A stretch of DNA of 64,000 nucleotides from a virus (IMGVR_UViG_3300027963_000043:1-64000); one strand, 5' to 3'. Positions 1 through 64,000 are shown, counted from the first letter of the stretch. Translations and numbers: made by a program. Notes: generated from the letters alone by a model not told the origin.

Positions 1-61
1 TTCGCATATTTTCACGCATTTGTTTTCGTTGAAAATTCCAGTTTATCATTCTATGAGTCAT
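1..61 (-). CDS. Partial small hypothetical protein (runs off the left edge)
   Basis: ATG at 61, open reading MTHRMINWNFQRKQMRENMR to the window edge. It lies downstream of a sigma70-like promoter and an A-rich leader. Not in the ORF track. Confidence 0.4.
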   Translation of the reverse strand, partial: MTHRMINWNFQRKQMRENMR

Positions 62-110
62 TTTATTTTTTTCTTTCTTTGTTATTTGTTATCTTTTATC
101 TTATGTATAT

Positions 111-138
111 AGTTTACCACAATTCGTCCAAAAGTCAA
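111..138 (-). promoter_or_regulatory. Sigma70-like promoter (early type)
   Basis: Minus strand reads TTGACT-N16-TAAACT, with TG one base upstream of the -10 (extended -10). The -35 overlaps the TGA stop of 135..323. Confidence 0.6.
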
Positions 139-323
139 ATTATTTCTTCAATTTGTTTTTCGTTGATTATCATAGAGTTATGATGAGCAACTTCAACTTT
201 TTGCTGATATTTTGAGAAACTTTCGTCTAGTCTCTTTTGAGATTCTTCAACGGCTTTTTTGAGGTCAGCCGAAGCTTTGTCTAAATTTCCGAGGAGGATT
301 TCTAATTTTGTTTTTCTTTTCAT
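135..323 (-). CDS. Small helical hypothetical protein, paralog of 1527..1676
   Basis: 62 aa. Shares K.E.L..NL.KAS.DLK.A......LD and KVE..H...M with 1527..1676. ATG is 6 nt after a -10 box. Confidence 0.75.
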   Translation of the reverse strand: MKRKTKLEILLGNLDKASADLKKAVEESQKRLDESFSKYQQKVEVAHHNSMIINEKQIEEII

Positions 324-329
324 ACCTAT

Positions 330-357
330 AATCTATCACATTTTGGAAATTTTGCAA
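330..357 (-). promoter_or_regulatory. Sigma70-like promoter, leaderless layout
   Basis: Minus strand reads TTGCAA-N16-TAGATT (TG-A-TAGATT extended -10), then 6 nt to the ATG at 323. Confidence 0.65.
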
Positions 358-369
358 GATATTTTTTCA

Positions 370-609
370 TTTAAATCTCGTTCACCATCAACGAGTTACA
401 GCTGCAGGGAGGTCGATTTTGTAAATCGTTAATGGTTAAGGGTTTAGATTTTATGCGGTCGTTCAGGTTTTGTCGTAAGATCAGGCCTGATCTTTTGCGT
501 TCATTCAGGTTTTGTCAGAAGATCGAGAATCTTTGCAAGTATCTGATTATAAAGGACTTACATAAGGTGCGTCCCTGCGCTCGTAAGTCGTTGGTATTCA
601 GCTACTTAC
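370..609. repeat. Cluster of four ~27-bp dyad motifs (consensus GTAAGTCGTTG-N5-CAACGACTTAC)
   Basis: Copies at 373-399, 421-447, 535-561 and 583-609; a fifth at 1727-1753. Best copy is GTAAGTCGTTG GTATT CAGCTACTTAC (583-609). Confidence 0.7.
462..524. repeat. Two 21-bp direct repeats with a perfect 18-bp palindrome between and overlapping them
   Basis: TTCAGGTTTTGTCnnAAGATC at 462-482 and 504-524 (42-bp offset). AAGATCAGGCCTGATCTT at 477-494. Confidence 0.85.
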
Positions 610-983
610 AACTTGTAGAACTTGTGATTGCGTATTGTAGCCACTAGCCTTGCATCCCTAGCCCACTTAGGAGCGACGCTGATAGCGTGGTAATGGTTTG
701 CACCCCTTACGATGTCTGGCATCTGTTTATGGATGACTAGGTCAGCAAGGTATAGAGCATTCTTACCTTGTGCTGTTGCTAGTAGCTTCTTCTTGGTAGC
801 TTCACTCACTCCACTATTCCAGAAGCTGAATTGTTTAGGTGATAGGCACACTTGGCTAGGCGTTTGCTTACGCTCTATGGTGCGTGTTTGTATAACACTA
901 GCAACGCCAGCCATACCCTCAAAGGTTTCACCCCTAGCTTCGCCAAGGATTGTTAATGCTACGATGAATAGTTCTGCTGTCAT
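606..983 (-). CDS. Cell wall hydrolase, SleB/Hydrolase_2 family
   Basis: Motifs LTILGEARGE, VASVIQTR, PKQFSFWN, GANHYHA, PKWA, IRNHKFY. Start re-called to ATG 983 (MTAELF), 4 nt after the upstream stop. The longer track ORF overlaps 988..1407. Confidence 0.85.
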   Translation of the reverse strand: MTAELFIVALTILGEARGETFEGMAGVASVIQTRTIERKQTPSQVCLSPKQFSFWNSGVSEATKKKLLATAQGKNALYLADLVIHKQMPDIVRGANHYHAISVAPKWARDARLVATIRNHKFYKL

Positions 984-987
984 ACTA

Positions 988-1407
988 TTAGTCCCTTCCG
1001 TTGCTGACTGCACCGCAGTAGTCACTGGGTTTCTCTGCACTGATAGTTCCAAGGCTGTATCCCTCGGAGCTACTTGCACCCCATAGGAAACAAGTCTGAC
1101 CCATAGCATCCACGATGCTCTGTGCCTTGGCCTTGGCAAGGTCAAGCAGTCCACCCTTGCGTCCCTTAGCGTTAATCTTATTGACCAAGCTATACAACGC
1201 AACCTTAGTAAGAGCGTGCATCACATCATCTGGATGAGCGTAGAAGTAAAACGCTTTGCCGTTGCCCATATCGTGCAACTTGCCGTTGGTTCCTTCCCAA
1301 TTGTAGATTGAATTGAAGAAGTGATTGATTTGTTTGATGCTTCCTTCGAGAAGGTAAGCATTGTTTTCGCCGAAGGTTTGGTAACTGATTTTGAGGTTTT
1401 GTTTCAT
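988..1407 (-). CDS. Hypothetical protein
   Basis: Start re-called to ATG 1407 (MKQNLK), downstream of a GAAAGG SD-like sequence. Tightly packed with its neighbours. Confidence 0.7.
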   Translation of the reverse strand: MKQNLKISYQTFGENNAYLLEGSIKQINHFFNSIYNWEGTNGKLHDMGNGKAFYFYAHPDDVMHALTKVALYSLVNKINAKGRKGGLLDLAKAKAQSIVDAMGQTCFLWGASSSEGYSLGTISAEKPSDYCGAVSNGRD

Positions 1408-1446
1408 AGGTTGTATATTGCCTTTCTGTTTATGTTTCGTCAACTA

Positions 1447-1530
1447 TTATTTTTTAGCTGTTGTCATACCATAGATGCCGATGACGATGCTTCCAATGGT
1501 AAGGGTGAAGATTAGGGTATCGATATTCAT
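1447..1530 (-). CDS. 27-aa single-TM microprotein
   Basis: MNIDTLIFTLTIGSIVIGIYGMTTAKK. ATGA start/stop overlap with 1527..1676. Not in the ORF track. Confidence 0.55.
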   Translation of the reverse strand: MNIDTLIFTLTIGSIVIGIYGMTTAKK

Positions 1531-1676
1531 TTAGTCATCGCTTCCTGATGGATAGCTTCCACCTTTTCAGCGTGAGCGTCAAGGGTTGCGATGGCCTTTG
1601 TGGAGGCATCCTTTAGGTCTTGGCTAGCCTTGTTGAGGTTTGCGATGAGTTGTTCATATTTGCTTAATTTCTTCAT
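1527..1676 (-). CDS. 49-aa helical hypothetical protein, paralog of 135..323
   Basis: MKKLSKYEQLIANLNKASQDLKDASTKAIATLDAHAEKVEAIHQEAMTK. ATG is 6 nt after a TAGATT -10. Not in the ORF track. Confidence 0.7.
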   Translation of the reverse strand: MKKLSKYEQLIANLNKASQDLKDASTKAIATLDAHAEKVEAIHQEAMTK

Positions 1677-1682
1677 ATAGGT

Positions 1683-1753
1683 AATCTATCATAGAATAGA
1701 AAAAGCACAAGAGATTTTTATCATTTAAATTTCATTGATAATCAACAACTTAC
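1683..1753 (-). promoter_or_regulatory. Sigma70-like leaderless promoter with upstream dyad site
   Basis: TTGTGC-N16-TAGATT (1710-1683). Upstream ATTTAAATGA and the dyad arm CAACAACTTAC lie at essentially the same spacing as for the promoter at 330-399. Confidence 0.65.
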
Positions 1754-1760
1754 ATATGGC

Positions 1761-1962
1761 TATATACCCCCTACCCTATTTATTTCTCTAAAGGGTACGC
1801 CATTTTTGAAAAAGTTGGTTCATCCTCGTTTCGAATTCACTCGTGGGGGTACTATCTTCAATCTCCACACTATTTATAACTATTACTTATTTACCCTTTA
1901 TTTAAATACAATAAAATAACTATATATTATCTTATGTTATCTCTTGTATATACCCTACCCCT
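1761..1962. other. Non-coding junction with TATATACCC(CC)TACCC direct repeats and GGGTAC motifs
   Basis: No ORF. Repeat copies at 1761-1777 and 1947-1962; GGGTAC at 1793 and 1847. It marks the shift from GC-richer to AT-rich sequence. Confidence 0.5.
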
Positions 1963-2061
1963 TTTCTTGAAATCTATTAAAAATCAATAGAAATGAATAT
2001 CTTAAGAGGTCAAAATTTCCGCTGGGCTATTTTTGTTATAAAGTGTTTTTAGATATAGCTA

Positions 2062-2733
2062 TTATGGACAAACCTTAGTAGCTGTATAAGGAGATGGCCA
2101 CTCAGCTTGCCAAGGAAAAGGTGCAACTGTTAGAGATGTTACAAATGGACTTCCATCATAAGCGAAACTCCAAGGGGTAAGAGTATCTGCTCTAAATACA
2201 GTTTCTTGTCCATAATAGTAAAGATTTTCATTAACACGAGTTAAAGTACGAGGACCATAAGGTTCCCAACCTTCCATAAGAACTTGAGCAGTTGAATTAT
2301 AACAAGTAAGGGCAGGATTTACAGTTATACTATATTGTGTTCCATTTGGACTAAAGGGTGGATGACCACCACCGAAATCTCCTAATGAATACTCTAAATA
2401 CCAAATTGGTTTATAAGGAGGAGCATTTTCAGTATTAGTACCTGGAAAATCTAATATTATTTCTAAAACTGGAAGAGCAGGATTTGTTGGAGTAAGTGTC
2501 CACAATCTTTTTCCAGCACCAAGACTTATCACATAATTCATAATAGCATCTACAGAAGGTTCTTGAACAAATGCCACAGCATTACCATAAGTACCATAAT
2601 CAAAATGTCCATAATCTATAGAGTAATTACTTGCTTCTTGAAAAATAATAGATCTTAATGTTAGTCCTTGAAAGAATATACTCTTACCTTGTACAGTTCT
2701 TCCTACTAATGTATGTTTTTTACCAGATGCCAT
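2062..2733 (-). CDS. Hypothetical, possibly virion-associated protein
   Basis: Start re-called to ATG 2733, 9 nt after a GTGTAA motif. N-terminal K..TLVGRT is shared with the fibre at 37930. Confidence 0.7.
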   Translation of the reverse strand: MASGKKHTLVGRTVQGKSIFFQGLTLRSIIFQEASNYSIDYGHFDYGTYGNAVAFVQEPSVDAIMNYVISLGAGKRLWTLTPTNPALPVLEIILDFPGTNTENAPPYKPIWYLEYSLGDFGGGHPPFSPNGTQYSITVNPALTCYNSTAQVLMEGWEPYGPRTLTRVNENLYYYGQETVFRADTLTPWSFAYDGSPFVTSLTVAPFPWQAEWPSPYTATKVCP

Positions 2734-2829
2734 ATTCAAAGATTACACAAATTAATTGATAAAAAAATAAATAGCGCAAAATTACCAGCGCCCAAGGCTT
2801 ATATTTGCTGTTGCCAGCAAAAATAAAAT

Positions 2830-3639
2830 TTAAGTGTTTTTATTTTTAGACCACTCTTTTATTCTTTTATCTGCTTCTTTTTGAGCGTCCTTAAACCAAG
2901 CTTTAGCTTTATCGAAGTGATGAAAAGAATACATTTTAGCAGAGGTATAACTTCTAAAATGATCAATATTCTCATCACATGTTCTTATATAGTTTTCTTC
3001 TTTACCAATTAAATGTGGTTTAATATTGTGTTCTCTTAATATATAATTACCTAAAATTTCTGTATCTGGCCAATTTGGAGATATTAAATTTGGAGAATGA
3101 TTATATATCTTAAATTTATTACAAAGCTTTCTTAAGCTCCATGCAAAATCAATATTATCCATAATTCTCATATCATAAATACTAGCTGTATGACTAAGCA
3201 TTCCTACCCAATCTTTATGAGCTCTTGGGGTAATTTCATATCCTACAGCTGGAGATTTTGTTTTACATAAATCTAATATATATTCAAGGAAATCTCTTCT
3301 CCTTAAGTAAACATCAGCATGAGTAGCAAATAAATATCTAGATCTAGATAAACTAAAAGCTAAATCCATTGCCATAGCAGGATAATCAGATGGATGCATT
3401 ACTCCATTTAAAACAAGAGAATGAACTTCAACGCTTTCACTTCTTAATTTTATTGCTTCTTTTAAAATTTCTTTTTTACTGCCCGTGTCAATAACCATTA
3501 TATAGGGTTTAATAGTTTGTAATTGCAATAATTTTATACAAGTTGGTAATGTTTCAAGAGTATCTCTAAAAGGTATTACTGCAACAATTTCATAATCCCA
3601 AGGTTTTTTAACACATGTTCCTTCATATACTTTAGCCAT
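2830..3639 (-). CDS. Glycosyltransferase family 2 (GT-A fold)
   Basis: VAVIPFRD...IMVIDTGS N-terminal GT2 signature; FATHADVY DxD-like motif. Confidence 0.75.
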   Translation of the reverse strand: MAKVYEGTCVKKPWDYEIVAVIPFRDTLETLPTCIKLLQLQTIKPYIMVIDTGSKKEILKEAIKLRSESVEVHSLVLNGVMHPSDYPAMAMDLAFSLSRSRYLFATHADVYLRRRDFLEYILDLCKTKSPAVGYEITPRAHKDWVGMLSHTASIYDMRIMDNIDFAWSLRKLCNKFKIYNHSPNLISPNWPDTEILGNYILREHNIKPHLIGKEENYIRTCDENIDHFRSYTSAKMYSFHHFDKAKAWFKDAQKEADKRIKEWSKNKNT

Positions 3640-3646
3640 ATATATG

Positions 3647-3674
3647 ATTATAATATAAAATCTTAAAAAATCAA
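3647..3674 (-). promoter_or_regulatory. Sigma70-like leaderless promoter for the GT2 gene
   Basis: TTGATT-N16-TATAAT, then 7 nt to ATG 3639. Back-to-back with the plus-strand GTGTAA at 3675. Confidence 0.6.
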
Positions 3675-3689
3675 GTGTAAATTTTAAAA

Positions 3690-4166
3690 ATGATCATACA
3701 AAATAAACAATTATTAGTACCATTTTATAATAACAATAATATAATACCAAAAAACTTCGTTATCTCTGATACTAATTATTTTTGCCCAACAATTGAAATG
3801 GTAACAAATGAACTATTTCCTAAATATTGGACATGGCTTCAATCATTAAAATTAACAAAATGGGTACATAAATGGGATTGTGATAATTTTGCAGATGCTT
3901 TTAAACTATTTTGTTGTGGATATTATGATCAAAATATTGAAAGTGATGCAAATGGTATAGCAATAGGAGTTATTAATTATAGGGCTAATAGCAAAGCAGA
4001 AAACGGACTACAAGGTGGGCATGCTATTAATATAGTTTATATAGATGATGGTAAAAATGATGATGGATCAGATAATTTTAGACCAATATTTATAGAACCT
4101 CAAAATGGAAAAATTTACAATCTAAGTCAAGAAGAATTCAATAGCATTTGGACAGTTTATATATAA
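3690..4166 (+). CDS. Papain/transglutaminase-like fold protein (lectin MOA C-terminal-like)
   Basis: WDCDNFA, GGHAINIV and FIEPQ form a putative Cys-His-acid triad. Confidence 0.55.
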   Translation: MIIQNKQLLVPFYNNNNIIPKNFVISDTNYFCPTIEMVTNELFPKYWTWLQSLKLTKWVHKWDCDNFADAFKLFCCGYYDQNIESDANGIAIGVINYRANSKAENGLQGGHAINIVYIDDGKNDDGSDNFRPIFIEPQNGKIYNLSQEEFNSIWTVYI

Positions 4167-4185
4167 TATAGTGTAATTTTCAGCG

Positions 4186-4830
4186 ATGGCTTATCTTAAC
4201 GCAAACATTCCTCCCATCGAATGTTATGTTCGAGGAAACTATTTGAGAAATCAAGAGGATAGTTTTGATAAATATTATCCTTGTCTTATATTTGGTGTCA
4301 CAAGCCTTCCTAGTCAAGTTCCTCTTTTTAATTTCATTATGGAAGATGGTGGAATTTGGTGGCATGCTCCCGTTAGCGCATTTTGTAGTAAACCAAATAT
4401 TGAAGCAATAGATTTACATGAATTAGAATTATGGGATAGTTTTAGTTATCATATAGCAGTAACTAAGTTTTCAGTACTTCAAAATAAAAAAATGAAATAC
4501 ACTGGCCGATCTGGAAAAGAATATATGGGTCGTTACCTTTTTACATTAGATTGGGCTCACAGTGACTATAACGAACTTAATTTTGGAGTTAGTGAACATC
4601 CAGATCAACACAAAGCTGGTCATTTAATACAATTAGATAATGGAAATTTTGCTATTCAACCAAACAACAGAATAAAAGTTTTCGATCCAAGCTTCGCAAC
4701 AAAACCAAACGAAGTATTGTTGCATAGAAAAGTAAATAGTCATATCTACACTGTAGAAAACAGCCCAAAATGGGTTGCAGAAGATAGTGATAGTTATGAA
4801 TATAAAATAGAGGAAATAAAAAGTGAATAA
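4186..4830 (+). CDS. Conserved phage hypothetical protein
   Basis: 214-aa ORF 9 nt after GTGTAA; MAYLNANIPP...HKAGH...FAIQPNNR. Confidence 0.75.
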   Translation: MAYLNANIPPIECYVRGNYLRNQEDSFDKYYPCLIFGVTSLPSQVPLFNFIMEDGGIWWHAPVSAFCSKPNIEAIDLHELELWDSFSYHIAVTKFSVLQNKKMKYTGRSGKEYMGRYLFTLDWAHSDYNELNFGVSEHPDQHKAGHLIQLDNGNFAIQPNNRIKVFDPSFATKPNEVLLHRKVNSHIYTVENSPKWVAEDSDSYEYKIEEIKSE

Positions 4831-5104
4831 AACAATAAACATAACAGAAAGAAACATTTTTGAAGGAGAAAAAGCTAATCCTCAAAATTGTGCAATTGCC
4901 AGAGCAATCAAAAAAAATATGAAAGGAAAAATTATTAGCATATCAGTGCTTCCTTCTCATGTTAATATGAAAATAAAAAATAAAGAATATACTGCAGTCA
5001 TGCCAAAAGCTGGAGCAGAATTTATTAAAAGATTTGACGAAGGCCAAGCTGTTAATTCATTTTCTTTAGATTTAAAATTTAAAGAAAGTTATTCTTTAAT
5101 TTAA
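4823..5104 (+). CDS. Hypothetical protein
   Basis: 93-aa ORF overlapping the previous stop; NCAIARAIK motif. Confidence 0.65.
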   Translation: MNKTINITERNIFEGEKANPQNCAIARAIKKNMKGKIISISVLPSHVNMKIKNKEYTAVMPKAGAEFIKRFDEGQAVNSFSLDLKFKESYSLI

Positions 5105-5174
5105 TAAAATTTAATTTTATTTAAATTAATTATAAAATAACACAATAGGGGTGTAATTATTTACAGTAAGTAAG

Positions 5175-5903
5175 ATGTCTAAAAAAAATAAACAAAAAGA
5201 AGACAAGTCAACTCCAGTTCCTCAAAGAGATAAAATTGAAGGTTTTTTGAATATTCGCGAATTACAATGGACAGAGAATCAAAAGAAATTTATTCAATTA
5301 CTTCAAGATAAAAATACTAAAATGGTATTTTGTAAAGGCCCAGCGGGAACAGCTAAAAGTTTACTTAGTGTATATGCAGCTTTACATGCAATCAATAGTA
5401 AAAAAATTGGTGAGATATTTTATATTCGTAATCCAGTAGAAAGTTCTTCTCATAATCTAGGATTCCTTAAAGGAGATCTTCATAGTAAACTTGATCCTTA
5501 TCTTCAACCATTGATGGATAAACTTAATGAGTTGTTACCTAAAGGACAAGTTGAAATGTTACTAAAACAAGAAAGAGTTAAAGGTTTACCAGTTGGATTT
5601 CTTCGTGGCCTTAGCATAAACGCTAGTTATATTATATGCGACGAAGCTCAAAATTTAAGTATACATGATTTATTATTAATTACTACCAGAATGGGTAAAT
5701 TTAGTAAATTAATATTAATAGGAGACATTAGACAAGCAGATATTAAAAATAGTGGATTTGATAAAATTTATAATCTTTTTGATGATAAAAAAAGTAAAGA
5801 TAAAGGCATTTGTACTTTTAAATTTGGAAAAGAAGATATTATGAGAAATGATATATTGGCTTATATTATTGAAAAATTTGAAGAATTAGATAATAAAAAA
5901 TAA
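5175..5903 (+). CDS. phoH: PhoH-family ATPase
   Basis: Walker A GPAGTAKS; LGFLKGDL..KLDPY, F(L)RG, CDEAQN, TRMG, GDIRQAD, EDIMRN. Confidence 0.92.
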   Translation: MSKKNKQKEDKSTPVPQRDKIEGFLNIRELQWTENQKKFIQLLQDKNTKMVFCKGPAGTAKSLLSVYAALHAINSKKIGEIFYIRNPVESSSHNLGFLKGDLHSKLDPYLQPLMDKLNELLPKGQVEMLLKQERVKGLPVGFLRGLSINASYIICDEAQNLSIHDLLLITTRMGKFSKLILIGDIRQADIKNSGFDKIYNLFDDKKSKDKGICTFKFGKEDIMRNDILAYIIEKFEELDNKK

Positions 5904-5927
5904 AGCATAAGGTGTAATATATATTAT

Positions 5928-6218
5928 ATGTCAAAGTATTTTTTTAGAGATAGCGGATTTGAAGCAGAAGCTCTTTCAGCTAATATTGTTGGAAATGGAG
6001 TTATATTAAATTCCCCAGGATCAGATGTTAGTATATATTTATTAGGAATAAGTTGTCATAAAGATACTATATTGAAACAAGACGACAATAATGGTGAAAT
6101 CTTATTAAATGTCGGTGCAGGTAATTATAATTTACCTGCCACAATAAAGGTAGGAAATAATAGAGCTCTATATGTATCAAGTGCAGGTAGCGTATCTATT
6201 ATATATCATACAAATTAA
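5928..6218 (+). CDS. Hypothetical protein
   Basis: 96-aa beta-rich ORF 10 nt after GTGTAA. Confidence 0.7.
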   Translation: MSKYFFRDSGFEAEALSANIVGNGVILNSPGSDVSIYLLGISCHKDTILKQDDNNGEILLNVGAGNYNLPATIKVGNNRALYVSSAGSVSIIYHTN

Positions 6219-6240
6219 AAATTAAAGTGTAATAATATTT

Positions 6241-6843
6241 ATGCAAAATCAACAAGATCCAAATTTTAATAAAAATGTATCAATGGTATACGTTGAGGAG
6301 ATTGGATTTACTGGATATAGGGGTTTAGATTTTACAAAAATCGATAATATTGAGGATATATTAAGGCAAGGCGTAGTTATTTCTGGATCATTATCAGATA
6401 GTTCTAATATTAATGAAATTAAAATTAATACAGATAGTATTGATAATAAATTATTTATAACTGGCGATCCATATCCAGCAGGAGTGCAAGGAACAATTGT
6501 ATTTCAAGCAGACCTAAATCCTCAATTTGATGGAGTTATGACATATCAAGCTGATACCGCAGGAAATGGAAAAGTAGTATTCAATAATTCGTTTGTATCA
6601 TTACCAAATACAGGATATATTAAAAATGTAACTTTTATTAACGCTTCAAATTCTACGATAGAAATCAAGCAAGATAATACTTTTGATTTTGGAGTACCAA
6701 TCCCAGCGAATACAACTTTAGTATTCAACGGTATTACTGGTCTACAACAACTTTCAGCTAGAAGATTTGATCAAGCCTCACAACCTCCATTAACAGGTTA
6801 TTTTAGATGGGAAGCTTGGCGTAAAAATTCAATTCTAAATTAA
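6241..6843 (+). CDS. Hypothetical protein, possibly structural
   Basis: 200-aa ORF 8 nt after GTGTAA. Confidence 0.7.
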   Translation: MQNQQDPNFNKNVSMVYVEEIGFTGYRGLDFTKIDNIEDILRQGVVISGSLSDSSNINEIKINTDSIDNKLFITGDPYPAGVQGTIVFQADLNPQFDGVMTYQADTAGNGKVVFNNSFVSLPNTGYIKNVTFINASNSTIEIKQDNTFDFGVPIPANTTLVFNGITGLQQLSARRFDQASQPPLTGYFRWEAWRKNSILN

Positions 6844-6850
6844 TTATATA

Positions 6851-8029
6851 ATGAAAAAAGTAGAAATTGACTTTAGTTCTAGTTTAGCTAAAAAAGGTAA
6901 AGCCCCACTTAATAAACCATTTAGACTTCCTTCTGGAAGCAAAAAGAAATTTGGCGTTTATGTAAAGAACGATAAAGGTAATATTGTAAAAGTTACTTTT
7001 GGCGATCCAAACATGTCAATTAAAAGAGACAATCCTGAAAGACGCAAATCTTATAGAGCAAGACACGGTTGCGATAATCCTGGCCCAAAATGGAAAGCTA
7101 ATTATTGGAGTTGTAAAATGTGGAGCGCGAAGCCAGTTAGTAAAATTACTGCAAGTGAAGAAGAAATTACTTTAGAAGCAGAAGTGCAAGGTAAAAATAA
7201 AGGACTTTGGTACAACATTCAACAAAAGAAAAAAAGAATGGGTAAAAATTATCGTCCAGCAAAACCAGGATCTCCTGATCGCCCAACTCCAGAAGCTCTT
7301 AAAAAAGCTCAAGCAGAAGATTATTCTAACGAACAATACGAATGGGATGGGGAAACAGAGTTTGATCAAACTGTATTTTTAGAAGACAAATCTTTAGCTC
7401 AAGTTGAAGAAGTAGAAGATGAATTTGAAGATTATAAAGAAGATTTTTATGGAATGATAGTTGGTTCAATCAATTCTATCTATCAACATTCAAAAAATGT
7501 AGTTGAAAAATTAAATGATCCAATGGTGAAAGAAAATCTTACAGAACCATTCTTACAACAAATGGCTATTCTTGCAGAAGATTATATGATTACTATTCAT
7601 AATTATGTAATGTTCAATAAAGAAAACGAAGAGCCAGAAGATATGGAAGAAAGCGAAGCCTCTACAATGTTTAAAGTTGGAGACAAAGTTCGTAATGTAA
7701 ATGCAAATTGCAAACATTATGGTAGTGAAGGAATCGTTAAAGAAATTCGTGATTTACCAGAAAACATGGGGTACGCAGTTATGTACGAATGCACAAATGA
7801 TGGATCAACTTGGAAAAAAGGTGATATGCTCGGTAAAACAGAAATTCAACTAGTAAAAGCTTCTTATAATAAAAAATATCAAATAGAAGCAGATGAAGAA
7901 TACAAAAAAATGATGACCATTGAAGGTGAAAAAATCAATGAGTTCTTAAAAAAATGTATTCCTACAAAAAAAGGTGATGATAAATCTAAATTTAAATCTT
8001 GCCTTGAAGACTACAAAAAAAATAAGTAA
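6851..8029 (+). CDS. Multi-module phage protein (possible internal head protein)
   Basis: Distinct small modules (KVTFGDPNM...RARHGC...YWSCKMW; GLWYNIQQKK...PTPEALKK; SH3-like FKVGDKV...) separated by acidic linkers. Confidence 0.65.
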   Translation: MKKVEIDFSSSLAKKGKAPLNKPFRLPSGSKKKFGVYVKNDKGNIVKVTFGDPNMSIKRDNPERRKSYRARHGCDNPGPKWKANYWSCKMWSAKPVSKITASEEEITLEAEVQGKNKGLWYNIQQKKKRMGKNYRPAKPGSPDRPTPEALKKAQAEDYSNEQYEWDGETEFDQTVFLEDKSLAQVEEVEDEFEDYKEDFYGMIVGSINSIYQHSKNVVEKLNDPMVKENLTEPFLQQMAILAEDYMITIHNYVMFNKENEEPEDMEESEASTMFKVGDKVRNVNANCKHYGSEGIVKEIRDLPENMGYAVMYECTNDGSTWKKGDMLGKTEIQLVKASYNKKYQIEADEEYKKMMTIEGEKINEFLKKCIPTKKGDDKSKFKSCLEDYKKNK

Positions 8030-8540
8030 ACTCTGGAACTGGAAAACAAAAACATTACTTGTTGGGGTTGCGTTAATCGTATCTTGGATCTCCTGCTTAA
8101 AAATTGGATTTGAATTAAAGAAATATAACTCAATAACAAATCTTCCTAATTCTTGTTTTGTCGATTCAATGATTTATGCTTCTAGATGTAATCTTCTTTT
8201 AATAAGTAGTTCTGATACTTGGAACAGCGTCTATGGTTTTACCTTTGGTTATAAAGATGATAAAGAAGCTATCCTTGGTCATGCAGTTTGTGTTTTTGAG
8301 TATAATAATAATTTATGGATGTATGATCCTAATTGGGGCACATCTCCTATATGCAAAATTGGAGATAGAAAAAAATACAAAGAAAAAATAAAGTTGTATA
8401 TAAACAAAACTTACCCTATAATAGTAATAGAGGATTTTATGTTAAATGATTGGACATATGTTCAAAAAACAAAGAAAAATAAAATGAACAAAACTTATCA
8501 AGAGGTGTCTATACATTTAGATGAAGACAAGAAGGAGTAA
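7974..8540 (+). CDS. Membrane-anchored papain-like fold protein (start uncertain)
   Basis: Hydrophobic N-terminal segment. NSCFVDS, GHAVCVF and WMYDPNWG form a putative Cys-His-Asp triad. Confidence 0.55.
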   Translation: MMINLNLNLALKTTKKISKLWNWKTKTLLVGVALIVSWISCLKIGFELKKYNSITNLPNSCFVDSMIYASRCNLLLISSSDTWNSVYGFTFGYKDDKEAILGHAVCVFEYNNNLWMYDPNWGTSPICKIGDRKKYKEKIKLYINKTYPIIVIEDFMLNDWTYVQKTKKNKMNKTYQEVSIHLDEDKKE

Positions 8541-8549
8541 ACTAATATC

Positions 8550-9296
8550 ATGAAAATAAACCTATTAAAAAGGTTACTAAGAAGCAAAGCCGCAAATTTA
8601 ATTGCGGCTTTTTTAATGCTCAATAGCGCTAATGCAGCTACTGTTTACTGGAATAATGATAATGGATATGGAGATCGTTCATGGTCAGATGACTACAACT
8701 GGAATGGTGGCTCACCTACTAGCATGGATAACGCTTTGATTATGGGAACTGAATGGAATATTAGTCTAGATAATATGCCAATTGTAAATACTGCAAATAA
8801 CTTTGCAGATCAAATTTATGTACGTAGAGGAGCAGGAATATCAATTACTACAAATGGATCACTTCTTGCAAAAGATTTAATTACAGGCTTAGATGGAAAT
8901 TCAAATGTAGTTGATATCTCAGGAGGGCTTTTAACATTAACAGGTATATTAAATCTTGGTGCTGGAGGATATGATGGAAAAGTAAATATATCAAATGGAA
9001 GTTTAGTCGCTAATAGCCTTTCAATCAATACTTTAGGAGGCGCAGGAATAAACATTGGTCAATCTGGAACATTTATTGTTGAATATACTGCTACTAATTT
9101 TAATAATATTAATTATTGGATTGGAGTAAATGCTATTACTGCAGATGGTGGTGCAGGAATAGTTGATATAAATACTACTACTTATGCAGATAAAATTGTA
9201 CTTAGTGCAATACCAGAACCAAGCATTTATGCAAGTTTTGGAATTGGATTAATTGCTTTACTTTCAGTTCGTAATTTCAATAAAAAAAGGATATAA
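8550..9296 (+). CDS. PEP-CTERM sorting-domain protein
   Basis: N-terminal signal peptide (..NSANAA). C-terminus AIPEPSIYASFGIGLIALLSVRNFNKKRI is PEP motif + TM + basic tail. SD AAGGAG. Confidence 0.88.
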   Translation: MKINLLKRLLRSKAANLIAAFLMLNSANAATVYWNNDNGYGDRSWSDDYNWNGGSPTSMDNALIMGTEWNISLDNMPIVNTANNFADQIYVRRGAGISITTNGSLLAKDLITGLDGNSNVVDISGGLLTLTGILNLGAGGYDGKVNISNGSLVANSLSINTLGGAGINIGQSGTFIVEYTATNFNNINYWIGVNAITADGGAGIVDINTTTYADKIVLSAIPEPSIYASFGIGLIALLSVRNFNKKRI

Positions 9297-9300
9297 ATTT

Positions 9301-11760
9301 ATGAAAAAAATAATACTAACAATACTAACAGCATTAACACTAACTGTTAATTCACAAGCAGTAGTTTTCTTGTGGAATAATACTGGAACAAATTGGACGT
9401 CTCCAACAAGTTGGACAAATGGAGCGCAACCTGCATCTACTAGTTCTAGTACTACTACAGATGAAATTCAATTTGGTAATTTTGGAGTCAGTAACAATAC
9501 TGTTGTATTGACTTCTACCAGATCTACAAGAAATATAACATTCCTAACTAATGCAAATGCATATTTGATTAACAGTTTCAATGGTACACAAACAGTATCA
9601 TCTAGTGGAGGTATTACAAATAACTCTACTGCTACTCAAACATTTAATATATTAGTAGAAAATGCTAACGCCAGCAATACTTGGTTTCAAACAGCAGGTG
9701 GTGGATTGGTATTTAATAATATAGCTTCACTTACCACCGCTTCTTCAAGTACATCTAGAACTCTTACTCTTGCAGGAGATGGTTCATTCACATTCAACAA
9801 TGAACTCAGACAAGGACCTCTATCAACTGCTGGTAAAGTTATATACACAGGTAACGGTAGCGTCACATTCAATGGTAACAATACGCTGGGTGGAGGATTT
9901 GATATGACAGGAGGTGGCACTGTGACTGTTAATGGTGCTACTGGTATGGGTACTGGTGCAATAACACTTGGAGGAGCAAGTGGTACAACTAATATGCCCA
10001 AGCTTATAGTTAATACGGCTAACGGTTTATCTGCTTCTAATAGTTTGAAAGGTTCTACTAGTTTATCTACTATGGGAACATTGGATCTAGCAGGATCTAA
10101 TTCTGCTGCTGTTACTACTTATGTTATGAATCAATATCAAGGCAATAATATGAACTTTACCAATCATGGAGGATACAAGACATTACTGCAGTTTACTAAT
10201 AGTGCCAATACGCTCACTGTATCTTCAGGTTCTAGTGGTGGCAGAAGACTTTTTAACAACAGTACTAATTTAACTGTGCAGTTTGATGGTTCATTGGACA
10301 TTGGAGGAACAGTTGCAGATACAAGTGTTGTAGGTGGTGTAGGTGACTTTATATTTAAAGGTTCTCTACTCAATACTGGAGGAGCTATTAGAGGCTTAAC
10401 TAAGTCAGGAACTGGAACAGCAATTTTTCAAGCAGTCAATTCTTACAATGGTGATACTACTATACAAGATGGTACATTTATAGTTGATACTGCTGGTTCT
10501 ATTGCTTCTAGTGCTGCTATAATATCAGGTGGCACCTTAAGAGTTAAAGGTTCAGCTGGTAGTATAACTGCTAACGCAGGAAACTTAATAGTTGATAGCA
10601 CTGGGACTATTGGTAATTTCTCTATCGGTGTCACCACTACGGTATCAGTAGATGGTACAACTGGTACAATAACACAAGGCGGTGGCACCTTGGACTTGAG
10701 AGGGACTGGTAGTACATTCTCCATGTCTGCAGGAACTGCTACAGTGTATAATGGAGCGTTTCTTGGCAACTCTACCCTCACAGGAGGAAGCTTGCTCAAT
10801 AGCGGTACAATAGGCGAAACAACCATTGCCACAGGCAGTACTTTTGATGTAAAGACAGGTGGTACATCTTCTAAAGCTACTGTAAATGGTGGTACTTTGT
10901 TGGTATCAGGATCAGTCGCACAGACTGTTGTTAATTCTGGTACAGCCACAGTAAATTCTGGTGGCAATTCTGGTATCACAACTGTTAATGGCAGCACATT
11001 GGATGTATATGGAAGAACTGGTATATCAACAGTAAATACTGGTGGTACACTCAATGTAAAATCAGGCGGTAGTCTCTTAGGTACTAGTACTGTTGGTGGT
11101 GGTACTTTATTAGTAGAAGGAACAGCTGGAACTGTTATAGTTAATTCTGGCACAGCAACAGTTAATACTGGTGGCGTTATTGGTAGTACAACTATCAATG
11201 GAAGTTTACTATCAGTAAATGGAAGCGCAGGAGATGTTTTAGTAAATACAGGAGGTACATTAGGTGGCTCTGGTAGTGTGCAGGGCTTAACTCTAAATGG
11301 TGGTACTGTGGCCCCTGGCAATAGCCCTGGTCTGCTAACTGCTTATGAGTTGAATGGAAGTAATGGAACATTCCAATTCCAATTAGGCGCACCAACTACC
11401 AGAGGTATTACCTACGATGCAATTAATGTAACTAGCTTATTAACATTGGGAGCTAATACAGTATTTACATTTGAGACATTGGATAATTATATATATGCAG
11501 ATGGTAATACATATGATTTATTTGATTGGGGTTCAGCTGACATGAGCACATTTGATGTAGCAGTATTAGAAGCTGCTCTTCCTAATCTAAATACTCCTAG
11601 TACAGATCTCAAGTGGAATGTTAGTAACTTTACTACAGATGGTACAATTGGTGTTATACCAGAACCTTCTACAGGTTCACTCATGATGTTTGGTATTGCT
11701 AGCTTGATTACGCTCAAAGCTATAAGGAGAAAAAAATGCCAACATCAAAATCATTCTTAG
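9301..11760 (+). CDS. Large PEP-CTERM protein with autotransporter-associated beta-strand repeats
   Basis: Start re-called to ATG 9301 (MKKIILT..SQA signal peptide). GLTKSGTGT...NSYNGDTTIQDGT repeat, G/T-rich beta-helix, TVAPGNSPG, and C-terminal VIPEPSTGSLMMFGIASLITLKAIRRKK. Confidence 0.9.
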   Translation: MKKIILTILTALTLTVNSQAVVFLWNNTGTNWTSPTSWTNGAQPASTSSSTTTDEIQFGNFGVSNNTVVLTSTRSTRNITFLTNANAYLINSFNGTQTVSSSGGITNNSTATQTFNILVENANASNTWFQTAGGGLVFNNIASLTTASSSTSRTLTLAGDGSFTFNNELRQGPLSTAGKVIYTGNGSVTFNGNNTLGGGFDMTGGGTVTVNGATGMGTGAITLGGASGTTNMPKLIVNTANGLSASNSLKGSTSLSTMGTLDLAGSNSAAVTTYVMNQYQGNNMNFTNHGGYKTLLQFTNSANTLTVSSGSSGGRRLFNNSTNLTVQFDGSLDIGGTVADTSVVGGVGDFIFKGSLLNTGGAIRGLTKSGTGTAIFQAVNSYNGDTTIQDGTFIVDTAGSIASSAAIISGGTLRVKGSAGSITANAGNLIVDSTGTIGNFSIGVTTTVSVDGTTGTITQGGGTLDLRGTGSTFSMSAGTATVYNGAFLGNSTLTGGSLLNSGTIGETTIATGSTFDVKTGGTSSKATVNGGTLLVSGSVAQTVVNSGTATVNSGGNSGITTVNGSTLDVYGRTGISTVNTGGTLNVKSGGSLLGTSTVGGGTLLVEGTAGTVIVNSGTATVNTGGVIGSTTINGSLLSVNGSAGDVLVNTGGTLGGSGSVQGLTLNGGTVAPGNSPGLLTAYELNGSNGTFQFQLGAPTTRGITYDAINVTSLLTLGANTVFTFETLDNYIYADGNTYDLFDWGSADMSTFDVAVLEAALPNLNTPSTDLKWNVSNFTTDGTIGVIPEPSTGSLMMFGIASLITLKAIRRKKCQHQNHS

Positions 11761-12404
11761 AGCATTTAAGATTATTAAAACTCTCACATTTTGGTTTTAC
11801 ATTAGTTGAAATGTTAGTTGTAATTGGTATAATTGGATTATTAGCGAGTTTGATATTTCCTGCGTATTCATCCGTTAAACGTAAATCATCTCAAGCTGTT
11901 TGTGCATCAAATATGAAACAAGTAGGTATGGCAATTAATTTATTTGCTAATGATAATGATGGTTGGCTTCCTCCTGGTCCAGATGGTCAAACAATCAATA
12001 CATTTATTCGAGATTCTAGGTATGGAGGCAATACTGCAAATGTTGTTGATAAATCTAATCTTGAATATTATATTACAAATTATATAACTGTTCGATCTAT
12101 AGGTGGTAAAAAAAGAAAAGGTAATCCAGTCTTTACTTGTCCAGCACATGATGAAAAACATTCTATAATATGGAAAAGAGGATCTTGTTTTGGTGGAGCT
12201 GGCGGAGTATATGGCATACAAAATTCAGAAAAATTAATTGGAGTAGATACAAATGATTATTTTTTAGTTGATTTTACAAAGGCTTTTACAAATCATTCGA
12301 CTATATCTTTAAATGAAACAGTAAAAAATCCTCATGGTCAATTTAGAAATCTGTTAAGAACAGATGGTAGTGTAATATTAGAATCTGATACAAAAATTAG
12401 ATAG
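11736..12404 (+). CDS. Prepilin-type N-terminal cleavage/methylation protein with H-X9-DG C-terminal motif
   Basis: G|FTLVEMLVVIGIIGLLASLIFPA; C.SNMKQVGMA..LFANDNDGWLP; H-GQFRNLLRT-DG near the C-terminus. SD AAGGAG. Confidence 0.92.
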   Translation: MPTSKSFLEHLRLLKLSHFGFTLVEMLVVIGIIGLLASLIFPAYSSVKRKSSQAVCASNMKQVGMAINLFANDNDGWLPPGPDGQTINTFIRDSRYGGNTANVVDKSNLEYYITNYITVRSIGGKKRKGNPVFTCPAHDEKHSIIWKRGSCFGGAGGVYGIQNSEKLIGVDTNDYFLVDFTKAFTNHSTISLNETVKNPHGQFRNLLRTDGSVILESDTKIR

Positions 12405-12412
12405 AATAAAGA

Positions 12413-12682
12413 ATGGAAAATGATATGAGAAACCTATTATTAGATAATTACGAAAAGAGTCTTCCGTCTAAAAGGGATACAGAAGATTTTATAACTAATT
12501 TTCATCAATATAGAGCCAAAAAGAAAGCTCAACAAAAAACACATTATGGATTACTTTTTGCTTGCATTTTAATATTAACCATGATAGGATCAATTGTGGC
12601 CAAACAAACTAAAAATAATTTAGATATACAAACCGCAGCTGGATTAGAAAAATGCAATACGCAACTCATGGAAAAAAAGTAG
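12413..12682 (+). CDS. Small single-TM protein (anti-sigma-like topology, low confidence)
   Basis: Charged N-terminal region, TM YGLLFACILILTMIGSIV, short C-tail ending at A-AAA-AAG-TAG. Confidence 0.55.
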   Translation: MENDMRNLLLDNYEKSLPSKRDTEDFITNFHQYRAKKKAQQKTHYGLLFACILILTMIGSIVAKQTKNNLDIQTAAGLEKCNTQLMEKK

Positions 12683-12870
12683 TCTTTGAAGGAGATGTCA
12701 AAGAAGTATCTAATTGGGTAAATAAAAACGTTGGAGATCATCAAACAGTATCACTAAAAGAATATTTTCAAGATGATATTTTTGGGGTATATAAAAATGG
12801 CGAAGAAAATTATAGATACTATTATCAATGTTTGGGCCATGGAAGATATTCAATTTTCATAATACAATGA
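12652..12870 (+). CDS. Hypothetical protein (in the -1 frame of 12413..12682)
   Basis: 72-aa ORF overlapping the upstream gene by 31 nt. ATGA overlap with the next gene. Confidence 0.6.
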   Translation: MQYATHGKKVVFEGDVKEVSNWVNKNVGDHQTVSLKEYFQDDIFGVYKNGEENYRYYYQCLGHGRYSIFIIQ

Positions 12871-13181
12871 AATCATTTATAACATCAGAGTTATTACTTT
12901 ATTTATCATTATTTCCAATAGCTGCTATTTGTGCATTTTTTTATACAAAAAACGTTGGACCTATAAAGCAATATAATCTTGGTCTTGATTTTGAATATGT
13001 GCCAGTTGATGAAGGATCATCTTTTATATGTAAAGCAGAACCAATAGGCGAGAATAGTCATCCTTGGATTTTAAGCTTACAACCAAAACCAAAGCCAGTT
13101 ATAGATACAAATGAACACTATATATGTATAGGTTATATGAGAAAACGAATAAGATTAGTAACAAATTTATGCACAAATTAA
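12867..13181 (+). CDS. N-terminally membrane-anchored hypothetical protein
   Basis: Start re-called to ATG 12867 (ATGA overlap). MKSFITSELLLYLSLFPIAAICAFFY hydrophobic segment. Confidence 0.65.
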   Translation: MKSFITSELLLYLSLFPIAAICAFFYTKNVGPIKQYNLGLDFEYVPVDEGSSFICKAEPIGENSHPWILSLQPKPKPVIDTNEHYICIGYMRKRIRLVTNLCTN

Positions 13182-13217
13182 ATCTAATGAATTTAAACTT
13201 CACCTGTCTAATAGATT

Positions 13218-14114
13218 ATGAGAACATTAATTTATCTAGCTATATTAGCATTATCAACTCATAGTGCTTCTGCATCATTTGTATCATTTTTAAAAAATAA
13301 CGTATATAGAGTTGAGAACACAAATAAAGTTTCAGCAGTACTAAATGATAAAATAGAATCAAATACACAAGTTGGGACTGGTGAACAAAGTATGTGCGAA
13401 TTATCATTAGATGATAAGTCAGTCACAAGAATTGGTGCCAATGCAATTTTTTCTTTTACAGAACAAGAGAGATTAGTTAAATGCGATAAAGGAACATTTC
13501 TTGTTTCAAAAGATCCAGAAACAGAAACTATAACTGTAACAACAGGAAGTGTTACAGCTGCGATTAGTGGCAGTACTGTAGTGCTTGATGTAAAAGATGA
13601 TGCTACTCATATTGCAGTCGCTGAAACAACCAAAGGAGTTATAGTAACAGATAAAAATGGTAAATCAATGACATTACAATCTGGCGAAGGAATTTCTGCA
13701 ACACCAAATGGAATGACATCTTCAAGTCCAAAGAGTGTTGATATAAAAGATTTAATATCTTCATCACCTTTATTTACTGAAAAAGGATTAGCACCACTTG
13801 CTAACGATGCTTTAATTAAAGGTGTTACTAGCGCACAAGAAACTGCAAAAGCCCAAGGCATATCTTTTGCTAGTGAAATAAATGATGTAGTATGTGGTAG
13901 AATTGATAGCGCAACTGCTTTAGGTAAAGTTGATGGAGGTGATATTCCTGATATTGATACTGCTGCTGGTTCTGAAGTATCAACTAGTCCTGCACCAGTG
14001 GGTAGTGGAGCAGGAGCAGTATCTAACTCACAACAGTTTAATCCTTTAATGAATCCTAATCTTGTACCACCAGTAACTTCAAATCCAAATCCTAGAGAAG
14101 CCACGCCAATTTAA
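13218..14114 (+). CDS. Secreted FecR-domain protein
   Basis: Signal peptide MRTLIYLAILALSTHSASA. FecR-type pattern VGTGEQSMCELSLDDKSVTRIGANAIF..GTFLV..VTTGSVTAAISGS. Pro/Ser-rich tail. Confidence 0.75.
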   Translation: MRTLIYLAILALSTHSASASFVSFLKNNVYRVENTNKVSAVLNDKIESNTQVGTGEQSMCELSLDDKSVTRIGANAIFSFTEQERLVKCDKGTFLVSKDPETETITVTTGSVTAAISGSTVVLDVKDDATHIAVAETTKGVIVTDKNGKSMTLQSGEGISATPNGMTSSSPKSVDIKDLISSSPLFTEKGLAPLANDALIKGVTSAQETAKAQGISFASEINDVVCGRIDSATALGKVDGGDIPDIDTAAGSEVSTSPAPVGSGAGAVSNSQQFNPLMNPNLVPPVTSNPNPREATPI

Positions 14115-14133
14115 TCTGGTGTAAGCTTTATGT

Positions 14134-14400
14134 ATGTTAATTAAAATTAAGAATTGGTGGACTAATTTAAAAACTTATGATAAGTTCTTTTTTATCTCAT
14201 TTGTGCCAGCGATGCTTTTTACGTTTTGGGGGCTAAGTGACCTTTACTTTAATTACTTTGATTTATTAAGTAGAGAAGATCACCTTCAATTTTTTCTTAG
14301 AGTATTCTTTCCAGTATCAATAGCTACTTTAGTAACAGTATTAGAACGTAATAACAGGAAAAAATTAATAAAAGATATCAAAGATTATCTGGATGAATAA
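14134..14400 (+). CDS. Small two-TM membrane protein
   Basis: Two hydrophobic segments; 9 nt after GTGTAA. Confidence 0.65.
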   Translation: MLIKIKNWWTNLKTYDKFFFISFVPAMLFTFWGLSDLYFNYFDLLSREDHLQFFLRVFFPVSIATLVTVLERNNRKKLIKDIKDYLDE

Positions 14401-14475
14401 TTATTTCAATCTTTCAATAAGATAAAAGATATAAATAAATACTGCCACGCAAATTAATCCACTAGCCATAGTCAT
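14401..14475 (-). CDS. 24-aa single-TM microprotein
   Basis: MTMASGLICVAVFIYIFYLIERLK. ATG is 10 nt after a minus-strand GTGTAAT (14491-14485). Its stop abuts the stop of 14134..14400. Confidence 0.5.
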   Translation of the reverse strand: MTMASGLICVAVFIYIFYLIERLK

Positions 14476-14543
14476 ATAAAAATTATTACACAAATTAAAA
14501 ATATATAATTTATAATATAAATTTATTCACATATAATTTATAA

Positions 14544-15296
14544 ATGAACATTTCGTTAATAACAGCTACTGGTTCAAGAAAATATGCATTTTCTCTTTGT
14601 GAGAAATATATATCAAATCAAACATTTAAAGATAATATTCAATGGATAGTTGTTGATGATGGAGAAATACCAACTCAAATTAATTTAAATCAAGAATATA
14701 TAAGATCAGATATTATATGGAAAGAAGGATTAAATACTCAGGCATATAATTTATTATTAGGATTAGAAAAAGTAAAAAATGATGTTCTATTTTTCATAGA
14801 AGATGATGATTGGTATAGCTCAAATTTTATTCAAAACATAATAGATTTTTTATTGAAAATTAAAAATCCTCAGATAGTAGGAGAAGCCAACTCATTAAAT
14901 TATAATCTCCTAACAAATCAATACTATTTATGTGAGATGCCTAGCATGGCAAGTTTATATAAAACTTGTATCACAAAAGATGTATACCCCTTTTTGAGAA
15001 AACTTTTATTATTTTATCATGAAAATAACAGTAAATTAATTAATAATCAAATTTTTATAGATGAAATGTTATGGAGTCAAAATATTAATACCTTTAATAA
15101 GCATTTAATAAATAATAATAATCTAGCGATTGGAATTAAAAATATGCCAGGAAGAAAAGGTGTCTGCGGACACGTTGATGATTATTCAAATTATATTAAA
15201 TATTTAAATAGTAAAAACTCTGGAATAGATAATAAAAGTCTTGATTTTTTGAAAAATACTATCAAAAATGACTATTTAAATTATATTAATATATAA
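14544..15296 (+). CDS. Glycosyltransferase family 2
   Basis: ISLITAT...NQT....QWIVVDDG and FFIEDDDWY motifs. Confidence 0.8.
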   Translation: MNISLITATGSRKYAFSLCEKYISNQTFKDNIQWIVVDDGEIPTQINLNQEYIRSDIIWKEGLNTQAYNLLLGLEKVKNDVLFFIEDDDWYSSNFIQNIIDFLLKIKNPQIVGEANSLNYNLLTNQYYLCEMPSMASLYKTCITKDVYPFLRKLLLFYHENNSKLINNQIFIDEMLWSQNINTFNKHLINNNNLAIGIKNMPGRKGVCGHVDDYSNYIKYLNSKNSGIDNKSLDFLKNTIKNDYLNYINI

Positions 15297-15333
15297 AATT
15301 AATACACTTATTGATTTAAGTGTAATAGAGAAT

Positions 15334-16053
15334 ATGCCAATACCTCAACCAAAAGATAATGAGAAACAAAACGATTATATGGGTCGTTGCATGCATAAAG
15401 TTAACAAAGATAATCCTAAAATGGAAAACAAGCAACAAGTTGCGATTTGTTTGAATACCTACAGTAATCCAAAAAAGAAAAGCAAAGCTAATGAAATTGA
15501 AGTAGATTTTTCAGAAGATATTAAAAATATGAACAAGCCACAAGAAATTAAAATAGAAGAAGCCCCAAAAATTGAAGCCAAAGTTGAGGAAGCTACAAAC
15601 ACAGCAGTAACTGCACCAGCGCCAGAAATTAAAGCTCAAGATAATATAGTCGATATTCCAGATGATCAAAATACTGAATCTTTAGATGGAGAAAAAATTC
15701 AAACAGCAATGCTTCAAATGCAAAAGCAATATCAAATTTTTCATTGGCAAACTACCTCATTCTCACAGCACAAAAGTTTTGGAAAAATCTATGAAAGTTT
15801 AGATGAAAACATAGATACTTTTATTGAAACATATATGGGCAAATATGGCAGAGTAATGGCCGCTTCTAAATTTAATCTTGAAATGTTCAATTATTCTGAT
15901 TTGAATTTTAGCGCCGCAACAGATTCATATATTGAATTTTTGATTGGATTAAATGATATGCTTGATGAAACTCGAGATTCAGATTTATTAAATACACGAG
16001 ATGAGATACTTGGCAGTTTAAATAGATTAAAATATCTATTAACATTGGTTTAA
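15334..16053 (+). CDS. Fusion protein: N-terminal small phage module plus C-terminal ferritin/Dps-like (DUF5856-like) domain
   Basis: C-terminal FHWQTTSFSQHKSFGKIYESLDENIDTFIETYMG...LLNTRDEILGSLNRLKYLLTL four-helix pattern. N-terminal MPIP.PK..E.Q..YM.RCM...Q.VAIC. Confidence 0.6.
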   Translation: MPIPQPKDNEKQNDYMGRCMHKVNKDNPKMENKQQVAICLNTYSNPKKKSKANEIEVDFSEDIKNMNKPQEIKIEEAPKIEAKVEEATNTAVTAPAPEIKAQDNIVDIPDDQNTESLDGEKIQTAMLQMQKQYQIFHWQTTSFSQHKSFGKIYESLDENIDTFIETYMGKYGRVMAASKFNLEMFNYSDLNFSAATDSYIEFLIGLNDMLDETRDSDLLNTRDEILGSLNRLKYLLTLV

Positions 16054-16089
16054 CCAATGAAACAAGATAAATTATCCTAAAATATTAGG

Positions 16090-16761
16090 ATGCACGAAGT
16101 ACTGGCAATTTCAGATATTCACCTTGGCGATAAAGATTGTCAAGCTAGTCAATTATTAAAAGTCTTAAAAAAAGAAAAAGCAAAAACTATATTAATTGTT
16201 GGCGATCTTTTTGATCATCACAACCTAAATAGGCTTAATAAAACTCATTGGAAAGTATTATCTAAATTAAGAAAATTAAGCAAAAGAAGCAAAATTATAT
16301 ATTTAATTGGGAATCATTGTTTTCTTAAAGCAGAATTTATGAGTATTCTTCTTGGTTTTGATTGTAGAGATGAGTATGAATTTGAGATAAAAGATAAAAA
16401 ATTTATAGCAGTTCATGGTGATATATTTGATATATATTTTAGTAAGTATAAAAGTATCACAGAATTTATAGTTAATTTATATTATATCATTCGCCACTAT
16501 ACTCCATTCGCAGACAATTTCTTTAAATTATTAAGAAAGAAAACAGAATCATTAGGTGAAAAAACATCTAATATAAAGGGAAATGCTATTAAATACTGCG
16601 AATTTAATAATAAAGACTCAATTATTTGTGGTCATAGCCATAAACCTGAGCACGAATATAATAAATTTGAATATATTAATACTGGAAGTTTTTGTGAAGA
16701 AAAAGCTAGTTATGTTGTGATAGATAAAAAGGGTAAGGCAAATTTAATTTATTTAGATTAA
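16090..16761 (+). CDS. Calcineurin-like metallophosphoesterase, LpxH-like (UDP-2,3-diacylglucosamine diphosphatase-like)
   Basis: ISDIHLG, GDLFD, GNH, HGD, CGHSH and NTGSF motifs. Confidence 0.8.
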   Translation: MHEVLAISDIHLGDKDCQASQLLKVLKKEKAKTILIVGDLFDHHNLNRLNKTHWKVLSKLRKLSKRSKIIYLIGNHCFLKAEFMSILLGFDCRDEYEFEIKDKKFIAVHGDIFDIYFSKYKSITEFIVNLYYIIRHYTPFADNFFKLLRKKTESLGEKTSNIKGNAIKYCEFNNKDSIICGHSHKPEHEYNKFEYINTGSFCEEKASYVVIDKKGKANLIYLD

Positions 16762-16776
16762 ATTTAAAATTAATAG

Positions 16777-16782
16777 TATAAT
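16777..16782 (+). promoter_or_regulatory. TATAAT -10 box, leaderless layout, heading the Zn-ribbon/sigma/packaging operon
   Basis: Perfect TATAAT 7 nt before ATG 16790; TAGATT 17 nt upstream. No GTGTAA here. Confidence 0.55.
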
Positions 16783-16789
16783 ATTGTTA

Positions 16790-17239
16790 ATGAAAAGATA
16801 TTGTATTTCTTGCGGATCGCCTACAGAATATAGCACTAAAAAACCATTATTCTGTTCAAGTTGTGGTAAATCATTTGATAAAATAGACAAAGTTGAAGTA
16901 AACCCAGTTGTTCAAAAAACTTTAATGCAAAAAAAGACAGTAGCCACTAAGAAATATATAGAAGATAAGAATCATGATACAGATTACGATATAGATTCTG
17001 ATGATATTGATTTAGATCAGGACAATGATATTTCTGTTCCAAACATATCAAAACTAGAAGTAGAGAGTGATTCTCAAGAAAATTTTAAAAATAAAGGAGA
17101 AAAAATAAGCTCTCTTGTAGGAACTTCTTCCTCAAAAGGTAAAAGGAATAAAATTGTTAAAAGTAGTAAAACTTCAAAAAAACAAATACTAGAAGATTTT
17201 GCTAAAGAAGCAGGTACATCAAGAAAATCTAAAAAATAA
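16790..17239 (+). CDS. Zinc-ribbon protein
   Basis: CISCG...FCSSCG, followed by acidic and Lys-rich regions. Start re-called to ATG 16790. TAATG coupling to the next gene. Confidence 0.7.
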   Translation: MKRYCISCGSPTEYSTKKPLFCSSCGKSFDKIDKVEVNPVVQKTLMQKKTVATKKYIEDKNHDTDYDIDSDDIDLDQDNDISVPNISKLEVESDSQENFKNKGEKISSLVGTSSSKGKRNKIVKSSKTSKKQILEDFAKEAGTSRKSKK

Positions 17240-17922
17240 TGAAGTCTCCAAAAGCTAGTTTTGAAAGTAGAATTTTGGAAATCAACCAAGAAATTAGCAA
17301 AAGAAAACATAAATGGAGTTTAACGACTTTAGCTTGGATGGATTTTAACGATGTATCTCAAATACTTAGGATACATATTTATAAAAAATGGAATATGTAC
17401 GATCAAAGTCAGCCTTTAGCTCCATGGGTTAATAGAATAGTAAGCAATCAAATTAAAAATTTAATAAGAAATAATTATGGAAATTATTCAAGACCATGCT
17501 TGAAATGTGCTGCAGCAGAAAATGATGATGGTTGCAATATATATGGTTCTCAATGCGATAAATGTCCACTTTATGCTAAATGGCAAAAAAGTAAAAAATC
17601 CGCACATGATATAAAATTGCCAGTGTCACTAGAAAATCATACTCAAGAAGTTCACAATATAATTGGCGATCAAATGGATATAGAGAAATCAGCAAAGAAT
17701 ATACATGCAAAAATGCGTCAAATTTTAAAACCAATCGAATGGAAATTTTACGAATTACATTATATAAAGCATAAATCTGAAGAGGAATCTGCAAAATTAA
17801 TGGGATATAGAACAAATGAAAAAAATAGGAAAATTGGATATAAACAAGTTAAAAATCTTAAAAAATCCATTATGACAAAAGTTAAAAAGTATTTATATAA
17901 TGGAGATATAGATATTAATTAA
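17239..17922 (+). CDS. Phage sigma-70-family (ECF-like) RNA polymerase sigma factor with Cys-rich insertion
   Basis: Region-2-like DFNDVSQILRIHIYKKWNMYDQSQPLAPWVNRIVSNQIKNLIR. Region-4-like LKPIEWKFYELHYIKHKSEEESAKLMGY. Insertion CLKC-x8-C-x6-CDKC. Confidence 0.72.
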   Translation: MKSPKASFESRILEINQEISKRKHKWSLTTLAWMDFNDVSQILRIHIYKKWNMYDQSQPLAPWVNRIVSNQIKNLIRNNYGNYSRPCLKCAAAENDDGCNIYGSQCDKCPLYAKWQKSKKSAHDIKLPVSLENHTQEVHNIIGDQMDIEKSAKNIHAKMRQILKPIEWKFYELHYIKHKSEEESAKLMGYRTNEKNRKIGYKQVKNLKKSIMTKVKKYLYNGDIDIN

Positions 17923-17923
17923 C

Positions 17924-19018
17924 ATGAGCGAAAACTTACCAGAGCTTACAGAAGAACAGCAATTAAATCTATTAAATGAATGGAATAATCGTGCAGATAA
18001 TCCACCTTCATTAACTGAATTAGTTAAATTGGCTTTTGGTAGAGATGATCTTGATGGAAGAAGCAAAGAAGGGAAAGCTGTAAAACAATTTCTTGCGGCA
18101 AGACAAATTAAACCACGAAAAAGTCACGAATATCAAGCCAAAGGTCTTATCGAATTAACAGAAGACCAAAAAGAATATATCAGTAATAATTGCGCAACTA
18201 TGACAGGAATTGAAATAGCTAAAATTTTATTTAAAAATGAATCATTAACAAATCTTTCTCAAGAAACTAGAAGTGTGCTCGATTATATGAAAACTATACC
18301 TAGCAATATTAAGTATCTTAACGATACAAATGAAAATACTGCTACAGAAATTTATAAAGCTCCACGAAGTGAAGAGAGAATGATTGTTAAAATTAATAAA
18401 TATATATTAGATGGAATTGACAAAGAAAAAATTACACCAAGACAAAAGAAAGATGTCAATTCCTTAATTGGTTATATGAATACTTATAGATTTACCCATC
18501 AAATTAATCTTTATAGTGATGAAAATGATAGAGATCTTTTTGAAAGCAGTTTCGTTAGATATACTTATGACAAAAGCGACTTAACTCAAGAAGAAGTAGA
18601 TCAATATATAGTTTTAGCTACAGAAGTAGTAATATCATCTAGTATTCAACAAACAATCACAGCATTACAAGATCAAATAGATATAGCAACTCAAGAAGAT
18701 GGTAAAATTCCAATGGCAGTAGTAGAAGCTAGCAGCACAGCTAGAAAAGAGTATAATGATTGCGTAAATCGTCAACAAAAATTATTACAAGATCTCAAAG
18801 TTAAAAGAAGCGAAAGACTCAGTAAGCAAGTTAAAGAAAATGCTAGCATTTTAAATCTAGTTGAAATGTGGAAGCAAGAAGAATCAAGGCAAAAGTTATT
18901 AAAAATCGCAGAACTTAGAAAAAATAGCATCAAAAAAGAGATTGAACGACTTGGATCAATGGAAGAATTAAAAGCTAGAATACTTGGAATATCAGAAGAT
19001 GATATTTTAAACGGATAA
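17924..19018 (+). CDS. Hypothetical packaging-region protein (terminase small subunit candidate)
   Basis: Position two genes upstream of TerL; helical with a C-terminal coiled coil. No diagnostic motif. Confidence 0.5.
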   Translation: MSENLPELTEEQQLNLLNEWNNRADNPPSLTELVKLAFGRDDLDGRSKEGKAVKQFLAARQIKPRKSHEYQAKGLIELTEDQKEYISNNCATMTGIEIAKILFKNESLTNLSQETRSVLDYMKTIPSNIKYLNDTNENTATEIYKAPRSEERMIVKINKYILDGIDKEKITPRQKKDVNSLIGYMNTYRFTHQINLYSDENDRDLFESSFVRYTYDKSDLTQEEVDQYIVLATEVVISSSIQQTITALQDQIDIATQEDGKIPMAVVEASSTARKEYNDCVNRQQKLLQDLKVKRSERLSKQVKENASILNLVEMWKQEESRQKLLKIAELRKNSIKKEIERLGSMEELKARILGISEDDILNG

Positions 19019-19022
19019 TTTT

Positions 19023-19958
19023 ATGTCAGTCATATGCAAAGTAGACGGAAAAGAGTTTCCAACTGAGAAGGCATTGCATATGTCACTCAAGGGTTATGGT
19101 TTAAATAAGGTAAAATACTATCAAAAATATTTTGAAAGACGGGATTTATTAACAAATGAACTTATTAATTTCAAAACTAAAGAGCAATATTTAAACAGTG
19201 ATTTTAATGATAAAAACAATATGAAAAAATGGTTAAAGCAGCAGCCAATCGAAAAAGCTCAAGAATATTGCAAGCAACTCTTATCCAAGAGAAAAGATGA
19301 TAAAAATTTAACCTATACCCCCTCTCAAGTAGAGTTAAGAACAATTATGGCACCATCTATTGTTTTTTATAATAAGATATTTGAAGATTACTATGATGTT
19401 TGTTCAATTTTAGGATTAGAAAATAGATTCATTCATCCAAAAAATATAACAGACCAATTTAAAAATAAATTAAATAAAAAATCAATTATATACGTTGATA
19501 CAAGAGAGCAAAGTTGGCTAAAGTTTGATACAAAGTTTGAAATTAAAACTTTGCCATTTGGAGATTATTCTTGTAGTAATGATAATTGTAAATGCTTTAT
19601 AGAAAGAAAAAGCTTAAGTGATTTTATAAGCACATTAAGTGTTAAAAATTTTGATAGATTTAAAAACGAAATAGATCGAGCAAAGAAAAACGGAGCATAT
19701 TTGATTGTTATAGTTGAAGAAAAATTATCTAATGCACTTAGCTTTCAGTATCTTCCGCATATTAGCAAAAAAATTAAAGCAACTCCAGAATATATATTCC
19801 ATAATGTTCGAGAATTATTGCAAAACTATGATAATCTACAATTTCTTTTTGTAGATGGAAGAGGAGAGATGACAAGGATAATTGAGTCTATTTTTACATC
19901 AAATTGCTTTTATAAGCAAATAGATCTTCAATTAGCTTATGATCTAAAACTATTATGA
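19023..19958 (+). CDS. ERCC4/XPF-family nuclease domain protein
   Basis: IYVDTREQ, TLPFGDYS and IERKSLSDF match the XPF/ERCC4 catalytic pattern. Degenerate Zn-finger-like N-terminus. Confidence 0.82.
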   Translation: MSVICKVDGKEFPTEKALHMSLKGYGLNKVKYYQKYFERRDLLTNELINFKTKEQYLNSDFNDKNNMKKWLKQQPIEKAQEYCKQLLSKRKDDKNLTYTPSQVELRTIMAPSIVFYNKIFEDYYDVCSILGLENRFIHPKNITDQFKNKLNKKSIIYVDTREQSWLKFDTKFEIKTLPFGDYSCSNDNCKCFIERKSLSDFISTLSVKNFDRFKNEIDRAKKNGAYLIVIVEEKLSNALSFQYLPHISKKIKATPEYIFHNVRELLQNYDNLQFLFVDGRGEMTRIIESIFTSNCFYKQIDLQLAYDLKLL

Positions 19959-21799
19959 TGTACTCTCCAGATAAATATAAAAAGGATTATCCAGATATTA
20001 ATAAACAATTAATGGAATTAAAAGGTATTCTTAATGATAAGGATGCTAAAATTTCTCTTGCTAAATTTTTAAGAGCTAATTTAGGTTTTACTACTGAACT
20101 TATAAGTGGTATTAAATTAGCCCCATACCAAGAAATTCATCTTAAAGGTTTATTGAATAGAAATTTTAGTATGTGCGTATTTGGTCGAGGTTGTGGCAAA
20201 AGCTTTATCGCAAGTGTATTTTGTTTTCTTCAATGCGTTTTCGAACCTAATACTAAAATTCTTATTGCAGGACCAACTTTTAGAACAGCTAGATTTATAT
20301 TCAATAATTTAGAAAAAATTGTAAATAGTAAAGGCGCGGAGCTTCTACAACAAGCTTTTGGCTCAAAAAGCAAAAGAAATGATCAATATGAATGGTCAAT
20401 AAATGGTGGAAGTATTGTAGCTATTCCTCTAAGCGGAGAAAAAATTCGAGGATTTCGCGCTAATGTATTAGTACTTGACGAGTTTCTTTTGTTATCAGAA
20501 GATATTGTTAAAACTGTTTTGATGCCATTCTTAGTTGCCCCACAAAATATGAAAGAACGAATGGAAATTAGAGAAATGGAGGATACTTTAATTAGAGAAG
20601 GAGCAATGAAAGAAGAAGATCGAATGGTTTTTGAAAATAATAGTAAAATGATAGCGCTATCTTCTGCAAGTTATACATTTGAAAATCTTTATAAAACATA
20701 TAACGAATGGGTAGAAAAAATCTATTCAAAAGAAGAAACGGAAGCATCTTATTTTGTATCTCAATTAAGTTATGAAGCTTTACCATTAGAGATGATAGAT
20801 AAAACAATTATTGAAGAAGCTCAAAATGGAGGATCAAGTCATAGTAGTTTCTTAAGAGAGTATTGCGCTAGATTTATTGATGGTAGCGATAGCTATTTCA
20901 GTGCAAAAAAGATGGAAGAATGTACTATTCCAAACGGGCAATCTCCTCATACTTTAATGAAAGGAATTCCAGGAAAAAAATATATTCTCGGAATTGATCC
21001 TAATATGAGTGATAGTCCTAATGCGGATTATTTTGCTATGGCAGTAATGGAGATTGATGAAGAAACTAAAACTGGCACATTAGTTCACACTTACGCTGGA
21101 TTAGGAAATTTAAAAAATCATGTTAATTATTTATATTATATTATGACTAATTTTAATATTGTATTTATGATTTTAGATAATGCTGGAGCAGATGTATTTC
21201 TTTCTGCTTGCAATCAATCTGAATTATTTAAAAGTAATAATTTGATACTTAATACTTTTGAATTTAATTCTGATTTAGAAGGTGCAGATTATGATCAAGA
21301 AGTTAGAAAAGTTAGAAATAGTTACAATCTAGAATCGAAGAAAATAGCTTTTAATCAAGTATTCACCAGCAATTTTATTCGTAAAGCAAATGAACACTTG
21401 CAAGCGTCTATCGATTATAAAAAAGTATGGTTTGCTAGTAAAACCTGCGCAAATGATAATTTCTTTGAATCTCAATTTAATCAAAATATACCAATAGATT
21501 TAATGAAAACAGAAGAAAAGAAAGATTGGTCTACGCTTGATTTTATTGAAAATCAAGACGATTTCATTTACCAAACAAAAAAACAATGTACTCTTGTAGA
21601 ACATTCATCTACAGCCAGAGGAACTCAATCCTTTGATTTACCCCAACACTTGAAAAGAAGCTCTTCTGCAAATAAAGCTAGAAAAGATAATTATTCTGCA
21701 CTTTTATTGGTAAATTGGGGTTTAAAGTGCTATAATGATATAATAAACGCACCAAAAGAAGAAATATCTCAGACTTTCACCCCAATAATGATAAAATAA
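19955..21799 (+). CDS. terL: Terminase large subunit
   Basis: Walker A FGRGCGKS, IRGFRANVLVLDEF Walker B, ALSSA motif III, RNase H-like YILGIDP...ADYFAM, and C-terminal RKDNYSALL. Confidence 0.9.
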   Translation: MMYSPDKYKKDYPDINKQLMELKGILNDKDAKISLAKFLRANLGFTTELISGIKLAPYQEIHLKGLLNRNFSMCVFGRGCGKSFIASVFCFLQCVFEPNTKILIAGPTFRTARFIFNNLEKIVNSKGAELLQQAFGSKSKRNDQYEWSINGGSIVAIPLSGEKIRGFRANVLVLDEFLLLSEDIVKTVLMPFLVAPQNMKERMEIREMEDTLIREGAMKEEDRMVFENNSKMIALSSASYTFENLYKTYNEWVEKIYSKEETEASYFVSQLSYEALPLEMIDKTIIEEAQNGGSSHSSFLREYCARFIDGSDSYFSAKKMEECTIPNGQSPHTLMKGIPGKKYILGIDPNMSDSPNADYFAMAVMEIDEETKTGTLVHTYAGLGNLKNHVNYLYYIMTNFNIVFMILDNAGADVFLSACNQSELFKSNNLILNTFEFNSDLEGADYDQEVRKVRNSYNLESKKIAFNQVFTSNFIRKANEHLQASIDYKKVWFASKTCANDNFFESQFNQNIPIDLMKTEEKKDWSTLDFIENQDDFIYQTKKQCTLVEHSSTARGTQSFDLPQHLKRSSSANKARKDNYSALLLVNWGLKCYNDIINAPKEEISQTFTPIMIK

Positions 21800-21818
21800 G
21801 TGTAATATCTTTAAATAA

Positions 21819-23750
21819 ATGAGTAAAAAAAATAAAATCCAAGAAATTAAAGCTTCTTTAACTTTACCCAAAGAAGATACCACACCATTAATGGTTTATG
21901 GGTCTGATACTTCAAGTGATAAAAGAGCTAAAATTTCAGAAATTAGAGCTAATACAACTTCTACCAGAAGAAATGCTTCCTCTACAGTAGAGAAAACAAA
22001 TAGATTCATTAATATTGATACAGGATTAATTCCTTTCAGATATTCTAATTATGTAAAAAATCTTTCTACTCTAGATGTAAGAGATTCTATTATTTTATGT
22101 CAGAAGGCTTATTATAACGTAGCGATTTTTAGAAATACAATTGATTTAATGAGTGAATTTTCTAATAGTTCAATTTATCTAACTGGTGGTAGTCAAAAAT
22201 CAAGAGAATTTTTTGAAGCATATTTTAAAAAGATTAATTTAGCAAGTTTCCAAGATCAATTTTTTAGAGAATATTATAGAAGTGGAAATGTATTCACTTA
22301 TAGATTTGATACTTCTTTAAGCAGTGAGCAACTTTTAAAAATAACACAAACTTTTGGGTCAAAATTAAAATCTATAGCTCAAGATGGAGAAATTAAACTT
22401 CCAGCAAGATATACAATAATTAATCCAGCAGATGTTTACGTTGGTGGTACAGTTAATTACTCTTTTAATACATATTATAAATTATTAAGTGATTATGAAT
22501 TAGAAAGATTACGAGATCCAAAAACAGATGAAGATATTGAAGTTTATAATAATCTTCCACAAGACACTAAAGATAAAGTAAAAAATAAAAATAATTCCTA
22601 TATTCTTGTGCCTTTAGATAGAACTAAATTAGCGGCAGTATTTTATAAGAAGCAAGATTACGAGCCACTTTCTATTCCAATGGGATTTCCAGTTCTTGAT
22701 GATATTAACTGGAAACTTGAAATGAAAAAAATGGATATGGCAGTAACAAGAACAATGCAACAAGCTGTTCTTTTAGTTACAATGGGAACTGATCCAGAAA
22801 AAGGTGGAGTAAATCAAAAAAATCTACAAGCAATGCAATCTTTATTTGAAAACCAAAGCATTGGAAGAGTTCTTATAGCTGATTATACAACTAAAGCTGA
22901 GTTTGTAATTCCAGATATTGGGAATCTTATTGGACCACAAAAATATGAAGTAGTAGATCGTGATATTCAGATTGGTTTAAATAATATTCTTATTGGAAGT
23001 GAAAAATTTGCTAATCAAAGTATTAAAGTTCAAGTATTCGTTCAAAGATTAAAACAAGCTAGAGAAGTATTTATAAATGAATTTTTAATTCCAGAAATTA
23101 GAAGAATGAGTAAAGACATTGGTTTTAAAAATTTTCCAACACCAGTTTTTGAAGATATTGATATTAAAGATGATGTTCAATATTCTAGAATTTACAATAG
23201 ACTAGTTGAATTGGGAGTTCTAACTGCAGAAGAAGGGCTTAATGCAATTGAAACTGGCAGATTGCCAACTCAAGAAGAATCTATAGAATCTCAAAAGAAA
23301 TTTAAAGAATTAAGAGATCAAGGTTTTTATCAACCACTTATTGGTGGAAGTGCATCTGGTCAAGCTGGAAGACCATCAGGTTCTACTGGTATACCTCAAT
23401 CTACAAAAAATGTAAAACCAATTGGTTCTAAAGCTAATTTTTCTGTAAGTAAAATTAAAGAAAATATATTAGCAGCCCAAAATCTTGAAGAAGAAGTAAA
23501 ATCTTCTATTAGAAAAAAGTTTAATGTTAAAAAATTAAGCAATCAACAAAAAGAAGATGCAGAAAAGATATCCGAAATAATTATAGCTAATGAGAATCCA
23601 CAAGATTGGACATCTAAAATTCAAGAATACATTGAAAAACCTTTTGATCAAAATCAAGACAATGTCAATCAAATACAAGAAATAGCAGCAGAACATCAAG
23701 TAACAAATTACCTAGCAAGCTTATTATATCATAGCAAATCTATTCAATAA
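21819..23750 (+). CDS. Portal protein
   Basis: 643 aa directly after TerL; helical content and size typical of portals. No exact family recognised. Confidence 0.7.
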   Translation: MSKKNKIQEIKASLTLPKEDTTPLMVYGSDTSSDKRAKISEIRANTTSTRRNASSTVEKTNRFINIDTGLIPFRYSNYVKNLSTLDVRDSIILCQKAYYNVAIFRNTIDLMSEFSNSSIYLTGGSQKSREFFEAYFKKINLASFQDQFFREYYRSGNVFTYRFDTSLSSEQLLKITQTFGSKLKSIAQDGEIKLPARYTIINPADVYVGGTVNYSFNTYYKLLSDYELERLRDPKTDEDIEVYNNLPQDTKDKVKNKNNSYILVPLDRTKLAAVFYKKQDYEPLSIPMGFPVLDDINWKLEMKKMDMAVTRTMQQAVLLVTMGTDPEKGGVNQKNLQAMQSLFENQSIGRVLIADYTTKAEFVIPDIGNLIGPQKYEVVDRDIQIGLNNILIGSEKFANQSIKVQVFVQRLKQAREVFINEFLIPEIRRMSKDIGFKNFPTPVFEDIDIKDDVQYSRIYNRLVELGVLTAEEGLNAIETGRLPTQEESIESQKKFKELRDQGFYQPLIGGSASGQAGRPSGSTGIPQSTKNVKPIGSKANFSVSKIKENILAAQNLEEEVKSSIRKKFNVKKLSNQQKEDAEKISEIIIANENPQDWTSKIQEYIEKPFDQNQDNVNQIQEIAAEHQVTNYLASLLYHSKSIQ

Positions 23751-23760
23751 ATCATAAATC

Positions 23761-23818
23761 TATTAAATGCGAACATTTAATAAAATTAGTGTAATTTAAT
23801 TAAATGCGTACATTTAAT
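23761..23818. repeat. Twin palindromes flanking a GTGTAA motif
   Basis: TATTAAATG-CGAA-CATTTAATA (23761-23782) and ATTAAATG-CGTA-CATTTAAT (23799-23818, contains ATG 23804). Confidence 0.8.
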
Positions 23819-24076
23819 GGATTACAAATTTTTACAGAACAACTAACCAATAGCGGTCAGTTGGATATGAGATATGTTAGAATATCTGGTAATAATAGTA
23901 TTCCAAACCTTAATCTAGGAGTTATCATTGGTCAAAATGGAATTCCAACTGCAGAATTTTATCCAGGAATTAGTGGTCAAGTTATGATAGATAGTAATAA
24001 TTTTTATGTATGTACTAGTGGTAATGGAGTTGGGAATGGAAGATGGAAATTTATTAGTTTAACAAACTGGGCATAA
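23804..24076 (+). CDS. Small fibre-associated structural protein
   Basis: C-terminal G.SGQ..D.NNFY....W module shared with 24081..25457. Confidence 0.65.
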   Translation: MRTFNGLQIFTEQLTNSGQLDMRYVRISGNNSIPNLNLGVIIGQNGIPTAEFYPGISGQVMIDSNNFYVCTSGNGVGNGRWKFISLTNWA

Positions 24077-24080
24077 ATTT

Positions 24081-25457
24081 ATGACTTTTAAAAATATAAA
24101 AATTGATGATATTTGGGATAAAAATTTTCAAGATTATATCGTTTCAGCAAGACCAGATACTGCATTTCCATATGGATTCAATTCAGGCGATCAAAATATT
24201 TATTTCTTAGCTTTAAATGACCCACTTAATCCCAGAGGTGGAAATCAACTTATACCTGCATCAGGTTTTAATTTTTCAATAGGAAGCTCTGGATCTCTTA
24301 ACTTTGCGACTAAATCTCTTGTAACAGGAATAACTTCTATGGTTATTGGTGGTTACGGAAATGTTACAAGAGGAAATTCTTCAGCGGTAATTGGTGGATG
24401 TTTCAATAGAGTAAATAGTTCAAACTCATCTGCTATTATAGGGGGTCAAAATAATACATTACTTCGTTCAAATAATTCCGTTATTTTAGGAGGAATTTGC
24501 AACTGCATGGCTTCTGGCTCTAATTTATTTTTCATGGGCGTAGGTGAATGTAATTACGCTCAAGGTGATTGCAGCGTTTTACTTGGTGGTATTTGTAATT
24601 CAAATCAAGGAACTTATGCTTTCTTGGGAGTAGGACTTAATAATTGTATAGCTAATTTTACTACAGCAAATACTTTAGTCGGTGGCACATCTAATATTGT
24701 TAACGGTAATTATAATTTTCTTGGAGGTGGAAGTTATAATTCAATTGCTTATGGCGCATTAAATACTATTATTGGTGGTGGATTATATAATTGTGCCGAA
24801 GGACAAGGAACCGCAATCTTGGGAGGATTTTGTAATAAGATTAATACAGCGGCTACTGATCCTACAGATAATACAATTGTTGGAGGATTTAAAAATTGCA
24901 TAAATCTTCCTGTCGCATATCCAGATAATTGTAATAATTTTATTGGCGGTGGAGAACAAAATTTCATTGGTGGCTGTGTATATCCTGGTTTTCTTGGTCG
25001 AGGACCACAAGTTCTTGGAGCAAGAGTTGGTAATAGTATTATTGTTGGTGGAAAATATAATTTTGTAAGTAATACTACTAATAGTTCAATTCTTGGAGGA
25101 TGTCAGAATTCAGTAGTAAATGGTTCTGATTCTTTTGTACTTGGAAGCTGTAATACTACTACTTCAACAAAATCATTTATTATAGGTCAAAAATCATATA
25201 TAGACAGTGATTATTCTGGCGCAGGAATTATTTCCGATGGAACAGATAGACTAAAAATTTCACAAGGACCAAATACTTTAACTTTAGATTTTATTAGTGG
25301 AACATATATCAAAAATCGAACAATCTTAGAAACTCATTCTTATGTGCCATCAACATATACTTCTTATGGAGTAAGTGGTCAATTATCTTTTGATGCGAAT
25401 TATTTCTATAGACATAATGGAACAAATTGGACAAGAACAGCTTTGTCCATTTGGTAA
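24081..25457 (+). CDS. Fibre/spike protein with GGxxN beta-helix repeats
   Basis: Many ~14-aa S.I.GG..N repeats, Cys-rich. N-terminal IDDIWDKNF module; C-terminal GVSGQLSFDANYFY..W. Confidence 0.7.
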   Translation: MTFKNIKIDDIWDKNFQDYIVSARPDTAFPYGFNSGDQNIYFLALNDPLNPRGGNQLIPASGFNFSIGSSGSLNFATKSLVTGITSMVIGGYGNVTRGNSSAVIGGCFNRVNSSNSSAIIGGQNNTLLRSNNSVILGGICNCMASGSNLFFMGVGECNYAQGDCSVLLGGICNSNQGTYAFLGVGLNNCIANFTTANTLVGGTSNIVNGNYNFLGGGSYNSIAYGALNTIIGGGLYNCAEGQGTAILGGFCNKINTAATDPTDNTIVGGFKNCINLPVAYPDNCNNFIGGGEQNFIGGCVYPGFLGRGPQVLGARVGNSIIVGGKYNFVSNTTNSSILGGCQNSVVNGSDSFVLGSCNTTTSTKSFIIGQKSYIDSDYSGAGIISDGTDRLKISQGPNTLTLDFISGTYIKNRTILETHSYVPSTYTSYGVSGQLSFDANYFYRHNGTNWTRTALSIW

Positions 25458-25504
25458 AATATTAATAAAAATAAAAGTGTAATCCTATTTAAGGATTAAG
25501 GATA

Positions 25505-26710
25505 ATGGCTAGAAATAGAATAATCTACAATGTAGAAGGTTTATATGTTGCTCCATATAGTGGAGAACAAAACGCTAACTCTGATTATTATTTAGCTAAT
25601 CATATTATTCTTAAAAGATTAGAAAAAATACAAAATTTTAATTATTCAATTCAACAACCAAGATCAAATGTTCAAGGTTTTGGTCAAAAACAGAATATTT
25701 TTCAAGGCATGAGTACATCTCCAGAAGTTACTTTTAATTTTTCTTATATTCCAGATGGAGTCACAAATGAGAATAGATTAAATTTTAATGTTAATCATTT
25801 TTCTGGATACAATGCTCCAATGTTTTCTGGATTATGTACTAATAGTGGTTTACTAAATGATAGAGATTTTTATCTTGTAATAAATAAAGATGATAATGAT
25901 TTGTTTTCTGAAAATGCAACTTTAACCAATTCTTTAATTAATCCAACTAATGTTACTCAAATAATAAATTCAGATAGCAGAAATTATGGATTATTACATT
26001 TTCAAAATTCTTATCTTAATGAATATTCTTTTAATGTTTCGCTCGGAAATTTGCCAGTAGTCAATCAAAGTTATGTTGCAGATAATATTGTTTTTTATAC
26101 TAGTGGATCTGGAGTAAACTATACTTTATTAGATTTAAAATCTGGAATCAATCAAGTAAACAATGATACAATTATTATTCCAAAAGCTTTAAATTATAAT
26201 CAAACTGCAATTAGTGGACAAAATATTCTTTTGCCAGGAGATGCAACTGTTAGTTTTTATACAAGTAATACTGGGGTTTTATTTTATACTGATACAATTC
26301 AAAGTTTAGATTATTCATTATCTTTTAATAGAAAATCTTATAAAGCAATTAATTACAAATTCCCATTATTAAGAAAAATAGAATTCCCGATTAATGGAAA
26401 ATTAAATACAAGTTTTGTTGTAAAAGAAGACCTTGTTGGTTCGTTTTTTGACACTTTAAACAGAGACGATAATTATAATGTTGTTGTTGATTTTAGTAAT
26501 TCAAGAAGAGGAGTAGATAAAACAAAATTGACTTTTAGTGGTTGTAAATTCACAAATATTAATTACGACTCTTCTATCGGAAGCAATAAAACTGCCACAT
26601 TAAGTTTTGACTTTGATCTTGATCCAGATTTTGGAAGAAGAGGATTATTTGTTAGTGGAAATGTATTATATGGGGTTTTGAATAATCAAAAGAAAGTATT
26701 GATATTTTAA
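25505..26710 (+). CDS. Tail-tube-like protein, paralog of 44906..46057
   Basis: MARNRIIY vs MPRNRIIY; L..IQ..NYS; S.IGSNKT..L.F shared. Confidence 0.65.
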   Translation: MARNRIIYNVEGLYVAPYSGEQNANSDYYLANHIILKRLEKIQNFNYSIQQPRSNVQGFGQKQNIFQGMSTSPEVTFNFSYIPDGVTNENRLNFNVNHFSGYNAPMFSGLCTNSGLLNDRDFYLVINKDDNDLFSENATLTNSLINPTNVTQIINSDSRNYGLLHFQNSYLNEYSFNVSLGNLPVVNQSYVADNIVFYTSGSGVNYTLLDLKSGINQVNNDTIIIPKALNYNQTAISGQNILLPGDATVSFYTSNTGVLFYTDTIQSLDYSLSFNRKSYKAINYKFPLLRKIEFPINGKLNTSFVVKEDLVGSFFDTLNRDDNYNVVVDFSNSRRGVDKTKLTFSGCKFTNINYDSSIGSNKTATLSFDFDLDPDFGRRGLFVSGNVLYGVLNNQKKVLIF

Positions 26711-26742
26711 TTTTTAATACATATAATATAGTGTAATATATT

Positions 26743-27027
26743 ATGAAAACTATGCTATCTAAAATATTTGGCCCTAATTGGCGTTCTAGTAGTTCTGGAA
26801 TAGCTACGGTCGTAGCAGTTTGCACCGCAATAGCAATTCATTCTGATCCAACTTTGGTCGCATTTCTTCCAGATGCAGCGGAAGTTTATATTACAGGAAT
26901 TGCAAAATTAATAGCAGTTGTTTCTGGAATAGTTTTTGCATTAACAGTAAAAGACGCAGCAGTTACTGGTGGAACAGTAGCTCAAACAAATGAAGCAAAA
27001 GGTAGAACGAATGGAGAAAATATATGA
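26743..27027 (+). CDS. Putative holin
   Basis: 94 aa with two hydrophobic segments and a charged C-terminus. First gene of a cluster ending in a lysozyme. M-K-T-M start. Confidence 0.5.
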   Translation: MKTMLSKIFGPNWRSSSSGIATVVAVCTAIAIHSDPTLVAFLPDAAEVYITGIAKLIAVVSGIVFALTVKDAAVTGGTVAQTNEAKGRTNGENI

Positions 27028-27473
27028 ATAAATTACAATTAGCCGCAGTTGCTCTTTTGAGCATATTTCTTGGCGCTTGCGCCACAACCCCAACTGGTCA
27101 AGTTGATCCAGCAACAAGTGTTTCAAATGCGCTTCCATACGTTAAGCCAGCCGTCGTATTAGCTTGCACAGTAGTTCTTGACCAAGCGGTTTCTGGGAAT
27201 GATAGAATTGAAAAAGCTAAAATGATCAATCATGTAGCAGGTATTGTAGAAGGACTTACCACTGGAACTGCGCCAACTCCAGCAGAATTACAAAAAGCGC
27301 TAACTGATTATCTTCCAGAAGAAAAAACTCATTGGGTAAATTATGTTAGCGTTATTAAGGATATTTATGCTCAACAATTTGCGAGATTAGATGGCAATAC
27401 TGCGCTTGCAATCAAGGTGCTTAACGCTATTGCATCTGGATGTAAAGATGCTACAGCAAGTTACGTAGAGTAA
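27024..27473 (+). CDS. Lipoprotein
   Basis: Lipobox MNKLQLAAVALLSIFLGA|C. Confidence 0.7.
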   Translation: MNKLQLAAVALLSIFLGACATTPTGQVDPATSVSNALPYVKPAVVLACTVVLDQAVSGNDRIEKAKMINHVAGIVEGLTTGTAPTPAELQKALTDYLPEEKTHWVNYVSVIKDIYAQQFARLDGNTALAIKVLNAIASGCKDATASYVE

Positions 27474-27475
27474 TC

Positions 27476-27676
27476 ATGCCAACTGGAATACTTCAAGCTT
27501 TACTTACTGCGGTATCTGGAATATTCTCAGCAATTAATAATGTATTCGGCGCAAAGAATACAAAAGAAATGAAAGATCGTCAAGAAGCTCAAAAAGAAAT
27601 TAATTATCAAAGCGAAATAGAAAAAGAAGTAGAGGAGAAAAAACTTGAAGAAATTCGTAAGCGTATTAGCTCTTAA
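27476..27676 (+). CDS. Putative i-spanin-like protein
   Basis: N-terminal hydrophobic helix plus charged coiled coil; overlapped by a downstream lipoprotein. Confidence 0.4.
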   Translation: MPTGILQALLTAVSGIFSAINNVFGAKNTKEMKDRQEAQKEINYQSEIEKEVEEKKLEEIRKRISS

Positions 27677-28058
27677 TCTTTTTCTTGTTGGTTGCGCTAC
27701 CGTAACACCAGACAAAATACAAGATGATAAATCTTCATATGATGCAACTACTCCAAAGCAATATGATAAAGATAATGGTGGATTAATTTCTTTTATTGGT
27801 GATGATGCTCTTATTACATATCAAGCTAGAGAGCGCTATAATAATTTAATATCAATGTATAGAATCAAATTTAAAAAAGAAAAAGCGATAGATTTAAAAG
27901 AAGATTCTGGAATTAAAGTTTATAAAGATAATTTTAATAATAATCTTTATCTTATTGATAGCGAACATCTTGTTTATTTTGGAGTTTTGAATAGTTGGTT
28001 AAAAGAAAAAGTTCCTCAAGATAATATTATAGATAAAGTTTTAGATAAAACAAATTAA
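27645..28058 (+). CDS. Lipoprotein (putative o-spanin-like)
   Basis: Lipobox MKKFVSVLALNLFLVG|C; overlaps the 3' end of 27476..27676. Confidence 0.55.
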   Translation: MKKFVSVLALNLFLVGCATVTPDKIQDDKSSYDATTPKQYDKDNGGLISFIGDDALITYQARERYNNLISMYRIKFKKEKAIDLKEDSGIKVYKDNFNNNLYLIDSEHLVYFGVLNSWLKEKVPQDNIIDKVLDKTN

Positions 28059-28066
28059 TACAGTTT

Positions 28067-28582
28067 ATGAGTTTTAAAAATGTTTCAATTGATGATATTT
28101 GGGATAAAAATTTTGAAAATTATACAACCTCCGCAGCGCCATATTCCTATATGCCATATAGGTATAATATTAGAACTAAATATTTAAATCCGAACATCGA
28201 TATTATTGAGATTGTAGGGGCAGGAAAAACTACTTCGAATGGTATTTATTATAAAATGAGTGAAAATTATTATACAATGATTCCTCAACCAATTGATACC
28301 ATAGGTGAAGTTTATATAAATATTAGTCGGATAGGTTTTTCTTATATATATGATCCAAATCCGCCTGCAATTTCTGGTCCGCTTTCATATCAAAGTTATA
28401 ATTTTGATGGTAAGACTCCTCTCTCAGCCTCTTTAAAAAGTTGGAGTCAAGCAATCAATTATATACCATTGCCAGCGCCAATTGGCTATATAACTTCTAA
28501 AAAAGTTGATAGAATTACTATTAAAAGAAATGGTAATCCATATGGGTATAAAAAAATATCATGTTATCGAAAAAATCGTTAG
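28067..28582 (+). CDS. Hypothetical protein with the same N-terminal module as fibre 24081
   Basis: MSFKNVSIDDIWDKNFENY..SA.P vs MTFKNIKIDDIWDKNFQDY..SA.P. Confidence 0.7.
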   Translation: MSFKNVSIDDIWDKNFENYTTSAAPYSYMPYRYNIRTKYLNPNIDIIEIVGAGKTTSNGIYYKMSENYYTMIPQPIDTIGEVYINISRIGFSYIYDPNPPAISGPLSYQSYNFDGKTPLSASLKSWSQAINYIPLPAPIGYITSKKVDRITIKRNGNPYGYKKISCYRKNR

Positions 28583-29187
28583 ATCTTATTCTTGAATTTG
28601 AAGTTGGTGGAGGAGAAAATTATTACAATAAATTTTTAAAAAATCCAACGTGGCCAGAAGGTCAAAGTGGAGTTACTATTGGTATTGGTTATGATTTAGG
28701 TTATGTTAATAAAAGTGAATTTAGTGAAGATTGGAAAGATCTTCCTAAAGAAATCTTTGATAGATTATATAAAGTAGTTGGCATAAAAGGATATAACGCT
28801 AAGAATCTTATTAGAGGATTAAAAGATATTAATATTCCATGGGATCTTGCATTAAAAGTATTTAATAATAAAACAGTAACAAAGTTTTGGAATTTAACAA
28901 AAGAAACTTTTCCTAATTTCGATAATCTTCCAGAAGATGCAAAAGGTGGATTAGTTAGTCTTGTATTTAATAGAGGAAATGCATTAGAAGGTGATCGTCG
29001 CCGCGAAATGAAATTAATAAGAGATGGTATGCAATTAGTATCTACTTATGATCAAAAAGCGTTAACTTTTATAGCCAATCAAATAAGAAATATGAAAAGA
29101 ATATGGATTGGTGGTAGTATAGAAAAAGGAATGAGTAGAAGACGAGATGCAGAAGCAAATTTGATAGAAAATTCATTAAATAATTAA
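28561..29187 (+). CDS. Endolysin, lysozyme-fold (pesticin-like muramidase)
   Basis: LILEFEVGG, WPEGQSGVTIGIGYDLG, LVSLVFNRG and RRRDAEA motifs. Confidence 0.85.
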   Translation: MLSKKSLDLILEFEVGGGENYYNKFLKNPTWPEGQSGVTIGIGYDLGYVNKSEFSEDWKDLPKEIFDRLYKVVGIKGYNAKNLIRGLKDINIPWDLALKVFNNKTVTKFWNLTKETFPNFDNLPEDAKGGLVSLVFNRGNALEGDRRREMKLIRDGMQLVSTYDQKALTFIANQIRNMKRIWIGGSIEKGMSRRRDAEANLIENSLNN

Positions 29188-29235
29188 AATTAATTAAAAA
29201 TATATAACCTTTTCGTGTATATTATATATAAGAAT

Positions 29236-29745
29236 ATGAATTACAATTCTGAACAATATGGCTTTGATTTGATTAAAGCCAAGAGAACATATAAGCCAAA
29301 AGTCCGTAAAAATAAAAATTCAGAAAAATCATTAGTATTTTCTAAAAAAATAATCGCAGCTTTAGAAGATAAAGCCAAGATTCATAACGAAAAATTTGAT
29401 AAAAAAGTTAATTTACTTGAACTTAAAAAAGCTTATAAATCTGGATTTAATACATCAATTCATTTAAACGAAGAAACTCTTGCTCACGTTAATTTATTTT
29501 TAAGAATTACGCAAGAAGATAAAAAAAGTATTTTTAGTAATTTTAAATCTGGTGGATTTGAAATAATTAATAATCAATTTGTTATTAAAGCTAGTATTTC
29601 TCCAGAGGAAATTGACTATATTCAAGCAAAAGAAGATATTAAAAATTATAAACTAGAAGATTTTGATTTTAAGACCCACGAAGAATTATATCTAGAAGAC
29701 GAAGAAGATCGTGTAACTATTTATGGCTTTAACAATAATATATAA
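29236..29745 (+). CDS. Hypothetical head-region protein
   Basis: Start re-called to ATG 29236; directly upstream of the prohead protease. Confidence 0.65.
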   Translation: MNYNSEQYGFDLIKAKRTYKPKVRKNKNSEKSLVFSKKIIAALEDKAKIHNEKFDKKVNLLELKKAYKSGFNTSIHLNEETLAHVNLFLRITQEDKKSIFSNFKSGGFEIINNQFVIKASISPEEIDYIQAKEDIKNYKLEDFDFKTHEELYLEDEEDRVTIYGFNNNI

Positions 29746-29748
29746 AAT

Positions 29749-31284
29749 ATGAATTTTCAATTTACAACAACATTTGCAAATTTACAAGTTAAACCATTAG
29801 TCAGCGAAGAGAAGGATAAATATCTTTCATTAGCGTCTATTGATAGTTTAAAGAAATTTTTGCCAGAAATTGATACAGAGAAAAATGTAGATCTTCTACC
29901 TATAGCTTTTGATGCTTGCGTAGTTAATAGAGTTAATAAAAATGGTGACGTAGTAAACTCTCTAACAGCAGCCGAAATGCTAAAAGATTTTATAAATAAA
30001 CCAATTAATGTTGAGCATGATAGAACAAAGGTCGTTGGTTGCATACTAACAGCTAATTTTAGTAAATTTGGTACAAATGAAGTCCTCTCTGAAGACCAAG
30101 TCAAAGATATGAAAGAACCATTTTATATTACTCTCGGAGGAGTAATTTGGAAGATTATTAATCCTCAATTATCTAATCTTATTGAAGAAAGTAATGACCC
30201 TTCTAGTGAAAATTATATGAACGTAAGCGCTAGTTGGGAACTTGGATTTAACGAATACGATTTAGTTCTTCTTAACGATAATAATAAAAATCTAGAAGAT
30301 GCCAAATTTGTATCCGATGACAAGCAAAAAGATAAATTAAAGAAAAATTTAAAAGCTTTTGGTGGTTCTGGTAAAATAGATAAAAATACATCTATTTATC
30401 GTCAAGTATTAGGAAATGTTATTCCATTAGGAATAGGCTTAACAGCTAATCCTGCTGCTGATGTACAAGGAGTAGCTACCAAAGATGAACAAAGTTTAGA
30501 AGTTGAAATATCTAAACCAGAGGAAAATGATCAAATGTCAGATTCTTCTGATATTAATTGTGAAAATAATATTTCACAAGATGAAGAAAATACTGTAAAT
30601 GAAGAAGGAGTTATAAACAGAATAATTATGAAAATAGAAAATATCAATCAAATAACCGATGAGCTTTTGAAGCAAGTAACTGCTTCTAGCATTTCCGATT
30701 TTATTCAAGAGGAACTTAAAAAAGCCTCAGAAGCTTTCACAGCTGAAAAGAATGAAAAAGATAGCGCTATTAAAGCTACTCAAGAAAAATACGATGCACT
30801 ATCTACTGAAAGTGAAAAAGTAAAAGAAGAGCTAGAAAAACTAAAAGCTTCTCTTGCTAAACTTGAAGAAGAGAAAGTTGCTAAAGCCCAAGAAGAAGCC
30901 TTCAATCTAAGAATGGCTACCTTTGACGAAGAATTTGATCTTTCTGATGAAGATCGCCAAGTTCTCGCAACTGATATCAAAGATTTAAATGATGAATCTT
31001 TTGCTGCTTATAAAAATAAGATGGCAGTTCTTATGAAAGAAAAAAATAAAGCTGCTAAAAAAGCAAAAGAAGACGAAATGAAAAAAAGTAAAGCTTCCGA
31101 AGTTAAAGAAGAAATTAAAGCTTCAACATCTTCAGAACAATCTGCAACCGAAGTTGTAGATGAAGTTCTCGACAATTCTAACGTTGAGAAGAATTCGATT
31201 CCAAATTCTACAACAACCGCTGAAGTTTCGCTACGTGAAAAATATAGCAAAGCTTTCGGTCTTGAAGGATTTGATATTAAATAA
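29749..31284 (+). CDS. Prohead protease with C-terminal scaffold-like coiled coil
   Basis: KPINVEHD, VSASWELGF and GIGLTANPAADV are assemblin/HK97-type protease-like motifs. E/K-rich coiled-coil C-half. Located upstream of the capsid genes. Confidence 0.72.
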   Translation: MNFQFTTTFANLQVKPLVSEEKDKYLSLASIDSLKKFLPEIDTEKNVDLLPIAFDACVVNRVNKNGDVVNSLTAAEMLKDFINKPINVEHDRTKVVGCILTANFSKFGTNEVLSEDQVKDMKEPFYITLGGVIWKIINPQLSNLIEESNDPSSENYMNVSASWELGFNEYDLVLLNDNNKNLEDAKFVSDDKQKDKLKKNLKAFGGSGKIDKNTSIYRQVLGNVIPLGIGLTANPAADVQGVATKDEQSLEVEISKPEENDQMSDSSDINCENNISQDEENTVNEEGVINRIIMKIENINQITDELLKQVTASSISDFIQEELKKASEAFTAEKNEKDSAIKATQEKYDALSTESEKVKEELEKLKASLAKLEEEKVAKAQEEAFNLRMATFDEEFDLSDEDRQVLATDIKDLNDESFAAYKNKMAVLMKEKNKAAKKAKEDEMKKSKASEVKEEIKASTSSEQSATEVVDEVLDNSNVEKNSIPNSTTTAEVSLREKYSKAFGLEGFDIK

Positions 31285-31305
31285 TAAACAAGGAGAAATA
31301 AATTT

Positions 31306-31905
31306 ATGGCATATACACTCAGACCATTAAGAGATTACAGCGAACATGATGTAATCAACTTCTTTGCCGTTGATGCTGCACAAGACGCTAATGGCGTTAT
31401 TGCTACAGCAGGCACAGTAGTTAAAGTAACAGGAAACGGTTTCCAACCAGTATCAGACACCTCACTTGGTGGTGGAACAGGATTCTTAGGCCAAATCCCA
31501 GTTGATTTGGGCGGAACTCTTGGAATTCCAGGACTAAGTAACGTTGTTTCTAACCGTTACGTTGTAACTGCAAAAGTAGCCCCAGCAGTTGCACAAGATA
31601 CAGCACCAATAGGAATTACCCTAATGGCAACCCAAGAGCTTGATGAAAATGGTGAAAAACTAATTTTCAAGCCTGGAAAAGCTGCCGAAAAGGGAGTAGT
31701 TGTCAGTGGTCAAGCAGTACCAGTTCTAACTAGAGGCGTTCTCGTCTATAGTGGATCAGCTGGAGATTTCCCTGCTACCGCTAACGTTGGCGCAGCAATT
31801 TATGTTGCCGCTGGAAGCTTAAGTTGTTCAGCAGGTGCCAAACAAGTTGGTACTTTACTAAGTAAGCCAGTTAATGGTATTGCTTTAGTTAAACTCAACT
31901 TCTAA
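31306..31905 (+). CDS. Capsid decoration/cement-like protein
   Basis: Between scaffold and major capsid; strong SD AAGGAG; small A/G/V-rich beta protein. Confidence 0.55.
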   Translation: MAYTLRPLRDYSEHDVINFFAVDAAQDANGVIATAGTVVKVTGNGFQPVSDTSLGGGTGFLGQIPVDLGGTLGIPGLSNVVSNRYVVTAKVAPAVAQDTAPIGITLMATQELDENGEKLIFKPGKAAEKGVVVSGQAVPVLTRGVLVYSGSAGDFPATANVGAAIYVAAGSLSCSAGAKQVGTLLSKPVNGIALVKLNF

Positions 31906-31925
31906 TTTAAGGAGAATTACAAAAA

Positions 31926-33011
31926 ATGAAAATCAAATTAAAAAATACACCAGAGCAAGTTGAGCTTGTAAAAGCTATGGGCAGTAGAGATACCGCCGTA
32001 GCTCGCGAAGCCTCCGAAGCTTTTGCAGCTTTCATTGGACCAGTCGTAAGTAAGGTTCTAATGCAAGCTGGTACAGCCAGTGCAGTTTATAATGATGCAC
32101 CCTATGATCAAGATGATAATCCCAGTCTTCCTCTTGACCTATGGCATGATCAAGGCGGACAAGACTATGTTACAGTTTGGAGTCAAAATGTAGCAGGTGG
32201 TCTTCCTTCTTCAGCAGTAGAAGGTTTTAGCGAACTAAAAATCTCTACTTATTCTTTGGATGCAGCAGTCAGCTTCTTGAAACGTTATGCCCGTCGTGGT
32301 CGTATCGATGTAGTAAGCAAAGCTGTAGAAAGAATGAGCAATGAAGTTCTCGTAAAACAAGAACGCAATGCTTGGGCAGTAGTTTTGAAAGCCCTTGCAG
32401 AAGCTCGCACAGCAGGCACAGGAGCCGCAGCATTAGCCACTAACGGTCATATCGTTGGATCTGATACAGCTGGAACATTTGCTCTATCTGATCTTAGCAA
32501 GCTAATGACACTAGTAAAAAGACTTAATACATCTTATGCTGGTGGTACCACATCTGATGCTTACGGTCTAACTGATCTATTCGTTAGTCCAGAAGTTAAA
32601 GGTGATATCCGTGCATTCGCTTACCAACCATTCACCACAGGTGGAGGCACAAATCTTCCTGACGCAGCTCGCGAAGAAATCTATCGCAACGCTGGTGCTC
32701 AAGAACTTTACGGAGTAACAATCCATGAACTAGTTGAACTAGGCGTAAATGCTAAATATAGCGCTCTATTCAACGCATTCAAAGGTAGTTACAACTTCAA
32801 TTCTAATGCCGACGAACTCGCCATTGGTTTTGATTTGAGCAGAGAAGGCTTTATCCGCCCAATCGCTCGTAACTCTGATACTGGTTCAACATTCGCTGTT
32901 CTTCCAGATGATCAATTCGCAGCTCGCAACGAGAAAACTGGTTTCTACGGTTCTCTCGAAGAGGGTCGCGTTTGTATCGATGCTCGTACAGTAGTTGGAA
33001 TCAAGATCTAA
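31926..33011 (+). CDS. Major capsid protein
   Basis: 361 aa after protease and decoration genes. SD TAAGGAG, high-expression-type codon usage, strong terminator downstream. Confidence 0.75.
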   Translation: MKIKLKNTPEQVELVKAMGSRDTAVAREASEAFAAFIGPVVSKVLMQAGTASAVYNDAPYDQDDNPSLPLDLWHDQGGQDYVTVWSQNVAGGLPSSAVEGFSELKISTYSLDAAVSFLKRYARRGRIDVVSKAVERMSNEVLVKQERNAWAVVLKALAEARTAGTGAAALATNGHIVGSDTAGTFALSDLSKLMTLVKRLNTSYAGGTTSDAYGLTDLFVSPEVKGDIRAFAYQPFTTGGGTNLPDAAREEIYRNAGAQELYGVTIHELVELGVNAKYSALFNAFKGSYNFNSNADELAIGFDLSREGFIRPIARNSDTGSTFAVLPDDQFAARNEKTGFYGSLEEGRVCIDARTVVGIKI

Positions 33012-33033
33012 GTTAAATTAGATTAAAATTAAA

Positions 33034-33068
33034 GGCCCAGTAGGTTTATCCCTACTGGGTCTTTTTTT
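33034..33068 (+). terminator. Rho-independent terminator
   Basis: GGCCCAGTAGG-TTTATC-CCTACTGGGTC stem followed by T7. Confidence 0.9.
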
Positions 33069-33132
33069 TGAATAAAACATTAGAAATTGGTGCAATTAAA
33101 TTTATAATATATTAAGGAGATTATTTACATTT

Positions 33133-33480
33133 ATGCCTAAGAAATCAACAAAATTAGAGGACCTTTCACAAACTCATGGAAAATTAGAGAATATTCAATA
33201 TAAAACACTAGACCAAATTTGGGGAGATGATGGATCTAGCAAGTATAAAACATCAAATGTACAAGATTACTTGAATTATTTAAATGACTTAAACAAAAGC
33301 GACTTACAAGCCCACGCTAATAAAATTGGTTTAATTCCAGTGGATAATAGAGAAACATTAACTAAAAGATTAGTATCAGAATTCAAAAAATTTAATTCAC
33401 TTTATAAGCTTCCAAAAAATGAAGACAGTAAAACAGAACTAAATAAAGAAACAAAAAATATTTTATCTGAAGGAAAATAA
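33133..33480 (+). CDS. Hypothetical protein
   Basis: SD TAAGGAG. LNKSDLQAHANKIGL resembles a HeH/Rho-N-type helix pair (weak). Confidence 0.65.
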   Translation: MPKKSTKLEDLSQTHGKLENIQYKTLDQIWGDDGSSKYKTSNVQDYLNYLNDLNKSDLQAHANKIGLIPVDNRETLTKRLVSEFKKFNSLYKLPKNEDSKTELNKETKNILSEGK

Positions 33481-33515
33481 TTTATAATTTGGCGTGTTAA
33501 AGTGTAATATACAAC

Positions 33516-36002
33516 ATGACAGGTTTAGCTTATATTCAAATTTATAATTCCGCTTCTGGAAGTTTTTTCGAAAATAAAAATCTTGGCGTTGAAGCTGTTA
33601 AATTTTTTAACGAAGATAGACTTAAATTTAATAATACAGTAGAAATAGATAAATTACTTACAACTCGTATTTCTATTGGAAAAAATTCTTCTGGTGATGC
33701 AAAATATAGCGTAAATGTAGGAATTAATAATTCTTCAATTTTAACTAAAACTGGATTAGCAAATTTTTATGGTCCAGTCAATTTTGGACTTCTTAATAGT
33801 TCAACTGATTCTACTAGAGCTTACAATATTGGTGGACAAAATACTATATTAGATTCAGATCAAGCAATGATTTTTGGTATTAATAACCAATACTCTGGAA
33901 TAGTAAGGTCTTATGCTTTAGGTGGAAATAATATAATTGAATCTGGAACAGAAAATGTTATAATTGGTAGAGATAATGCTTTACGCAATGATAATCAAAC
34001 TTCTCTTATTTTAGGATTTTATAATCAAAATATTGAAAAAAATAAAGGTTCTTTAATAGTTGGTAATTCAAATACAGAAATTTTAAATTCAAATAATATT
34101 AATTTGATTGGTAATTATAATTCAATTTTCGGTTCTAAAAATACCATAATTTTTGGAGAAGCAAATAGCGCAATCAGTAATGATTCATCCTATGTTTATG
34201 GTGGAAATAATAATATAACAACAGGTTATCAAGATGTAGTTTTTGGAAAATCAAATATTTTAGCGTCTGGTATTTCTAATTTAGTTTTTGGTTTGGGAAA
34301 TAGTTCTTCATATGGAAATTCTGAAAATATATTTGGTAGATCAAATTCTTCAATTGGTAATTTAAATTTTATAAATGGAATACAAAATACTGTCAAAAGT
34401 AGATATTCAGAAGAGAATGAAGTTTTGGGAAGACTAAATATTTTAAACAAAGCATCAAATAATATTATTGTTGGAAAATCAAATAGATCATCTGAAGATG
34501 CATATCTTAATTTATACGGAACTGGATTAGGACAATCATTTATTGACGAACAAGTTTCTGGAGCAGCATATGCTGGAATTTTTGGTAATCAAAATTATAC
34601 ATCTAGATCTTTTTATTCTTATATTTTTGGTAATAACAATATTGTAGATTTTAATTTGAATGGCTATACCATAGGTGAAAACAATCGCGTAATGGTATCG
34701 CAAGGCTCCTATATTTTTGGAAAAGGCAATCAACTTTCTGGTAAAAATAATTTCTTAATAGGATTTAATAACACTATTAGATCTGGAGACTCTGATGTAA
34801 TAGTAATTGGTCAATACTATACAGCAAAAGATGATTTTGAAAAAAATAAAATAATAATAAATTATCAAAATAATCGTATAGAAGTTATCAATACTGGAAT
34901 TAAACTTACTTCTAGCACTTCACCAACTATAAATGGAGATAAGATATTAACTACTCCAGATTTAATATCTATTGAAAATTCTATAAATGATCAGCGTATA
35001 GCAAATACAATTAATTATTTTTCGTTAACTGGAGAATTATATACTAATCCATTAAATCTTTATGATACAAAAATAGATCATCTTGCAAATAAAGTTAACG
35101 TAATAAGTGGTGCTTACACTCAAACCATATTGGATTCTGTTGCATTACAATTTGATATTTCTGGAGTAACTGGAATGGGATTGACAATAGGAAAATTAAG
35201 CTTTAAAATTCCATCTAATACAATTTTTACGAGAGCTAGAAAATCATTAGACTATTCTGGATTGTTTAATATTTCAGAGATTTATTATCAAAATAAAAAC
35301 TATAACATGGGCATATTCCATGATAAAAGTTCTAAACAATGGTTAGTTGGTGATTTAAATTCTGACGAATATTATTTCTTCAGCACCCAAAGCAATCCAA
35401 ATATATTTGGTGGTTCCAGTGGACAAATTGGAGACTTGCGACAAGAGTTGGGTGCAACTAGATTTAGAGCAACTGGTACATACGCAGGAGCTGCAGGTAT
35501 TACATATTATAGTGGTATGGAGAGCACTATAAATGGAAAGAAATATGGACCTCTTTTTGTATATAATACAAAAGAAATTAGCGTAAATCAAATTTATACA
35601 TCAATTGAACTTCCAAAAAATCTTGGAGATTTTTCTTATATTCCATCAACAGTATACGAATCTGAAGATAATAATTTTAATTTATTCTTTGGTAAACCGT
35701 ATGCATTAACCAATGGATTTAAGAAAAAGAACCAAAATAATCAATATGTTGATTATCAATGGTTAATAGTAAATAATCTTTTAAGCAATAGATCTGGCGA
35801 ACTTTATTTTGGAGATAATTTAACCTCTACTTCTCAAACTGCTGATTTTTCATTCAAAACAACTGGTACTAATTTAGCTTATACTGGATTTGGTAATGGA
35901 AGAACACCAGCTATAACTTTAAGAATGGATGGCAGCAGATATTCATTAGTTAAATCTTATGTTCCAAATTATGGACAAGTTTATTTTCCATTTTATTATT
36001 AA
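33516..36002 (+). CDS. Fibre/adhesin-like protein with S..FG..N beta-roll repeats
   Basis: Numerous I.G..N repeats; Asn/Ser/Gly-rich. 8 nt after GTGTAA. Confidence 0.7.
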   Translation: MTGLAYIQIYNSASGSFFENKNLGVEAVKFFNEDRLKFNNTVEIDKLLTTRISIGKNSSGDAKYSVNVGINNSSILTKTGLANFYGPVNFGLLNSSTDSTRAYNIGGQNTILDSDQAMIFGINNQYSGIVRSYALGGNNIIESGTENVIIGRDNALRNDNQTSLILGFYNQNIEKNKGSLIVGNSNTEILNSNNINLIGNYNSIFGSKNTIIFGEANSAISNDSSYVYGGNNNITTGYQDVVFGKSNILASGISNLVFGLGNSSSYGNSENIFGRSNSSIGNLNFINGIQNTVKSRYSEENEVLGRLNILNKASNNIIVGKSNRSSEDAYLNLYGTGLGQSFIDEQVSGAAYAGIFGNQNYTSRSFYSYIFGNNNIVDFNLNGYTIGENNRVMVSQGSYIFGKGNQLSGKNNFLIGFNNTIRSGDSDVIVIGQYYTAKDDFEKNKIIINYQNNRIEVINTGIKLTSSTSPTINGDKILTTPDLISIENSINDQRIANTINYFSLTGELYTNPLNLYDTKIDHLANKVNVISGAYTQTILDSVALQFDISGVTGMGLTIGKLSFKIPSNTIFTRARKSLDYSGLFNISEIYYQNKNYNMGIFHDKSSKQWLVGDLNSDEYYFFSTQSNPNIFGGSSGQIGDLRQELGATRFRATGTYAGAAGITYYSGMESTINGKKYGPLFVYNTKEISVNQIYTSIELPKNLGDFSYIPSTVYESEDNNFNLFFGKPYALTNGFKKKNQNNQYVDYQWLIVNNLLSNRSGELYFGDNLTSTSQTADFSFKTTGTNLAYTGFGNGRTPAITLRMDGSRYSLVKSYVPNYGQVYFPFYY

Positions 36003-36038
36003 TTTTTAAATTGTTTTTTAATTGGTGTAATTTATTAT

Positions 36039-36413
36039 ATGGCTACTTCATATAATATAAATACTATTCAAGGTGATAATTTGCAGCTATCCTTAAGAAT
36101 AAAAGATTCTAATAATAGCCCAATAAATTTAAGTGGATATAGCGTTAGAGGGGTTGTAAAATATGCTTATGGATATGAAGATAATGATCAAGTTTTATTG
36201 AATTTGAATCCAGTTATTATTTCTGGAAATAATGGTTCATACTATCCATCTGGCATAGTAAATATAAACGTAGAATCTTATGTAACTGCAAGTATTCCAG
36301 TAGGAACTTTTGTTTATGATATAGAACGATTTCCTTATGGAATACCAACTGGTAATTCTATAAAATTAATTAGAGGAAAGTTCATTGTAAGTCCAGAAGT
36401 AACATCTATTTAA
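36039..36413 (+). CDS. Fibre adaptor (BppU/LtfC-like) protein
   Basis: IQGD...INLSGY...GTFVYDIE...LIRGKFIVSPEVT pattern common to phage fibre adaptors. Confidence 0.6.
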   Translation: MATSYNINTIQGDNLQLSLRIKDSNNSPINLSGYSVRGVVKYAYGYEDNDQVLLNLNPVIISGNNGSYYPSGIVNINVESYVTASIPVGTFVYDIERFPYGIPTGNSIKLIRGKFIVSPEVTSI

Positions 36414-36417
36414 TTTT

Positions 36418-36963
36418 ATGGCAGATGTAATTGTAGATGTAATTTTGCCAAATGCAATAACAACGGATGTAACCTCTCCGAGTTATTCTGCAAATGCTAA
36501 TGTATTTATTCCTGGACAAGATGGGCCTCAAGGTCCACAAGGTCCAGAAGGTCCACTAAATCAATTTAAAACCATTAAAGTGGATGGTCAGTCAGATTTA
36601 ATCCCAACTGGTATAGAATCATTAAAATTTATTGGTCAGACAGGTATAAATATACTAACAAATAATTCTCAAAACCCTAAATCAATAACGATAAATGCTG
36701 CGCCGCTTAGTGGATACTTTGAAGCAGAGAATGTAGTTGGTTATAAAGCAAATCTAACCGCTGGATCTGATAATTATTATATACAATATCCAACAGTATT
36801 AAATACTGCCCCAAGATCAGTAGTTTGCGCTTTTCAAAATACAGTAGATGATATGGCTTATTATTTCTCAATTGGTTCAATAACTAACGCTGGGTTCTAT
36901 ATAAACTTTAGTGATAATTTATTAAATAATGGGTATTTTTTAAATATTCAAGTTAAAAAGTAA
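36418..36963 (+). CDS. Fibre protein with short collagen-like segment
   Basis: GQDGPQGPQGPEGP; C-terminal YYIQYP...FSDNLL domain shared with 37001. Confidence 0.65.
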   Translation: MADVIVDVILPNAITTDVTSPSYSANANVFIPGQDGPQGPQGPEGPLNQFKTIKVDGQSDLIPTGIESLKFIGQTGINILTNNSQNPKSITINAAPLSGYFEAENVVGYKANLTAGSDNYYIQYPTVLNTAPRSVVCAFQNTVDDMAYYFSIGSITNAGFYINFSDNLLNNGYFLNIQVKK

Positions 36964-37000
36964 ATATTGTGTGTAATAATATAAAAGGAAATAAAAATTT

Positions 37001-37822
37001 ATGATTAGCGCTTTCAAACATATTAGACTAAGTGGATATAATTTAACTCCAATTCAAAGTGCAGCTTGGGATAATAGTTCAACACTAAGACTTGGATTCG
37101 GAAATAGTGGTTTAGCTTATTACAGTGAACTTACTGGAATTAGTGGTTACTTAAAGGGTCTAATTACTGAAGCTAATGCCGATGTAAATAATTTAAATAA
37201 TTTACAAGGAAATCTTTATATAACAGGTGGAGATGGAGTTACTATCCAAGTAGATGCTGGACTTGGTGAAATTAAAGTAGTAGGTAATAGTGGATATTTT
37301 CAAGCTCTATCAAATCAAGTTTCTAGCAATTTAGCGCTAACTGGTAGTAATTTATATACTTTATTTAGTACTTTTAGTAGTTCAAGTACTGCGGATGTAT
37401 CAGCAATTAGCGGACAAATTGTAAACACTGGCGCTACTTTAAATAATAAAATTGATTTACTAAGTGGTTATGTTAATTCTCAAGATACAATTATTTCTAC
37501 AAATCTATTTAATACTGGTAGTACTTTAGATACTAAAATAAATAACTATAGCGGTTGGGCAAGTGGAACATATGTTGCAAAATCTAGCCAACAAGTATTT
37601 ACAACACCATTAGCTGTTGGTTTGGATGAATATCAAATTAGTTACCCAGTAGCTTTTGGCGGAGCAACTCCACCAAAAATTTTAGCAACTCTTGAAGTTC
37701 CTGGAAATGTAATGTATAGTTTATCAACAAGATCAATCAGTCAAGTTGGATATACGGGCGTACTTTCTGATAATATTTTAGAAGCTGGCGCAAAAATCCA
37801 TACTTTCGCTTCTACACAATAA
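37001..37822 (+). CDS. Fibre-like protein
   Basis: TGSTLDTKINNYSG coiled motif shared with 37930; C-terminal YQISYP...LSDNIL domain. Confidence 0.65.
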   Translation: MISAFKHIRLSGYNLTPIQSAAWDNSSTLRLGFGNSGLAYYSELTGISGYLKGLITEANADVNNLNNLQGNLYITGGDGVTIQVDAGLGEIKVVGNSGYFQALSNQVSSNLALTGSNLYTLFSTFSSSSTADVSAISGQIVNTGATLNNKIDLLSGYVNSQDTIISTNLFNTGSTLDTKINNYSGWASGTYVAKSSQQVFTTPLAVGLDEYQISYPVAFGGATPPKILATLEVPGNVMYSLSTRSISQVGYTGVLSDNILEAGAKIHTFASTQ

Positions 37823-37826
37823 CTTA

Positions 37827-37929
37827 TCTAGTGTAATATTCACTAGAATAATAGAATTAATAATTCTTTTACTCTTTAGTCTGCCATAAAAAGCAGCAAT
37901 TTAGCGAAAGCTAATAAAAGGAATAAAAA
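37827..37929 (+). promoter_or_regulatory. GTGTAA motif embedded in an inverted repeat, followed by a structured ~93-nt leader
   Basis: TCTAGTG-TAATATT-CACTAGA (37827-37847), AGAATTA-A-TAATTCT (37853-37867), CTGC-N8-GCAG (37881-37896), TTAGC-GAAA-GCTAA (37901-37914), then SD AAAGGA and a GTG start. Confidence 0.6.
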
Positions 37930-40551
37930 GTGGCAAATATATTTAAAGCGAAAACTCTTGTGGGTCGCACGGGAATATTTTCTCACGAAGTAATTGCTCC
38001 AAATCTTGTTTATAATACTGGTTATCAAAATATAGATGGATTAAAAGATTTTACAATAAAACCTACTGTTGGTACAATTCCAGTTTTATTAAGTGGAGAT
38101 ATTCCATATGTTCAAACCAATTCATATTTCTATGTTGATGCCACTAGAAAAGATTCATATATTGAAAATGGAAATATTTTATATCCATATAAAACTTTAA
38201 GTAGCGCTTACAATGCAGCAAAAAATATTGCATATTTTCACAATCCAACTTATATAACGCTTCTTAGCCCAATAGCTGAAAATTTAACTATAAATAAAGG
38301 ATATATTAATTTAGTAGGAAATAATACAAATAAAAATGATCCAATTAGAATAACTGGCTCACTTGTTTTTGCAGCCACAGGTGGAACCGCAACAGATAAT
38401 AATTTTTCAATAGCTGGGTTAGGAATAACGGCCACTTCAAATAATAAATGTATATTATTTTCTGGAAATAACCCTCAAAGATTGTTTATTCAAGATTGTT
38501 GGTTGATAGCAAAAGATAATGGAACTTGTTTATATTCAAATAATACAAATACAACTTCAAGATTGCAAGGAGATATATTAAAACTTAGTCCAGAAGGAGT
38601 AAATACAACAGCAATTGATATAGTAAGTGGAACATCTTCGATTTCTTTTGCTGAGACTAGTAGTTCTGCAAGTGTTTTAGCTTACGTTAGAAATAATAGT
38701 ACTTTAAATATAAGTAACTCTCAAATAGAAACAACTGGAGAAAAAGCTTTTCAAGTTGAAAACGCTGCTAGATTAACTTTATTAAATAGTGTGCTAACAA
38801 ATACAGCGAATCCTTCGACTGGAATATTTTTAAAAGATGCACTTTCTACGGCAGTAGTAGTTGGTTCAGCAATTTCTGTTCCAGCAAACGCTAATAGTTA
38901 TGCTATAAATGGAGTAGATTATTCTTATCTTTTTTATAAAAATCTTTATTTTAGTATAGATGCTGCTGGCCAAAGCACAGAATCAAAAATTGGAAATAAT
39001 GTTAATAAAAATTTAATTAATTCATATGATCCAGTAGTTTATAGTATAGGTGATCAAACTATCTCTGGAGTTAAAACTTTTGATGTATTTCCAATTGTTA
39101 GCGGAAATAAATTAATAACAGGATTAGATCTTAGTTCTTATCTTACTTCTTCTAGCGCCAGTTCTACTTATTCTACCATAACAAACCTTGCTTCAACTGG
39201 CTCAACTCTTGATACGAAAATTAACAATGTTAGCGGATATTTTACTGGAACGAACGCAACATTTACTACGAATCTTTTTTCGACTGGCTCAACTCTTGAT
39301 ACGAAAATTAACAATGTTAGCGGATATTTTACTGGAACGAACGCAACATTTACTACGAATCTTTTTTCGACTGGATCGACTCTTGATACGAAAATTAACA
39401 ATGTTAGCGGATATTTTACTGGAACGAACGCAACATTTACTACGAATCTTTTTTCGACTGGATCGACTCTTGATACTAAAATAAATAATCTAAGTGGTTA
39501 TGTAAATTCTTATGATAGCAATATTGTTTTTACTACTGGAAATCAAACAATAGCTGGCACTAAACAATTTTCAGGGCTTTATATTAGTGGAGTAGGACTA
39601 ACTCCAGGAATTTATGTTAATACAAAAGACAATCAAATTATTACTGGAGCTAAAACATTTGTTACTTCTGGAATATTTTCTCTTTCTGGTGCAAATCCTT
39701 TGGTATTACCAAATAATCCTCTTTCAATAGTTGGAAGTGGAAATACCTATCTTCAACTTAATATTCAAAATAGAGCCACTGGTAATACATCGACTGCAGA
39801 TTTAGTTATTACAGCCAATAACGGAACAGATAGTAGCAACTTTATTAATCTTGGTATAAATAATTCTGGATACAGCGATCCAGCATTTACTAATGGTGGA
39901 TCATATGATGGTTATCTATTTGTTAATGGTGGAAGTTTAGATATTGGAACTCAAACAGCGAATACACACATAGAGTTTCATCTTGGAGGCACAACCATTG
40001 ATAAAACTGTAGCAAGATTCAGTAATTCTGGATTAAATATTATAACTGGAAATTTAGTTGTTAATAATAGCGGAATATTTGGAGGCGTAAATATAAATGA
40101 CGCGGATGCAATGGATATATCTGGTGTAGCTATAACTTTAATAAATAGCACAGTTACTTCAAACTATCCAATTTCTGGTTCATCAATATTAGGTCAAAGT
40201 GGAGTATTCTTATCTGGAATAGATTTAAAAAATTCTAAATTAATTAATGCTACTCCAGATCTTTTAAATGTTTCAGCAAACTTTAATATAACAGGAACTC
40301 AAAATAGTAGAGTAATCCTTGCTAATTCACCAACTATAATAACTGGATCAATTGTTAGTGGCAATCCAATTGGATTTAATACTTCAATAATTCAAACTAG
40401 TTCTGGACAAGTTTTAATTACTGGTATTGGATCTAATGTTATCGTTAGTAGTTATAATAATCAATTTAGAACAGCAGCACAATACGCAACAATTTCAATT
40501 CTTCATACAGGAAACGATGGATACATAATGTATGGAAATACTAGCACATGA
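37930..40551 (+). CDS. Long fibre protein with beta-helix domain and tandem repeats
   Basis: GTG start; four Q.I.G.K.F fibre motifs; three 29-aa tandem repeats. Confidence 0.75.
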   Translation: MANIFKAKTLVGRTGIFSHEVIAPNLVYNTGYQNIDGLKDFTIKPTVGTIPVLLSGDIPYVQTNSYFYVDATRKDSYIENGNILYPYKTLSSAYNAAKNIAYFHNPTYITLLSPIAENLTINKGYINLVGNNTNKNDPIRITGSLVFAATGGTATDNNFSIAGLGITATSNNKCILFSGNNPQRLFIQDCWLIAKDNGTCLYSNNTNTTSRLQGDILKLSPEGVNTTAIDIVSGTSSISFAETSSSASVLAYVRNNSTLNISNSQIETTGEKAFQVENAARLTLLNSVLTNTANPSTGIFLKDALSTAVVVGSAISVPANANSYAINGVDYSYLFYKNLYFSIDAAGQSTESKIGNNVNKNLINSYDPVVYSIGDQTISGVKTFDVFPIVSGNKLITGLDLSSYLTSSSASSTYSTITNLASTGSTLDTKINNVSGYFTGTNATFTTNLFSTGSTLDTKINNVSGYFTGTNATFTTNLFSTGSTLDTKINNVSGYFTGTNATFTTNLFSTGSTLDTKINNLSGYVNSYDSNIVFTTGNQTIAGTKQFSGLYISGVGLTPGIYVNTKDNQIITGAKTFVTSGIFSLSGANPLVLPNNPLSIVGSGNTYLQLNIQNRATGNTSTADLVITANNGTDSSNFINLGINNSGYSDPAFTNGGSYDGYLFVNGGSLDIGTQTANTHIEFHLGGTTIDKTVARFSNSGLNIITGNLVVNNSGIFGGVNINDADAMDISGVAITLINSTVTSNYPISGSSILGQSGVFLSGIDLKNSKLINATPDLLNVSANFNITGTQNSRVILANSPTIITGSIVSGNPIGFNTSIIQTSSGQVLITGIGSNVIVSSYNNQFRTAAQYATISILHTGNDGYIMYGNTST
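39196..39500 (+). repeat. 87-bp tandem repeat x3 plus a partial fourth, in frame
   Basis: Units start at 39196, 39283, 39370 and 39457, encoding TGSTLDTKINNVSGYFTGTNATFTTNLFS. Nearly identical at DNA level. Confidence 0.95.
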
Positions 40552-41450
40552 TAGTCTTGCCATCAACTTCTGCTGGTTTTATAAGTAGCAATAAAGCTTT
40601 TCCTTATCTTCCTAGATCTATAAGAGATAATAATTCTTTATATCCTACTAATCAATTTATAGTTTTACCTACTGAAGGTGGAGTAGCTAAATGGACAGAA
40701 ACTCCTCCAAATGGTTGGAGTCAATATTCACCATATTATAATGTATTTTTAAAATTTTATTTAAAATCAGATGAGAGTGCTGAAAGTATACCAGCTGGAG
40801 GAGGAAATATTCATTGTTTAAAAGCTGCAGGAATTGGCTCACGATTAGGCCTTGGAAGAGAAAGAAATATTACAAAAAATCCTATAGGCACAACAAATCT
40901 CGCTAATGATTGGAGTTTGTATAATATAGTAGCTAGTTCTGTTTCGATTACTACTCAAACTTATGTTGATTTTGGATGTTTTTATAGAGTAACTAGTAAT
41001 GACCCAATGAGATCATTAAATTTTGGAGCAATTGCTATAAATTTTTCAAGATCTACACCTGTTCTTTCTAATAGCTATTTAAATTACTCAATAATACATG
41101 GTGGTGGAGTTAATCTTCTTGGAAATAATTCTACTTATACATATTTTAATACATATGATGTAGCTAAAACTTATGAAGCATATAATCAATGGATTGGGTC
41201 AGCATTTATTAAGTTTAAAAAACTTGACGAAATAAACCAAAGTTCAGTATTTAATCAATGGCAATTTTTAAGTTATAGAGTTATAATTCCAACATTTGTA
41301 GATACTCCACAAGACGATGGAGCTACTGGTAAAGCACAGACCTGTACCCTTAGACTATGCTTTTGTGAAAATAATAGTTATCTTGATGATGGTTCTGGTT
41401 TAAATACTGGGTCTATTCAATTTTTATATCCATTTTTAAGTTTGAGCTAA
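40548..41450 (+). CDS. Hypothetical, likely fibre-associated beta-sandwich protein
   Basis: ATGA coupling to the long fibre; aromatic/beta-rich. Confidence 0.65.
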   Translation: MIVLPSTSAGFISSNKAFPYLPRSIRDNNSLYPTNQFIVLPTEGGVAKWTETPPNGWSQYSPYYNVFLKFYLKSDESAESIPAGGGNIHCLKAAGIGSRLGLGRERNITKNPIGTTNLANDWSLYNIVASSVSITTQTYVDFGCFYRVTSNDPMRSLNFGAIAINFSRSTPVLSNSYLNYSIIHGGGVNLLGNNSTYTYFNTYDVAKTYEAYNQWIGSAFIKFKKLDEINQSSVFNQWQFLSYRVIIPTFVDTPQDDGATGKAQTCTLRLCFCENNSYLDDGSGLNTGSIQFLYPFLSLS

Positions 41451-41535
41451 AAAATCATTATTATATAGTGTGATATCTATTATATGACCAATAAAATTGT
41501 AGATATTAGCATAATACTACAATATAATAAATAAA

Positions 41536-42402
41536 TTGAAAACAGTAATTTTCTTCCTTCAAGGTGGTATAGGCAAGCATATAGCAGCTACAGCTGTAGC
41601 TGAAAATATAAGTAAAAATTATCCAGATAGAAAATTAATAGTAATTTGCCCATATCCAGAAGTATTTTTAAATAATCCATTTGTATACAGGGTTTATAGA
41701 TCAACAGCAGTTCAATACTTTTATGAAGATTTTATTAAAAATAAAGATACTATATTTTTAGGAAATGAAGTTTATCAAGCTAATGAATATATTGTTGAGA
41801 ATAAACATTTAATTGAGGCTTGGTGCAATATGTTTAATCTAAAATATACCAATGAAAATCCTAGATTATTTTTAAATGATGCAGAAGTAATTGATGCTGC
41901 TAGAAAATATAATAGAAATAGACCCATTTTAGTTATGCAAACAAATGGTGGAGCAGAAGGATCTGGATATAGTTGGTCAAGAGATCTTCCTCCATTTTTA
42001 GTTCAAGATATAATTAATAGTTTAAAAGATAATTATCATATTTATCATATATCTAGACCAGATCAGCAAAACTATGAAAATGTTGAAAAAATTAATGGAA
42101 ATTGGCGTGAAGTTTTTGCTCTTTTAATGTTAAGTCAAAAAAGACTATTTATGGATTCATTTGCTCAACATGCTTGCGCAGCTTTAATGCTTCCTTCTGT
42201 TGTATGTTGGATAGCAACATGTCCAGATAAATTAGGATATAATATACATAAAAATATAAAAGCAAAAGATAGCGCTAATATGTTTGTTCACAATATAGAT
42301 GGAATTGTACTAGAAAAAGAATTTATTGGATTAGCTCACCAATGTAATTACAAGCTAGATAAAGCCTTTGATAAAGAAGAAATCGTGTCATATTTACTTT
42401 AA
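41536..42402 (+). CDS. Glycosyltransferase family 9-like (heptosyltransferase-like, GT-B)
   Basis: GGIGKHIAATAV..NISKNYPD..L.V...YPEVFLNNP.V and FMDSFAQHACAAL.LPSVV patterns. TTG start. Confidence 0.7.
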   Translation: MKTVIFFLQGGIGKHIAATAVAENISKNYPDRKLIVICPYPEVFLNNPFVYRVYRSTAVQYFYEDFIKNKDTIFLGNEVYQANEYIVENKHLIEAWCNMFNLKYTNENPRLFLNDAEVIDAARKYNRNRPILVMQTNGGAEGSGYSWSRDLPPFLVQDIINSLKDNYHIYHISRPDQQNYENVEKINGNWREVFALLMLSQKRLFMDSFAQHACAALMLPSVVCWIATCPDKLGYNIHKNIKAKDSANMFVHNIDGIVLEKEFIGLAHQCNYKLDKAFDKEEIVSYLL

Positions 42403-42433
42403 AATTTAAATAATTTAAAGTGTAATTTAAGGT

Positions 42434-42940
42434 ATGATAATAAATACCGTAACCTCTATTGCCCAAGAGATTTATGAGGAAATGGGCGAACCAGATGATT
42501 TTAGTATAGCAGCTATAGCTGCATGGGTAAGGAGAAATATTGGTGGTTTAAATAATTCATTAAATGCTTCTTTTTCTATAGATAGTCAGACTTTAGAGAT
42601 TACCCCAAATCTCACAGATGCTGAAAAATATATATTCAAAAAAATGTATTCTATTTATTTTTTTGATATTAAAATTAAAAGCACAGGTAGTTTAGCTATT
42701 AATGATTATGTTTCTATTAAAGATGATATTGGTAGCGTACAAAAATTAAATAAAAACGAAGTACTTAAAAGTTTTTATAATATTAGGCAACAAGAATACA
42801 AAGAACTTAAAGATTCAATATATAAATATAGTCTCAACGCAAGTTCTCCTTTGCAAGTCGCAGGAGATGATACATTTCCAGGCTCATATAGATCAGAAAG
42901 AGATGCGCTATATTATATTAGATCAATATATAACGCTTAA
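42434..42940 (+). CDS. Putative head-tail adaptor
   Basis: Helical 168-aa ORF opening the neck cluster, 8 nt after GTGTAA. Positional call. Confidence 0.45.
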   Translation: MIINTVTSIAQEIYEEMGEPDDFSIAAIAAWVRRNIGGLNNSLNASFSIDSQTLEITPNLTDAEKYIFKKMYSIYFFDIKIKSTGSLAINDYVSIKDDIGSVQKLNKNEVLKSFYNIRQQEYKELKDSIYKYSLNASSPLQVAGDDTFPGSYRSERDALYYIRSIYNA

Positions 42941-42945
42941 TAATC

Positions 42946-43386
42946 ATGAGCTTTATAAGTTCAACAGCAGCGGCAAGTTTTTCTAAAGATTATGATGATT
43001 TCTTTACATATTTTTGTAGACCATTTACTGTACATAAAGAACCAATTAAAATAGTAGAGCAAATGCAAAGTGCGCCATTATATGGTTATGGTTCAAGTTC
43101 AGATCCAGTAAATTATACATATATACCAGTAAATGCTGTATTTAATGGCAGAATATATTATAATAATTCGAGAGATACAGATGCAGTTAATAGTGATTTA
43201 AAATTAGTATTTGCTCGTGGAGATGTTACTTTAAAAGTTAAACAAGATGCAAGAGATTATATTGCAAATGGTAAAACTATCAAACTTGAATTTGATGGAA
43301 AAACTTGGAATGTTATTACAGAAGATGTTGTTAAAAAATATCTTAATAATACATATTATGTATATGGATTGGAGCAAACGAAATAA
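42946..43386 (+). CDS. Putative head-closure protein
   Basis: Beta-rich 146 aa; KLEFDGKTWNV pattern. Positional call. Confidence 0.45.
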   Translation: MSFISSTAAASFSKDYDDFFTYFCRPFTVHKEPIKIVEQMQSAPLYGYGSSSDPVNYTYIPVNAVFNGRIYYNNSRDTDAVNSDLKLVFARGDVTLKVKQDARDYIANGKTIKLEFDGKTWNVITEDVVKKYLNNTYYVYGLEQTK

Positions 43387-43387
43387 T

Positions 43388-43978
43388 ATGGCTAGCAAGA
43401 TTGATTTTAAGCAATTAAAACAAGAAGTAGCAACTTCTTATGAAGAAACTTTAAAAAAAGAAGCAGTTCTATTTGCTCAAGAAATTTTGAAAGAAAATTT
43501 AGATCAATATATAAATGATATAAAAGATCATCCAGTATCCAAAGAATTAGATAGTGGGCCAGATGGAGAAAATATAAGTTCTACTTTAGATGGAAAAGAA
43601 AATCTTTTTGCATTTATTGGATTTGATAGCGAAGATAAACCAATTGATGATCTTACTAATTTAATAAAAGATAATACATTTTTAGATAAAAAATCAACTT
43701 TTGATAGAAAAACTTTTGAATTAAAATTTAATGTATTTACTCCTTCTTTAGATGAAATCAAGAGCTCTACACCATTACCTTTCGAAAGAGGAAGAAGTTG
43801 GGTTAAGGGAGTAGAAGATGGTATTTCTGGATTTGGTTATTATGTTTACGGGTTAGTTTTCCCAACTAGTAGATCTGGCAGAGGAATTCAATCTAAAAAT
43901 AAAGTTAGAGTTGCTGCTTATAGACCAGTAAAATATATGACAGAGCTTTATGGTAAATTTATAAAAAACTTAAAATAA
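43388..43978 (+). CDS. Neck-region hypothetical protein
   Basis: Start re-called to ATG 43388 (MASKIDFK), 1 nt after the upstream stop. Confidence 0.65.
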   Translation: MASKIDFKQLKQEVATSYEETLKKEAVLFAQEILKENLDQYINDIKDHPVSKELDSGPDGENISSTLDGKENLFAFIGFDSEDKPIDDLTNLIKDNTFLDKKSTFDRKTFELKFNVFTPSLDEIKSSTPLPFERGRSWVKGVEDGISGFGYYVYGLVFPTSRSGRGIQSKNKVRVAAYRPVKYMTELYGKFIKNLK

Positions 43979-43979
43979 A

Positions 43980-44849
43980 ATGACGCCACAATTCGATAAT
44001 ATTTTAATGACAAGTATGTTACTTTGGTTAGATAATAAAATCTTAACTAAAGGACAAGCTTATACTAATTTTAAAAGCATGTTCTATCCTCTTCCAAATA
44101 TGTATTATGGATACTATACATATGGAGCGCCATTTAAACAAATGGTTATTGATTGTTCTATTTCTGGTGCAAATATTATAAGTGGAGTTTATATTAATGG
44201 AATATTTACGGTTCCTGGAGAAAATAATCTGACAGGAATAGATTCATCAAATGGTCAATTATATTTTACATCTCCAGTTTCAAATGCTACAACAGCATTA
44301 AGTGGAAATTATGCTGTTAAAGATTTTAATATATATTTAACCAGCAAAACAGAAGAAAATTTATTATTTGAAACATCTTACCAGATTAATCCTAAGACTT
44401 ATCAAAATCCAACTGGATTGCCACTTGGAGCAGAAACATATCCTGTTATATATTTAAAATATCAAGGTGGTAAAAATAAGCCATTGGCTTTTGGGGGTTA
44501 TGATCAAACTATTGGTAATGTAAGGGCTATTATATTAGCAGACAGCGTATATAATTTAGATGCTGTAACTAGTATTTGTAGAGATACCGCTAGACAATTA
44601 ATACCATTAATATATCCCGAGGAAATGCCATTTAATTCTTTAAATTCAGTTAAATCTACTGATCATTGTTTTGATTATATAGAATATACAAAAGATAAAT
44701 CTAATACTGATGATTATTTATATATTAATGAAGTTAATGTTACTAAAACTGACACAAGACTACTTACAGCTACTAATAGCTTAAATAGAAATGTGTATTC
44801 TGCTTTTGTTGATTTTGAAGTAGTAAAAAATAGATATCCAAGACAATAA
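43980..44849 (+). CDS. Putative tail completion/terminator protein
   Basis: Directly upstream of the tail tube; YPVIYL pattern. Positional call. Confidence 0.45.
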   Translation: MTPQFDNILMTSMLLWLDNKILTKGQAYTNFKSMFYPLPNMYYGYYTYGAPFKQMVIDCSISGANIISGVYINGIFTVPGENNLTGIDSSNGQLYFTSPVSNATTALSGNYAVKDFNIYLTSKTEENLLFETSYQINPKTYQNPTGLPLGAETYPVIYLKYQGGKNKPLAFGGYDQTIGNVRAIILADSVYNLDAVTSICRDTARQLIPLIYPEEMPFNSLNSVKSTDHCFDYIEYTKDKSNTDDYLYINEVNVTKTDTRLLTATNSLNRNVYSAFVDFEVVKNRYPRQ

Positions 44850-44905
44850 AAAAGTAGAAAAAATAAAAAAATCGGTGTAATAACAATAAATGGAGAATAA
44901 CTAAT

Positions 44906-46057
44906 ATGCCAAGAAATCGTATAATTTATCAATCAGAAGCAGTTTATGCTGGACCCTCACCAGCAACTGGATTTCATTTTGGAACATTCACGCCTGGAAT
45001 CGGTGGAAATTCAAATGATATCTATAATGCAAGTAACCTAGTAAACCAGCTACAAAGAGTTCAAACTGCTAATTACAGTTTTAATGTTGCTCGCACAGAC
45101 GTTAATCAATTTGGACAATTAGCAGCTATTGATCGCGTAATTTTGACTAGTCCAACAGTTTCATTGGATTTTAGCTACATCTTAGCAGGTCTTACAAATG
45201 AAGCTGATTTAGGATTTACGGTAGTTTCTGGTAACACAGACTCTAATATTTCTGCTATTTCTGGATTTCTCAATGCTACTCAAGATGAAAGAAATTATTT
45301 TATCCGTACAGCATCAGAAGGTAATGATGCAGTAGGTTTTACAGATGTATCATCTGGAAATAACGGAGTTATTGGAATTGGTAATGCATTCATTTCATCT
45401 TATTCAACCGAAGGTTCAGTTGGTAATTTCCCAACAGCATCAATAAGTGTTGAAGGATTGAATATGAACTTCCAAAGAGGTTTAAGTGGAAATTTTGTTC
45501 CTGCAATTAATACTATTGATGGTTTACCTGTAAGGAATTTCTACACATTGCCACCAACAGTTCAAAATACTGCTATAGGTAGTGGAAATGCAATTAGTGC
45601 TCTTCGCCCAGGAGATATTACTTTAAATATTGACAGTATTACTGGTGTTGGTGGAGTAGATACAGCAACTATGAATATTCAAAGCTATAATCTCAGTTTT
45701 GATTTAGCTCGTACTCCAATTGAAAGACTAGGTAGTAAATTCGCATATATAAAACCAGTTGACTTCCCATTAACAGTAAATCTAAGTGTTGATGCTCAAG
45801 TAACTGATATGGCAACTGGTAGCCTAGCTAACTTACTTGTTGATGATAGCTATAGATTTAGTCCATCAGTAACAATTAAGAGTCCAAGCGACAGGACCTT
45901 GGTTATGGCTAAATTTGCACTCAGAGGCGCCAGATTAGTAAGTCAAGAATTTAGTTCTGATATCGGTAGCAATAAAACAGTTACCCTAACATTCGAAAGT
46001 CAAGTTGGTGGACCTCAAGACACGGCTAATGGATTGTTTATGAATGGACAGTTCTAA
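44906..46057 (+). CDS. Major tail tube protein
   Basis: After neck genes and before chaperones and tape measure. SD GGAG, own terminator, beta-rich, 383 aa. Confidence 0.7.
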   Translation: MPRNRIIYQSEAVYAGPSPATGFHFGTFTPGIGGNSNDIYNASNLVNQLQRVQTANYSFNVARTDVNQFGQLAAIDRVILTSPTVSLDFSYILAGLTNEADLGFTVVSGNTDSNISAISGFLNATQDERNYFIRTASEGNDAVGFTDVSSGNNGVIGIGNAFISSYSTEGSVGNFPTASISVEGLNMNFQRGLSGNFVPAINTIDGLPVRNFYTLPPTVQNTAIGSGNAISALRPGDITLNIDSITGVGGVDTATMNIQSYNLSFDLARTPIERLGSKFAYIKPVDFPLTVNLSVDAQVTDMATGSLANLLVDDSYRFSPSVTIKSPSDRTLVMAKFALRGARLVSQEFSSDIGSNKTVTLTFESQVGGPQDTANGLFMNGQF

Positions 46058-46081
46058 TAAATAATACATAAATTAAATTAT

Positions 46082-46117
46082 AAAATAACCCTCACGTTCT
46101 CGTGGGGGTTATTTTTT
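46082..46117 (+). terminator. Rho-independent terminator
   Basis: AAAATAACCCTCACG-TTCT-CGTGGGGGTTATTTT stem with T-tract, immediately followed by GTGTAA. Confidence 0.88.
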
Positions 46118-46160
46118 GTGTAATTGAAGTTGGTAAAGGGTTAGATAAAGGTAAAAGATT

Positions 46161-46385
46161 ATGGAAAACGATCCTATAAAAGATATGACTCTTTTTCAGA
46201 TAAAGAGGAAGATTACAAGTATATATAAGAATTTCTTTTTTATTCTTGAAGATTTAGGTGATTCTGGCTATAATATAAATGATGAAACTTATCAAAAAAT
46301 ACGTAAAAGAATCCTTGATAATGCTAATGATGCAGTAAGAGAGATCGAAGAAAATTTTAGTAAAATTAACATAACACTCAAATGA
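46161..46385 (+). CDS. Hypothetical protein
   Basis: 74 aa; SD-like AAAGG; ATGA coupling to the next gene. Confidence 0.7.
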   Translation: MENDPIKDMTLFQIKRKITSIYKNFFFILEDLGDSGYNINDETYQKIRKRILDNANDAVREIEENFSKINITLK

Positions 46386-46657
46386 AAACCAAGAAATTAA
46401 ATTATAATTTTCCTATAGATAAAATAATCGAAGGAAATCTTTCTGTGCAAAGTATACAAAAAAGTTTAAAAGATAACTTTGGGATTTTAAAACCAAGTTT
46501 AATAACATTTAGAAATCCTAATTTTATTAAAAATTATCAAAATTGGGATGATAATAAAAAACATCAATTTATTAAAACTATTGGTGGAGTAGTTTACTAT
46601 GGTAAAATTAAAAACTATTTACAAGATTTAATTAACAATAATGGAGAAAAAATATGA
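46382..46657 (+). CDS. Hypothetical protein
   Basis: 91 aa; ATGA overlaps on both sides. Confidence 0.65.
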   Translation: MKTKKLNYNFPIDKIIEGNLSVQSIQKSLKDNFGILKPSLITFRNPNFIKNYQNWDDNKKHQFIKTIGGVVYYGKIKNYLQDLINNNGEKI

Positions 46658-47409
46658 AAACAATGTTCGAATTTGATATTTATCAAGAAAAGGAAATAGA
46701 AAAAGTAGATGTTTCTACTAATGAAAAAGGTGAAGAAGTAAAAGTTACTTCTAAGGTTAAAACTACGGTTCCAGTTAAATTAGCTATAAAAAAGCCAACT
46801 AGGAGTTTATTTGATGAAGCCGAATTATTTTATGGAGTTAGGCTTTCAGAAGGGATTAAAGCTGGGCTATTAACTCGCGCTCTATTAGCTAAAAGATTTA
46901 ATAATGATGGTGGAGTATTAAGTGATGAAGAGCAAAAAGAATATAATGATTTATATCTAGAATTTTTTAACTTACAAACCGAATTTCAAAGATTATCCAT
47001 AAAAGAAGAAATATTAAGAACTGAAGAAGAAAAGAAGCAAATTCAAAATGTTATAGAAAAAATGAATTCTTCTAGAGAAAGACTTCAAAGATATGAAATG
47101 GCGCAAGCTAATCTTTTTGAACAAACAGCAGAAAATAGAGCTAGAAATAAAACCATTATGTGGTGGGTTCTTCAACTTAGTCTTATTCAAGATGATGATA
47201 AAAAATTCAAAGAACTCTTTCAAGAAGGAAATTACGAAGATAAGCTTAAAAGATATGATGAAATTGAGGAGTCAGAATCTGGCGTAGAGAAAATTGCTAT
47301 ACAAAAACTTCTTTATTTGATCAGCTTTTGGTATATTGGTAGAGCTGCTTCTCAAGAAGAATTTGAAAAACTTCTTAATAATTTACAAAGTAGCGAAACA
47401 AAAGAATAA
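46654..47409 (+). CDS. Putative tail assembly chaperone
   Basis: Acidic helical protein between tube and tape measure. Positional call. Confidence 0.5.
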   Translation: MKTMFEFDIYQEKEIEKVDVSTNEKGEEVKVTSKVKTTVPVKLAIKKPTRSLFDEAELFYGVRLSEGIKAGLLTRALLAKRFNNDGGVLSDEEQKEYNDLYLEFFNLQTEFQRLSIKEEILRTEEEKKQIQNVIEKMNSSRERLQRYEMAQANLFEQTAENRARNKTIMWWVLQLSLIQDDDKKFKELFQEGNYEDKLKRYDEIEESESGVEKIAIQKLLYLISFWYIGRAASQEEFEKLLNNLQSSETKE

Positions 47410-47421
47410 AAGGGATAATGA

Positions 47422-48432
47422 TTGCAAACCTTAGACAAAAACAAATTAAGGCTTTTGTTTATTGATATATTAAAAGGATATTCTTTATCTTATTATAGGG
47501 ACAATAAATTATACTTTAAACACAACACGAGTTTTGATTCTGGCGATATAGATCATCTAAAGCAAGAGTTTTTAGAAAAAGCTAAAAAGAATGGTCTTCC
47601 GACAGAAGATCAAAAAGAAGAATATTTAATTGCAGAAAATCTTTGGTCTAAAGAAAATAACGAAAAAATTAAAAAATTAAAGTCTGATATCTCTAGTCTA
47701 AAACAAACTAAGTCTAAGCTATTTAAAAGTGATGATATCAATGAAATGAATAGACAGATTGATGAAAAGAAATTAGAATTAATTAATTTAACAATAGAAA
47801 AAAAAGATCTTCTAGGTTTCACTGTAGAAGATTATGCTAACAAAAAAATTAATGAATACTATATGTTTAATTCATTATTCAAAGATAAAGATTTAAAAGA
47901 TAGATATTTTTCTGAACAAGAATTTGATGAGCTAGAGAACAAAGAAATATCAGAAGTATTAGAAATTTATAATAATATAAATAAAAATTTTATAGAAAAC
48001 AATCTCAAAAAAATAGCTCTTTCATCATATTATCTAAGTTTATTTAATCTTTGTGATGAAAATGCTTATAATTTATATGGAAAACCAATTGTATATTTGA
48101 CATTTTATCAAATGGAAGTATTTGGATATGCTAGATACTTTAAAAATGCATTATCTGACGCCAAGCATAAACCAGCAAGCGAATACTATGAAGATCCAGA
48201 AAAGCTTATAGAGTGGCTAGAAAGCAGCAAAAATGTTGAAGAAGTATTAACTAAAAGTGAAAATAGTTTAAGCAAAACAGAGGGCGCAATTGCTACTTCT
48301 ATAGTGGGAGCTAAAAAAGAAGACTTAGCAAAAATTGGAAAAGATGAAAATAGTGTTAGTTTGCATAAAGAAGCACAGAAAAAAGGCGGAGTTTTAAGCA
48401 TGGAAGACTTAATGAAAATGCATGGAATTTAG
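47422..48432 (+). CDS. Putative tail assembly chaperone (second)
   Basis: TTG start after AAGGG; directly before the tape measure. Positional call. Confidence 0.45.
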   Translation: MQTLDKNKLRLLFIDILKGYSLSYYRDNKLYFKHNTSFDSGDIDHLKQEFLEKAKKNGLPTEDQKEEYLIAENLWSKENNEKIKKLKSDISSLKQTKSKLFKSDDINEMNRQIDEKKLELINLTIEKKDLLGFTVEDYANKKINEYYMFNSLFKDKDLKDRYFSEQEFDELENKEISEVLEIYNNINKNFIENNLKKIALSSYYLSLFNLCDENAYNLYGKPIVYLTFYQMEVFGYARYFKNALSDAKHKPASEYYEDPEKLIEWLESSKNVEEVLTKSENSLSKTEGAIATSIVGAKKEDLAKIGKDENSVSLHKEAQKKGGVLSMEDLMKMHGI

Positions 48433-48493
48433 TAGGTAATACTATCATAATTAATAATATTTCGTGTAATTCCTTATAGTAAAGGAATAAGGC

Positions 48494-51400
48494 ATGGCTA
48501 GGACTTCAGCTACAATTTCAGTAGGTGCAGATACAAGGCAGCTCGAAAGAGATATTCAGAGCGCGCTATCTCGTGATTTTAAATTCAAAGGATTTAATGA
48601 AAAAGCCTTTACTCAACCTTTAGGACGAATCACTGGTGCTGCAAATGAATTTCAAAAATCATTAGATGCATCAAATGCTCGCGTTATTGCATTCGGTGCT
48701 AGTGCAGGTTTAATATATACTGTAGAAAAAGCATTTACTTCATTAGTTAAAAGTACTATAGATGTTCAAAAATCATTAACTGATATTAATGTTATATTAA
48801 ATGTTAGCACTAAAACATTAGATCAATTTGGAAATAGTTTGTTTGATATTGCTAAAAATACAGGTCAAACTTTTGATGTTGTTGCTCAAGCTGCCACAGA
48901 GCTTTCTCGTCAAGGTTTAGGATTAGAGGAGACTCTAAAAAGAACGCAAGATGCATTAATATTAACTCGTCTTAGTGGACTTGATACTGTAAGTGCAGTA
49001 GAAGCTTTAACTGCAACAATTAATAGTTTTAATAAAGCTGGATTAGATTCAACAGTTATTATTAATAAATTAGCAAACGTTGATGCTGCTTTTGCTGTTA
49101 GTAGTGGTGATCTTGCAGAAGCTATTAAACGAGTAGGATCATCTGCATCTGATGCAGGAGTTGATTTTGATCAATTGTTAGCAATTGTTACTAGTGTTCA
49201 ACAAACTACAGCTAGAGGTGGAGCAGTAATTGGTAATTCTTTAAAAACTATCTTTACAAGAATACAAAGAACAGATACTCTCGATCAATTAGAGCAAATA
49301 GGAATTAAAGTTAGAGATTTAGAAGGAAATACATTACCAGCAATTCAAGTATTATCTAATCTTTCTAATACATTTAATCAATTGGGTGATTCACAAAGAG
49401 CTCAAGTAGCAGAAACTGTTGGTGGCGTATTTCAAATTAATATTTTAAGGGCAGCATTAGCAGATCTAGGTAAAGAATATTCTGTTTATGATAGAGCTTT
49501 ACAAACAGCAAGCAATAGTACTGATCAAGCTATTCAAAGAAATGAAGCCTTAAATCAAACTCTTTCAGCTTTAATTAATCAAACATTTCAAAATTTAACT
49601 AAACTTTCAGCTAGTGTTGGCCAAATAAGTTTAGGACCAACATTTAAAGGTACTTTAGAATTATTAAATAAAGGATTAGAATCTCTATCTACTGATAGTG
49701 AGACTGTTGGTGGTAAAATTGGCAAAGGAATATTAGAAGGAATTGGAACATTTATTAGTGGTCCAGGAGTTATTTTATTAACAGCAGTATTTGGTAAATT
49801 GTTATTAAATTTAGGAAAATTTGCTAGTCAATCTTTACAGACACTTTTAAATATAAATAGCCAAGCAGAACAAAGAATTCAAATTCAAGCAAAAATAAAT
49901 GAAGTTCTTGCCCAAGAACCAGGATTAGTCGCTGCAATATATAGTAAACAAATTAGTGTTTTAGAGTTAGAAAATAGAATTCTAGATGTTATAAAACTTC
50001 AAACATTAGAAAGAGAAAGAGCGGCATCTTTATCAACTGCTATTGCTGGTAATTTAGCTACTCGTGGAGTAACATCTAAGGGTGGATCATTAAAAGCAAA
50101 AAGTGGCGGCTTCATTCCTAATTTTAGTGCTCAAGAAATTTATGGCGCACTAGCTGGAGGATATATGCCAGGAAATATTCAAAAAATGAATATTCCAGGA
50201 CAAGGAAATATAACTTATAATGGAGCAGAAACAGTTAAAAATTTTCCAGGAATGACGCAGCCAGCAATTATGCCACCTCAAGGTAGCAAAGCTGGAAAAA
50301 ATTATCAAAAAGAATTTTCTAAAACTCATGGATTTAATCCTTATGCTAATAATGGATTTATTCCTAATTTTGCATCATATAATATAAATGGTAAGGGTTA
50401 TAGAAATAAAAACGCTTTAGCTAGTGCTATTAATCGCGGAGAAGTAAGTGCAGCAGATGCTAAATTAGCTGGATATATAAGTTCTGAAGAAGAAAAAGCT
50501 TTAAAAGCAAAAGAAAAATCAAATAATCCATTTTATAAATCTAGTTCAACATTATTAACTCTAAGAAGAGAAGGAGTTACAGATGGATATACTTTTAAAC
50601 CTAAAGGTAAACCACCACTTCAAGTAAAATTCCCAGTTGCAGCTTTTAATCCTCAATCTACTGGATTTAAGTTAGATACTTTAAAAGAAAATTTAAGTTC
50701 AGTAATTGATAAATCAATTAAACAATTTGCTGAAGAGATTTATGCAACTAAAAAAATCAGTCCCCCAATTGATTTGCCTAGTACTGTAGAAGCTGCTAAA
50801 CAAAAATCAGAAGGATTGGCTGGAGCAGTAGAAGGTACAATTGGAGGTATATTTGAGGCAGCTTTTAGAGCTTCATTTGGAAAAAGTGTTAAAGCTACAA
50901 AAGGAGGGGGTTTTGATGTGGCTAGTATTCCAAAAGATTTACCATTATTTTTTAATGCCCCAGGATCAACACCTCCCGCAGTAGGAGTTAAAGGAGATTT
51001 CAAGAATTCTGATAGTGGCGGTAATAGAGAAAGTATGGCTATTAAAATATTAAAAGCAGAAAAACCAGATTTATTAAATTATATAACTAAAAAAAATGCT
51101 GCTTTAGGTTTTATTCCTAATTTTACAGCATTAGATAATGCAATTGGAAGAGAAGTAGCAGCTGGAACATCTACTTCTAGAATAAGAATTGGAAAAGACT
51201 CAAGATTAACATCTTCAGCAAATCCACTTGGTTTAGGAGTTTATAATACAAAAGATGAACCTAGAGGTCTTGGCCAAGGCATTCAAAGATATGGATCAAA
51301 AGCTAAAATGGCTGGAGCAGCAGCTGGATTTATTCCTAATTTTGCAGGATTATCATATAATCCTGGAGGCTTAGGCGCACTCGATCCAGCGGTTGCAAAT

Positions 51401-54400
51401 AGAGAAATTGGTACAGCATTTGGAAAAACATTAGCACAATTAAAAAAACAAGAAATTACATTACAACAAGCTAATATGAATCTTCAAAAATTAAGCGCTG
51501 ATTATGGACTAGCTGCAAACAGTCAAAATAGATTTAATCAAATTCTTCAAAGCAGAGCAACTAAATATGCAGAGAGCGCAAAAAATGCTGCTCTTGCGCT
51601 AGATAAATCTAAAACAACTTTTGAAGCCATCAGCAAATATGGTTTAGCATTATCTATAGCTTTGCCAATCGCTACTCAAACAGTAAGTCAATTTAATGAA
51701 AAAAATAAAAAAGCACAAGTTGCTTTAGATGCATTTGGTACATTCTTAAGTATTACTGCTGCTGGTGCATTACTTGGAGGGCCTGGAGCAATAGTAGCAG
51801 GAGGAATTGGCGCGGGAATAGCAACTGCTCAGGTTTTCAAAGGAATGAAAGATATTAAACTTGCAGGTCTTGAGCAAGATTTGCAAGTTGTAGTTGATAG
51901 ATATAATGACACTTCAACATCTTTAACTAAAGTTCTACCATTATTAGAAAAATATAAAGAAATTCAATCTTCAAGTTTACCAGATATTCAAAAAACAGAA
52001 GCTTTAGCGGATATTCAAAATCAACTTACTGAAAACTTAAGTAAAGCTGGTCCAGCGATTGTAGAAGGTGTCACACAAGCTTTAGCAAAACAAGACTGGG
52101 CTCAAGCAGCATACAATATAAATAAAGGCGTAACACAAGCTGGAGCAGAAGCAACAAATGAAAGTATAACAACATTATTTAAAAAATTACAAGTAGAAAG
52201 AGAAGTTGCAAAAGGTAATAAAGTTTTAGCTTCGGGAATTGCTAAAGGAGTCACTGGATTAGTAACTTCTTCTGGAAGAAATATTATTCAAGAATTTGCT
52301 AGTAAGCCAGAAAATCTTCCGATATTAGAAAATACATCAAAAGATTTATATAGATTATTAACTGCAAGAGGAAAACTTGAAAAGGGTCAATCTCTAAATA
52401 GAACAATGATGCAAGAAATTGGTTATAACCTTAGCGCAGAAAACCCTGAGCTTCAAAGACAAGTCGCAAAAGATATCGAAGAGACAGATATTTTATTGAA
52501 AACAAATTTACAAAATATTTTAAAAACAATTCAGCCATTGTATCAAGCTACAGAAGAAACTAGAGCTAAATTTGAAGAATTATCTATGCGAGCAAGTGGA
52601 GTAGCGGCGGGCACAGAAGAAGCTGATATAATAATTAAAGATATAAAACAATACATAGATAATACTAGAAAAACAGCACAAAAGGTTGATTATGCTTTAA
52701 AAACAAATGGAATAAAAAGTGTTCAAGAATATATTGCTGCTTTTAAAAATGGTACATTAAATGCAAAAGATGCTCAAAAATATTATAAAGAATTTGTATT
52801 TGCGTATCAAGACCCAATGGATGTTTTAGCTAAAAATCAAGATGCTTTAAATATGAGTGTTCAAACTACATTTTTAGCTCGAAGCAGTCAAGATAAAGTA
52901 ATAGAGCAATTAACAGTAGAAGAAGATAAACTAAGACAAAAACTAACAAATAGACAAATAACAGAAGACCAATATAATAAAGCTCTTGAAGGATTAAAAG
53001 ATAAAATAATTCTTGAACAAAGAAAGCAAGGAACAATTTTTGCCGAAGACTTTAGAAATGGAAGACAGCAAGCTAGAGAAGCAAATGCGTTAGCTAATGA
53101 AACAAAATTATCAGATTTTGCTGGAGCATTTTTTGATGAATTTGATAATACTACTGCAGATTCATTTAGGCAAATTCAATTAGGAGCGAAAGATACTGCG
53201 AATACAATTAAAAGTGAATTTAATAACGCCTTTTTATCTTTTGCTAATGGAACAGCTACAGCTAGTGATGCTTTCACAAAAATGGCTCTTAATATTAGTG
53301 ACAAAATACAACAATTAGCTCTAGAATGGAGTACTAATCAAGTTTTTGGCGCACTTTTTGGTACTACTAGTAATGTAGTTGGTAAAATAGGTGGAGGTGG
53401 TGGAGGTATTGGAGACTTTTTTAGTTCTTTGTTAAAATCAAAAGGTGGAATTATTAAAGGTTATTCCACAGGAGGACATGTTCTTGGCGGATCAGGAAAT
53501 AAAGATGATGTTCCAGCTATGTTAAGCGGTGGAGAATATGTTATAAGAAAAAATGCTGTTAAAAAATATGGTACAGAATATTTACAAATGTTAAATCAAG
53601 GAAAAGTCAAAGAAAAAGAAGGTGGTGGTTTTATGGGTATTGGTAATATTTTTCAAACTGCTGCTACTGCAATCGTAGGCGCTGTAACAACAAAAGTGAC
53701 TGGAGGAGCTAGTTTTCCTGGAGGAGCTGGTGGCGGAACAGCGTCATTCAACAAAGGTCCATCTAACACAGATCCATATAAAAGAAAAGATGATTCGGTT
53801 TATTTTAGAAACGGAGGAAGAGTTCAGAGATTTGCTTCTGGTGGAGAGGCTTCTTACCTTGGGACAAATGTTTATAGATATAATGACCCATTATATCCAA
53901 CGCAAGGAGAAAATGTTATAAGCCCCAATTTAAGTTTAAGAGCTGTGACTGATCCCAATAATCCTCAAAATAAAATAAGACAAGATAGAGAAATGGCATT
54001 ATATGATTACTTAAATTATGTAGAAGGAGTTAGATTAGAGAATGAAAGAGCTCTTAAAGAAAATATAGCTCTAAATAAAAAAATTCGAGATGAATATAAT
54101 CAGCAACAAAACGCAAAAAGTAGAGGCGCATGGATGAGTTTTGGTTTTAGCGTTTTAGGAGCAGGAGCCAATCAATTTTCATCAATGGGCGGATTTGGAG
54201 GATTAGGTTCATCAGCATCAAAATATGGAGCATCAGCAGTTTTAGGGCCTGGATCTGCTGCAAGACAAAATTATGCTAATAATGCGCCATTTCGTTATAG
54301 CACCCCAACTCCAAGGGCAAATGGAGGATATATTAGGGGTTTTGCTAATGGTGGTTCTAGTGGTAAAGACGATATTCCAGCACTTTTAATGGGTGGTGAA

Positions 54401-54736
54401 TTTGTGATGAGAAAAGAAGCCGTTAATATGTATGGTAAGAAGTTTCTTGATGATATTAATTCTGGAAGAGCTAGAAAATTTGCTGAAGGTGGTGTGGCTG
54501 GAAGCAATTCACCCGAATCATCTTCTAATAATTATTCTCCAACTAATAATGTAAATATAGTTGTAAATTTAAATCAAAATAAAACAGAATCAGAACAAAA
54601 TACTTCCAAAACAGATAATAAAACAGAAGTAGATTTAGAAAATCAAAAAGCAAAACAATTAGCTGCAAAGATAAAAAATGAAGTAATGAAAGTTATTAAC
54701 GAACAGCAAAGACCTGGTGGTTTATTGAGAAGATAA
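48494..54736 (+). CDS. Tail tape measure protein
   Basis: 2080 aa. TP901-type core (AATELSRQG...DLAEAIKRVGS...GAVIGNSLKTIFTRI), four GFIPNF motifs, and C-terminal GG...DDVPAML..GE.V..K.AV repeats. Confidence 0.93.
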   Translation: MARTSATISVGADTRQLERDIQSALSRDFKFKGFNEKAFTQPLGRITGAANEFQKSLDASNARVIAFGASAGLIYTVEKAFTSLVKSTIDVQKSLTDINVILNVSTKTLDQFGNSLFDIAKNTGQTFDVVAQAATELSRQGLGLEETLKRTQDALILTRLSGLDTVSAVEALTATINSFNKAGLDSTVIINKLANVDAAFAVSSGDLAEAIKRVGSSASDAGVDFDQLLAIVTSVQQTTARGGAVIGNSLKTIFTRIQRTDTLDQLEQIGIKVRDLEGNTLPAIQVLSNLSNTFNQLGDSQRAQVAETVGGVFQINILRAALADLGKEYSVYDRALQTASNSTDQAIQRNEALNQTLSALINQTFQNLTKLSASVGQISLGPTFKGTLELLNKGLESLSTDSETVGGKIGKGILEGIGTFISGPGVILLTAVFGKLLLNLGKFASQSLQTLLNINSQAEQRIQIQAKINEVLAQEPGLVAAIYSKQISVLELENRILDVIKLQTLERERAASLSTAIAGNLATRGVTSKGGSLKAKSGGFIPNFSAQEIYGALAGGYMPGNIQKMNIPGQGNITYNGAETVKNFPGMTQPAIMPPQGSKAGKNYQKEFSKTHGFNPYANNGFIPNFASYNINGKGYRNKNALASAINRGEVSAADAKLAGYISSEEEKALKAKEKSNNPFYKSSSTLLTLRREGVTDGYTFKPKGKPPLQVKFPVAAFNPQSTGFKLDTLKENLSSVIDKSIKQFAEEIYATKKISPPIDLPSTVEAAKQKSEGLAGAVEGTIGGIFEAAFRASFGKSVKATKGGGFDVASIPKDLPLFFNAPGSTPPAVGVKGDFKNSDSGGNRESMAIKILKAEKPDLLNYITKKNAALGFIPNFTALDNAIGREVAAGTSTSRIRIGKDSRLTSSANPLGLGVYNTKDEPRGLGQGIQRYGSKAKMAGAAAGFIPNFAGLSYNPGGLGALDPAVANREIGTAFGKTLAQLKKQEITLQQANMNLQKLSADYGLAANSQNRFNQILQSRATKYAESAKNAALALDKSKTTFEAISKYGLALSIALPIATQTVSQFNEKNKKAQVALDAFGTFLSITAAGALLGGPGAIVAGGIGAGIATAQVFKGMKDIKLAGLEQDLQVVVDRYNDTSTSLTKVLPLLEKYKEIQSSSLPDIQKTEALADIQNQLTENLSKAGPAIVEGVTQALAKQDWAQAAYNINKGVTQAGAEATNESITTLFKKLQVEREVAKGNKVLASGIAKGVTGLVTSSGRNIIQEFASKPENLPILENTSKDLYRLLTARGKLEKGQSLNRTMMQEIGYNLSAENPELQRQVAKDIEETDILLKTNLQNILKTIQPLYQATEETRAKFEELSMRASGVAAGTEEADIIIKDIKQYIDNTRKTAQKVDYALKTNGIKSVQEYIAAFKNGTLNAKDAQKYYKEFVFAYQDPMDVLAKNQDALNMSVQTTFLARSSQDKVIEQLTVEEDKLRQKLTNRQITEDQYNKALEGLKDKIILEQRKQGTIFAEDFRNGRQQAREANALANETKLSDFAGAFFDEFDNTTADSFRQIQLGAKDTANTIKSEFNNAFLSFANGTATASDAFTKMALNISDKIQQLALEWSTNQVFGALFGTTSNVVGKIGGGGGGIGDFFSSLLKSKGGIIKGYSTGGHVLGGSGNKDDVPAMLSGGEYVIRKNAVKKYGTEYLQMLNQGKVKEKEGGGFMGIGNIFQTAATAIVGAVTTKVTGGASFPGGAGGGTASFNKGPSNTDPYKRKDDSVYFRNGGRVQRFASGGEASYLGTNVYRYNDPLYPTQGENVISPNLSLRAVTDPNNPQNKIRQDREMALYDYLNYVEGVRLENERALKENIALNKKIRDEYNQQQNAKSRGAWMSFGFSVLGAGANQFSSMGGFGGLGSSASKYGASAVLGPGSAARQNYANNAPFRYSTPTPRANGGYIRGFANGGSSGKDDIPALLMGGEFVMRKEAVNMYGKKFLDDINSGRARKFAEGGVAGSNSPESSSNNYSPTNNVNIVVNLNQNKTESEQNTSKTDNKTEVDLENQKAKQLAAKIKNEVMKVINEQQRPGGLLRR

Positions 54737-54737
54737 T

Positions 54738-56159
54738 TTATAGTATTAACTTTGCAGAAAAGTTAATTAAATCTTTATCTGATATAATTTGTGATTTATT
54801 TATAGAAGTATTTTCATTTAAATATTCATTTAAATTGCTTAAATCATAAGAATATTTAAACAATAAAGTAATATAATCTTTTTCATCAATATTTGTTTTA
54901 TATTTTTCAATATATTTAAGATTATTGCTAGTTTCTATATAAAGCTTTTCATTACTATAAAAAGAGGTTATAAATTCAATATAAATATTGCAAGTATTAT
55001 CGTTTTCTTCGATTTCAATGATTTTGCCTTGAACTATGCCTTGATTTTGTAGATAATCTAGGTCAAGAACAACATCTTCATAAGAAGCCATATCTTTACC
55101 ATAAAAGCCTAAATATCCCTTTTGCAGGTTGTAATTATTATCGAGCACATCATCTGTATTTAAATCATTAGATAAACATATAGTTTTATTGATTTGATCT
55201 TTATTTAATAATGGGAAATAGCTATTAAATAGCATATCATTAATTGATAAATCTGAAATTAAACTATTTGAATTTAAACTTTGATTATTAAATAAATATA
55301 AGTAATTTTGATAGAATATTACAGTGTCATTATTCGTAGCTTGTTTATATATTTTTCCAATATTAAAAGTTTGATTAGGAAAATATTCCTCATATAAATT
55401 ATTAATATCTTCTTCTGATTCTCTTGATTTTAAAAAATTATATAATTCAGATTGAACGTAATTAAGTGGAATAACTTTAATATTTAAATTTTCAGATATC
55501 TCAACGATATCGCTTTCAATAAAAGGTATAGTTAATAAAGCTGTTGATTCATTTACATCTAACCATTTTTCTTGTATATTTTCTGTAAATAAATTAGATA
55601 GACTTTTGTTTTTAATAAGTTTATTAGAAGCTTTGCCTAGAATTAAAAAAGAATATATTTCTTTTTCTTTAAAATATTTTTTATCTATTAAAATTTTAAC
55701 ATTAATATAATCTGAACTACGATAAATTTTTTTAAAAAGACTATTTTTATCTAGATTTTCTATTTCTTCATATTGAGCTTTCATTTCGAAATCTCCTTTT
55801 CCATCTGAATTATAATCGACGTAAAAAAGTATTTCTTTAAAAAATCCTAATTTATTATTTAATTCTTTATATTTTAGATAATTTGTTTGAAAATCAAATT
55901 TGAATATACTTTTAGCTTTGTTTTGATTGATTATTGCTTCGTATTTAGGTTTTCTGCAATAAATTTCATCATGAATAAACCATGTGGTCTCTGTAATTGG
56001 TTCATATGATTTAAAATTTAAAATTTCTTGTAATAGTTCGCCTTTAGTATTTTCTACGTAAATATTAAATGATGGAAATTCTAATGAAGTTTCAAAGAAA
56101 CCTGGTATGTTTCTTATAGTTTCCCATTCTAATGTTAAATTTAAATTTTTAACTTTCAT
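54738..56159 (-). CDS. Hypothetical protein, last gene of the tail-tip operon
   Basis: 473 aa, very AT-rich; converges on the tape measure gene with a 1-nt gap. Confidence 0.7.
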   Translation of the reverse strand: MKVKNLNLTLEWETIRNIPGFFETSLEFPSFNIYVENTKGELLQEILNFKSYEPITETTWFIHDEIYCRKPKYEAIINQNKAKSIFKFDFQTNYLKYKELNNKLGFFKEILFYVDYNSDGKGDFEMKAQYEEIENLDKNSLFKKIYRSSDYINVKILIDKKYFKEKEIYSFLILGKASNKLIKNKSLSNLFTENIQEKWLDVNESTALLTIPFIESDIVEISENLNIKVIPLNYVQSELYNFLKSRESEEDINNLYEEYFPNQTFNIGKIYKQATNNDTVIFYQNYLYLFNNQSLNSNSLISDLSINDMLFNSYFPLLNKDQINKTICLSNDLNTDDVLDNNYNLQKGYLGFYGKDMASYEDVVLDLDYLQNQGIVQGKIIEIEENDNTCNIYIEFITSFYSNEKLYIETSNNLKYIEKYKTNIDEKDYITLLFKYSYDLSNLNEYLNENTSINKSQIISDKDLINFSAKLIL

Positions 56160-56161
56160 TG

Positions 56162-59100
56162 TTAGTATAAATTTCTACCAGAAGATATTACAGAAAATAC
56201 ATTAGCTTGAGTAGCAAAATTTATTGTTGCATCTGTTGGCGTTGAAAGTTCTCCTATTTTATTAACTGCATAGGCTCTAAAATAGTAATTTCCTATTCCA
56301 GTTGGAGTAACAAAAGGATGTATGAATCCAACTGAATAATCTATAGTGGATTTTATATTTTGAGAAGATAAAGTATCGATTAAATAACTCTCTTCTGGAG
56401 CTGTACTTGTAAATGTATTGAGATATTTTAAATATATTTTATAATAATCTGAACTTTTGGCAGAGGAGCTAGGTTGAACATTATACATTATACTATTAAT
56501 GCCTCCTTGATTAGTAGAATACGGAGTTGATCCAGCTGCACCCACTAAATATGCTCCAGGATCTGTTACATTATCTGGAGCTCTATAAAGAGTTGATAAA
56601 CTTAATGTTGGAGATGAAGGTGGAGTAGATCTAGAATACGAATCTGGTAAAGAAATTTTCATTTTATCTATATCATCATATTTATTAGGATTATATTGTA
56701 GACCATTAATTTTAAAAATATTTGAATCTGTTTCTGATATACTAATGATTCTATATAATGTAGGTTTATTTAAATACGACTCTAGATAATATCCAGGATA
56801 TTTATTTGCAAGTGGATTATTTATTTTTGATTGAGTATTAACTCCTGCTTCTAAATATCCAGTAGTGCTTACGTCGATGCTCCAAATTGCATTTTTAGGT
56901 AATGGGCTTAAATTATCATTCAAGGGAAAAGTTCCATAATTAGCATTTATTGATGCTCCATTACTATAGAAAGATGAATCAAAATAAAAATATTGATTTT
57001 TATTTTTTACAGGAGTAGCTCTCATAATAACGTTATCTTTTAAATAAGTTATCCATTCTCCATCATAATTAATTCTTAATTTTGTTGAAGTAGTATAACT
57101 TCCCAAGTTAGTTATAATTTGCGCATTACTTTCCCAAATTTGAAGTGTACCATTATTTACAAAATACCAAGCATAATCTAAACTAGTATAACTTTCATCT
57201 GTTGTTTGATCAGTATTTAAACCAAACATAACGTATTTGTCTGTAAAGTTTGAAGTCGCTTCAGCAAACATATTTTTACTATATGCTAACGAAGAATAAG
57301 CGTGTTTGTTCCAACCATCGGCTACAGTTTTTGTAAATACGTTTCCTACTCTCGTCATACCTACCGAGCTTATATTTTCAGGAATATTAGTTATATATGG
57401 AAAATTGATTCTTATATTGTTGCTATATATTCCAGATCCACTTGTTAAATAATTTTTAGGATTATCTATAGTAACATATTGTAATTGACTTTTTCTGAGG
57501 AATGAGCTATTTAGTCCAGAAACTCCAGAAGATATTGCGCTATAACCAGTGGCATAAAGATCTCCTAATTGTGTTCCAAAATTAAAATTATAAGTTGGAG
57601 TTAATACATTAAATACAAGTGAATTATTAACATTTGCTCCTGTAATTGGATATGTATTTTCATAATTATAAGGTAAATCTAATATTGCGTATCCAGTAGT
57701 TAATTCTAACGTTCTTCCTGCATAAGCAAGACTTCTTCTATTTTGATCATATACAGATATAACGTCTCCAGGTTTTAAAAAGTTTCCTTCTATTCCAGCA
57801 TCAAATTCAATAATTTCTGTTTCAAAATTTTCTGTAGTGATAAGCCATTTACCAAGTCTTCTTGCTTGATTTTTACTTGTACATCCGAAAGCGGAAATTT
57901 CTGTTTCTCTAATTCCATATTTCATAAGAGCATCTTTTTGCTCTACAACTTCAATAGCTGGTTTGTAATTATCTTTCATATCATTGTATCTAACGATTGC
58001 TACTGTTTTTCTTGATTTTTTGGAAGAATCTGAATAGTTAAAATTTCCGTTTAATATATTACTATTATTGAATGAGTAAATTGGATCTTTTTTTGAATCT
58101 TGAGCAACACTAATTTGTCCAGCAGAATAATATAATATTCCTCTAAAAATACTAGCCATGTCATTTAAAACTTTATAAGCTTCTTGCTTAGTAGTTATAT
58201 ATACGTTACAAGAAAATCTTGGCTCTAAACCTCCGCTGCCATCATCAACTAATTCATCACAATATTGACCAATTTCATATAAAGTCCATTTATCTATTAA
58301 ATCTGAATTTATATATCTTCCTATACCAAAACGATTATTTGATATTAAATCATAAAAGCACCAAGCTGGATTATCAGTCCAAGCTATTTTGAATTTCCCA
58401 TTCCAAGGGCCAGAGTAATTTTTTGTAATTGGATCATAATTTACTGGAACTTTTACTTTTAATAATCTAACTTTATAACTTCTTGATGGCACACTAGAGA
58501 AATATCTTGCGTCAAATTTAGAATATATTAAAGCAGAATCTGGATAAACGAATCTATCGCTATAAACTTCTGTTATAGAATCTACTGTAGCTGAAGTACT
58601 AAATCCTGGACCAATACTTTCTTTAACTTCTTTAACAACATCTACAGCCCATCCTATTTGATTTGGAAGAATTTCGAATGATGGTGAATTTTCCGCATAA
58701 GGTCTTATAGCAAATTCATAAGTAAAAACAACTGGACTATTAGCTACTTTTCCAAATATAGAAACTTGATCTTTTGAATAAAAATCTTTTGTATAGGGAC
58801 TGTATTTAGAAGTATTTAATAGATCAACTTGTCCATCTTTAAATACTCTATATAAATAAAATCTAATATTGAAATTCTGTTTTTCTACATCTCCAGCGTT
58901 AATCCCAGTTAGAATGTTTTCATATAATCCATTTATTTTAATATTTATTTTAATTGAAGAAATATCAGTATTGTATACATAATATGTTTTAGGATTTAAT
59001 ATATATTTTGAACCAGAAACGAGATAATAGCCATATAGATTATCTCCTTTTTGAGATGTCAGACATGTTTGTAATGGATACTTATTTCGATCAACTTGTC

Positions 59101-59854
59101 TTCCAAAATAATCTCTTCTTTCTTCGTAAAGATTTAAATATGGATTATAAATTGTATGCTCATTTCCTTTATCTCCATAGGTATATTTATAATCTGTAAA
59201 TTGAAAATTATAATAACCTGCAAAATCTACTATTGGAACATCATCCCAATATATAGATCTCGCTTCTCTTGGAGCATTATCAATTGAGTATGGACTAAAA
59301 GAAGCGCTAGAATATCCAATATCTCCAGTAGTTTTAGTATCAAAAGTATAAGTATAAATTCCAGATACTAATCCTTCTATAGGGCCTTCAGAAATTAAAT
59401 CTAATACTCCTAATTGTGATACAGTATTAAAAGCTCTAGTATTTTTAAATCTTTCTGTTAAAAAAGTTCCATTATCTTGTCTAGTTGATCCTATTTCAAC
59501 GTTATTATCATGACTTACGCCATAAATTATTCTTAAATTGGGAGTTTCAGGAAACGCAAGATATGGTACTTGAGAATTAAAAGTTTGGTATGTCGCTCCA
59601 GTCATCATTGCCAATGGAGTGTATCTAGCTAAAAATCCACTTGGTCCTCTGTAAAATCCTCTAAGTGGCTGTCCAGCAGTAATTGTAGAATCAGGAAGTC
59701 TACTTCCACTAAAAGATAAAGATAAATTTCCAGCACCTCCACCATCATCTTGAGCAGTGCTTTCTGGAAAATTATATCCTGCTGCACCAAAACCAATATT
59801 TCCAGGAAATAAAATATAACTCAAACCATCTGCATATTTATTACTATTTCCCAT
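56162..59854 (-). CDS. Tail tip / host-specificity protein (lambda gpJ-like)
   Basis: GVLDLISEGPIEGL, YPDSAL, W.G.FK.AWTDNPAWCFYDL, IDKWTLY.I.QYCDE.V.DG.GG.EPRF.CN, GCTSKNQARRLGKW. Confidence 0.92.
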   Translation of the reverse strand: MGNSNKYADGLSYILFPGNIGFGAAGYNFPESTAQDDGGGAGNLSLSFSGSRLPDSTITAGQPLRGFYRGPSGFLARYTPLAMMTGATYQTFNSQVPYLAFPETPNLRIIYGVSHDNNVEIGSTRQDNGTFLTERFKNTRAFNTVSQLGVLDLISEGPIEGLVSGIYTYTFDTKTTGDIGYSSASFSPYSIDNAPREARSIYWDDVPIVDFAGYYNFQFTDYKYTYGDKGNEHTIYNPYLNLYEERRDYFGRQVDRNKYPLQTCLTSQKGDNLYGYYLVSGSKYILNPKTYYVYNTDISSIKINIKINGLYENILTGINAGDVEKQNFNIRFYLYRVFKDGQVDLLNTSKYSPYTKDFYSKDQVSIFGKVANSPVVFTYEFAIRPYAENSPSFEILPNQIGWAVDVVKEVKESIGPGFSTSATVDSITEVYSDRFVYPDSALIYSKFDARYFSSVPSRSYKVRLLKVKVPVNYDPITKNYSGPWNGKFKIAWTDNPAWCFYDLISNNRFGIGRYINSDLIDKWTLYEIGQYCDELVDDGSGGLEPRFSCNVYITTKQEAYKVLNDMASIFRGILYYSAGQISVAQDSKKDPIYSFNNSNILNGNFNYSDSSKKSRKTVAIVRYNDMKDNYKPAIEVVEQKDALMKYGIRETEISAFGCTSKNQARRLGKWLITTENFETEIIEFDAGIEGNFLKPGDVISVYDQNRRSLAYAGRTLELTTGYAILDLPYNYENTYPITGANVNNSLVFNVLTPTYNFNFGTQLGDLYATGYSAISSGVSGLNSSFLRKSQLQYVTIDNPKNYLTSGSGIYSNNIRINFPYITNIPENISSVGMTRVGNVFTKTVADGWNKHAYSSLAYSKNMFAEATSNFTDKYVMFGLNTDQTTDESYTSLDYAWYFVNNGTLQIWESNAQIITNLGSYTTSTKLRINYDGEWITYLKDNVIMRATPVKNKNQYFYFDSSFYSNGASINANYGTFPLNDNLSPLPKNAIWSIDVSTTGYLEAGVNTQSKINNPLANKYPGYYLESYLNKPTLYRIISISETDSNIFKINGLQYNPNKYDDIDKMKISLPDSYSRSTPPSSPTLSLSTLYRAPDNVTDPGAYLVGAAGSTPYSTNQGGINSIMYNVQPSSSAKSSDYYKIYLKYLNTFTSTAPEESYLIDTLSSQNIKSTIDYSVGFIHPFVTPTGIGNYYFRAYAVNKIGELSTPTDATINFATQANVFSVISSGRNLY

Positions 59855-59858
59855 AAAA

Positions 59859-60650
59859 TTAAAATGGTAAAGATTTCATACTCTCTTGATTTATTAAATA
59901 ACATCTAGAGTTAAAAAGATATTGATCTGATCCTTCATATTTTTGTTGTAAATTTGAGTCATAATAATCACTTTTATAAACTCTATACAAGTAATCATAA
60001 TTTGCAAAAACATTATTTCCACCAATTACAAGTTCTCCATATCCTACTGGCACGGGACCACCTTCACCAACTGTATTTACTGGTCCATTAAAAAGATAAG
60101 ATGTTGGTCCTCCAGATTCTCCTCCTCCGTCAATTGGATTAGCTTGTTGAGCTGTAAATGGAACATTTGGTGGTGGTTTGGATAATAACTGACTTACTCC
60201 AGCAGCAATTAATCCTATTCCAGCTAATCCTATTCCAATTGCTAAAGGTATAAGTGGAGGATATAATACTCCAAGAACTACTGCTGCGCCAACCGTAGCA
60301 CTACCAGCTGCAACTTTAAAATATGGATTATTGAAAAGATCGCTAAAAAAATCATTTCCAGTGATTTTGGGAATAATATCAATTTTTTCAATTTTACCCG
60401 ATACATCTAAATAAAATTCAGAATTACTTAATTCTTCTAGACTATCAAATGTATTTTTTTCAGTAAATAATTTATTATTATCAATTAAAAACTCAAATTC
60501 ATATTCATTCAAATTACTTAAAAGCCACTTTCTTAATTTTTTGGTATTAGCTTCTATAGCTCTTAAAGCTTCTGAGAGATTTGAGACTTCTAGTTCCCAA
60601 GATTCTCCTATATCTTGTCCTAATTTTCCATGTAAATTTACTTTTATCAT
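59859..60650 (-). CDS. Tail assembly protein (lambda gpI-like)
   Basis: V.LHGKLG...EALRAI ubiquitin-like N-terminus; FNGPVNTVGEGGPVPVGYGELVIG. Confidence 0.85.
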   Translation of the reverse strand: MIKVNLHGKLGQDIGESWELEVSNLSEALRAIEANTKKLRKWLLSNLNEYEFEFLIDNNKLFTEKNTFDSLEELSNSEFYLDVSGKIEKIDIIPKITGNDFFSDLFNNPYFKVAAGSATVGAAVVLGVLYPPLIPLAIGIGLAGIGLIAAGVSQLLSKPPPNVPFTAQQANPIDGGGESGGPTSYLFNGPVNTVGEGGPVPVGYGELVIGGNNVFANYDYLYRVYKSDYYDSNLQQKYEGSDQYLFNSRCYLINQESMKSLPF

Positions 60651-61390
60651 ACTATTTTCCTATATACACTTTCTGTGTGTTTTTTATAAATATTTGAGTA
60701 TTCATCTATCCTAGAAACAGAATTAATTGGTTGATGTAAAATTTTTTCATCTCCAATATATAAGGCAAAATGTTTTAAAGAATGAAGTTTAATAATTAAA
60801 ACATCATAAATATTTAAATTTTTTTCATTTTTTAACATTTTAAATCCCATTTTTTCCCAAATATTTACAGATAAATTTTCTTCAATAAGTTCTTGTGCGG
60901 TTGTTAAGCATTTATAGTCTTTTTTAATAAAAAGACTCATATTTGTATTAAATTCTTTTTCAAAAAACTCTTTTATTAAAGTAAAGCAATCATATTTTCC
61001 TATTTCAAATGATCTTCCAATATAATTATCTAAATTAATTTTTTTAGATGGATCATAAATTTTAAAAACATCTTTATATGTAGAATATAAAATAATTGGT
61101 ACTCCTAACATTTCTGCGCATTTTATATCTAAATTAGAAAAATCATCATTATCTAAAATAGCATTATGAGAATGATAAATATAACTAATTTTATCTGAAT
61201 CATTTTTAATACTTAAATAAATTGCAGGAGAAATTTCAAAATTATGTTTAGGATTTAAAGATATATTTTTACATTTTTGTGCAAAAAGAATTTTATTTTT
61301 TTGATAAACTACTCCACATGCCTCTCTTTCTTTTTGTTTTTCTTGATGAGCATGTAATCTGATATAATTTTTTATATATTCATTTATCAT
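60647..61390 (-). CDS. Tail assembly protein (lambda gpK-like; JAB/MPN + NlpC/P60)
   Basis: EACG, YHSH...FSNLD (JAMM); GKYDCFTLIK, HFALYIG...ILHQ (NlpC/P60). Start re-called to ATG 61390. Confidence 0.88.
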   Translation of the reverse strand: MINEYIKNYIRLHAHQEKQKEREACGVVYQKNKILFAQKCKNISLNPKHNFEISPAIYLSIKNDSDKISYIYHSHNAILDNDDFSNLDIKCAEMLGVPIILYSTYKDVFKIYDPSKKINLDNYIGRSFEIGKYDCFTLIKEFFEKEFNTNMSLFIKKDYKCLTTAQELIEENLSVNIWEKMGFKMLKNEKNLNIYDVLIIKLHSLKHFALYIGDEKILHQPINSVSRIDEYSNIYKKHTESVYRKIV

Positions 61391-61391
61391 A

Positions 61392-62774
61392 TTATAAATT
61401 TGGTTGATTTGTGCCAGGAAATCCTCCGAATGGTAAAAATCCATTTAAATAATTTCCATCTTTATCTTTTGGAAGTCCATGAGAATTTAGACCAGTTGGA
61501 TTCTCGCAACCAGGTCTTCTTGGAAAATTTTCTGGTGTTACAATACCACTAGAAACGAGACTATTTCTTTCTGCTTGAGTTAAAAGATTTCTAAATCTAT
61601 CACAAGTTTTTATAAAATCTTCCCCATTTCTATTTGTAGGCCAAATTACAGGTCTAAAAGATGGATTTTTAAGCCATCTTAATCTACAAGCTGTAATTGA
61701 TTTTTCGCAAGTATCAGAAAGCCAATAATTTTTAGTTGGAGGAGCATTAAAAAAATTTGATTTATGATTATTTATACAAACATAATAATATTTAATATTT
61801 TTATTTTGTAAAAATACAAAATCTCCAGAAACATAATCTGCTGAATCGACCCATGAACCAGAATCACCAAGTTTTGCATTAGAATCTACTTGATAACCTG
61901 CCCCAGTTATTCTATGAGAAGCTGCACTAAGATTTTTAAAAATGTCTCCTACAAATAATTCATTATTTTCTGTAGCAACTGGTGGAGCAGTTTTTAATCC
62001 ATAAATTTGTACAGATGGATTTACTGTATTCGCATATATACCACTATGAACAGCTGTAAGCCTACTATTATATTCATAAACGCATCCTTCTCCTCTATAT
62101 TGGAACGGACATTTTGTTGAAAAAATTGTTCTTGATGGTAATACTAAATTTTCTAAATCTAATATTGTAGCTAATTGATATTGTACTGTATTTTTATTTT
62201 CTGCAATTTTTCTATCAATATAATAAATATCTCTTGGTAATTCTATATCATAAATTGATCCATTTGGATTATATGGATTTAATCCTGCGCTAAAATTATT
62301 GTGATTTAAATATTTTAAAAAAGTTTTAATTCTTGTGAATTTTGCTCCAACAATATCTCCAAGGGATTCAATTTGCATTCTAATATATTTATAAAAAGAA
62401 TTATTAGATTTATCTGGAGAAATATTACTTATTGAAAAAGTTGGAGTTGGTTGAGTACCCGCACTCGAAAGCTCAAAACCTTCAGAAAATATTGGAAATG
62501 GATAGTAAAAATTATTTTGAAATTTTAATTGTCCATATTGATATTGACTATTAATGATATTAAATAAATTATAATCATTGTAAACTCTAAATATACCATT
62601 ATTAATTGGTTGATCGGTGTTATTATTATTATAATTTTTCGTTTGAGGAGCTATTTCTGATAAATCAATTTCATATAAAATAATTTGTGCGGATGGTGTT
62701 AATGAAGATATTTCTGAGTTTATCAGAGTACTTCCGCTTATAATTGCATTAAATGTTTCTAGTGATGTTGGCAT
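61392..62774 (-). CDS. Minor tail protein (lambda gpL-like)
   Basis: CPFQYRGEGC, DTCEKSITACRLRW and LPFGGFPG. Start re-called to ATG 62774 (MPTSL). Confidence 0.88.
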   Translation of the reverse strand: MPTSLETFNAIISGSTLINSEISSLTPSAQIILYEIDLSEIAPQTKNYNNNNTDQPINNGIFRVYNDYNLFNIINSQYQYGQLKFQNNFYYPFPIFSEGFELSSAGTQPTPTFSISNISPDKSNNSFYKYIRMQIESLGDIVGAKFTRIKTFLKYLNHNNFSAGLNPYNPNGSIYDIELPRDIYYIDRKIAENKNTVQYQLATILDLENLVLPSRTIFSTKCPFQYRGEGCVYEYNSRLTAVHSGIYANTVNPSVQIYGLKTAPPVATENNELFVGDIFKNLSAASHRITGAGYQVDSNAKLGDSGSWVDSADYVSGDFVFLQNKNIKYYYVCINNHKSNFFNAPPTKNYWLSDTCEKSITACRLRWLKNPSFRPVIWPTNRNGEDFIKTCDRFRNLLTQAERNSLVSSGIVTPENFPRRPGCENPTGLNSHGLPKDKDGNYLNGFLPFGGFPGTNQPNL

Positions 62775-62775
62775 A

Positions 62776-63318
62776 TTACTGTGGAACCTCGATGAATTCC
62801 GCTTTAATAGAATAATTATTATAAGAAACAAAAGATGCGTCCCACTGCAAGCAAATAAATAATGTATTTAAACTAGATGCAGATTTTGCATATACTGTGG
62901 GAAGATTGTATATAAAACTCTCAAGAGAATTTCTTGCTCTTAAAAAATGCAATATAGAAACAGTTTCTTTTTCAGATCTATTATCAAATATTAAAGATAA
63001 GTTAATAAGATTATTATTCAATCCAGAAGAAATTCTTTGTTGATAACCATTACCAAAAGCGTTAATTGTTATTTTAGGAGAATTGTTAACAGCAGAACTA
63101 TATGAAGGTTTCCAGAAAAAATTTGGATATAATACTCCATTTAAAAGAATATATCCATCCCATTCAACTTGGAGATTAGAGGTGGTAACTGGATCTTGAT
63201 TTAAATTTGAATCAATGATTGAATAGTAATATTTACTATTACTACCAAGTACTATATCGTACTTATTATAAGTAGGTGCTCCGTTCCAGCTTGAAACTGT
63301 ATCGTAAATACTAGCCAT
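62776..63318 (-). CDS. Minor tail protein (lambda gpM-like) with N-terminal extension
   Basis: FGNGYQQRI..GLNN...L.F pattern; first gene of the M-L-K-I-J series. Confidence 0.8.
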   Translation of the reverse strand: MASIYDTVSSWNGAPTYNKYDIVLGSNSKYYYSIIDSNLNQDPVTTSNLQVEWDGYILLNGVLYPNFFWKPSYSSAVNNSPKITINAFGNGYQQRISSGLNNNLINLSLIFDNRSEKETVSILHFLRARNSLESFIYNLPTVYAKSASSLNTLFICLQWDASFVSYNNYSIKAEFIEVPQ

Positions 63319-63339
63319 ATACCTTTTACCTCCTATATT

Positions 63340-63360
63340 TTACACTTAAAAGAGGTGTAA
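63340..63360. promoter_or_regulatory. Divergent back-to-back GTGTAA motifs
   Basis: TTACAC-TTAAAAGAG-GTGTAA, serving 63318(-) and 63370(+). Confidence 0.75.
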
Positions 63361-63369
63361 TTATAGTTA

Positions 63370-64000
63370 ATGTTTAATGTATATACTATAGAAAATCAGA
63401 ACTTTTATCTAAATGATTCCTTGGTATCTGGAATTAAAAGTTTTAATGTTGGAGTTGATCTTAAAATATCTCCTCAAATATCTATCAATGATTCAATTAA
63501 TTATACAAAAGATGGTTTGCCAATTGCTCAATTTGACTTATCTTACGTATTAAGTGATAGTGATAGATTTTTGCAATATACAGGAATTAATTCATTCTCT
63601 GGCAAAGTTGAATATGGAGATAAATATGTAACATTTACAGATGGATATTTGACTAATTATTCTTTAAATTATAGATTAGGAGAATATCCAATTGTTGATA
63701 TAAAAGGAGTTATTTTTAATTGGCCAGCTTCTCAAATATCATTTACCCCAAAACCAGTAAATTTAAATACATTTAATGTCGGAGATCCATGCTTTATTGA
63801 TACAAATATAGGAATTTTTAATGAAAATAGAGTACAGTCTTTCGTAACTAATATTGATATCAACCGTATTCCTAATTATACTATTGGTAATTATTCACCA
63901 GATACTGTATACATTCAATACCCAATAAAACAAGAACTTTCATTTGATACTAGCGCAAGCGATACTGTATTTGTAACAAATCTTCGTAATTTACCAAATT
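63370..64000 (+). CDS. Partial tail-tube-like protein (third paralog)
   Basis: ATG 9 nt after GTGTAA, open to the window end (MFNVYTIENQ...). YLTNYSLNYRLGEYPIV and VQSFVTNIDINRIP align with motifs in 25505 and 44906. Not in the ORF track. Confidence 0.7.
   Translation, partial: MFNVYTIENQNFYLNDSLVSGIKSFNVGVDLKISPQISINDSINYTKDGLPIAQFDLSYVLSDSDRFLQYTGINSFSGKVEYGDKYVTFTDGYLTNYSLNYRLGEYPIVDIKGVIFNWPASQISFTPKPVNLNTFNVGDPCFIDTNIGIFNENRVQSFVTNIDINRIPNYTIGNYSPDTVYIQYPIKQELSFDTSASDTVFVTNLRNLPN

Follow-up and report, generated by a model that had tools for sequence, protein, structure and literature searches.

The hexamer GTGTAA, followed by T or A, probably serves by itself as the recognition element for a class of phage-specific promoters, at which host core RNA polymerase with a phage sigma factor would start messages that are leaderless or have leaders of 1–2 nt. 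The window analysed was a 64,000-nt stretch of DNA from an uncultured lake phage, part of a 133.6-kb contig. A sequence-only reading of the window had counted 23 intergenic GTGTAA copies aimed at the next gene, 14 of them 6–10 nt from an ATG without an SD and nine with longer spacers (13–93 nt to the start), and our recount was identical. Two further copies (12370 and 29711) fell within the final codons of the preceding gene, aimed at the next start, and all gene-proximal boxes were co-oriented with their gene. The two intragenic antisense copies, with no ORF downstream, are probably chance occurrences. The 27 copies on both strands of the window were as follows.

2743–2748, minus strand: GTGTAA box, 9 nt to ATG 2733 (gene 2062–2733); weak hairpin and T-run 12 nt upstream
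3675–3680, plus strand: GTGTAA(A) box, 9 nt to ATG 3690
4171–4176, plus strand: GTGTAA box, 9 nt to ATG 4186, ferredoxin-family gene, phrog_3704
5151–5156, plus strand: GTGTAA box, 18 nt to ATG 5175, PhoH-like
5912–5917, plus strand: GTGTAA box, 10 nt to ATG 5928
6227–6232, plus strand: GTGTAA box, 8 nt to ATG 6241
12370–12375, plus strand: GTGTAA box of uncertain role, in the 3′ end of gene 11736–12404; 37 nt to ATG 12413
14119–14124, plus strand: GTGTAA(G) box, 9 nt to ATG 14134
14486–14491, minus strand: GTGTAA box, 10 nt to ATG 14475; 24-aa hydrophobic ORF 14401–14475
15320–15325, plus strand: GTGTAA box, 8 nt to ATG 15334, DUF5856
18432–18437, minus strand: antisense GTGTAAT, intragenic
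21800–21805, plus strand: GTGTAA box, 13 nt to ATG 21819, portal-like (atlas lead); kept in 30 orthologous spacers
23789–23794, plus strand: GTGTAA box, 9 nt to ATG 23804; an invariant island in spacers otherwise unalignable
25477–25482, plus strand: GTGTAA box, 22 nt to ATG 25505, tail-tube-like (atlas lead); two AAGGA in the leader
26731–26736, plus strand: GTGTAA box, 6 nt to ATG 26743; overlaps a conserved host-type TTGATA-N17-TATAAT with its −10 at 26722–26727
29711–29716, plus strand: GTGTAA(C) box of uncertain role, in the 3′ end of gene 29236–29745; 32 nt to ATG 29749
33502–33507, plus strand: GTGTAA box, 8 nt to ATG 33516; 828 aa, beta-roll fibre-like
35114–35119, minus strand: antisense GTGTAA(G), intragenic
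36025–36030, plus strand: GTGTAA box, 8 nt to ATG 36039, phrog_1084
36971–36976, plus strand: GTGTAA box, 24 nt to ATG 37001; AAGGA SD
37831–37836, plus strand: GTGTAA box, 93 nt to GTG 37930; 873 aa, BppL_N; AAGGA SD
42420–42425, plus strand: GTGTAA box, 8 nt to ATG 42434
44875–44880, plus strand: GTGTAA box, 25 nt to ATG 44906; GGAG SD
46118–46123, plus strand: GTGTAA box abutting an intrinsic terminator (hairpin −17.1 kcal/mol and T6); 37 nt to ATG 46161; AAGG SD
48464–48469, plus strand: GTGTAA box, 24 nt to ATG 48494; 2080-aa tape measure, PF10145; AAGGA SD
63340–63345, minus strand: GTGTAA box, 21 nt to ATG 63318; AGGAGG SD
63355–63360, plus strand: GTGTAA box, 9 nt to ATG 63370; divergent partner of the 63340 box

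The 63340 box (minus strand) headed a leftward tail operon (63318–54738) that includes a 1230-aa Phage-tail_3 protein. At site 15320, GTGTATAT replaced the box in some relatives.

Over the whole contig, no hexamer was more enriched than GTGTAA within 40 nt 5′ of gene starts: 27 of 171 such regions had it, where 1.0 was expected (p = 5e-30; gene starts were from a crude ATG-based ORF call). Inside the window genes there were no sense copies and two antisense copies, where codon shuffles gave 9.9 ± 2.9 and 12.5 ± 3.2; genes beyond the window contained one copy (8.9 expected) and four copies (12.0 expected) on the two strands. The total in the window was at chance level (27 copies versus 27.95 in shuffles) because the upstream enrichment was offset by this near-total avoidance within genes. 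Since the box was avoided in genes on both strands, it fits a DNA-level start signal and not an mRNA signal. The heptamer GTGTAAT occurred 27 times in the contig, 24 times on the plus strand and three on the minus strand; 25 copies were intergenic and 22 were in the window, within the structural arm. The intergenic enrichment and strand bias that the sequence-only reading had put forward as a check were both found.

The box was strict. Position 7 was T, less often A, no one-mismatch variant at positions 1–6 was enriched, and G1 was as invariant as the other positions. The earlier alignment of the box as TGTAAT, i.e. a TATAAT with a changed −11 base, was arbitrary in view of the invariant G1, the T or A at position 7 and the lack of any enriched variant. 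From −50 to −1, no information above background was found that could represent a −35 element, either in 29 sites of this phage or in 163 non-redundant family sites, and the proposal of one short box, fixed in orientation and lacking a −35, was borne out. A search of the literature found no paper on a GTGTAA motif.

In 47 related phage loci the box was carried by 204 of 774 genes, and GTGTAA formed an invariant island within diverging orthologous spacers. Ten distant loci were also compared, in which the sigma factor matched the search queries at 32–44% identity; in six of them (L058–L062 and L067) GTGTAA still ranked first or high among upstream hexamers. The GC content of the distant loci was 28–43%, and that of this phage genome is low (30%).

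Genes preceded by the box included those for the tape measure, the BppL-like protein and the portal-like and tube-like proteins, in agreement with the virion genes named before. The term “late”, however, came from gene content only, and PhoH and a ferredoxin-family gene were also behind the box. Genes internal to operons had no box. The leftward module and the sigma operon were confirmed to be free of GTGTAA and had host-type boxes instead.

Box-to-start spacers peaked at 8–9 nt in this genome, in the 47 near loci and in the ten distant loci. SD-like 4-mers were present in none of 21 short-spacer genes, versus six of ten long-spacer genes and 23 of 140 (16%) other genes (Fisher p = 0.004). The accepted signature of leaderless genes is a −10-like signal about 10–12 bp before the start codon (PMC3160421). 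A −10-type element that gives leaderless mRNA is expected to end about 5–9 nt before the start codon and to be oriented with the gene, with an SD between them only when the leader is long; the boxes agreed with this. When the hexamer was taken as box positions 3–8, the modal spacer left 6 nt between it and the A of the start codon, as with host-type −10 hexamers, which ended 6–9 nt (mode 6) before the ATG in this genome. The leaderless layout described earlier stood as far as the box sits at the −10 position, but it was not special to the box: TTGACA-N17-TATAAT promoters also abutted ATGs, and the layout was therefore genome-wide. In a single metatranscriptome set, made of assembled contigs that carry no start information, the deepest cover was on genes 31306–33011, where SDs are present but the box is not found immediately 5′; this counts against reading the box as a promoter.

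The candidate sigma factors and the promoter of the sigma operon were located as follows.

16777–16782, plus strand: TATAAT, 7 nt to ATG 16790; host-type promoter of the sigma operon
16790–17239, plus strand: zinc-ribbon-like partner gene, upstream of the sigma gene and translationally coupled
17239–17922, plus strand: ECF-like sigma factor with a four-cysteine insertion (C87, C90, C99 and C109 invariant)
Contig 102820–103449, outside the window: second sigma-like gene (Sigma70_r4, E = 1.8e-4; r2, E = 6e-3)

The 17239 protein contained a sigma-2 domain (regions 2.1–2.4). Its family profile (A1) matched sigma-2 of SigR, SigW, CnrH, RpoE and SigH (best E = 3.3e-4, SigR), Pfam Sigma70_r2 was hit with E = 2.9e-4, below the cut-off, and several homologues carry PF04542. 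No Pfam region-4 match was found in this protein. Its AF2 model (pLDDT 91.5) had a C-terminal helical domain, with the four-cysteine insertion between the two domains, and nearly all Foldseek matches were ECF sigmas over the full length (~215 columns); the matches were weak (E of 5e-3 or worse, low TM scores). If GTGTAA is presumed to be the target of the 17239 protein, no bipartite −35/−10 target was found for it. A −35 would normally be needed by an ECF-like factor whose C-terminal domain resembles sigma-4, and its absence from the 163 family sites is a point against such a reader. The sigma operon of this phage and its near relatives was behind the TATAAT, which is conserved in the near relatives and has a weak TTAGAT −35-like element. 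In distant relatives (L052, L059, L061 and L063–L066) the operon was behind GTGTAA, which would suit a sigma of ECF type that regulates its own gene.

The sequence-only reading had taken the 17239 protein to recognise the box. This assignment could not be kept, as there was a second sigma-like gene and both genes co-occurred with the box in every complete relative tested, so that neither can be tied to it. It is possible, if rather unlikely, that the box is a promoter with another reader, i.e. the second sigma-like protein, with its regions 2 and 4, or a host holoenzyme whose specificity a small phage protein has changed; the 17239 protein would then serve another gene class. The second gene was behind a host-type TTGACT-N17-TAAGAT promoter and so would be made early, it was retained throughout the complete box-bearing relatives, and the distant 17239-type operons behind GTGTAA could equally be the target of another factor. 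A protein with a canonical region 4, however, should use a −35, and this box class has none; nor did any further phage-specific motif show the strong enrichment that a second sigma's target would have. The 17239 gene, moreover, lies within the putatively box-driven arm, adjoining packaging genes, and autoregulation is typical of ECF-type sigmas.

That the box is an operator, through which an activator or repressor would act on ordinary A/T-rich promoters, is quite improbable. A short, invariant and orientation-specific sequence would suit an operator, the spacers are very A/T-rich with TAnnnT-like hexamers by chance, and the box overlapped or abutted a host-type promoter at 26731 and at the tmRNA. 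Upstream of this non-coding tmRNA, GTGTAA was found in this phage and one relative, and the distance to the adjoining host-type promoter differed by 2 nt between the two phages; this copy, abutting a good host-type −10, could be incidental. At most sites, however, there was no host-type −35/−10 pair at a usable distance, the constant 8–9 nt to the ATG is the geometry of a −10 element, and avoidance on both strands of genes would suit an autonomous start signal better than an operator. We give very little credence to an action of the box in RNA, either as a ribosome-recruiting substitute for the SD or as a site where a phage endoribonuclease cuts polycistronic RNA into leaderless messages. The modal spacer is also a typical SD-to-start distance, and with SD-like 4-mers in so few of the other genes another signal might be needed; but a normal SD lay between box and start once the spacer was at least 21 nt, and the box was avoided on the antisense strand of genes too. 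An RNA signal would also hardly be placed before a non-coding tmRNA or, as at 46118, directly 3′ of a strong terminator, or be missing from operon-internal genes, and the same position was taken by host-type −10 boxes in other genes.

If GTGTAA is the recognition element of a phage promoter, as we prefer, host core RNA polymerase with a phage-encoded sigma would bind the box without −35 contact, the sigma being the 17239 protein, which is ECF-like and bears a zinc finger, or else the second sigma-like protein (contig 102820). The A/T-rich DNA just 3′ of the box would be melted, and transcription would start ~6–8 nt past the box. The modal spacer would then put the A of the ATG at or beside +1, so that the message would be leaderless or carry a leader of 1–2 nt and would not need an SD; with spacers of at least 21 nt an AAGG/GGAG SD would be supplied instead. 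This class may drive the virion/tail arm and a few auxiliary genes, with the replication and early genes on host-type TTGACA-N17-TATAAT promoters of the same leaderless layout.

In T4, gp55 together with gp33 and the sliding clamp recognises the late promoters (TATAAATA). The GTGTAA class is like them in having a very strict, one-box element of −10 type with no −35, a small divergent candidate phage sigma, and virion genes behind it. It differs in the box sequence and from the SD-bearing leaders of T4 late messages; a search of PHROGs gave nothing gp55-like, and the virion genes here are not T4-like. ECF (group 4) promoters have two parts, one of them a conserved −35, and the −10 elements of sigma-E and sigma-W contain GT. 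The GTGTAA class shares with them the ECF-like sigma-2 domain of the candidate 17239 sigma, and GTAA, contained in the box, matches the single-strand ligand of PDB 5or5 (sigma-E region 2 bound to GTAAAA), as judged from the entry title, but the class is without a −35.

In leaderless genes of Deinococcus-Thermus and Actinobacteria the −10 box abuts the ORF, and the middle/late promoters of Thermus phage P23-45 have no −35 (PMC3160421, PMC12340547, PMC7403470). The likeness lies in a −10 element ~6–8 nt before the start, with no SD and, by prediction here, a shared start of transcription and translation. Their boxes, however, are TAnnnT or extended −10 and are read by the host primary sigma, whereas here an unrelated GTGTAA stands beside host-type boxes in the same genome.

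Middle/late promoters of phiEco32 consist of a single element (tAATGTAtA) with the transcription start 6–8 bp downstream, and are read by the phage sigma gp36 with host core polymerase; in its relative 7-11, GTAAtg is one half of the promoter (PMC8948821). A single conserved short element without a −35, placed before late genes, and a TGTA core are common to phiEco32 and this phage, and GTAA is common to the promoter of 7-11 and the GTGTAA box. The element sequence and its invariant positions, however, are not those of GTGTAA, and phiEco32 messages are not described as leaderless, which here is a prediction from sequence. gp36 has no region 4, whereas by fold the 17239 protein appears to have a sigma-4-like C-terminal domain, and it carries the four-cysteine insertion. 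No sequence homology of the 17239 protein to gp36 or gp55 was detected, there being no PHROG family hit and no tblastn match in 50,697 records of cultured phages. By its bases, the GTGTAA box appears to resemble ECF and phiEco32-type elements more than a mutated TATAAT.

GTGTAA occurred 27 times in the window, compared with 27.95 expected from shuffles. This equality is informative in itself, since the box was enriched upstream of genes and nearly absent from coding sequence. The sequence-only reading had described 23 intergenic copies co-oriented with the next gene, 14 of them 6–10 nt from an ATG and nine at 13–93 nt, and both the count and the split were reproduced exactly. Two further copies lay within the final codons of the preceding gene, and two were antisense within genes and look like chance occurrences. 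On the whole 133,591-bp contig, GTGTAA was the top hexamer in the 40 nt before genes (27 of 171 regions, 1.0 expected, p = 5e-30). Compared with codon shuffles, window genes contained 0 sense copies (9.9 ± 2.9 expected) and 2 antisense copies (12.5 ± 3.2), and genes in the rest of the contig contained 1 (8.9) and 4 (12.0), respectively. GTGTAAT showed a strand bias, being found 24 times on the plus and 3 times on the minus strand of the contig, 22 copies being in the window and 5 in the remaining 69.6 kb.

Forty-seven related loci were fetched through the gene of the 17239 protein, an ECF-like sigma candidate (61–89% sigma identity). The box was present within 40 nt upstream of 204 of their 774 genes, with the same spacer peak at 8–9 nt. 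When the orthologous spacers that precede five genes were aligned, GTGTAA(T/A) stayed invariant amid drifting flanks and spacer; this was clearest before gene 23804, where the surroundings were unalignable. Queries with distant family members brought in ten more distant loci (sigma 32–44% identical to the queries, GC from 28% to 43%). GTGTAA headed the upstream hexamers of L058, L060 and L067 and ranked high in L059, L061 and L062, and enrichment was absent in L063–L066, three of which were short fragments. Spacers in the distant loci peaked at 8–9 nt as well. Before the orthologue of gene 15334, seven related loci (L009, L013, L018, L019, L033, L054 and L055) carried a conserved GTGTATAT instead of the box, about 8–10 nt from the ATG, and similar strings were seen upstream of window genes 29236 and 60650 (minus strand); GTGTATAT is possibly a weaker form of the box.

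The box was a single element. Positions 1–6 were invariant in gene-proximal copies, and position 7 was T in 22 of 29 and A in 5 of 29. Upstream of it, the 29 own sites and a pooled set of 163 non-redundant sites (58 genomes or loci) alike showed no information beyond G/C depletion, and of the 18 hexamers with one mismatch at positions 1–6, none was enriched upstream of genes. The reading of the box as a mutated TATAAT was thus left without support. An extended −10 element (TGn-TATAAT) was rejected, since its TG would not be in register and the base corresponding to the −7 T was only 43% conserved. With positions 3–8 (GTAAWW) taken as the hexamer, the gap to the A of the ATG at the modal spacer was exactly 6 nt, the same as for host-type boxes; the TGTAAT alignment of the sequence-only reading left 7 nt.

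Spacers from GTGTAA to the start codon were 8 nt at 11 contig sites, 9 nt at seven and 10 nt at two, and none of these had a Shine-Dalgarno (SD) sequence; single sites with spacers of 6, 13, 15 and 18 nt also lacked one. AAGG or GGAG stood at SD distance in all intergenic sites with spacers of 21–25, 37 and 93 nt. In a cruder gene table than this per-site list, an SD-like 4-mer was found at 0 of 21 short-spacer genes, 6 of 10 long-spacer genes and, among the remaining genes, 23 of 140 (Fisher p = 0.004).

Such a motif might be a ribosome-binding or an RNA-cleavage signal, but four observations favour a signal for transcription. The box was avoided on the antisense as well as the sense strand of genes, and an ordinary SD was present whenever it lay far from the start. 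At 46118 the box directly adjoined a −17 kcal/mol hairpin with a T6 run, a layout of predicted terminator followed by putative promoter. A copy (GTGTAAG) also preceded the phage tmRNA, 22 nt before its mature 5′ end, and was kept in a relative with 71% sigma identity, in which its distance to the adjoining TATAAT had changed from 0 to 2 nt. The support from the tmRNA copy is modest, because a good host-type TTGCCA-N17-TATAAT lay immediately upstream and the region was 78–80% conserved overall.

TTGACA and TATAAT were likewise enriched upstream of genes on the contig. A strict scan for TTGnnn-N16–18-TAnnnT gave 27 sites that were followed by an ORF, most of them in the 64–133 kb replication arm, and at 15 of these the −10 hexamer ended 3–9 nt before the start codon (mode 6).

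Examples of host-type TTGACA-N17-TATAAT sites ending 6–9 nt before start codons
65830, minus strand
77718, minus strand
103464, plus strand
111534, plus strand
112492, plus strand
118307, plus strand
127708, plus strand

The leftward module at 135–1676 had the same layout with TAGATT boxes, and only 16% of box-less genes carried an SD-like 4-mer. Early and replication genes are therefore also predicted to be leaderless. A −10-like signal about 10–12 bp before the start codon is a published computational signature of leaderless genes (PMC3160421; see also PMC12340547). Leaderless messages, which the sequence-only reading had assigned to the GTGTAA regulon, remain the prediction for it but are not special to this class, since host-type −10 boxes are laid out alike genome-wide. 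The predicted layout would be a trait of the whole genome, and presumably of the host too, with GTGTAA occupying the position that the −10 hexamer takes in other genes. A third promoter class (TTAGAw-N15–20-TAnnnT), sought after the example before the sigma operon, gave only a few scattered sites and was treated as a weak host-type promoter. At window 26697–26742, before gene 26743, a host-type TTGATA-N17-TATAAT was followed 3 nt downstream by GTGTAAT; 14 distinct orthologous spacers conserved this overlap, which is possibly a dual early/late promoter.

GTGTAA is very probably a promoter element. That it works as a one-box promoter specific to the phage and yields messages with no leader or almost none is probable, and sequence statistics and conservation support this reading well.

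T4 late promoters (TATAAATA), used with gp55, are the classical one-box case. The nearest characterised analogue of the present box is phiEco32, whose middle/late promoters have one conserved element (tAATGTAtA) with starts 6–8 bp downstream and are used by host core polymerase with the phage sigma gp36 (PMC8948821). Its relative 7-11 has a bipartite GTAAtg-N16-aCTA (PMC8948821). These elements have TGTA or GTAA in common with the box, but there was no detectable protein homology. gp36 is also without region 4; in the 17239 protein, by contrast, a sigma-4-like domain is predicted. Middle/late promoters of Thermus phage P23-45 are −35-less (PMC7403470). A search of the literature found no paper naming GTGTAA as a phage promoter.

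Two sigma-like genes are candidate readers of the box; they are listed here together with the gene coupled to the first.

Window 17239–17922, plus strand: ECF-like sigma candidate (17239 protein), 227 aa
Window 16790–17239: coupled upstream gene carrying zinc-ribbon-like CxxC pairs
Contig 102820–103449 (L057:1387–2016): second sigma-like ORF, 209 aa

The 17239 protein matched Pfam Sigma70_r2 below threshold only. Its family comprised 1,723 matches (446 representatives or clusters at 50% identity), several with PF04542 and the JGI name sigma-24/sigma-70 family, and a 45-member profile matched the PDB sigma-2 domains of SigR, SigW, CnrH, RpoE and SigH (best E = 3.3e-4). Foldseek with its AlphaFold model (pLDDT 91.5) returned nearly all ECF sigmas over about 215 columns, each with a weak E-value and with the low TM scores expected of two flexibly linked domains. 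Four invariant cysteines (C87, C90, C99 and C109) lay between the sigma-2-like and C-terminal domains of the family. The 17239 protein and the 16790–17239 product could form a sigma/anti-sigma or sigma/co-factor pair. A tblastn search of the 17239 sigma against 50,697 phage records gave no match.

The 17239 protein was not the sole sigma candidate. The second sigma-like ORF weakly matched Sigma70_r4 (E = 1.8e-4) and r2 (E = 6e-3), had no sequence relation to the 17239 protein and lay behind a host-type TTGACT-N17-TAAGAT-N8-ATG promoter. Both genes were present in every complete or near-complete relative tested (G005, G006, G007 and G010), so co-occurrence did not assign the box to either. The 17239 operon lay behind TTAGAw-N17/18-TATAAT-N7-ATG in this phage and near relatives, and behind GTGTAA in distant relatives L052, L059, L061 and L063–L066. 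The latter arrangement hints at the 17239 type as reader, as ECF-style positive autoregulation would look alike, and it would equally fit a late gene under another factor. A search for a single-subunit polymerase, whose control was uninformative, found no match. Because a second candidate exists, the chances that the 17239 sigma reads the box are about even.

Tentatively, and with rather more doubt than confidence, a widespread and wholly uncultured aquatic phage family may run nearly its whole genome on leaderless messages from two identically laid-out promoter alphabets, host TTGACA-N17-TATAAT and phage-only GTGTAA, the latter served by an ECF-like sigma of a new kind, in which a zinc finger separates the two domains and which needs no −35. 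If so, box and sigma would make up a compact orthogonal sigma/promoter pair, with one 7-bp sequence fixing where both the RNA and the protein begin, and a third experimentally approachable one-box phage-sigma promoter, after T4 and phiEco32, with an ECF-like sigma bearing a zinc-finger insertion. The 7-bp promoter with its own small sigma would be a candidate orthogonal expression part. The box would also give the uncultured lake and marine phages of a large family a ready map of operons and start codons; most of their virion genes had no known family match. A leaderless layout in both promoter classes would imply that host ribosomes start well on 5′-terminal AUGs, which narrows the host search.

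The contig, an IMG/VR viral record, had 29.6% GC and was about 87% complete by CheckV, the window being its first 64 kb. The window arm encoded a terminase (Terminase_6N), a 2080-aa tape measure (PF10145), a Phage-tail_3 protein, a BppL_N protein and a beta-roll fibre-like protein; protein-atlas leads pointed to a portal-like gene (21819) and a tail-tube-like gene (25505). A PHROG search gave no match for most other virion-arm proteins, megablast against cultured phages found nothing near-identical or close, and TerL was only 24–27% identical to Firmicutes siphophage terminases. Homologues of a prepilin-like gene were scattered over Acidobacteriota, Planctomycetota, Armatimonadota, Verrucomicrobiota and others, mostly matching the N-terminal signal only, and no host call was made from them.

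In the one lake metatranscriptome located (X1), 8% of sampled words were present, the sequence being available as contigs, which yielded no usable positions for transcript starts or ends. Contig depth lay mainly on 30847–33038, concentrated on genes 31306–31905 and 31926–33011, which were SD-led, had no family match and no box directly upstream; these are possibly major capsid genes with their own promoter. One X1 contig ended in adapter sequence at 33038. Another began at 23817, 13 nt inside box-led gene 23804, and was not counted as evidence of a transcript start.

No Rfam family was found within the window. The 93-nt BppL_N leader (37837–37929) contained a GAAA-tetraloop hairpin (TTAGC-GAAA-GCTAA) and likewise matched none. 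The leaders of the tube-like gene (25477–25504) and the tape measure (48464–48493) had a common layout with a 7-bp hairpin, whose 5′ arm began inside the box (TAATCCT / ATTCCTT) and whose 3′ arm was the AAGGA SD, followed by a second AAGG. These hairpins could form only in read-through RNA, being excluded from box-started RNA; many shuffles were as stable (z = −1.3 for 25477 and −1.95 for 48464). A 471-aa gene (93272–94687, minus strand) started 8 nt after a GTGTAAA (contig 94688–94701, minus strand) immediately downstream of the tmRNA 3′ end. At 14401–14475 (minus strand), a 24-aa hydrophobic ORF, MTMASGLICVAVFIYIFYLIERLK, started 10 nt after a GTGTAAT and may encode an unannotated small membrane protein.

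Follow-up and report, generated by a model that had tools for sequence, protein, structure and literature searches.

Why would a virulent phage carry genes that appear fitted to the cell surface of a bacterium? The question is raised by a block of seven genes in the first 64,000 nucleotides (the window) of IMG/VR record IMGVR_UViG_3300027963_000043, which spans 133,591 bp (133.6 kb). The carrier is an uncultured large tailed phage with a lytic lifestyle, identified as a phage by its large terminase (19955-21799) and its tail proteins. By analogy with known systems, we tentatively propose, with somewhat less than even confidence, that the block is a conserved envelope module whose products would take the place of a host surface complex or mask it.

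Organization of the gene block

Seven open reading frames (C1 to C7) occupy positions 8550-14114 on the plus strand, exactly where an earlier note on this DNA had placed seven tightly coupled, co-oriented genes. The stop codon of C1 (9296) is followed by the ATG of C2 at 9298, C2 and C3 overlap by 25 nt, C3 and C4 are 8 nt apart, C4 and C5 overlap by 31 nt, and 36 nt separate C6 from C7. The module is larger than this interval and includes a cysteine peptidase gene upstream (7974-8540) and a membrane protein gene downstream (14134-14400). Its features are as follows.

6227..6233, + strand: GTGTAAT promoter-like motif, the nearest one upstream of the block (motif search)
7974..8540, + strand: g07974, membrane-anchored papain-like cysteine peptidase (TM helix, conserved residues, AF2 fold)
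8550..9296, + strand: C1, 248-aa signal-peptide protein with a PEP-CTERM tail at 9210-9272 (HMM)
9298..11760, + strand: C2, 820-aa signal-peptide protein with predicted beta-strand repeats and a PEP-CTERM tail at 11656-11718 (HMM)
11736..12404, + strand: C3, prepilin-type protein with G↓FTLVEM (11793-11855) and H-x9-DG (12333-12368) (HMM, alignment)
12413..12682, + strand: C4, 89-aa single-pass protein with DIQTAAG at 12623-12643 (sequence signals)
12652..12870, + strand: C5, small soluble 72-aa domain in the -1 frame relative to C4 (comparison with sister phages)
12673..12679, + strand: A_AAA_AAG heptamer directly 5' of the C4 stop codon, a possible -1 frameshift site
12828..13181, + strand: C6, small signal-anchor protein, likely start at 12867 (sequence signals)
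13218..14114, + strand: C7, secreted FecR-domain protein with DIDTAAG at 13950-13970 (HMM)
14134..14400, + strand: g14134, 88-aa membrane protein (sequence signals, synteny)

Export or membrane signals can be read from the sequence in all products but one, as the earlier note had described. Sec-type signals are found in C1 (..NSANA↓A), C2 (..NSQA↓V), and C7 (..SASA↓S), and C4 and C6 have one TM helix each; C5, which has none, is the exception. Other GTGTAAT-type copies lie at 12370-12376 (within the 3' end of C3), 14119-14124, and 15320-15326. The motif near the block is of the class found ahead of structural genes, and no other promoter-like motif class occurs nearby.

Sorting signals in C1, C2, and C3

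Both C1 and C2 combine an N-terminal Sec-type signal with IPEPS, a TM helix, and a basic tail (KKR/RRKK) at the extreme C terminus, the layout recognized in PEP-CTERM/exosortase sorting (TIGR02595, EpsH). The earlier claim of two PEP-CTERM tails holds for this layout, while the profile scores back it incompletely. C1 passes the TIGR02595 cut-off of 16 with hmmscan (16.2) and in a six-frame search (20.3), whereas C2 passes in the six-frame search (17.6) but not with hmmscan (13.7), and both fall below the cut-off of 20.7 for Pfam PEP-CTERM (PF07589; 18.1 for C1 and 19.1 for C2). Residues P222, E223, P224, and S225 are invariant in the alignment of the 15 C1 family members. Among viral loci, C1 is present in the window and in L006 only; a cellular homologue is 61% identical. 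C2 carries predicted G/T/S-rich beta-strand repeats and one PGNSPG motif, and one repeat matches PF12951 (PATR) with a score of 28.6 (cut-off, 27); the TIGR02601 profile, suggested previously as a check, matched no cassette protein at E<0.1. Orthologues of C2 occur in 12 viral loci (60-94% identical; dN/dS, 0.09-0.32), and no cellular orthologue was detectable in the genomes searched. Unlike cellular exosortase systems, the phage, being a virus, encodes the substrates without the sortase. The one other virus-linked mention of PEP-CTERM that we found concerns a Dehalococcoides mobile element (bioRxiv 10.64898/2026.09.15.751708).

C3 has the predicted class III prepilin signal, scoring 25.7 against TIGR02532 (cut-off, 16.3) and 23.8 against PF07963 (cut-off, 21.2). 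The protein has a 20-aa leader, G↓FTLVEM, CxSNMKQVG, and an H-x9-DG end, and the prepilin residues Gly-1, Phe+1, and Glu+5 (G20, F21, and E25) are invariant. Its H-X9-DG assignment is good at the level of the motif, which is literally present (H200-x9-D210-G211), does not vary across 10 phage orthologues, and reaches at least 90% conservation in a joint alignment of phage copies and cellular DUF1559 proteins, but not at the level of the family profiles, as neither TIGR04294 nor PF07596 matched C3 at E<0.1. TIGR04294 is matched by 12 of the 35 aligned relatives, cellular members among them; the results show no row for the phage copy at the top of the alignment. The C3 family comprises 73 clusters of its own and is conserved at 68-96% among phages; beyond these, relatives drop from about 65% identity straight to E values of about 1e-17. 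The closest cellular relatives are DUF1559/H-X9-DG proteins of Planctomycetota, Verrucomicrobiota, Lentisphaeria, and Armatimonadota, the best being 38-40% identical over residues 20-139. Judged by sequence relationships, the affinities of the cassette are of the PVC type. The low-confidence AF2 model of C3 shows a long N-terminal helix, and its top eight Foldseek matches are all type IV pilins, none of them significant.

The enzymes that would process these signals are absent from the phage. Neither an exosortase (PF09721) nor a prepilin peptidase (PF01478) was matched anywhere in the 133,591-bp record, which extends an absence noted earlier for the window, and no exosortase, prepilin peptidase, or integrase was found across the phage records, including two rated complete. 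Likewise, no PEP-CTERM or prepilin motif occurs outside the cassette among the 170 ORFs of the record. The cassette relies on sorting enzymes that the phage itself lacks, as had been proposed. Candidate host-type genomes encode exosortases. The host is probably a verrucomicrobium (PVC group), and the 61%-identical cellular copy of C1 points to subdivision-3 Verrucomicrobia.

Conservation among related phages

A synteny search in related phages, also suggested in the earlier note, recovered the cassette in the same phage context in 13 viral contigs from different metagenomes, with g14134 accompanying it in 9 of the 13 loci. Among the relatives with the same junctions and flanking phage genes are records of 172 kb and 217 kb that are rated complete. 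Wherever cassette genes kept at ≥60% amino-acid identity could be compared informatively, dN/dS was 0.09-0.32; values were higher for C6 at 38-40% identity (0.45-0.47) and for two near-identical or very short pairs (0.44 and 0.51). Purifying selection acts on the cassette, which passes down with the phage. An assembly chimera, or host contamination joined onto phage DNA, has virtually no likelihood, since identical junctions in 13 independent contigs and the dN/dS values contradict it. The one point in its favour, a rise in GC content to 0.35-0.40 in C2 from about 0.28 in the surrounding DNA, tracks the Gly/Thr/Ser-rich composition of this protein. The PEP-CTERM genes vary among relatives in number (1-3) and sequence, with signal peptides swapped. 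C6 is also variable and is absent from L003, L004, and L013. Variable genes that border the block in several relatives may, from their sequences, be tail fibres.

Cellular counterparts in Verrucomicrobia

Proteins of the C1 family adjoin H-X9-DG prepilin genes within glycoside-hydrolase loci of subdivision-3 Verrucomicrobia (L055, L056, and L065-L068). The distance between the C1-domain gene and an H-X9-DG prepilin gene is 43-1120 nt in 5/5 loci of two verrucomicrobial genomes, and L055 shows the same proximity; at the observed paralogue density, the chance of such adjacency is about 2% per locus. These pairs, whose genomes are among those encoding exosortases, resemble the phage arrangement in that the partner families stand side by side, the N-terminal YWNN..W..NW domain is common to phage and cellular proteins (one cellular copy being 61% identical to phage C1), and all need Sec, prepilin peptidase, and, for some, exosortase. 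They differ in that the large partners in G482 and G534 have no PEP-CTERM tails and that no FecR, C4/C5, C6, or peptidase gene lies alongside. FecR had no PEP-CTERM or H-X9-DG neighbour in the PVC genomes examined, so the complete set of genes is more than a chromosomal operon copied as it stands. Apart from C1, the phage cassette genes are far from any cellular copy.

Small membrane and periplasmic proteins

C4 is oriented N-in by charge, with DIQTAAG ten residues past its TM helix. In sister phages L006, L007, and L008, C4 and C5 are fused into one 154-aa ORF, and the heptamer at the end of C4 is a possible -1 frameshift site joining the two. Of the 8 split C4/C5 loci read, 4 have A_AAA_AAG, G_GGA_AAA, or G_GGA_AAG, and the remaining 4 have the noncanonical G_GAA_AAG; no significant RNA structure was found downstream of the heptamer (z, 0.33). 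C7 matches FecR (PF04773) over residues 52-136 (32.9; cut-off, 24), confirming the proposed Sec-exported FecR domain. The protein has an invariant VPDIDTAAG and a conserved ...PNPxEATPI tail, and its family comprises at least 120 clusters of its own. The only membrane signal in C7 is the cleavable signal peptide, rather than the TM helix and cytoplasmic domain of an anti-sigma factor. Anti-sigma HMMs did not match C4, and the sigma-like g17239 is subthreshold (21 versus 24).

The DIxTA(A/S)G motif common to C4 and C7 was matched twice in the 170 ORFs, against 0.13 expected, and may be a processing site. The neighbouring peptidase, g07974, is anchored by one N-terminal TM helix (residues 28-46) and belongs to a family of 36 representative clusters with invariant N59, C61, H103, A104, and G122 and nearly invariant D118. 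It has no match to PF06035 or elsewhere in Pfam; its AF2 model (pLDDT, 81.8) is structurally closest to AvrPphB (Z, 7.3), vasohibin (6.4), SseI (6.4), and staphopain (5.5). The gene adjoins the cassette in L004, L005, L011, L014, and L015. The arrangement recalls LapG/LapA, whose periplasmic BTLCP cysteine protease cuts an adhesin at TAAG. Here too, a Cys/His/Asp peptidase would face the periplasm, with TAAG-type motifs in two exported proteins nearby. In contrast to that system, LapG ranks only 22nd among the structural matches (Z, 4.8), the motif reads TASG in many relatives and is absent from the adhesin-like C1 and C2, and the complete relative G008 keeps it while no g07974 homologue was found there.

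Possible functions of the module

Since the cassette proteins can be sorted only by host surface machinery, infection most likely gives the cell a remodelled envelope. During infection they would cross the inner membrane through host Sec, host exosortase would process and anchor C1 and C2, and C3, once cleaved by host prepilin peptidase, would join a pseudopilus or type II/IV-like apparatus of the host. Together with the PEP-CTERM proteins, C3 would be the phage counterpart of the side-by-side verrucomicrobial pair of H-X9-DG prepilin and large secreted C1-type protein, and for that reason these proteins probably form one surface complex. It would be accompanied by C4(-C5), the FecR protein, and, in most relatives, the membrane-anchored peptidase. 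With the host complex replaced or covered, further phages, or progeny meeting cell debris, would no longer adsorb.

Virulent phages are known to make superinfection-exclusion and receptor-masking proteins, such as T4 Imm/Sp and T5 Llp, which target either DNA entry or one receptor. Like them, the cassette supplies small exported or membrane proteins that would alter the infected envelope; it is unrelated to them in sequence or fold and differs in being a multiprotein, host-type surface set. Pilins offer a nearer precedent. Phage-encoded type IV pilus parts have been published, namely P-FimU of F10-like Pseudomonas phages and PilA-like genes of Xylella prophages and virulent phages, and phage FimU was shown experimentally to replace a host surface part and block adsorption (PMC12952977). 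This supports replacement or masking, and it leaves the earlier description of the locus as an undescribed system only partly right. As with C3, these pilins carry a class III signal, and host machinery must process and assemble them. C3 differs in coming from the PVC H-X9-DG/DUF1559 lineage rather than from that of FimU or PilA, in lacking a close match among hosts (identity of about 40% at best, over partial length), and in its constant coupling to a PEP-CTERM protein and small membrane proteins, usually with a FecR protein as well. Several observations count against replacement or masking: C3 is well conserved whereas phage FimU is diversified, its distance from cellular relatives makes direct substitution of a host subunit uncertain, the promoter-like motif suggests late rather than the classical early expression of exclusion genes, and the peptidase is missing from G008.

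A possible, if doubtful, alternative is an auxiliary-gene type of role, in which the infected cell would use the module to capture glycans or to adhere. The phage would supply copies of a verrucomicrobial surface complex that binds polysaccharide or particles, so that nutrient capture continues or the infected cell remains attached in places with many hosts. The setting of the cellular pairs, amid GH106, GH43, and GH127 glycosidases, a sulfatase, RhaT, and AraC regulators, favours a role in nutrition or adhesion. The C1 tail weakly resembles flocculation-type PEP-CTERM proteins, a FecR protein with a single-pass protein recalls nutrient-linked trans-envelope signalling, and strong purifying selection leaves no obvious arms-race pattern in C3. 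Yet C1, C2, and C3 showed no domain for carbohydrate binding or catalysis, and the cassette has no glycosidase or transporter. In addition, the genomes searched yielded no cellular C2 orthologue, and in those examined FecR is not linked to such loci.

From the gene content we also consider, as an unlikely variant, that the module is a self-contained kit in which an adhesin-like PEP-CTERM protein has a cognate H-X9-DG pseudopilin, a dedicated periplasmic peptidase, and two proteins released or switched at DIxTA(A/S)G. If the phage and verrucomicrobial pairing is functional, H-X9-DG pseudopilins would be partner-specific display or secretion adaptors for the adjoining exoprotein, which would give a first functional handle on the very large, uncharacterized DUF1559/H-X9-DG family of PVC bacteria.

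Quite improbable is an envelope-signalling or lysis-timing module. In this reading, the peptidase, g14134, C4(-C5), C6, and C7 would behave much as T4 RI, Imm, or Sp do, sensing or altering the state of the periplasm at a late stage of infection, and the PEP-CTERM and pilin proteins would be secondary. Holin, endolysin, and spanin signatures were not seen in the block, no HMM backs an anti-sigma assignment of C4, and the 2.5-kb PEP-CTERM gene and its invariant coupling to C3 would go unexplained. In its favour, the small single-pass and periplasmic proteins are conserved, C4 and C7 share their motif next door to a membrane-anchored peptidase, and the promoter-like motif is common to the block and the structural genes.

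Organization of the cassette and its export signals

Seven co-oriented and tightly coupled genes, whose ends overlap or nearly touch, were read at 8550-14114 as the earlier note had described, and their products are built for export.

8550-14114, + strand, cassette genes C1 to C7:
C1, 248 aa: Sec-type signal peptide; C-terminal IPEPS, hydrophobic helix, and basic tail
C2, 820 aa, ATG at 9298: Sec-type signal peptide; C-terminal IPEPS, hydrophobic helix, and basic tail
C3, 222 aa: 20-residue leader, G|FTLVEM, and H-x9-DG close to the C-terminal end
C4, 89 aa: single transmembrane (TM) segment
C5, 72 aa: no export signal
C6, 117 aa: single TM segment
C7, 298 aa: signal peptide and FecR domain

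The proposed check with curated HMMs supported the PEP-CTERM assignment clearly for C1 and marginally for C2, together with the prepilin domain, FecR, and one PATR repeat, but TIGR04294 and TIGR02601 found no match among the cassette proteins. The H-x9-DG residues of C3 are invariant among the phage orthologues and align with cellular DUF1559 proteins, one-third of which match TIGR04294. Among the 170 open reading frames (ORFs) of the record, PEP-CTERM and prepilin motifs occur only in cassette proteins. The products require the Sec, exosortase, and prepilin peptidase of the host; the lack of an exosortase or prepilin peptidase previously noted for the window extends to the whole 133,591-bp record and two complete relatives, in which no tyrosine integrase was found either. 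Neither C2 (by sequence against solved structures) nor the C5 and C6 profiles (against the PDB) found a match, and a search of the ESM Atlas with the fused C4-C5 protein returned weak leads only.

A conserved module of an uncultured phage lineage

A linear IMG/VR virus record with a completeness rating of 87% supplies the window, its first 64 kb, which is AT-rich (GC, ∼28%). The record encodes tail proteins and a large terminase (19955-21799), which shares no more than 27% identity with any of 50,697 GenBank phage records, indicating no close cultured relative. No C3 relative was found in the same records. Scanning viral contigs with C3 recovered 13 loci from different metagenomes, on contigs of up to 217 kb. 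The cassette holds the same place in all 13, with g06851 and g07974 upstream and g14134 (an 88-aa membrane protein gene), a DUF5856 gene, a sigma-like gene, and the terminase downstream, so that the proposed check for synteny in related phages had a positive outcome and an assembly chimera or contamination is excluded. Genes near the module in the window are as follows.

5175-5903, PhoH-like ATPase
14544-15296, family-2 glycosyltransferase, after a 144-nt AT-rich gap 3′ of the module
15334-16053, DUF5856 protein
16090-16761, calcineurin-like phosphoesterase
19023-19958, ERCC4-type nuclease

The glycosyltransferase has a counterpart in none of the 13 related loci, which hold at this position variable genes that might encode tail fibers, judging from their sequences, or other genes.

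In this lytic phage lineage, selection preserves the cassette. Pairwise dN/dS was 0.09 to 0.32 in every informative comparison of cassette genes conserved at 60% or higher amino acid identity, compared with 0.02 to 0.15 for the terminase; C6, at 38 to 40% identity, gave 0.45 to 0.47, and two near-identical or very short pairs gave 0.44 and 0.51. C3 forms 73 clusters at 65% or higher identity followed by a gap down to an E value of ∼1e-17, and C7 forms at least 120 clusters at 75% or higher identity, which marks both as old and abundant phage gene families rather than a fresh capture. Recent wholesale capture of a host operon is ruled out: close cellular copies are lacking for C3 and C7, and tblastn searches with all cassette proteins picked up nothing but C3 N termini, in 30 cellular loci.

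Gene content varies around a core comprising C2, C3, C4, C5, C7 or a short substitute, and g14134. Among the viral loci, C1 is present in the window and in L006 only, C6 is absent from three, and L005 has a rearranged 3′ end in C2. The FecR gene is swapped for that of a 110- to 127-aa secreted protein in four relatives (including L009:11447-11779, L012:3131-3463, and L014:8010-8393). These short substitutes keep a (P)DTASG-like motif region and the ...PPVxS..P..ATPI C-terminal tail, and the retention of this tail suggests that it may be the functionally important part. In relatives, C2 begins with the signal peptide (L004:7530-7620 and L005:6890-6980) that belongs to C1 in the window (8550-8640; MKINLLKRLL...AAFLM), and C2 of the window carries a different signal peptide from theirs. 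The insertion of C1 has left a recombination mosaic here.

Cellular counterparts and the likely host

C3 has remote relatives among the DUF1559/H-X9-DG proteins of Planctomycetota, Verrucomicrobiota, Lentisphaeria, and Armatimonadota. The C1 family spans an unbroken identity range from 97% to 36% and includes two members on plainly cellular contigs. The first (50% GC) carries a copy with 61% identity to C1, together with a paralogue, a sulfatase, RhaT, and a 223-aa prepilin-type gene; on the second (66% GC), a 39%-identical copy stands back to back with a DUF1559 gene, close to PATR and NHL proteins with PEP-CTERM tails. RhaT of the 50%-GC contig shares 60% identity with its counterpart in a Verrucomicrobia subdivision-3 MAG and up to 77% within the order of that MAG; neither the three Lentisphaeria genomes searched nor one Tepidisphaeraceae genome contains a match to it. 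These Lentisphaeria genomes lack PATR repeats, which the Tepidisphaeraceae genome has and the subdivision-3 MAG has in abundance.

Two genomes in the order of the subdivision-3 MAG gave strong C1-domain matches, and both encode exosortases. An H-X9-DG prepilin gene lies 43 to 1120 nt from the C1-domain gene in all five of their loci, whereas chance adjacency would be ∼2% per locus given 28 and 57 paralogues per genome. The pairing of an H-X9-DG prepilin with a C1-type exoprotein is thus conserved in cells, where the two genes are paired as they are in the phage. Neighbors of the cellular pairs include GH106, GH43, and GH127 glycosidases and AraC regulators. In L065 to L068 (verrucomicrobial genomes G534 and G482) and the cellular loci L055 and L056, H-X9-DG prepilin genes adjoin large secreted proteins with C1-type N-terminal domains, in glycoside hydrolase, sulfatase, and AraC loci.

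The C1 family gave two weak partial matches only in 401 genomes of the phylum of genome G001 and was found in 2 of 301 genomes of its order, so that the host clade is either narrow or poorly sampled. Collectively, the C1 copies, the RhaT affinity, the gene pairings, and the PATR distribution make a verrucomicrobial host the best guess from sequence comparison. The claim that this gene mix is typical of PVC chromosomes agrees with the affinities of C3 and the C1/H-X9-DG pairing but does not extend to FecR: among the FecR-domain genes of five PVC genomes, none lies next to PEP-CTERM or H-X9-DG genes, and three are followed by a gene for a 700- to 780-aa membrane protein without a known family. 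No C2 orthologue was matched in the five genomes at an E value of ≤1e-12, and no haem oxygenase neighbor was seen in the cellular loci read for Pfam content.

Proposed function at the host surface

We hypothesize that a phage-encoded version of a host surface complex is installed in the infected cell. Phage-made pilus parts are already known: phage FimU pilins built into the host pilus were shown experimentally to block adsorption, and PilA-like genes are present in virulent phages too (PMC12952977). We tentatively favor, at somewhat less than an even chance, the reading that the phage proteins replace or mask a surface structure used by phages. The locus is mosaic in gene number and signal peptides and lies beside variable candidate tail-fiber genes. 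The main rival, which we rate a little lower, is that the proteins let the infected cell capture glycans or adhere, as suggested by the glycosidase-rich context of the cellular pairs. A role of the small proteins in signaling or lysis timing is a minor alternative.

We found no published PEP-CTERM or H-X9-DG genes in tailed phages. A mobile element of Dehalococcoides that has virus-like features is noted to contain a PEP-CTERM domain (bioRxiv 10.64898/2026.09.15.751708). PVC bacteria carry hundreds of H-X9-DG prepilin and PEP-CTERM genes without assigned roles, and their phages are almost unstudied. A minimal, strongly selected phage set marks the proteins that cooperate (a PEP-CTERM protein, its pseudopilin, small membrane partners, and a peptidase) and provides a compact group for expression and testing. 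It would also widen the idea of phage-made host surface parts from Pseudomonas pili to exosortase-dependent surface proteins, and it gives a clue from sequence to the host (subdivision-3 Verrucomicrobia) of a widespread group of uncultured phages.

A putative peptidase and a shared motif

The cassette proposed at 8550-14114 is real, but the module reaches further, to include g07974 directly upstream.

7974-8540, + strand, g07974, putative membrane-anchored cysteine peptidase

In its product, a single TM segment precedes a domain in which Asn-x-Cys and Gly-His-Ala are invariant, and an Asp nearly so, among 26 diverse relatives. In the predicted structure (pLDDT, 81.8), the Cys lies at a helix start with the His and Asp on adjacent strands, and the top structural matches are Cys/His/Asp enzymes, papain or transglutaminase-like (Z scores: AvrPphB, 7.3; vasohibin, 6.4; SseI, 6.4; staphopain, 5.5; LapG, 4.8). 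We read the protein as a putative periplasm-facing cysteine peptidase, and we place it in no known family because the Z values are moderate.

The whole proteome contains the motif [DN]xTA[AS]G at two sites (0.13 expected), both of them in the cassette. VPDIDTAAG is invariant in eight FecR orthologues, with indels in its flanks, and C4 keeps LDIQTA(A/S)G ten residues outside the TM helix. This conserved motif common to C4 and C7 makes LapG-like cleavage at the motif possible. Two points weaken a strict LapG reading: the fold ranking, and a complete 217-kb relative that keeps the motifs with no detectable peptidase, so that the link between them is not obligatory.

C4 and C5 are a single 154-aa ORF in three relatives (L006:10660-11124, L007:2376-2840, and L008:10669-11133), in the order cytoplasmic head, TM segment, LDI(D/N)TASG, and C5 domain. 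The window and eight other loci have C5 in the −1 frame, overlapping the end of C4 (12652-12682 in the window). A heptamer directly precedes the C4 stop: A_AAA_AAG in the window (12673-12679) and L005, G_GGA_AAA in L004, and G_GGA_AAG in L013; G_GAA_AAG is the sole heptamer in four split loci. A programmed −1 frameshift is a possibility suggested by this arrangement, and its hypothetical product would have the length of the fused form, with C5 likewise outside the membrane; no stimulatory RNA structure was found. Alternatively, this may be a split gene whose second half has lost its export signal.

The GTGTAAT element and expression class

Of 170 genes, 33 have GTGTAA(T) in the 60 nt before the start codon, most commonly at a spacing of 14 to 16 nt; the element occurs in 25 of 83 upstream regions (1.4 expected). 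The window holds 22 copies of GTGTAAT, compared with 9.4 expected.

GTGTAAT, + strand, at 4171, 5151, 5912, 6227, 12370, 15320, 21800, 23789, 25477, 26731
Further copies, + strand, at 33502, 36025, 36971, 37831, 42420, 44875, 46118, 48464, 63355

This element is likely a phage-specific promoter or translation-start element. Its sites cluster in the structural half of the genome, with few in the small-gene and minus-strand blocks. Near the module they precede g06241 (6227), g14134, and g15334, and one lies inside the end of C3 (12370), 43 nt before C4, where it is conserved in the lineage with split C4 and C5. This distribution, together with the copies near the module, suggests that the module is probably transcribed with the structural genes. 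A scan for sigma-70 promoters and terminators was uninformative in this AT-rich DNA. A 227-aa protein (17239-17922), conserved beside the terminase block, has a sub-threshold match to Sigma-70 region 2 (21 bits versus 24) and may serve the GTGTAAT class as a phage-encoded sigma factor. Elsewhere in the window, GC climbs to 0.39 to 0.45 within 31000-33000, over a 361-aa gene without a family match (31926-33011) that may be the major capsid gene.
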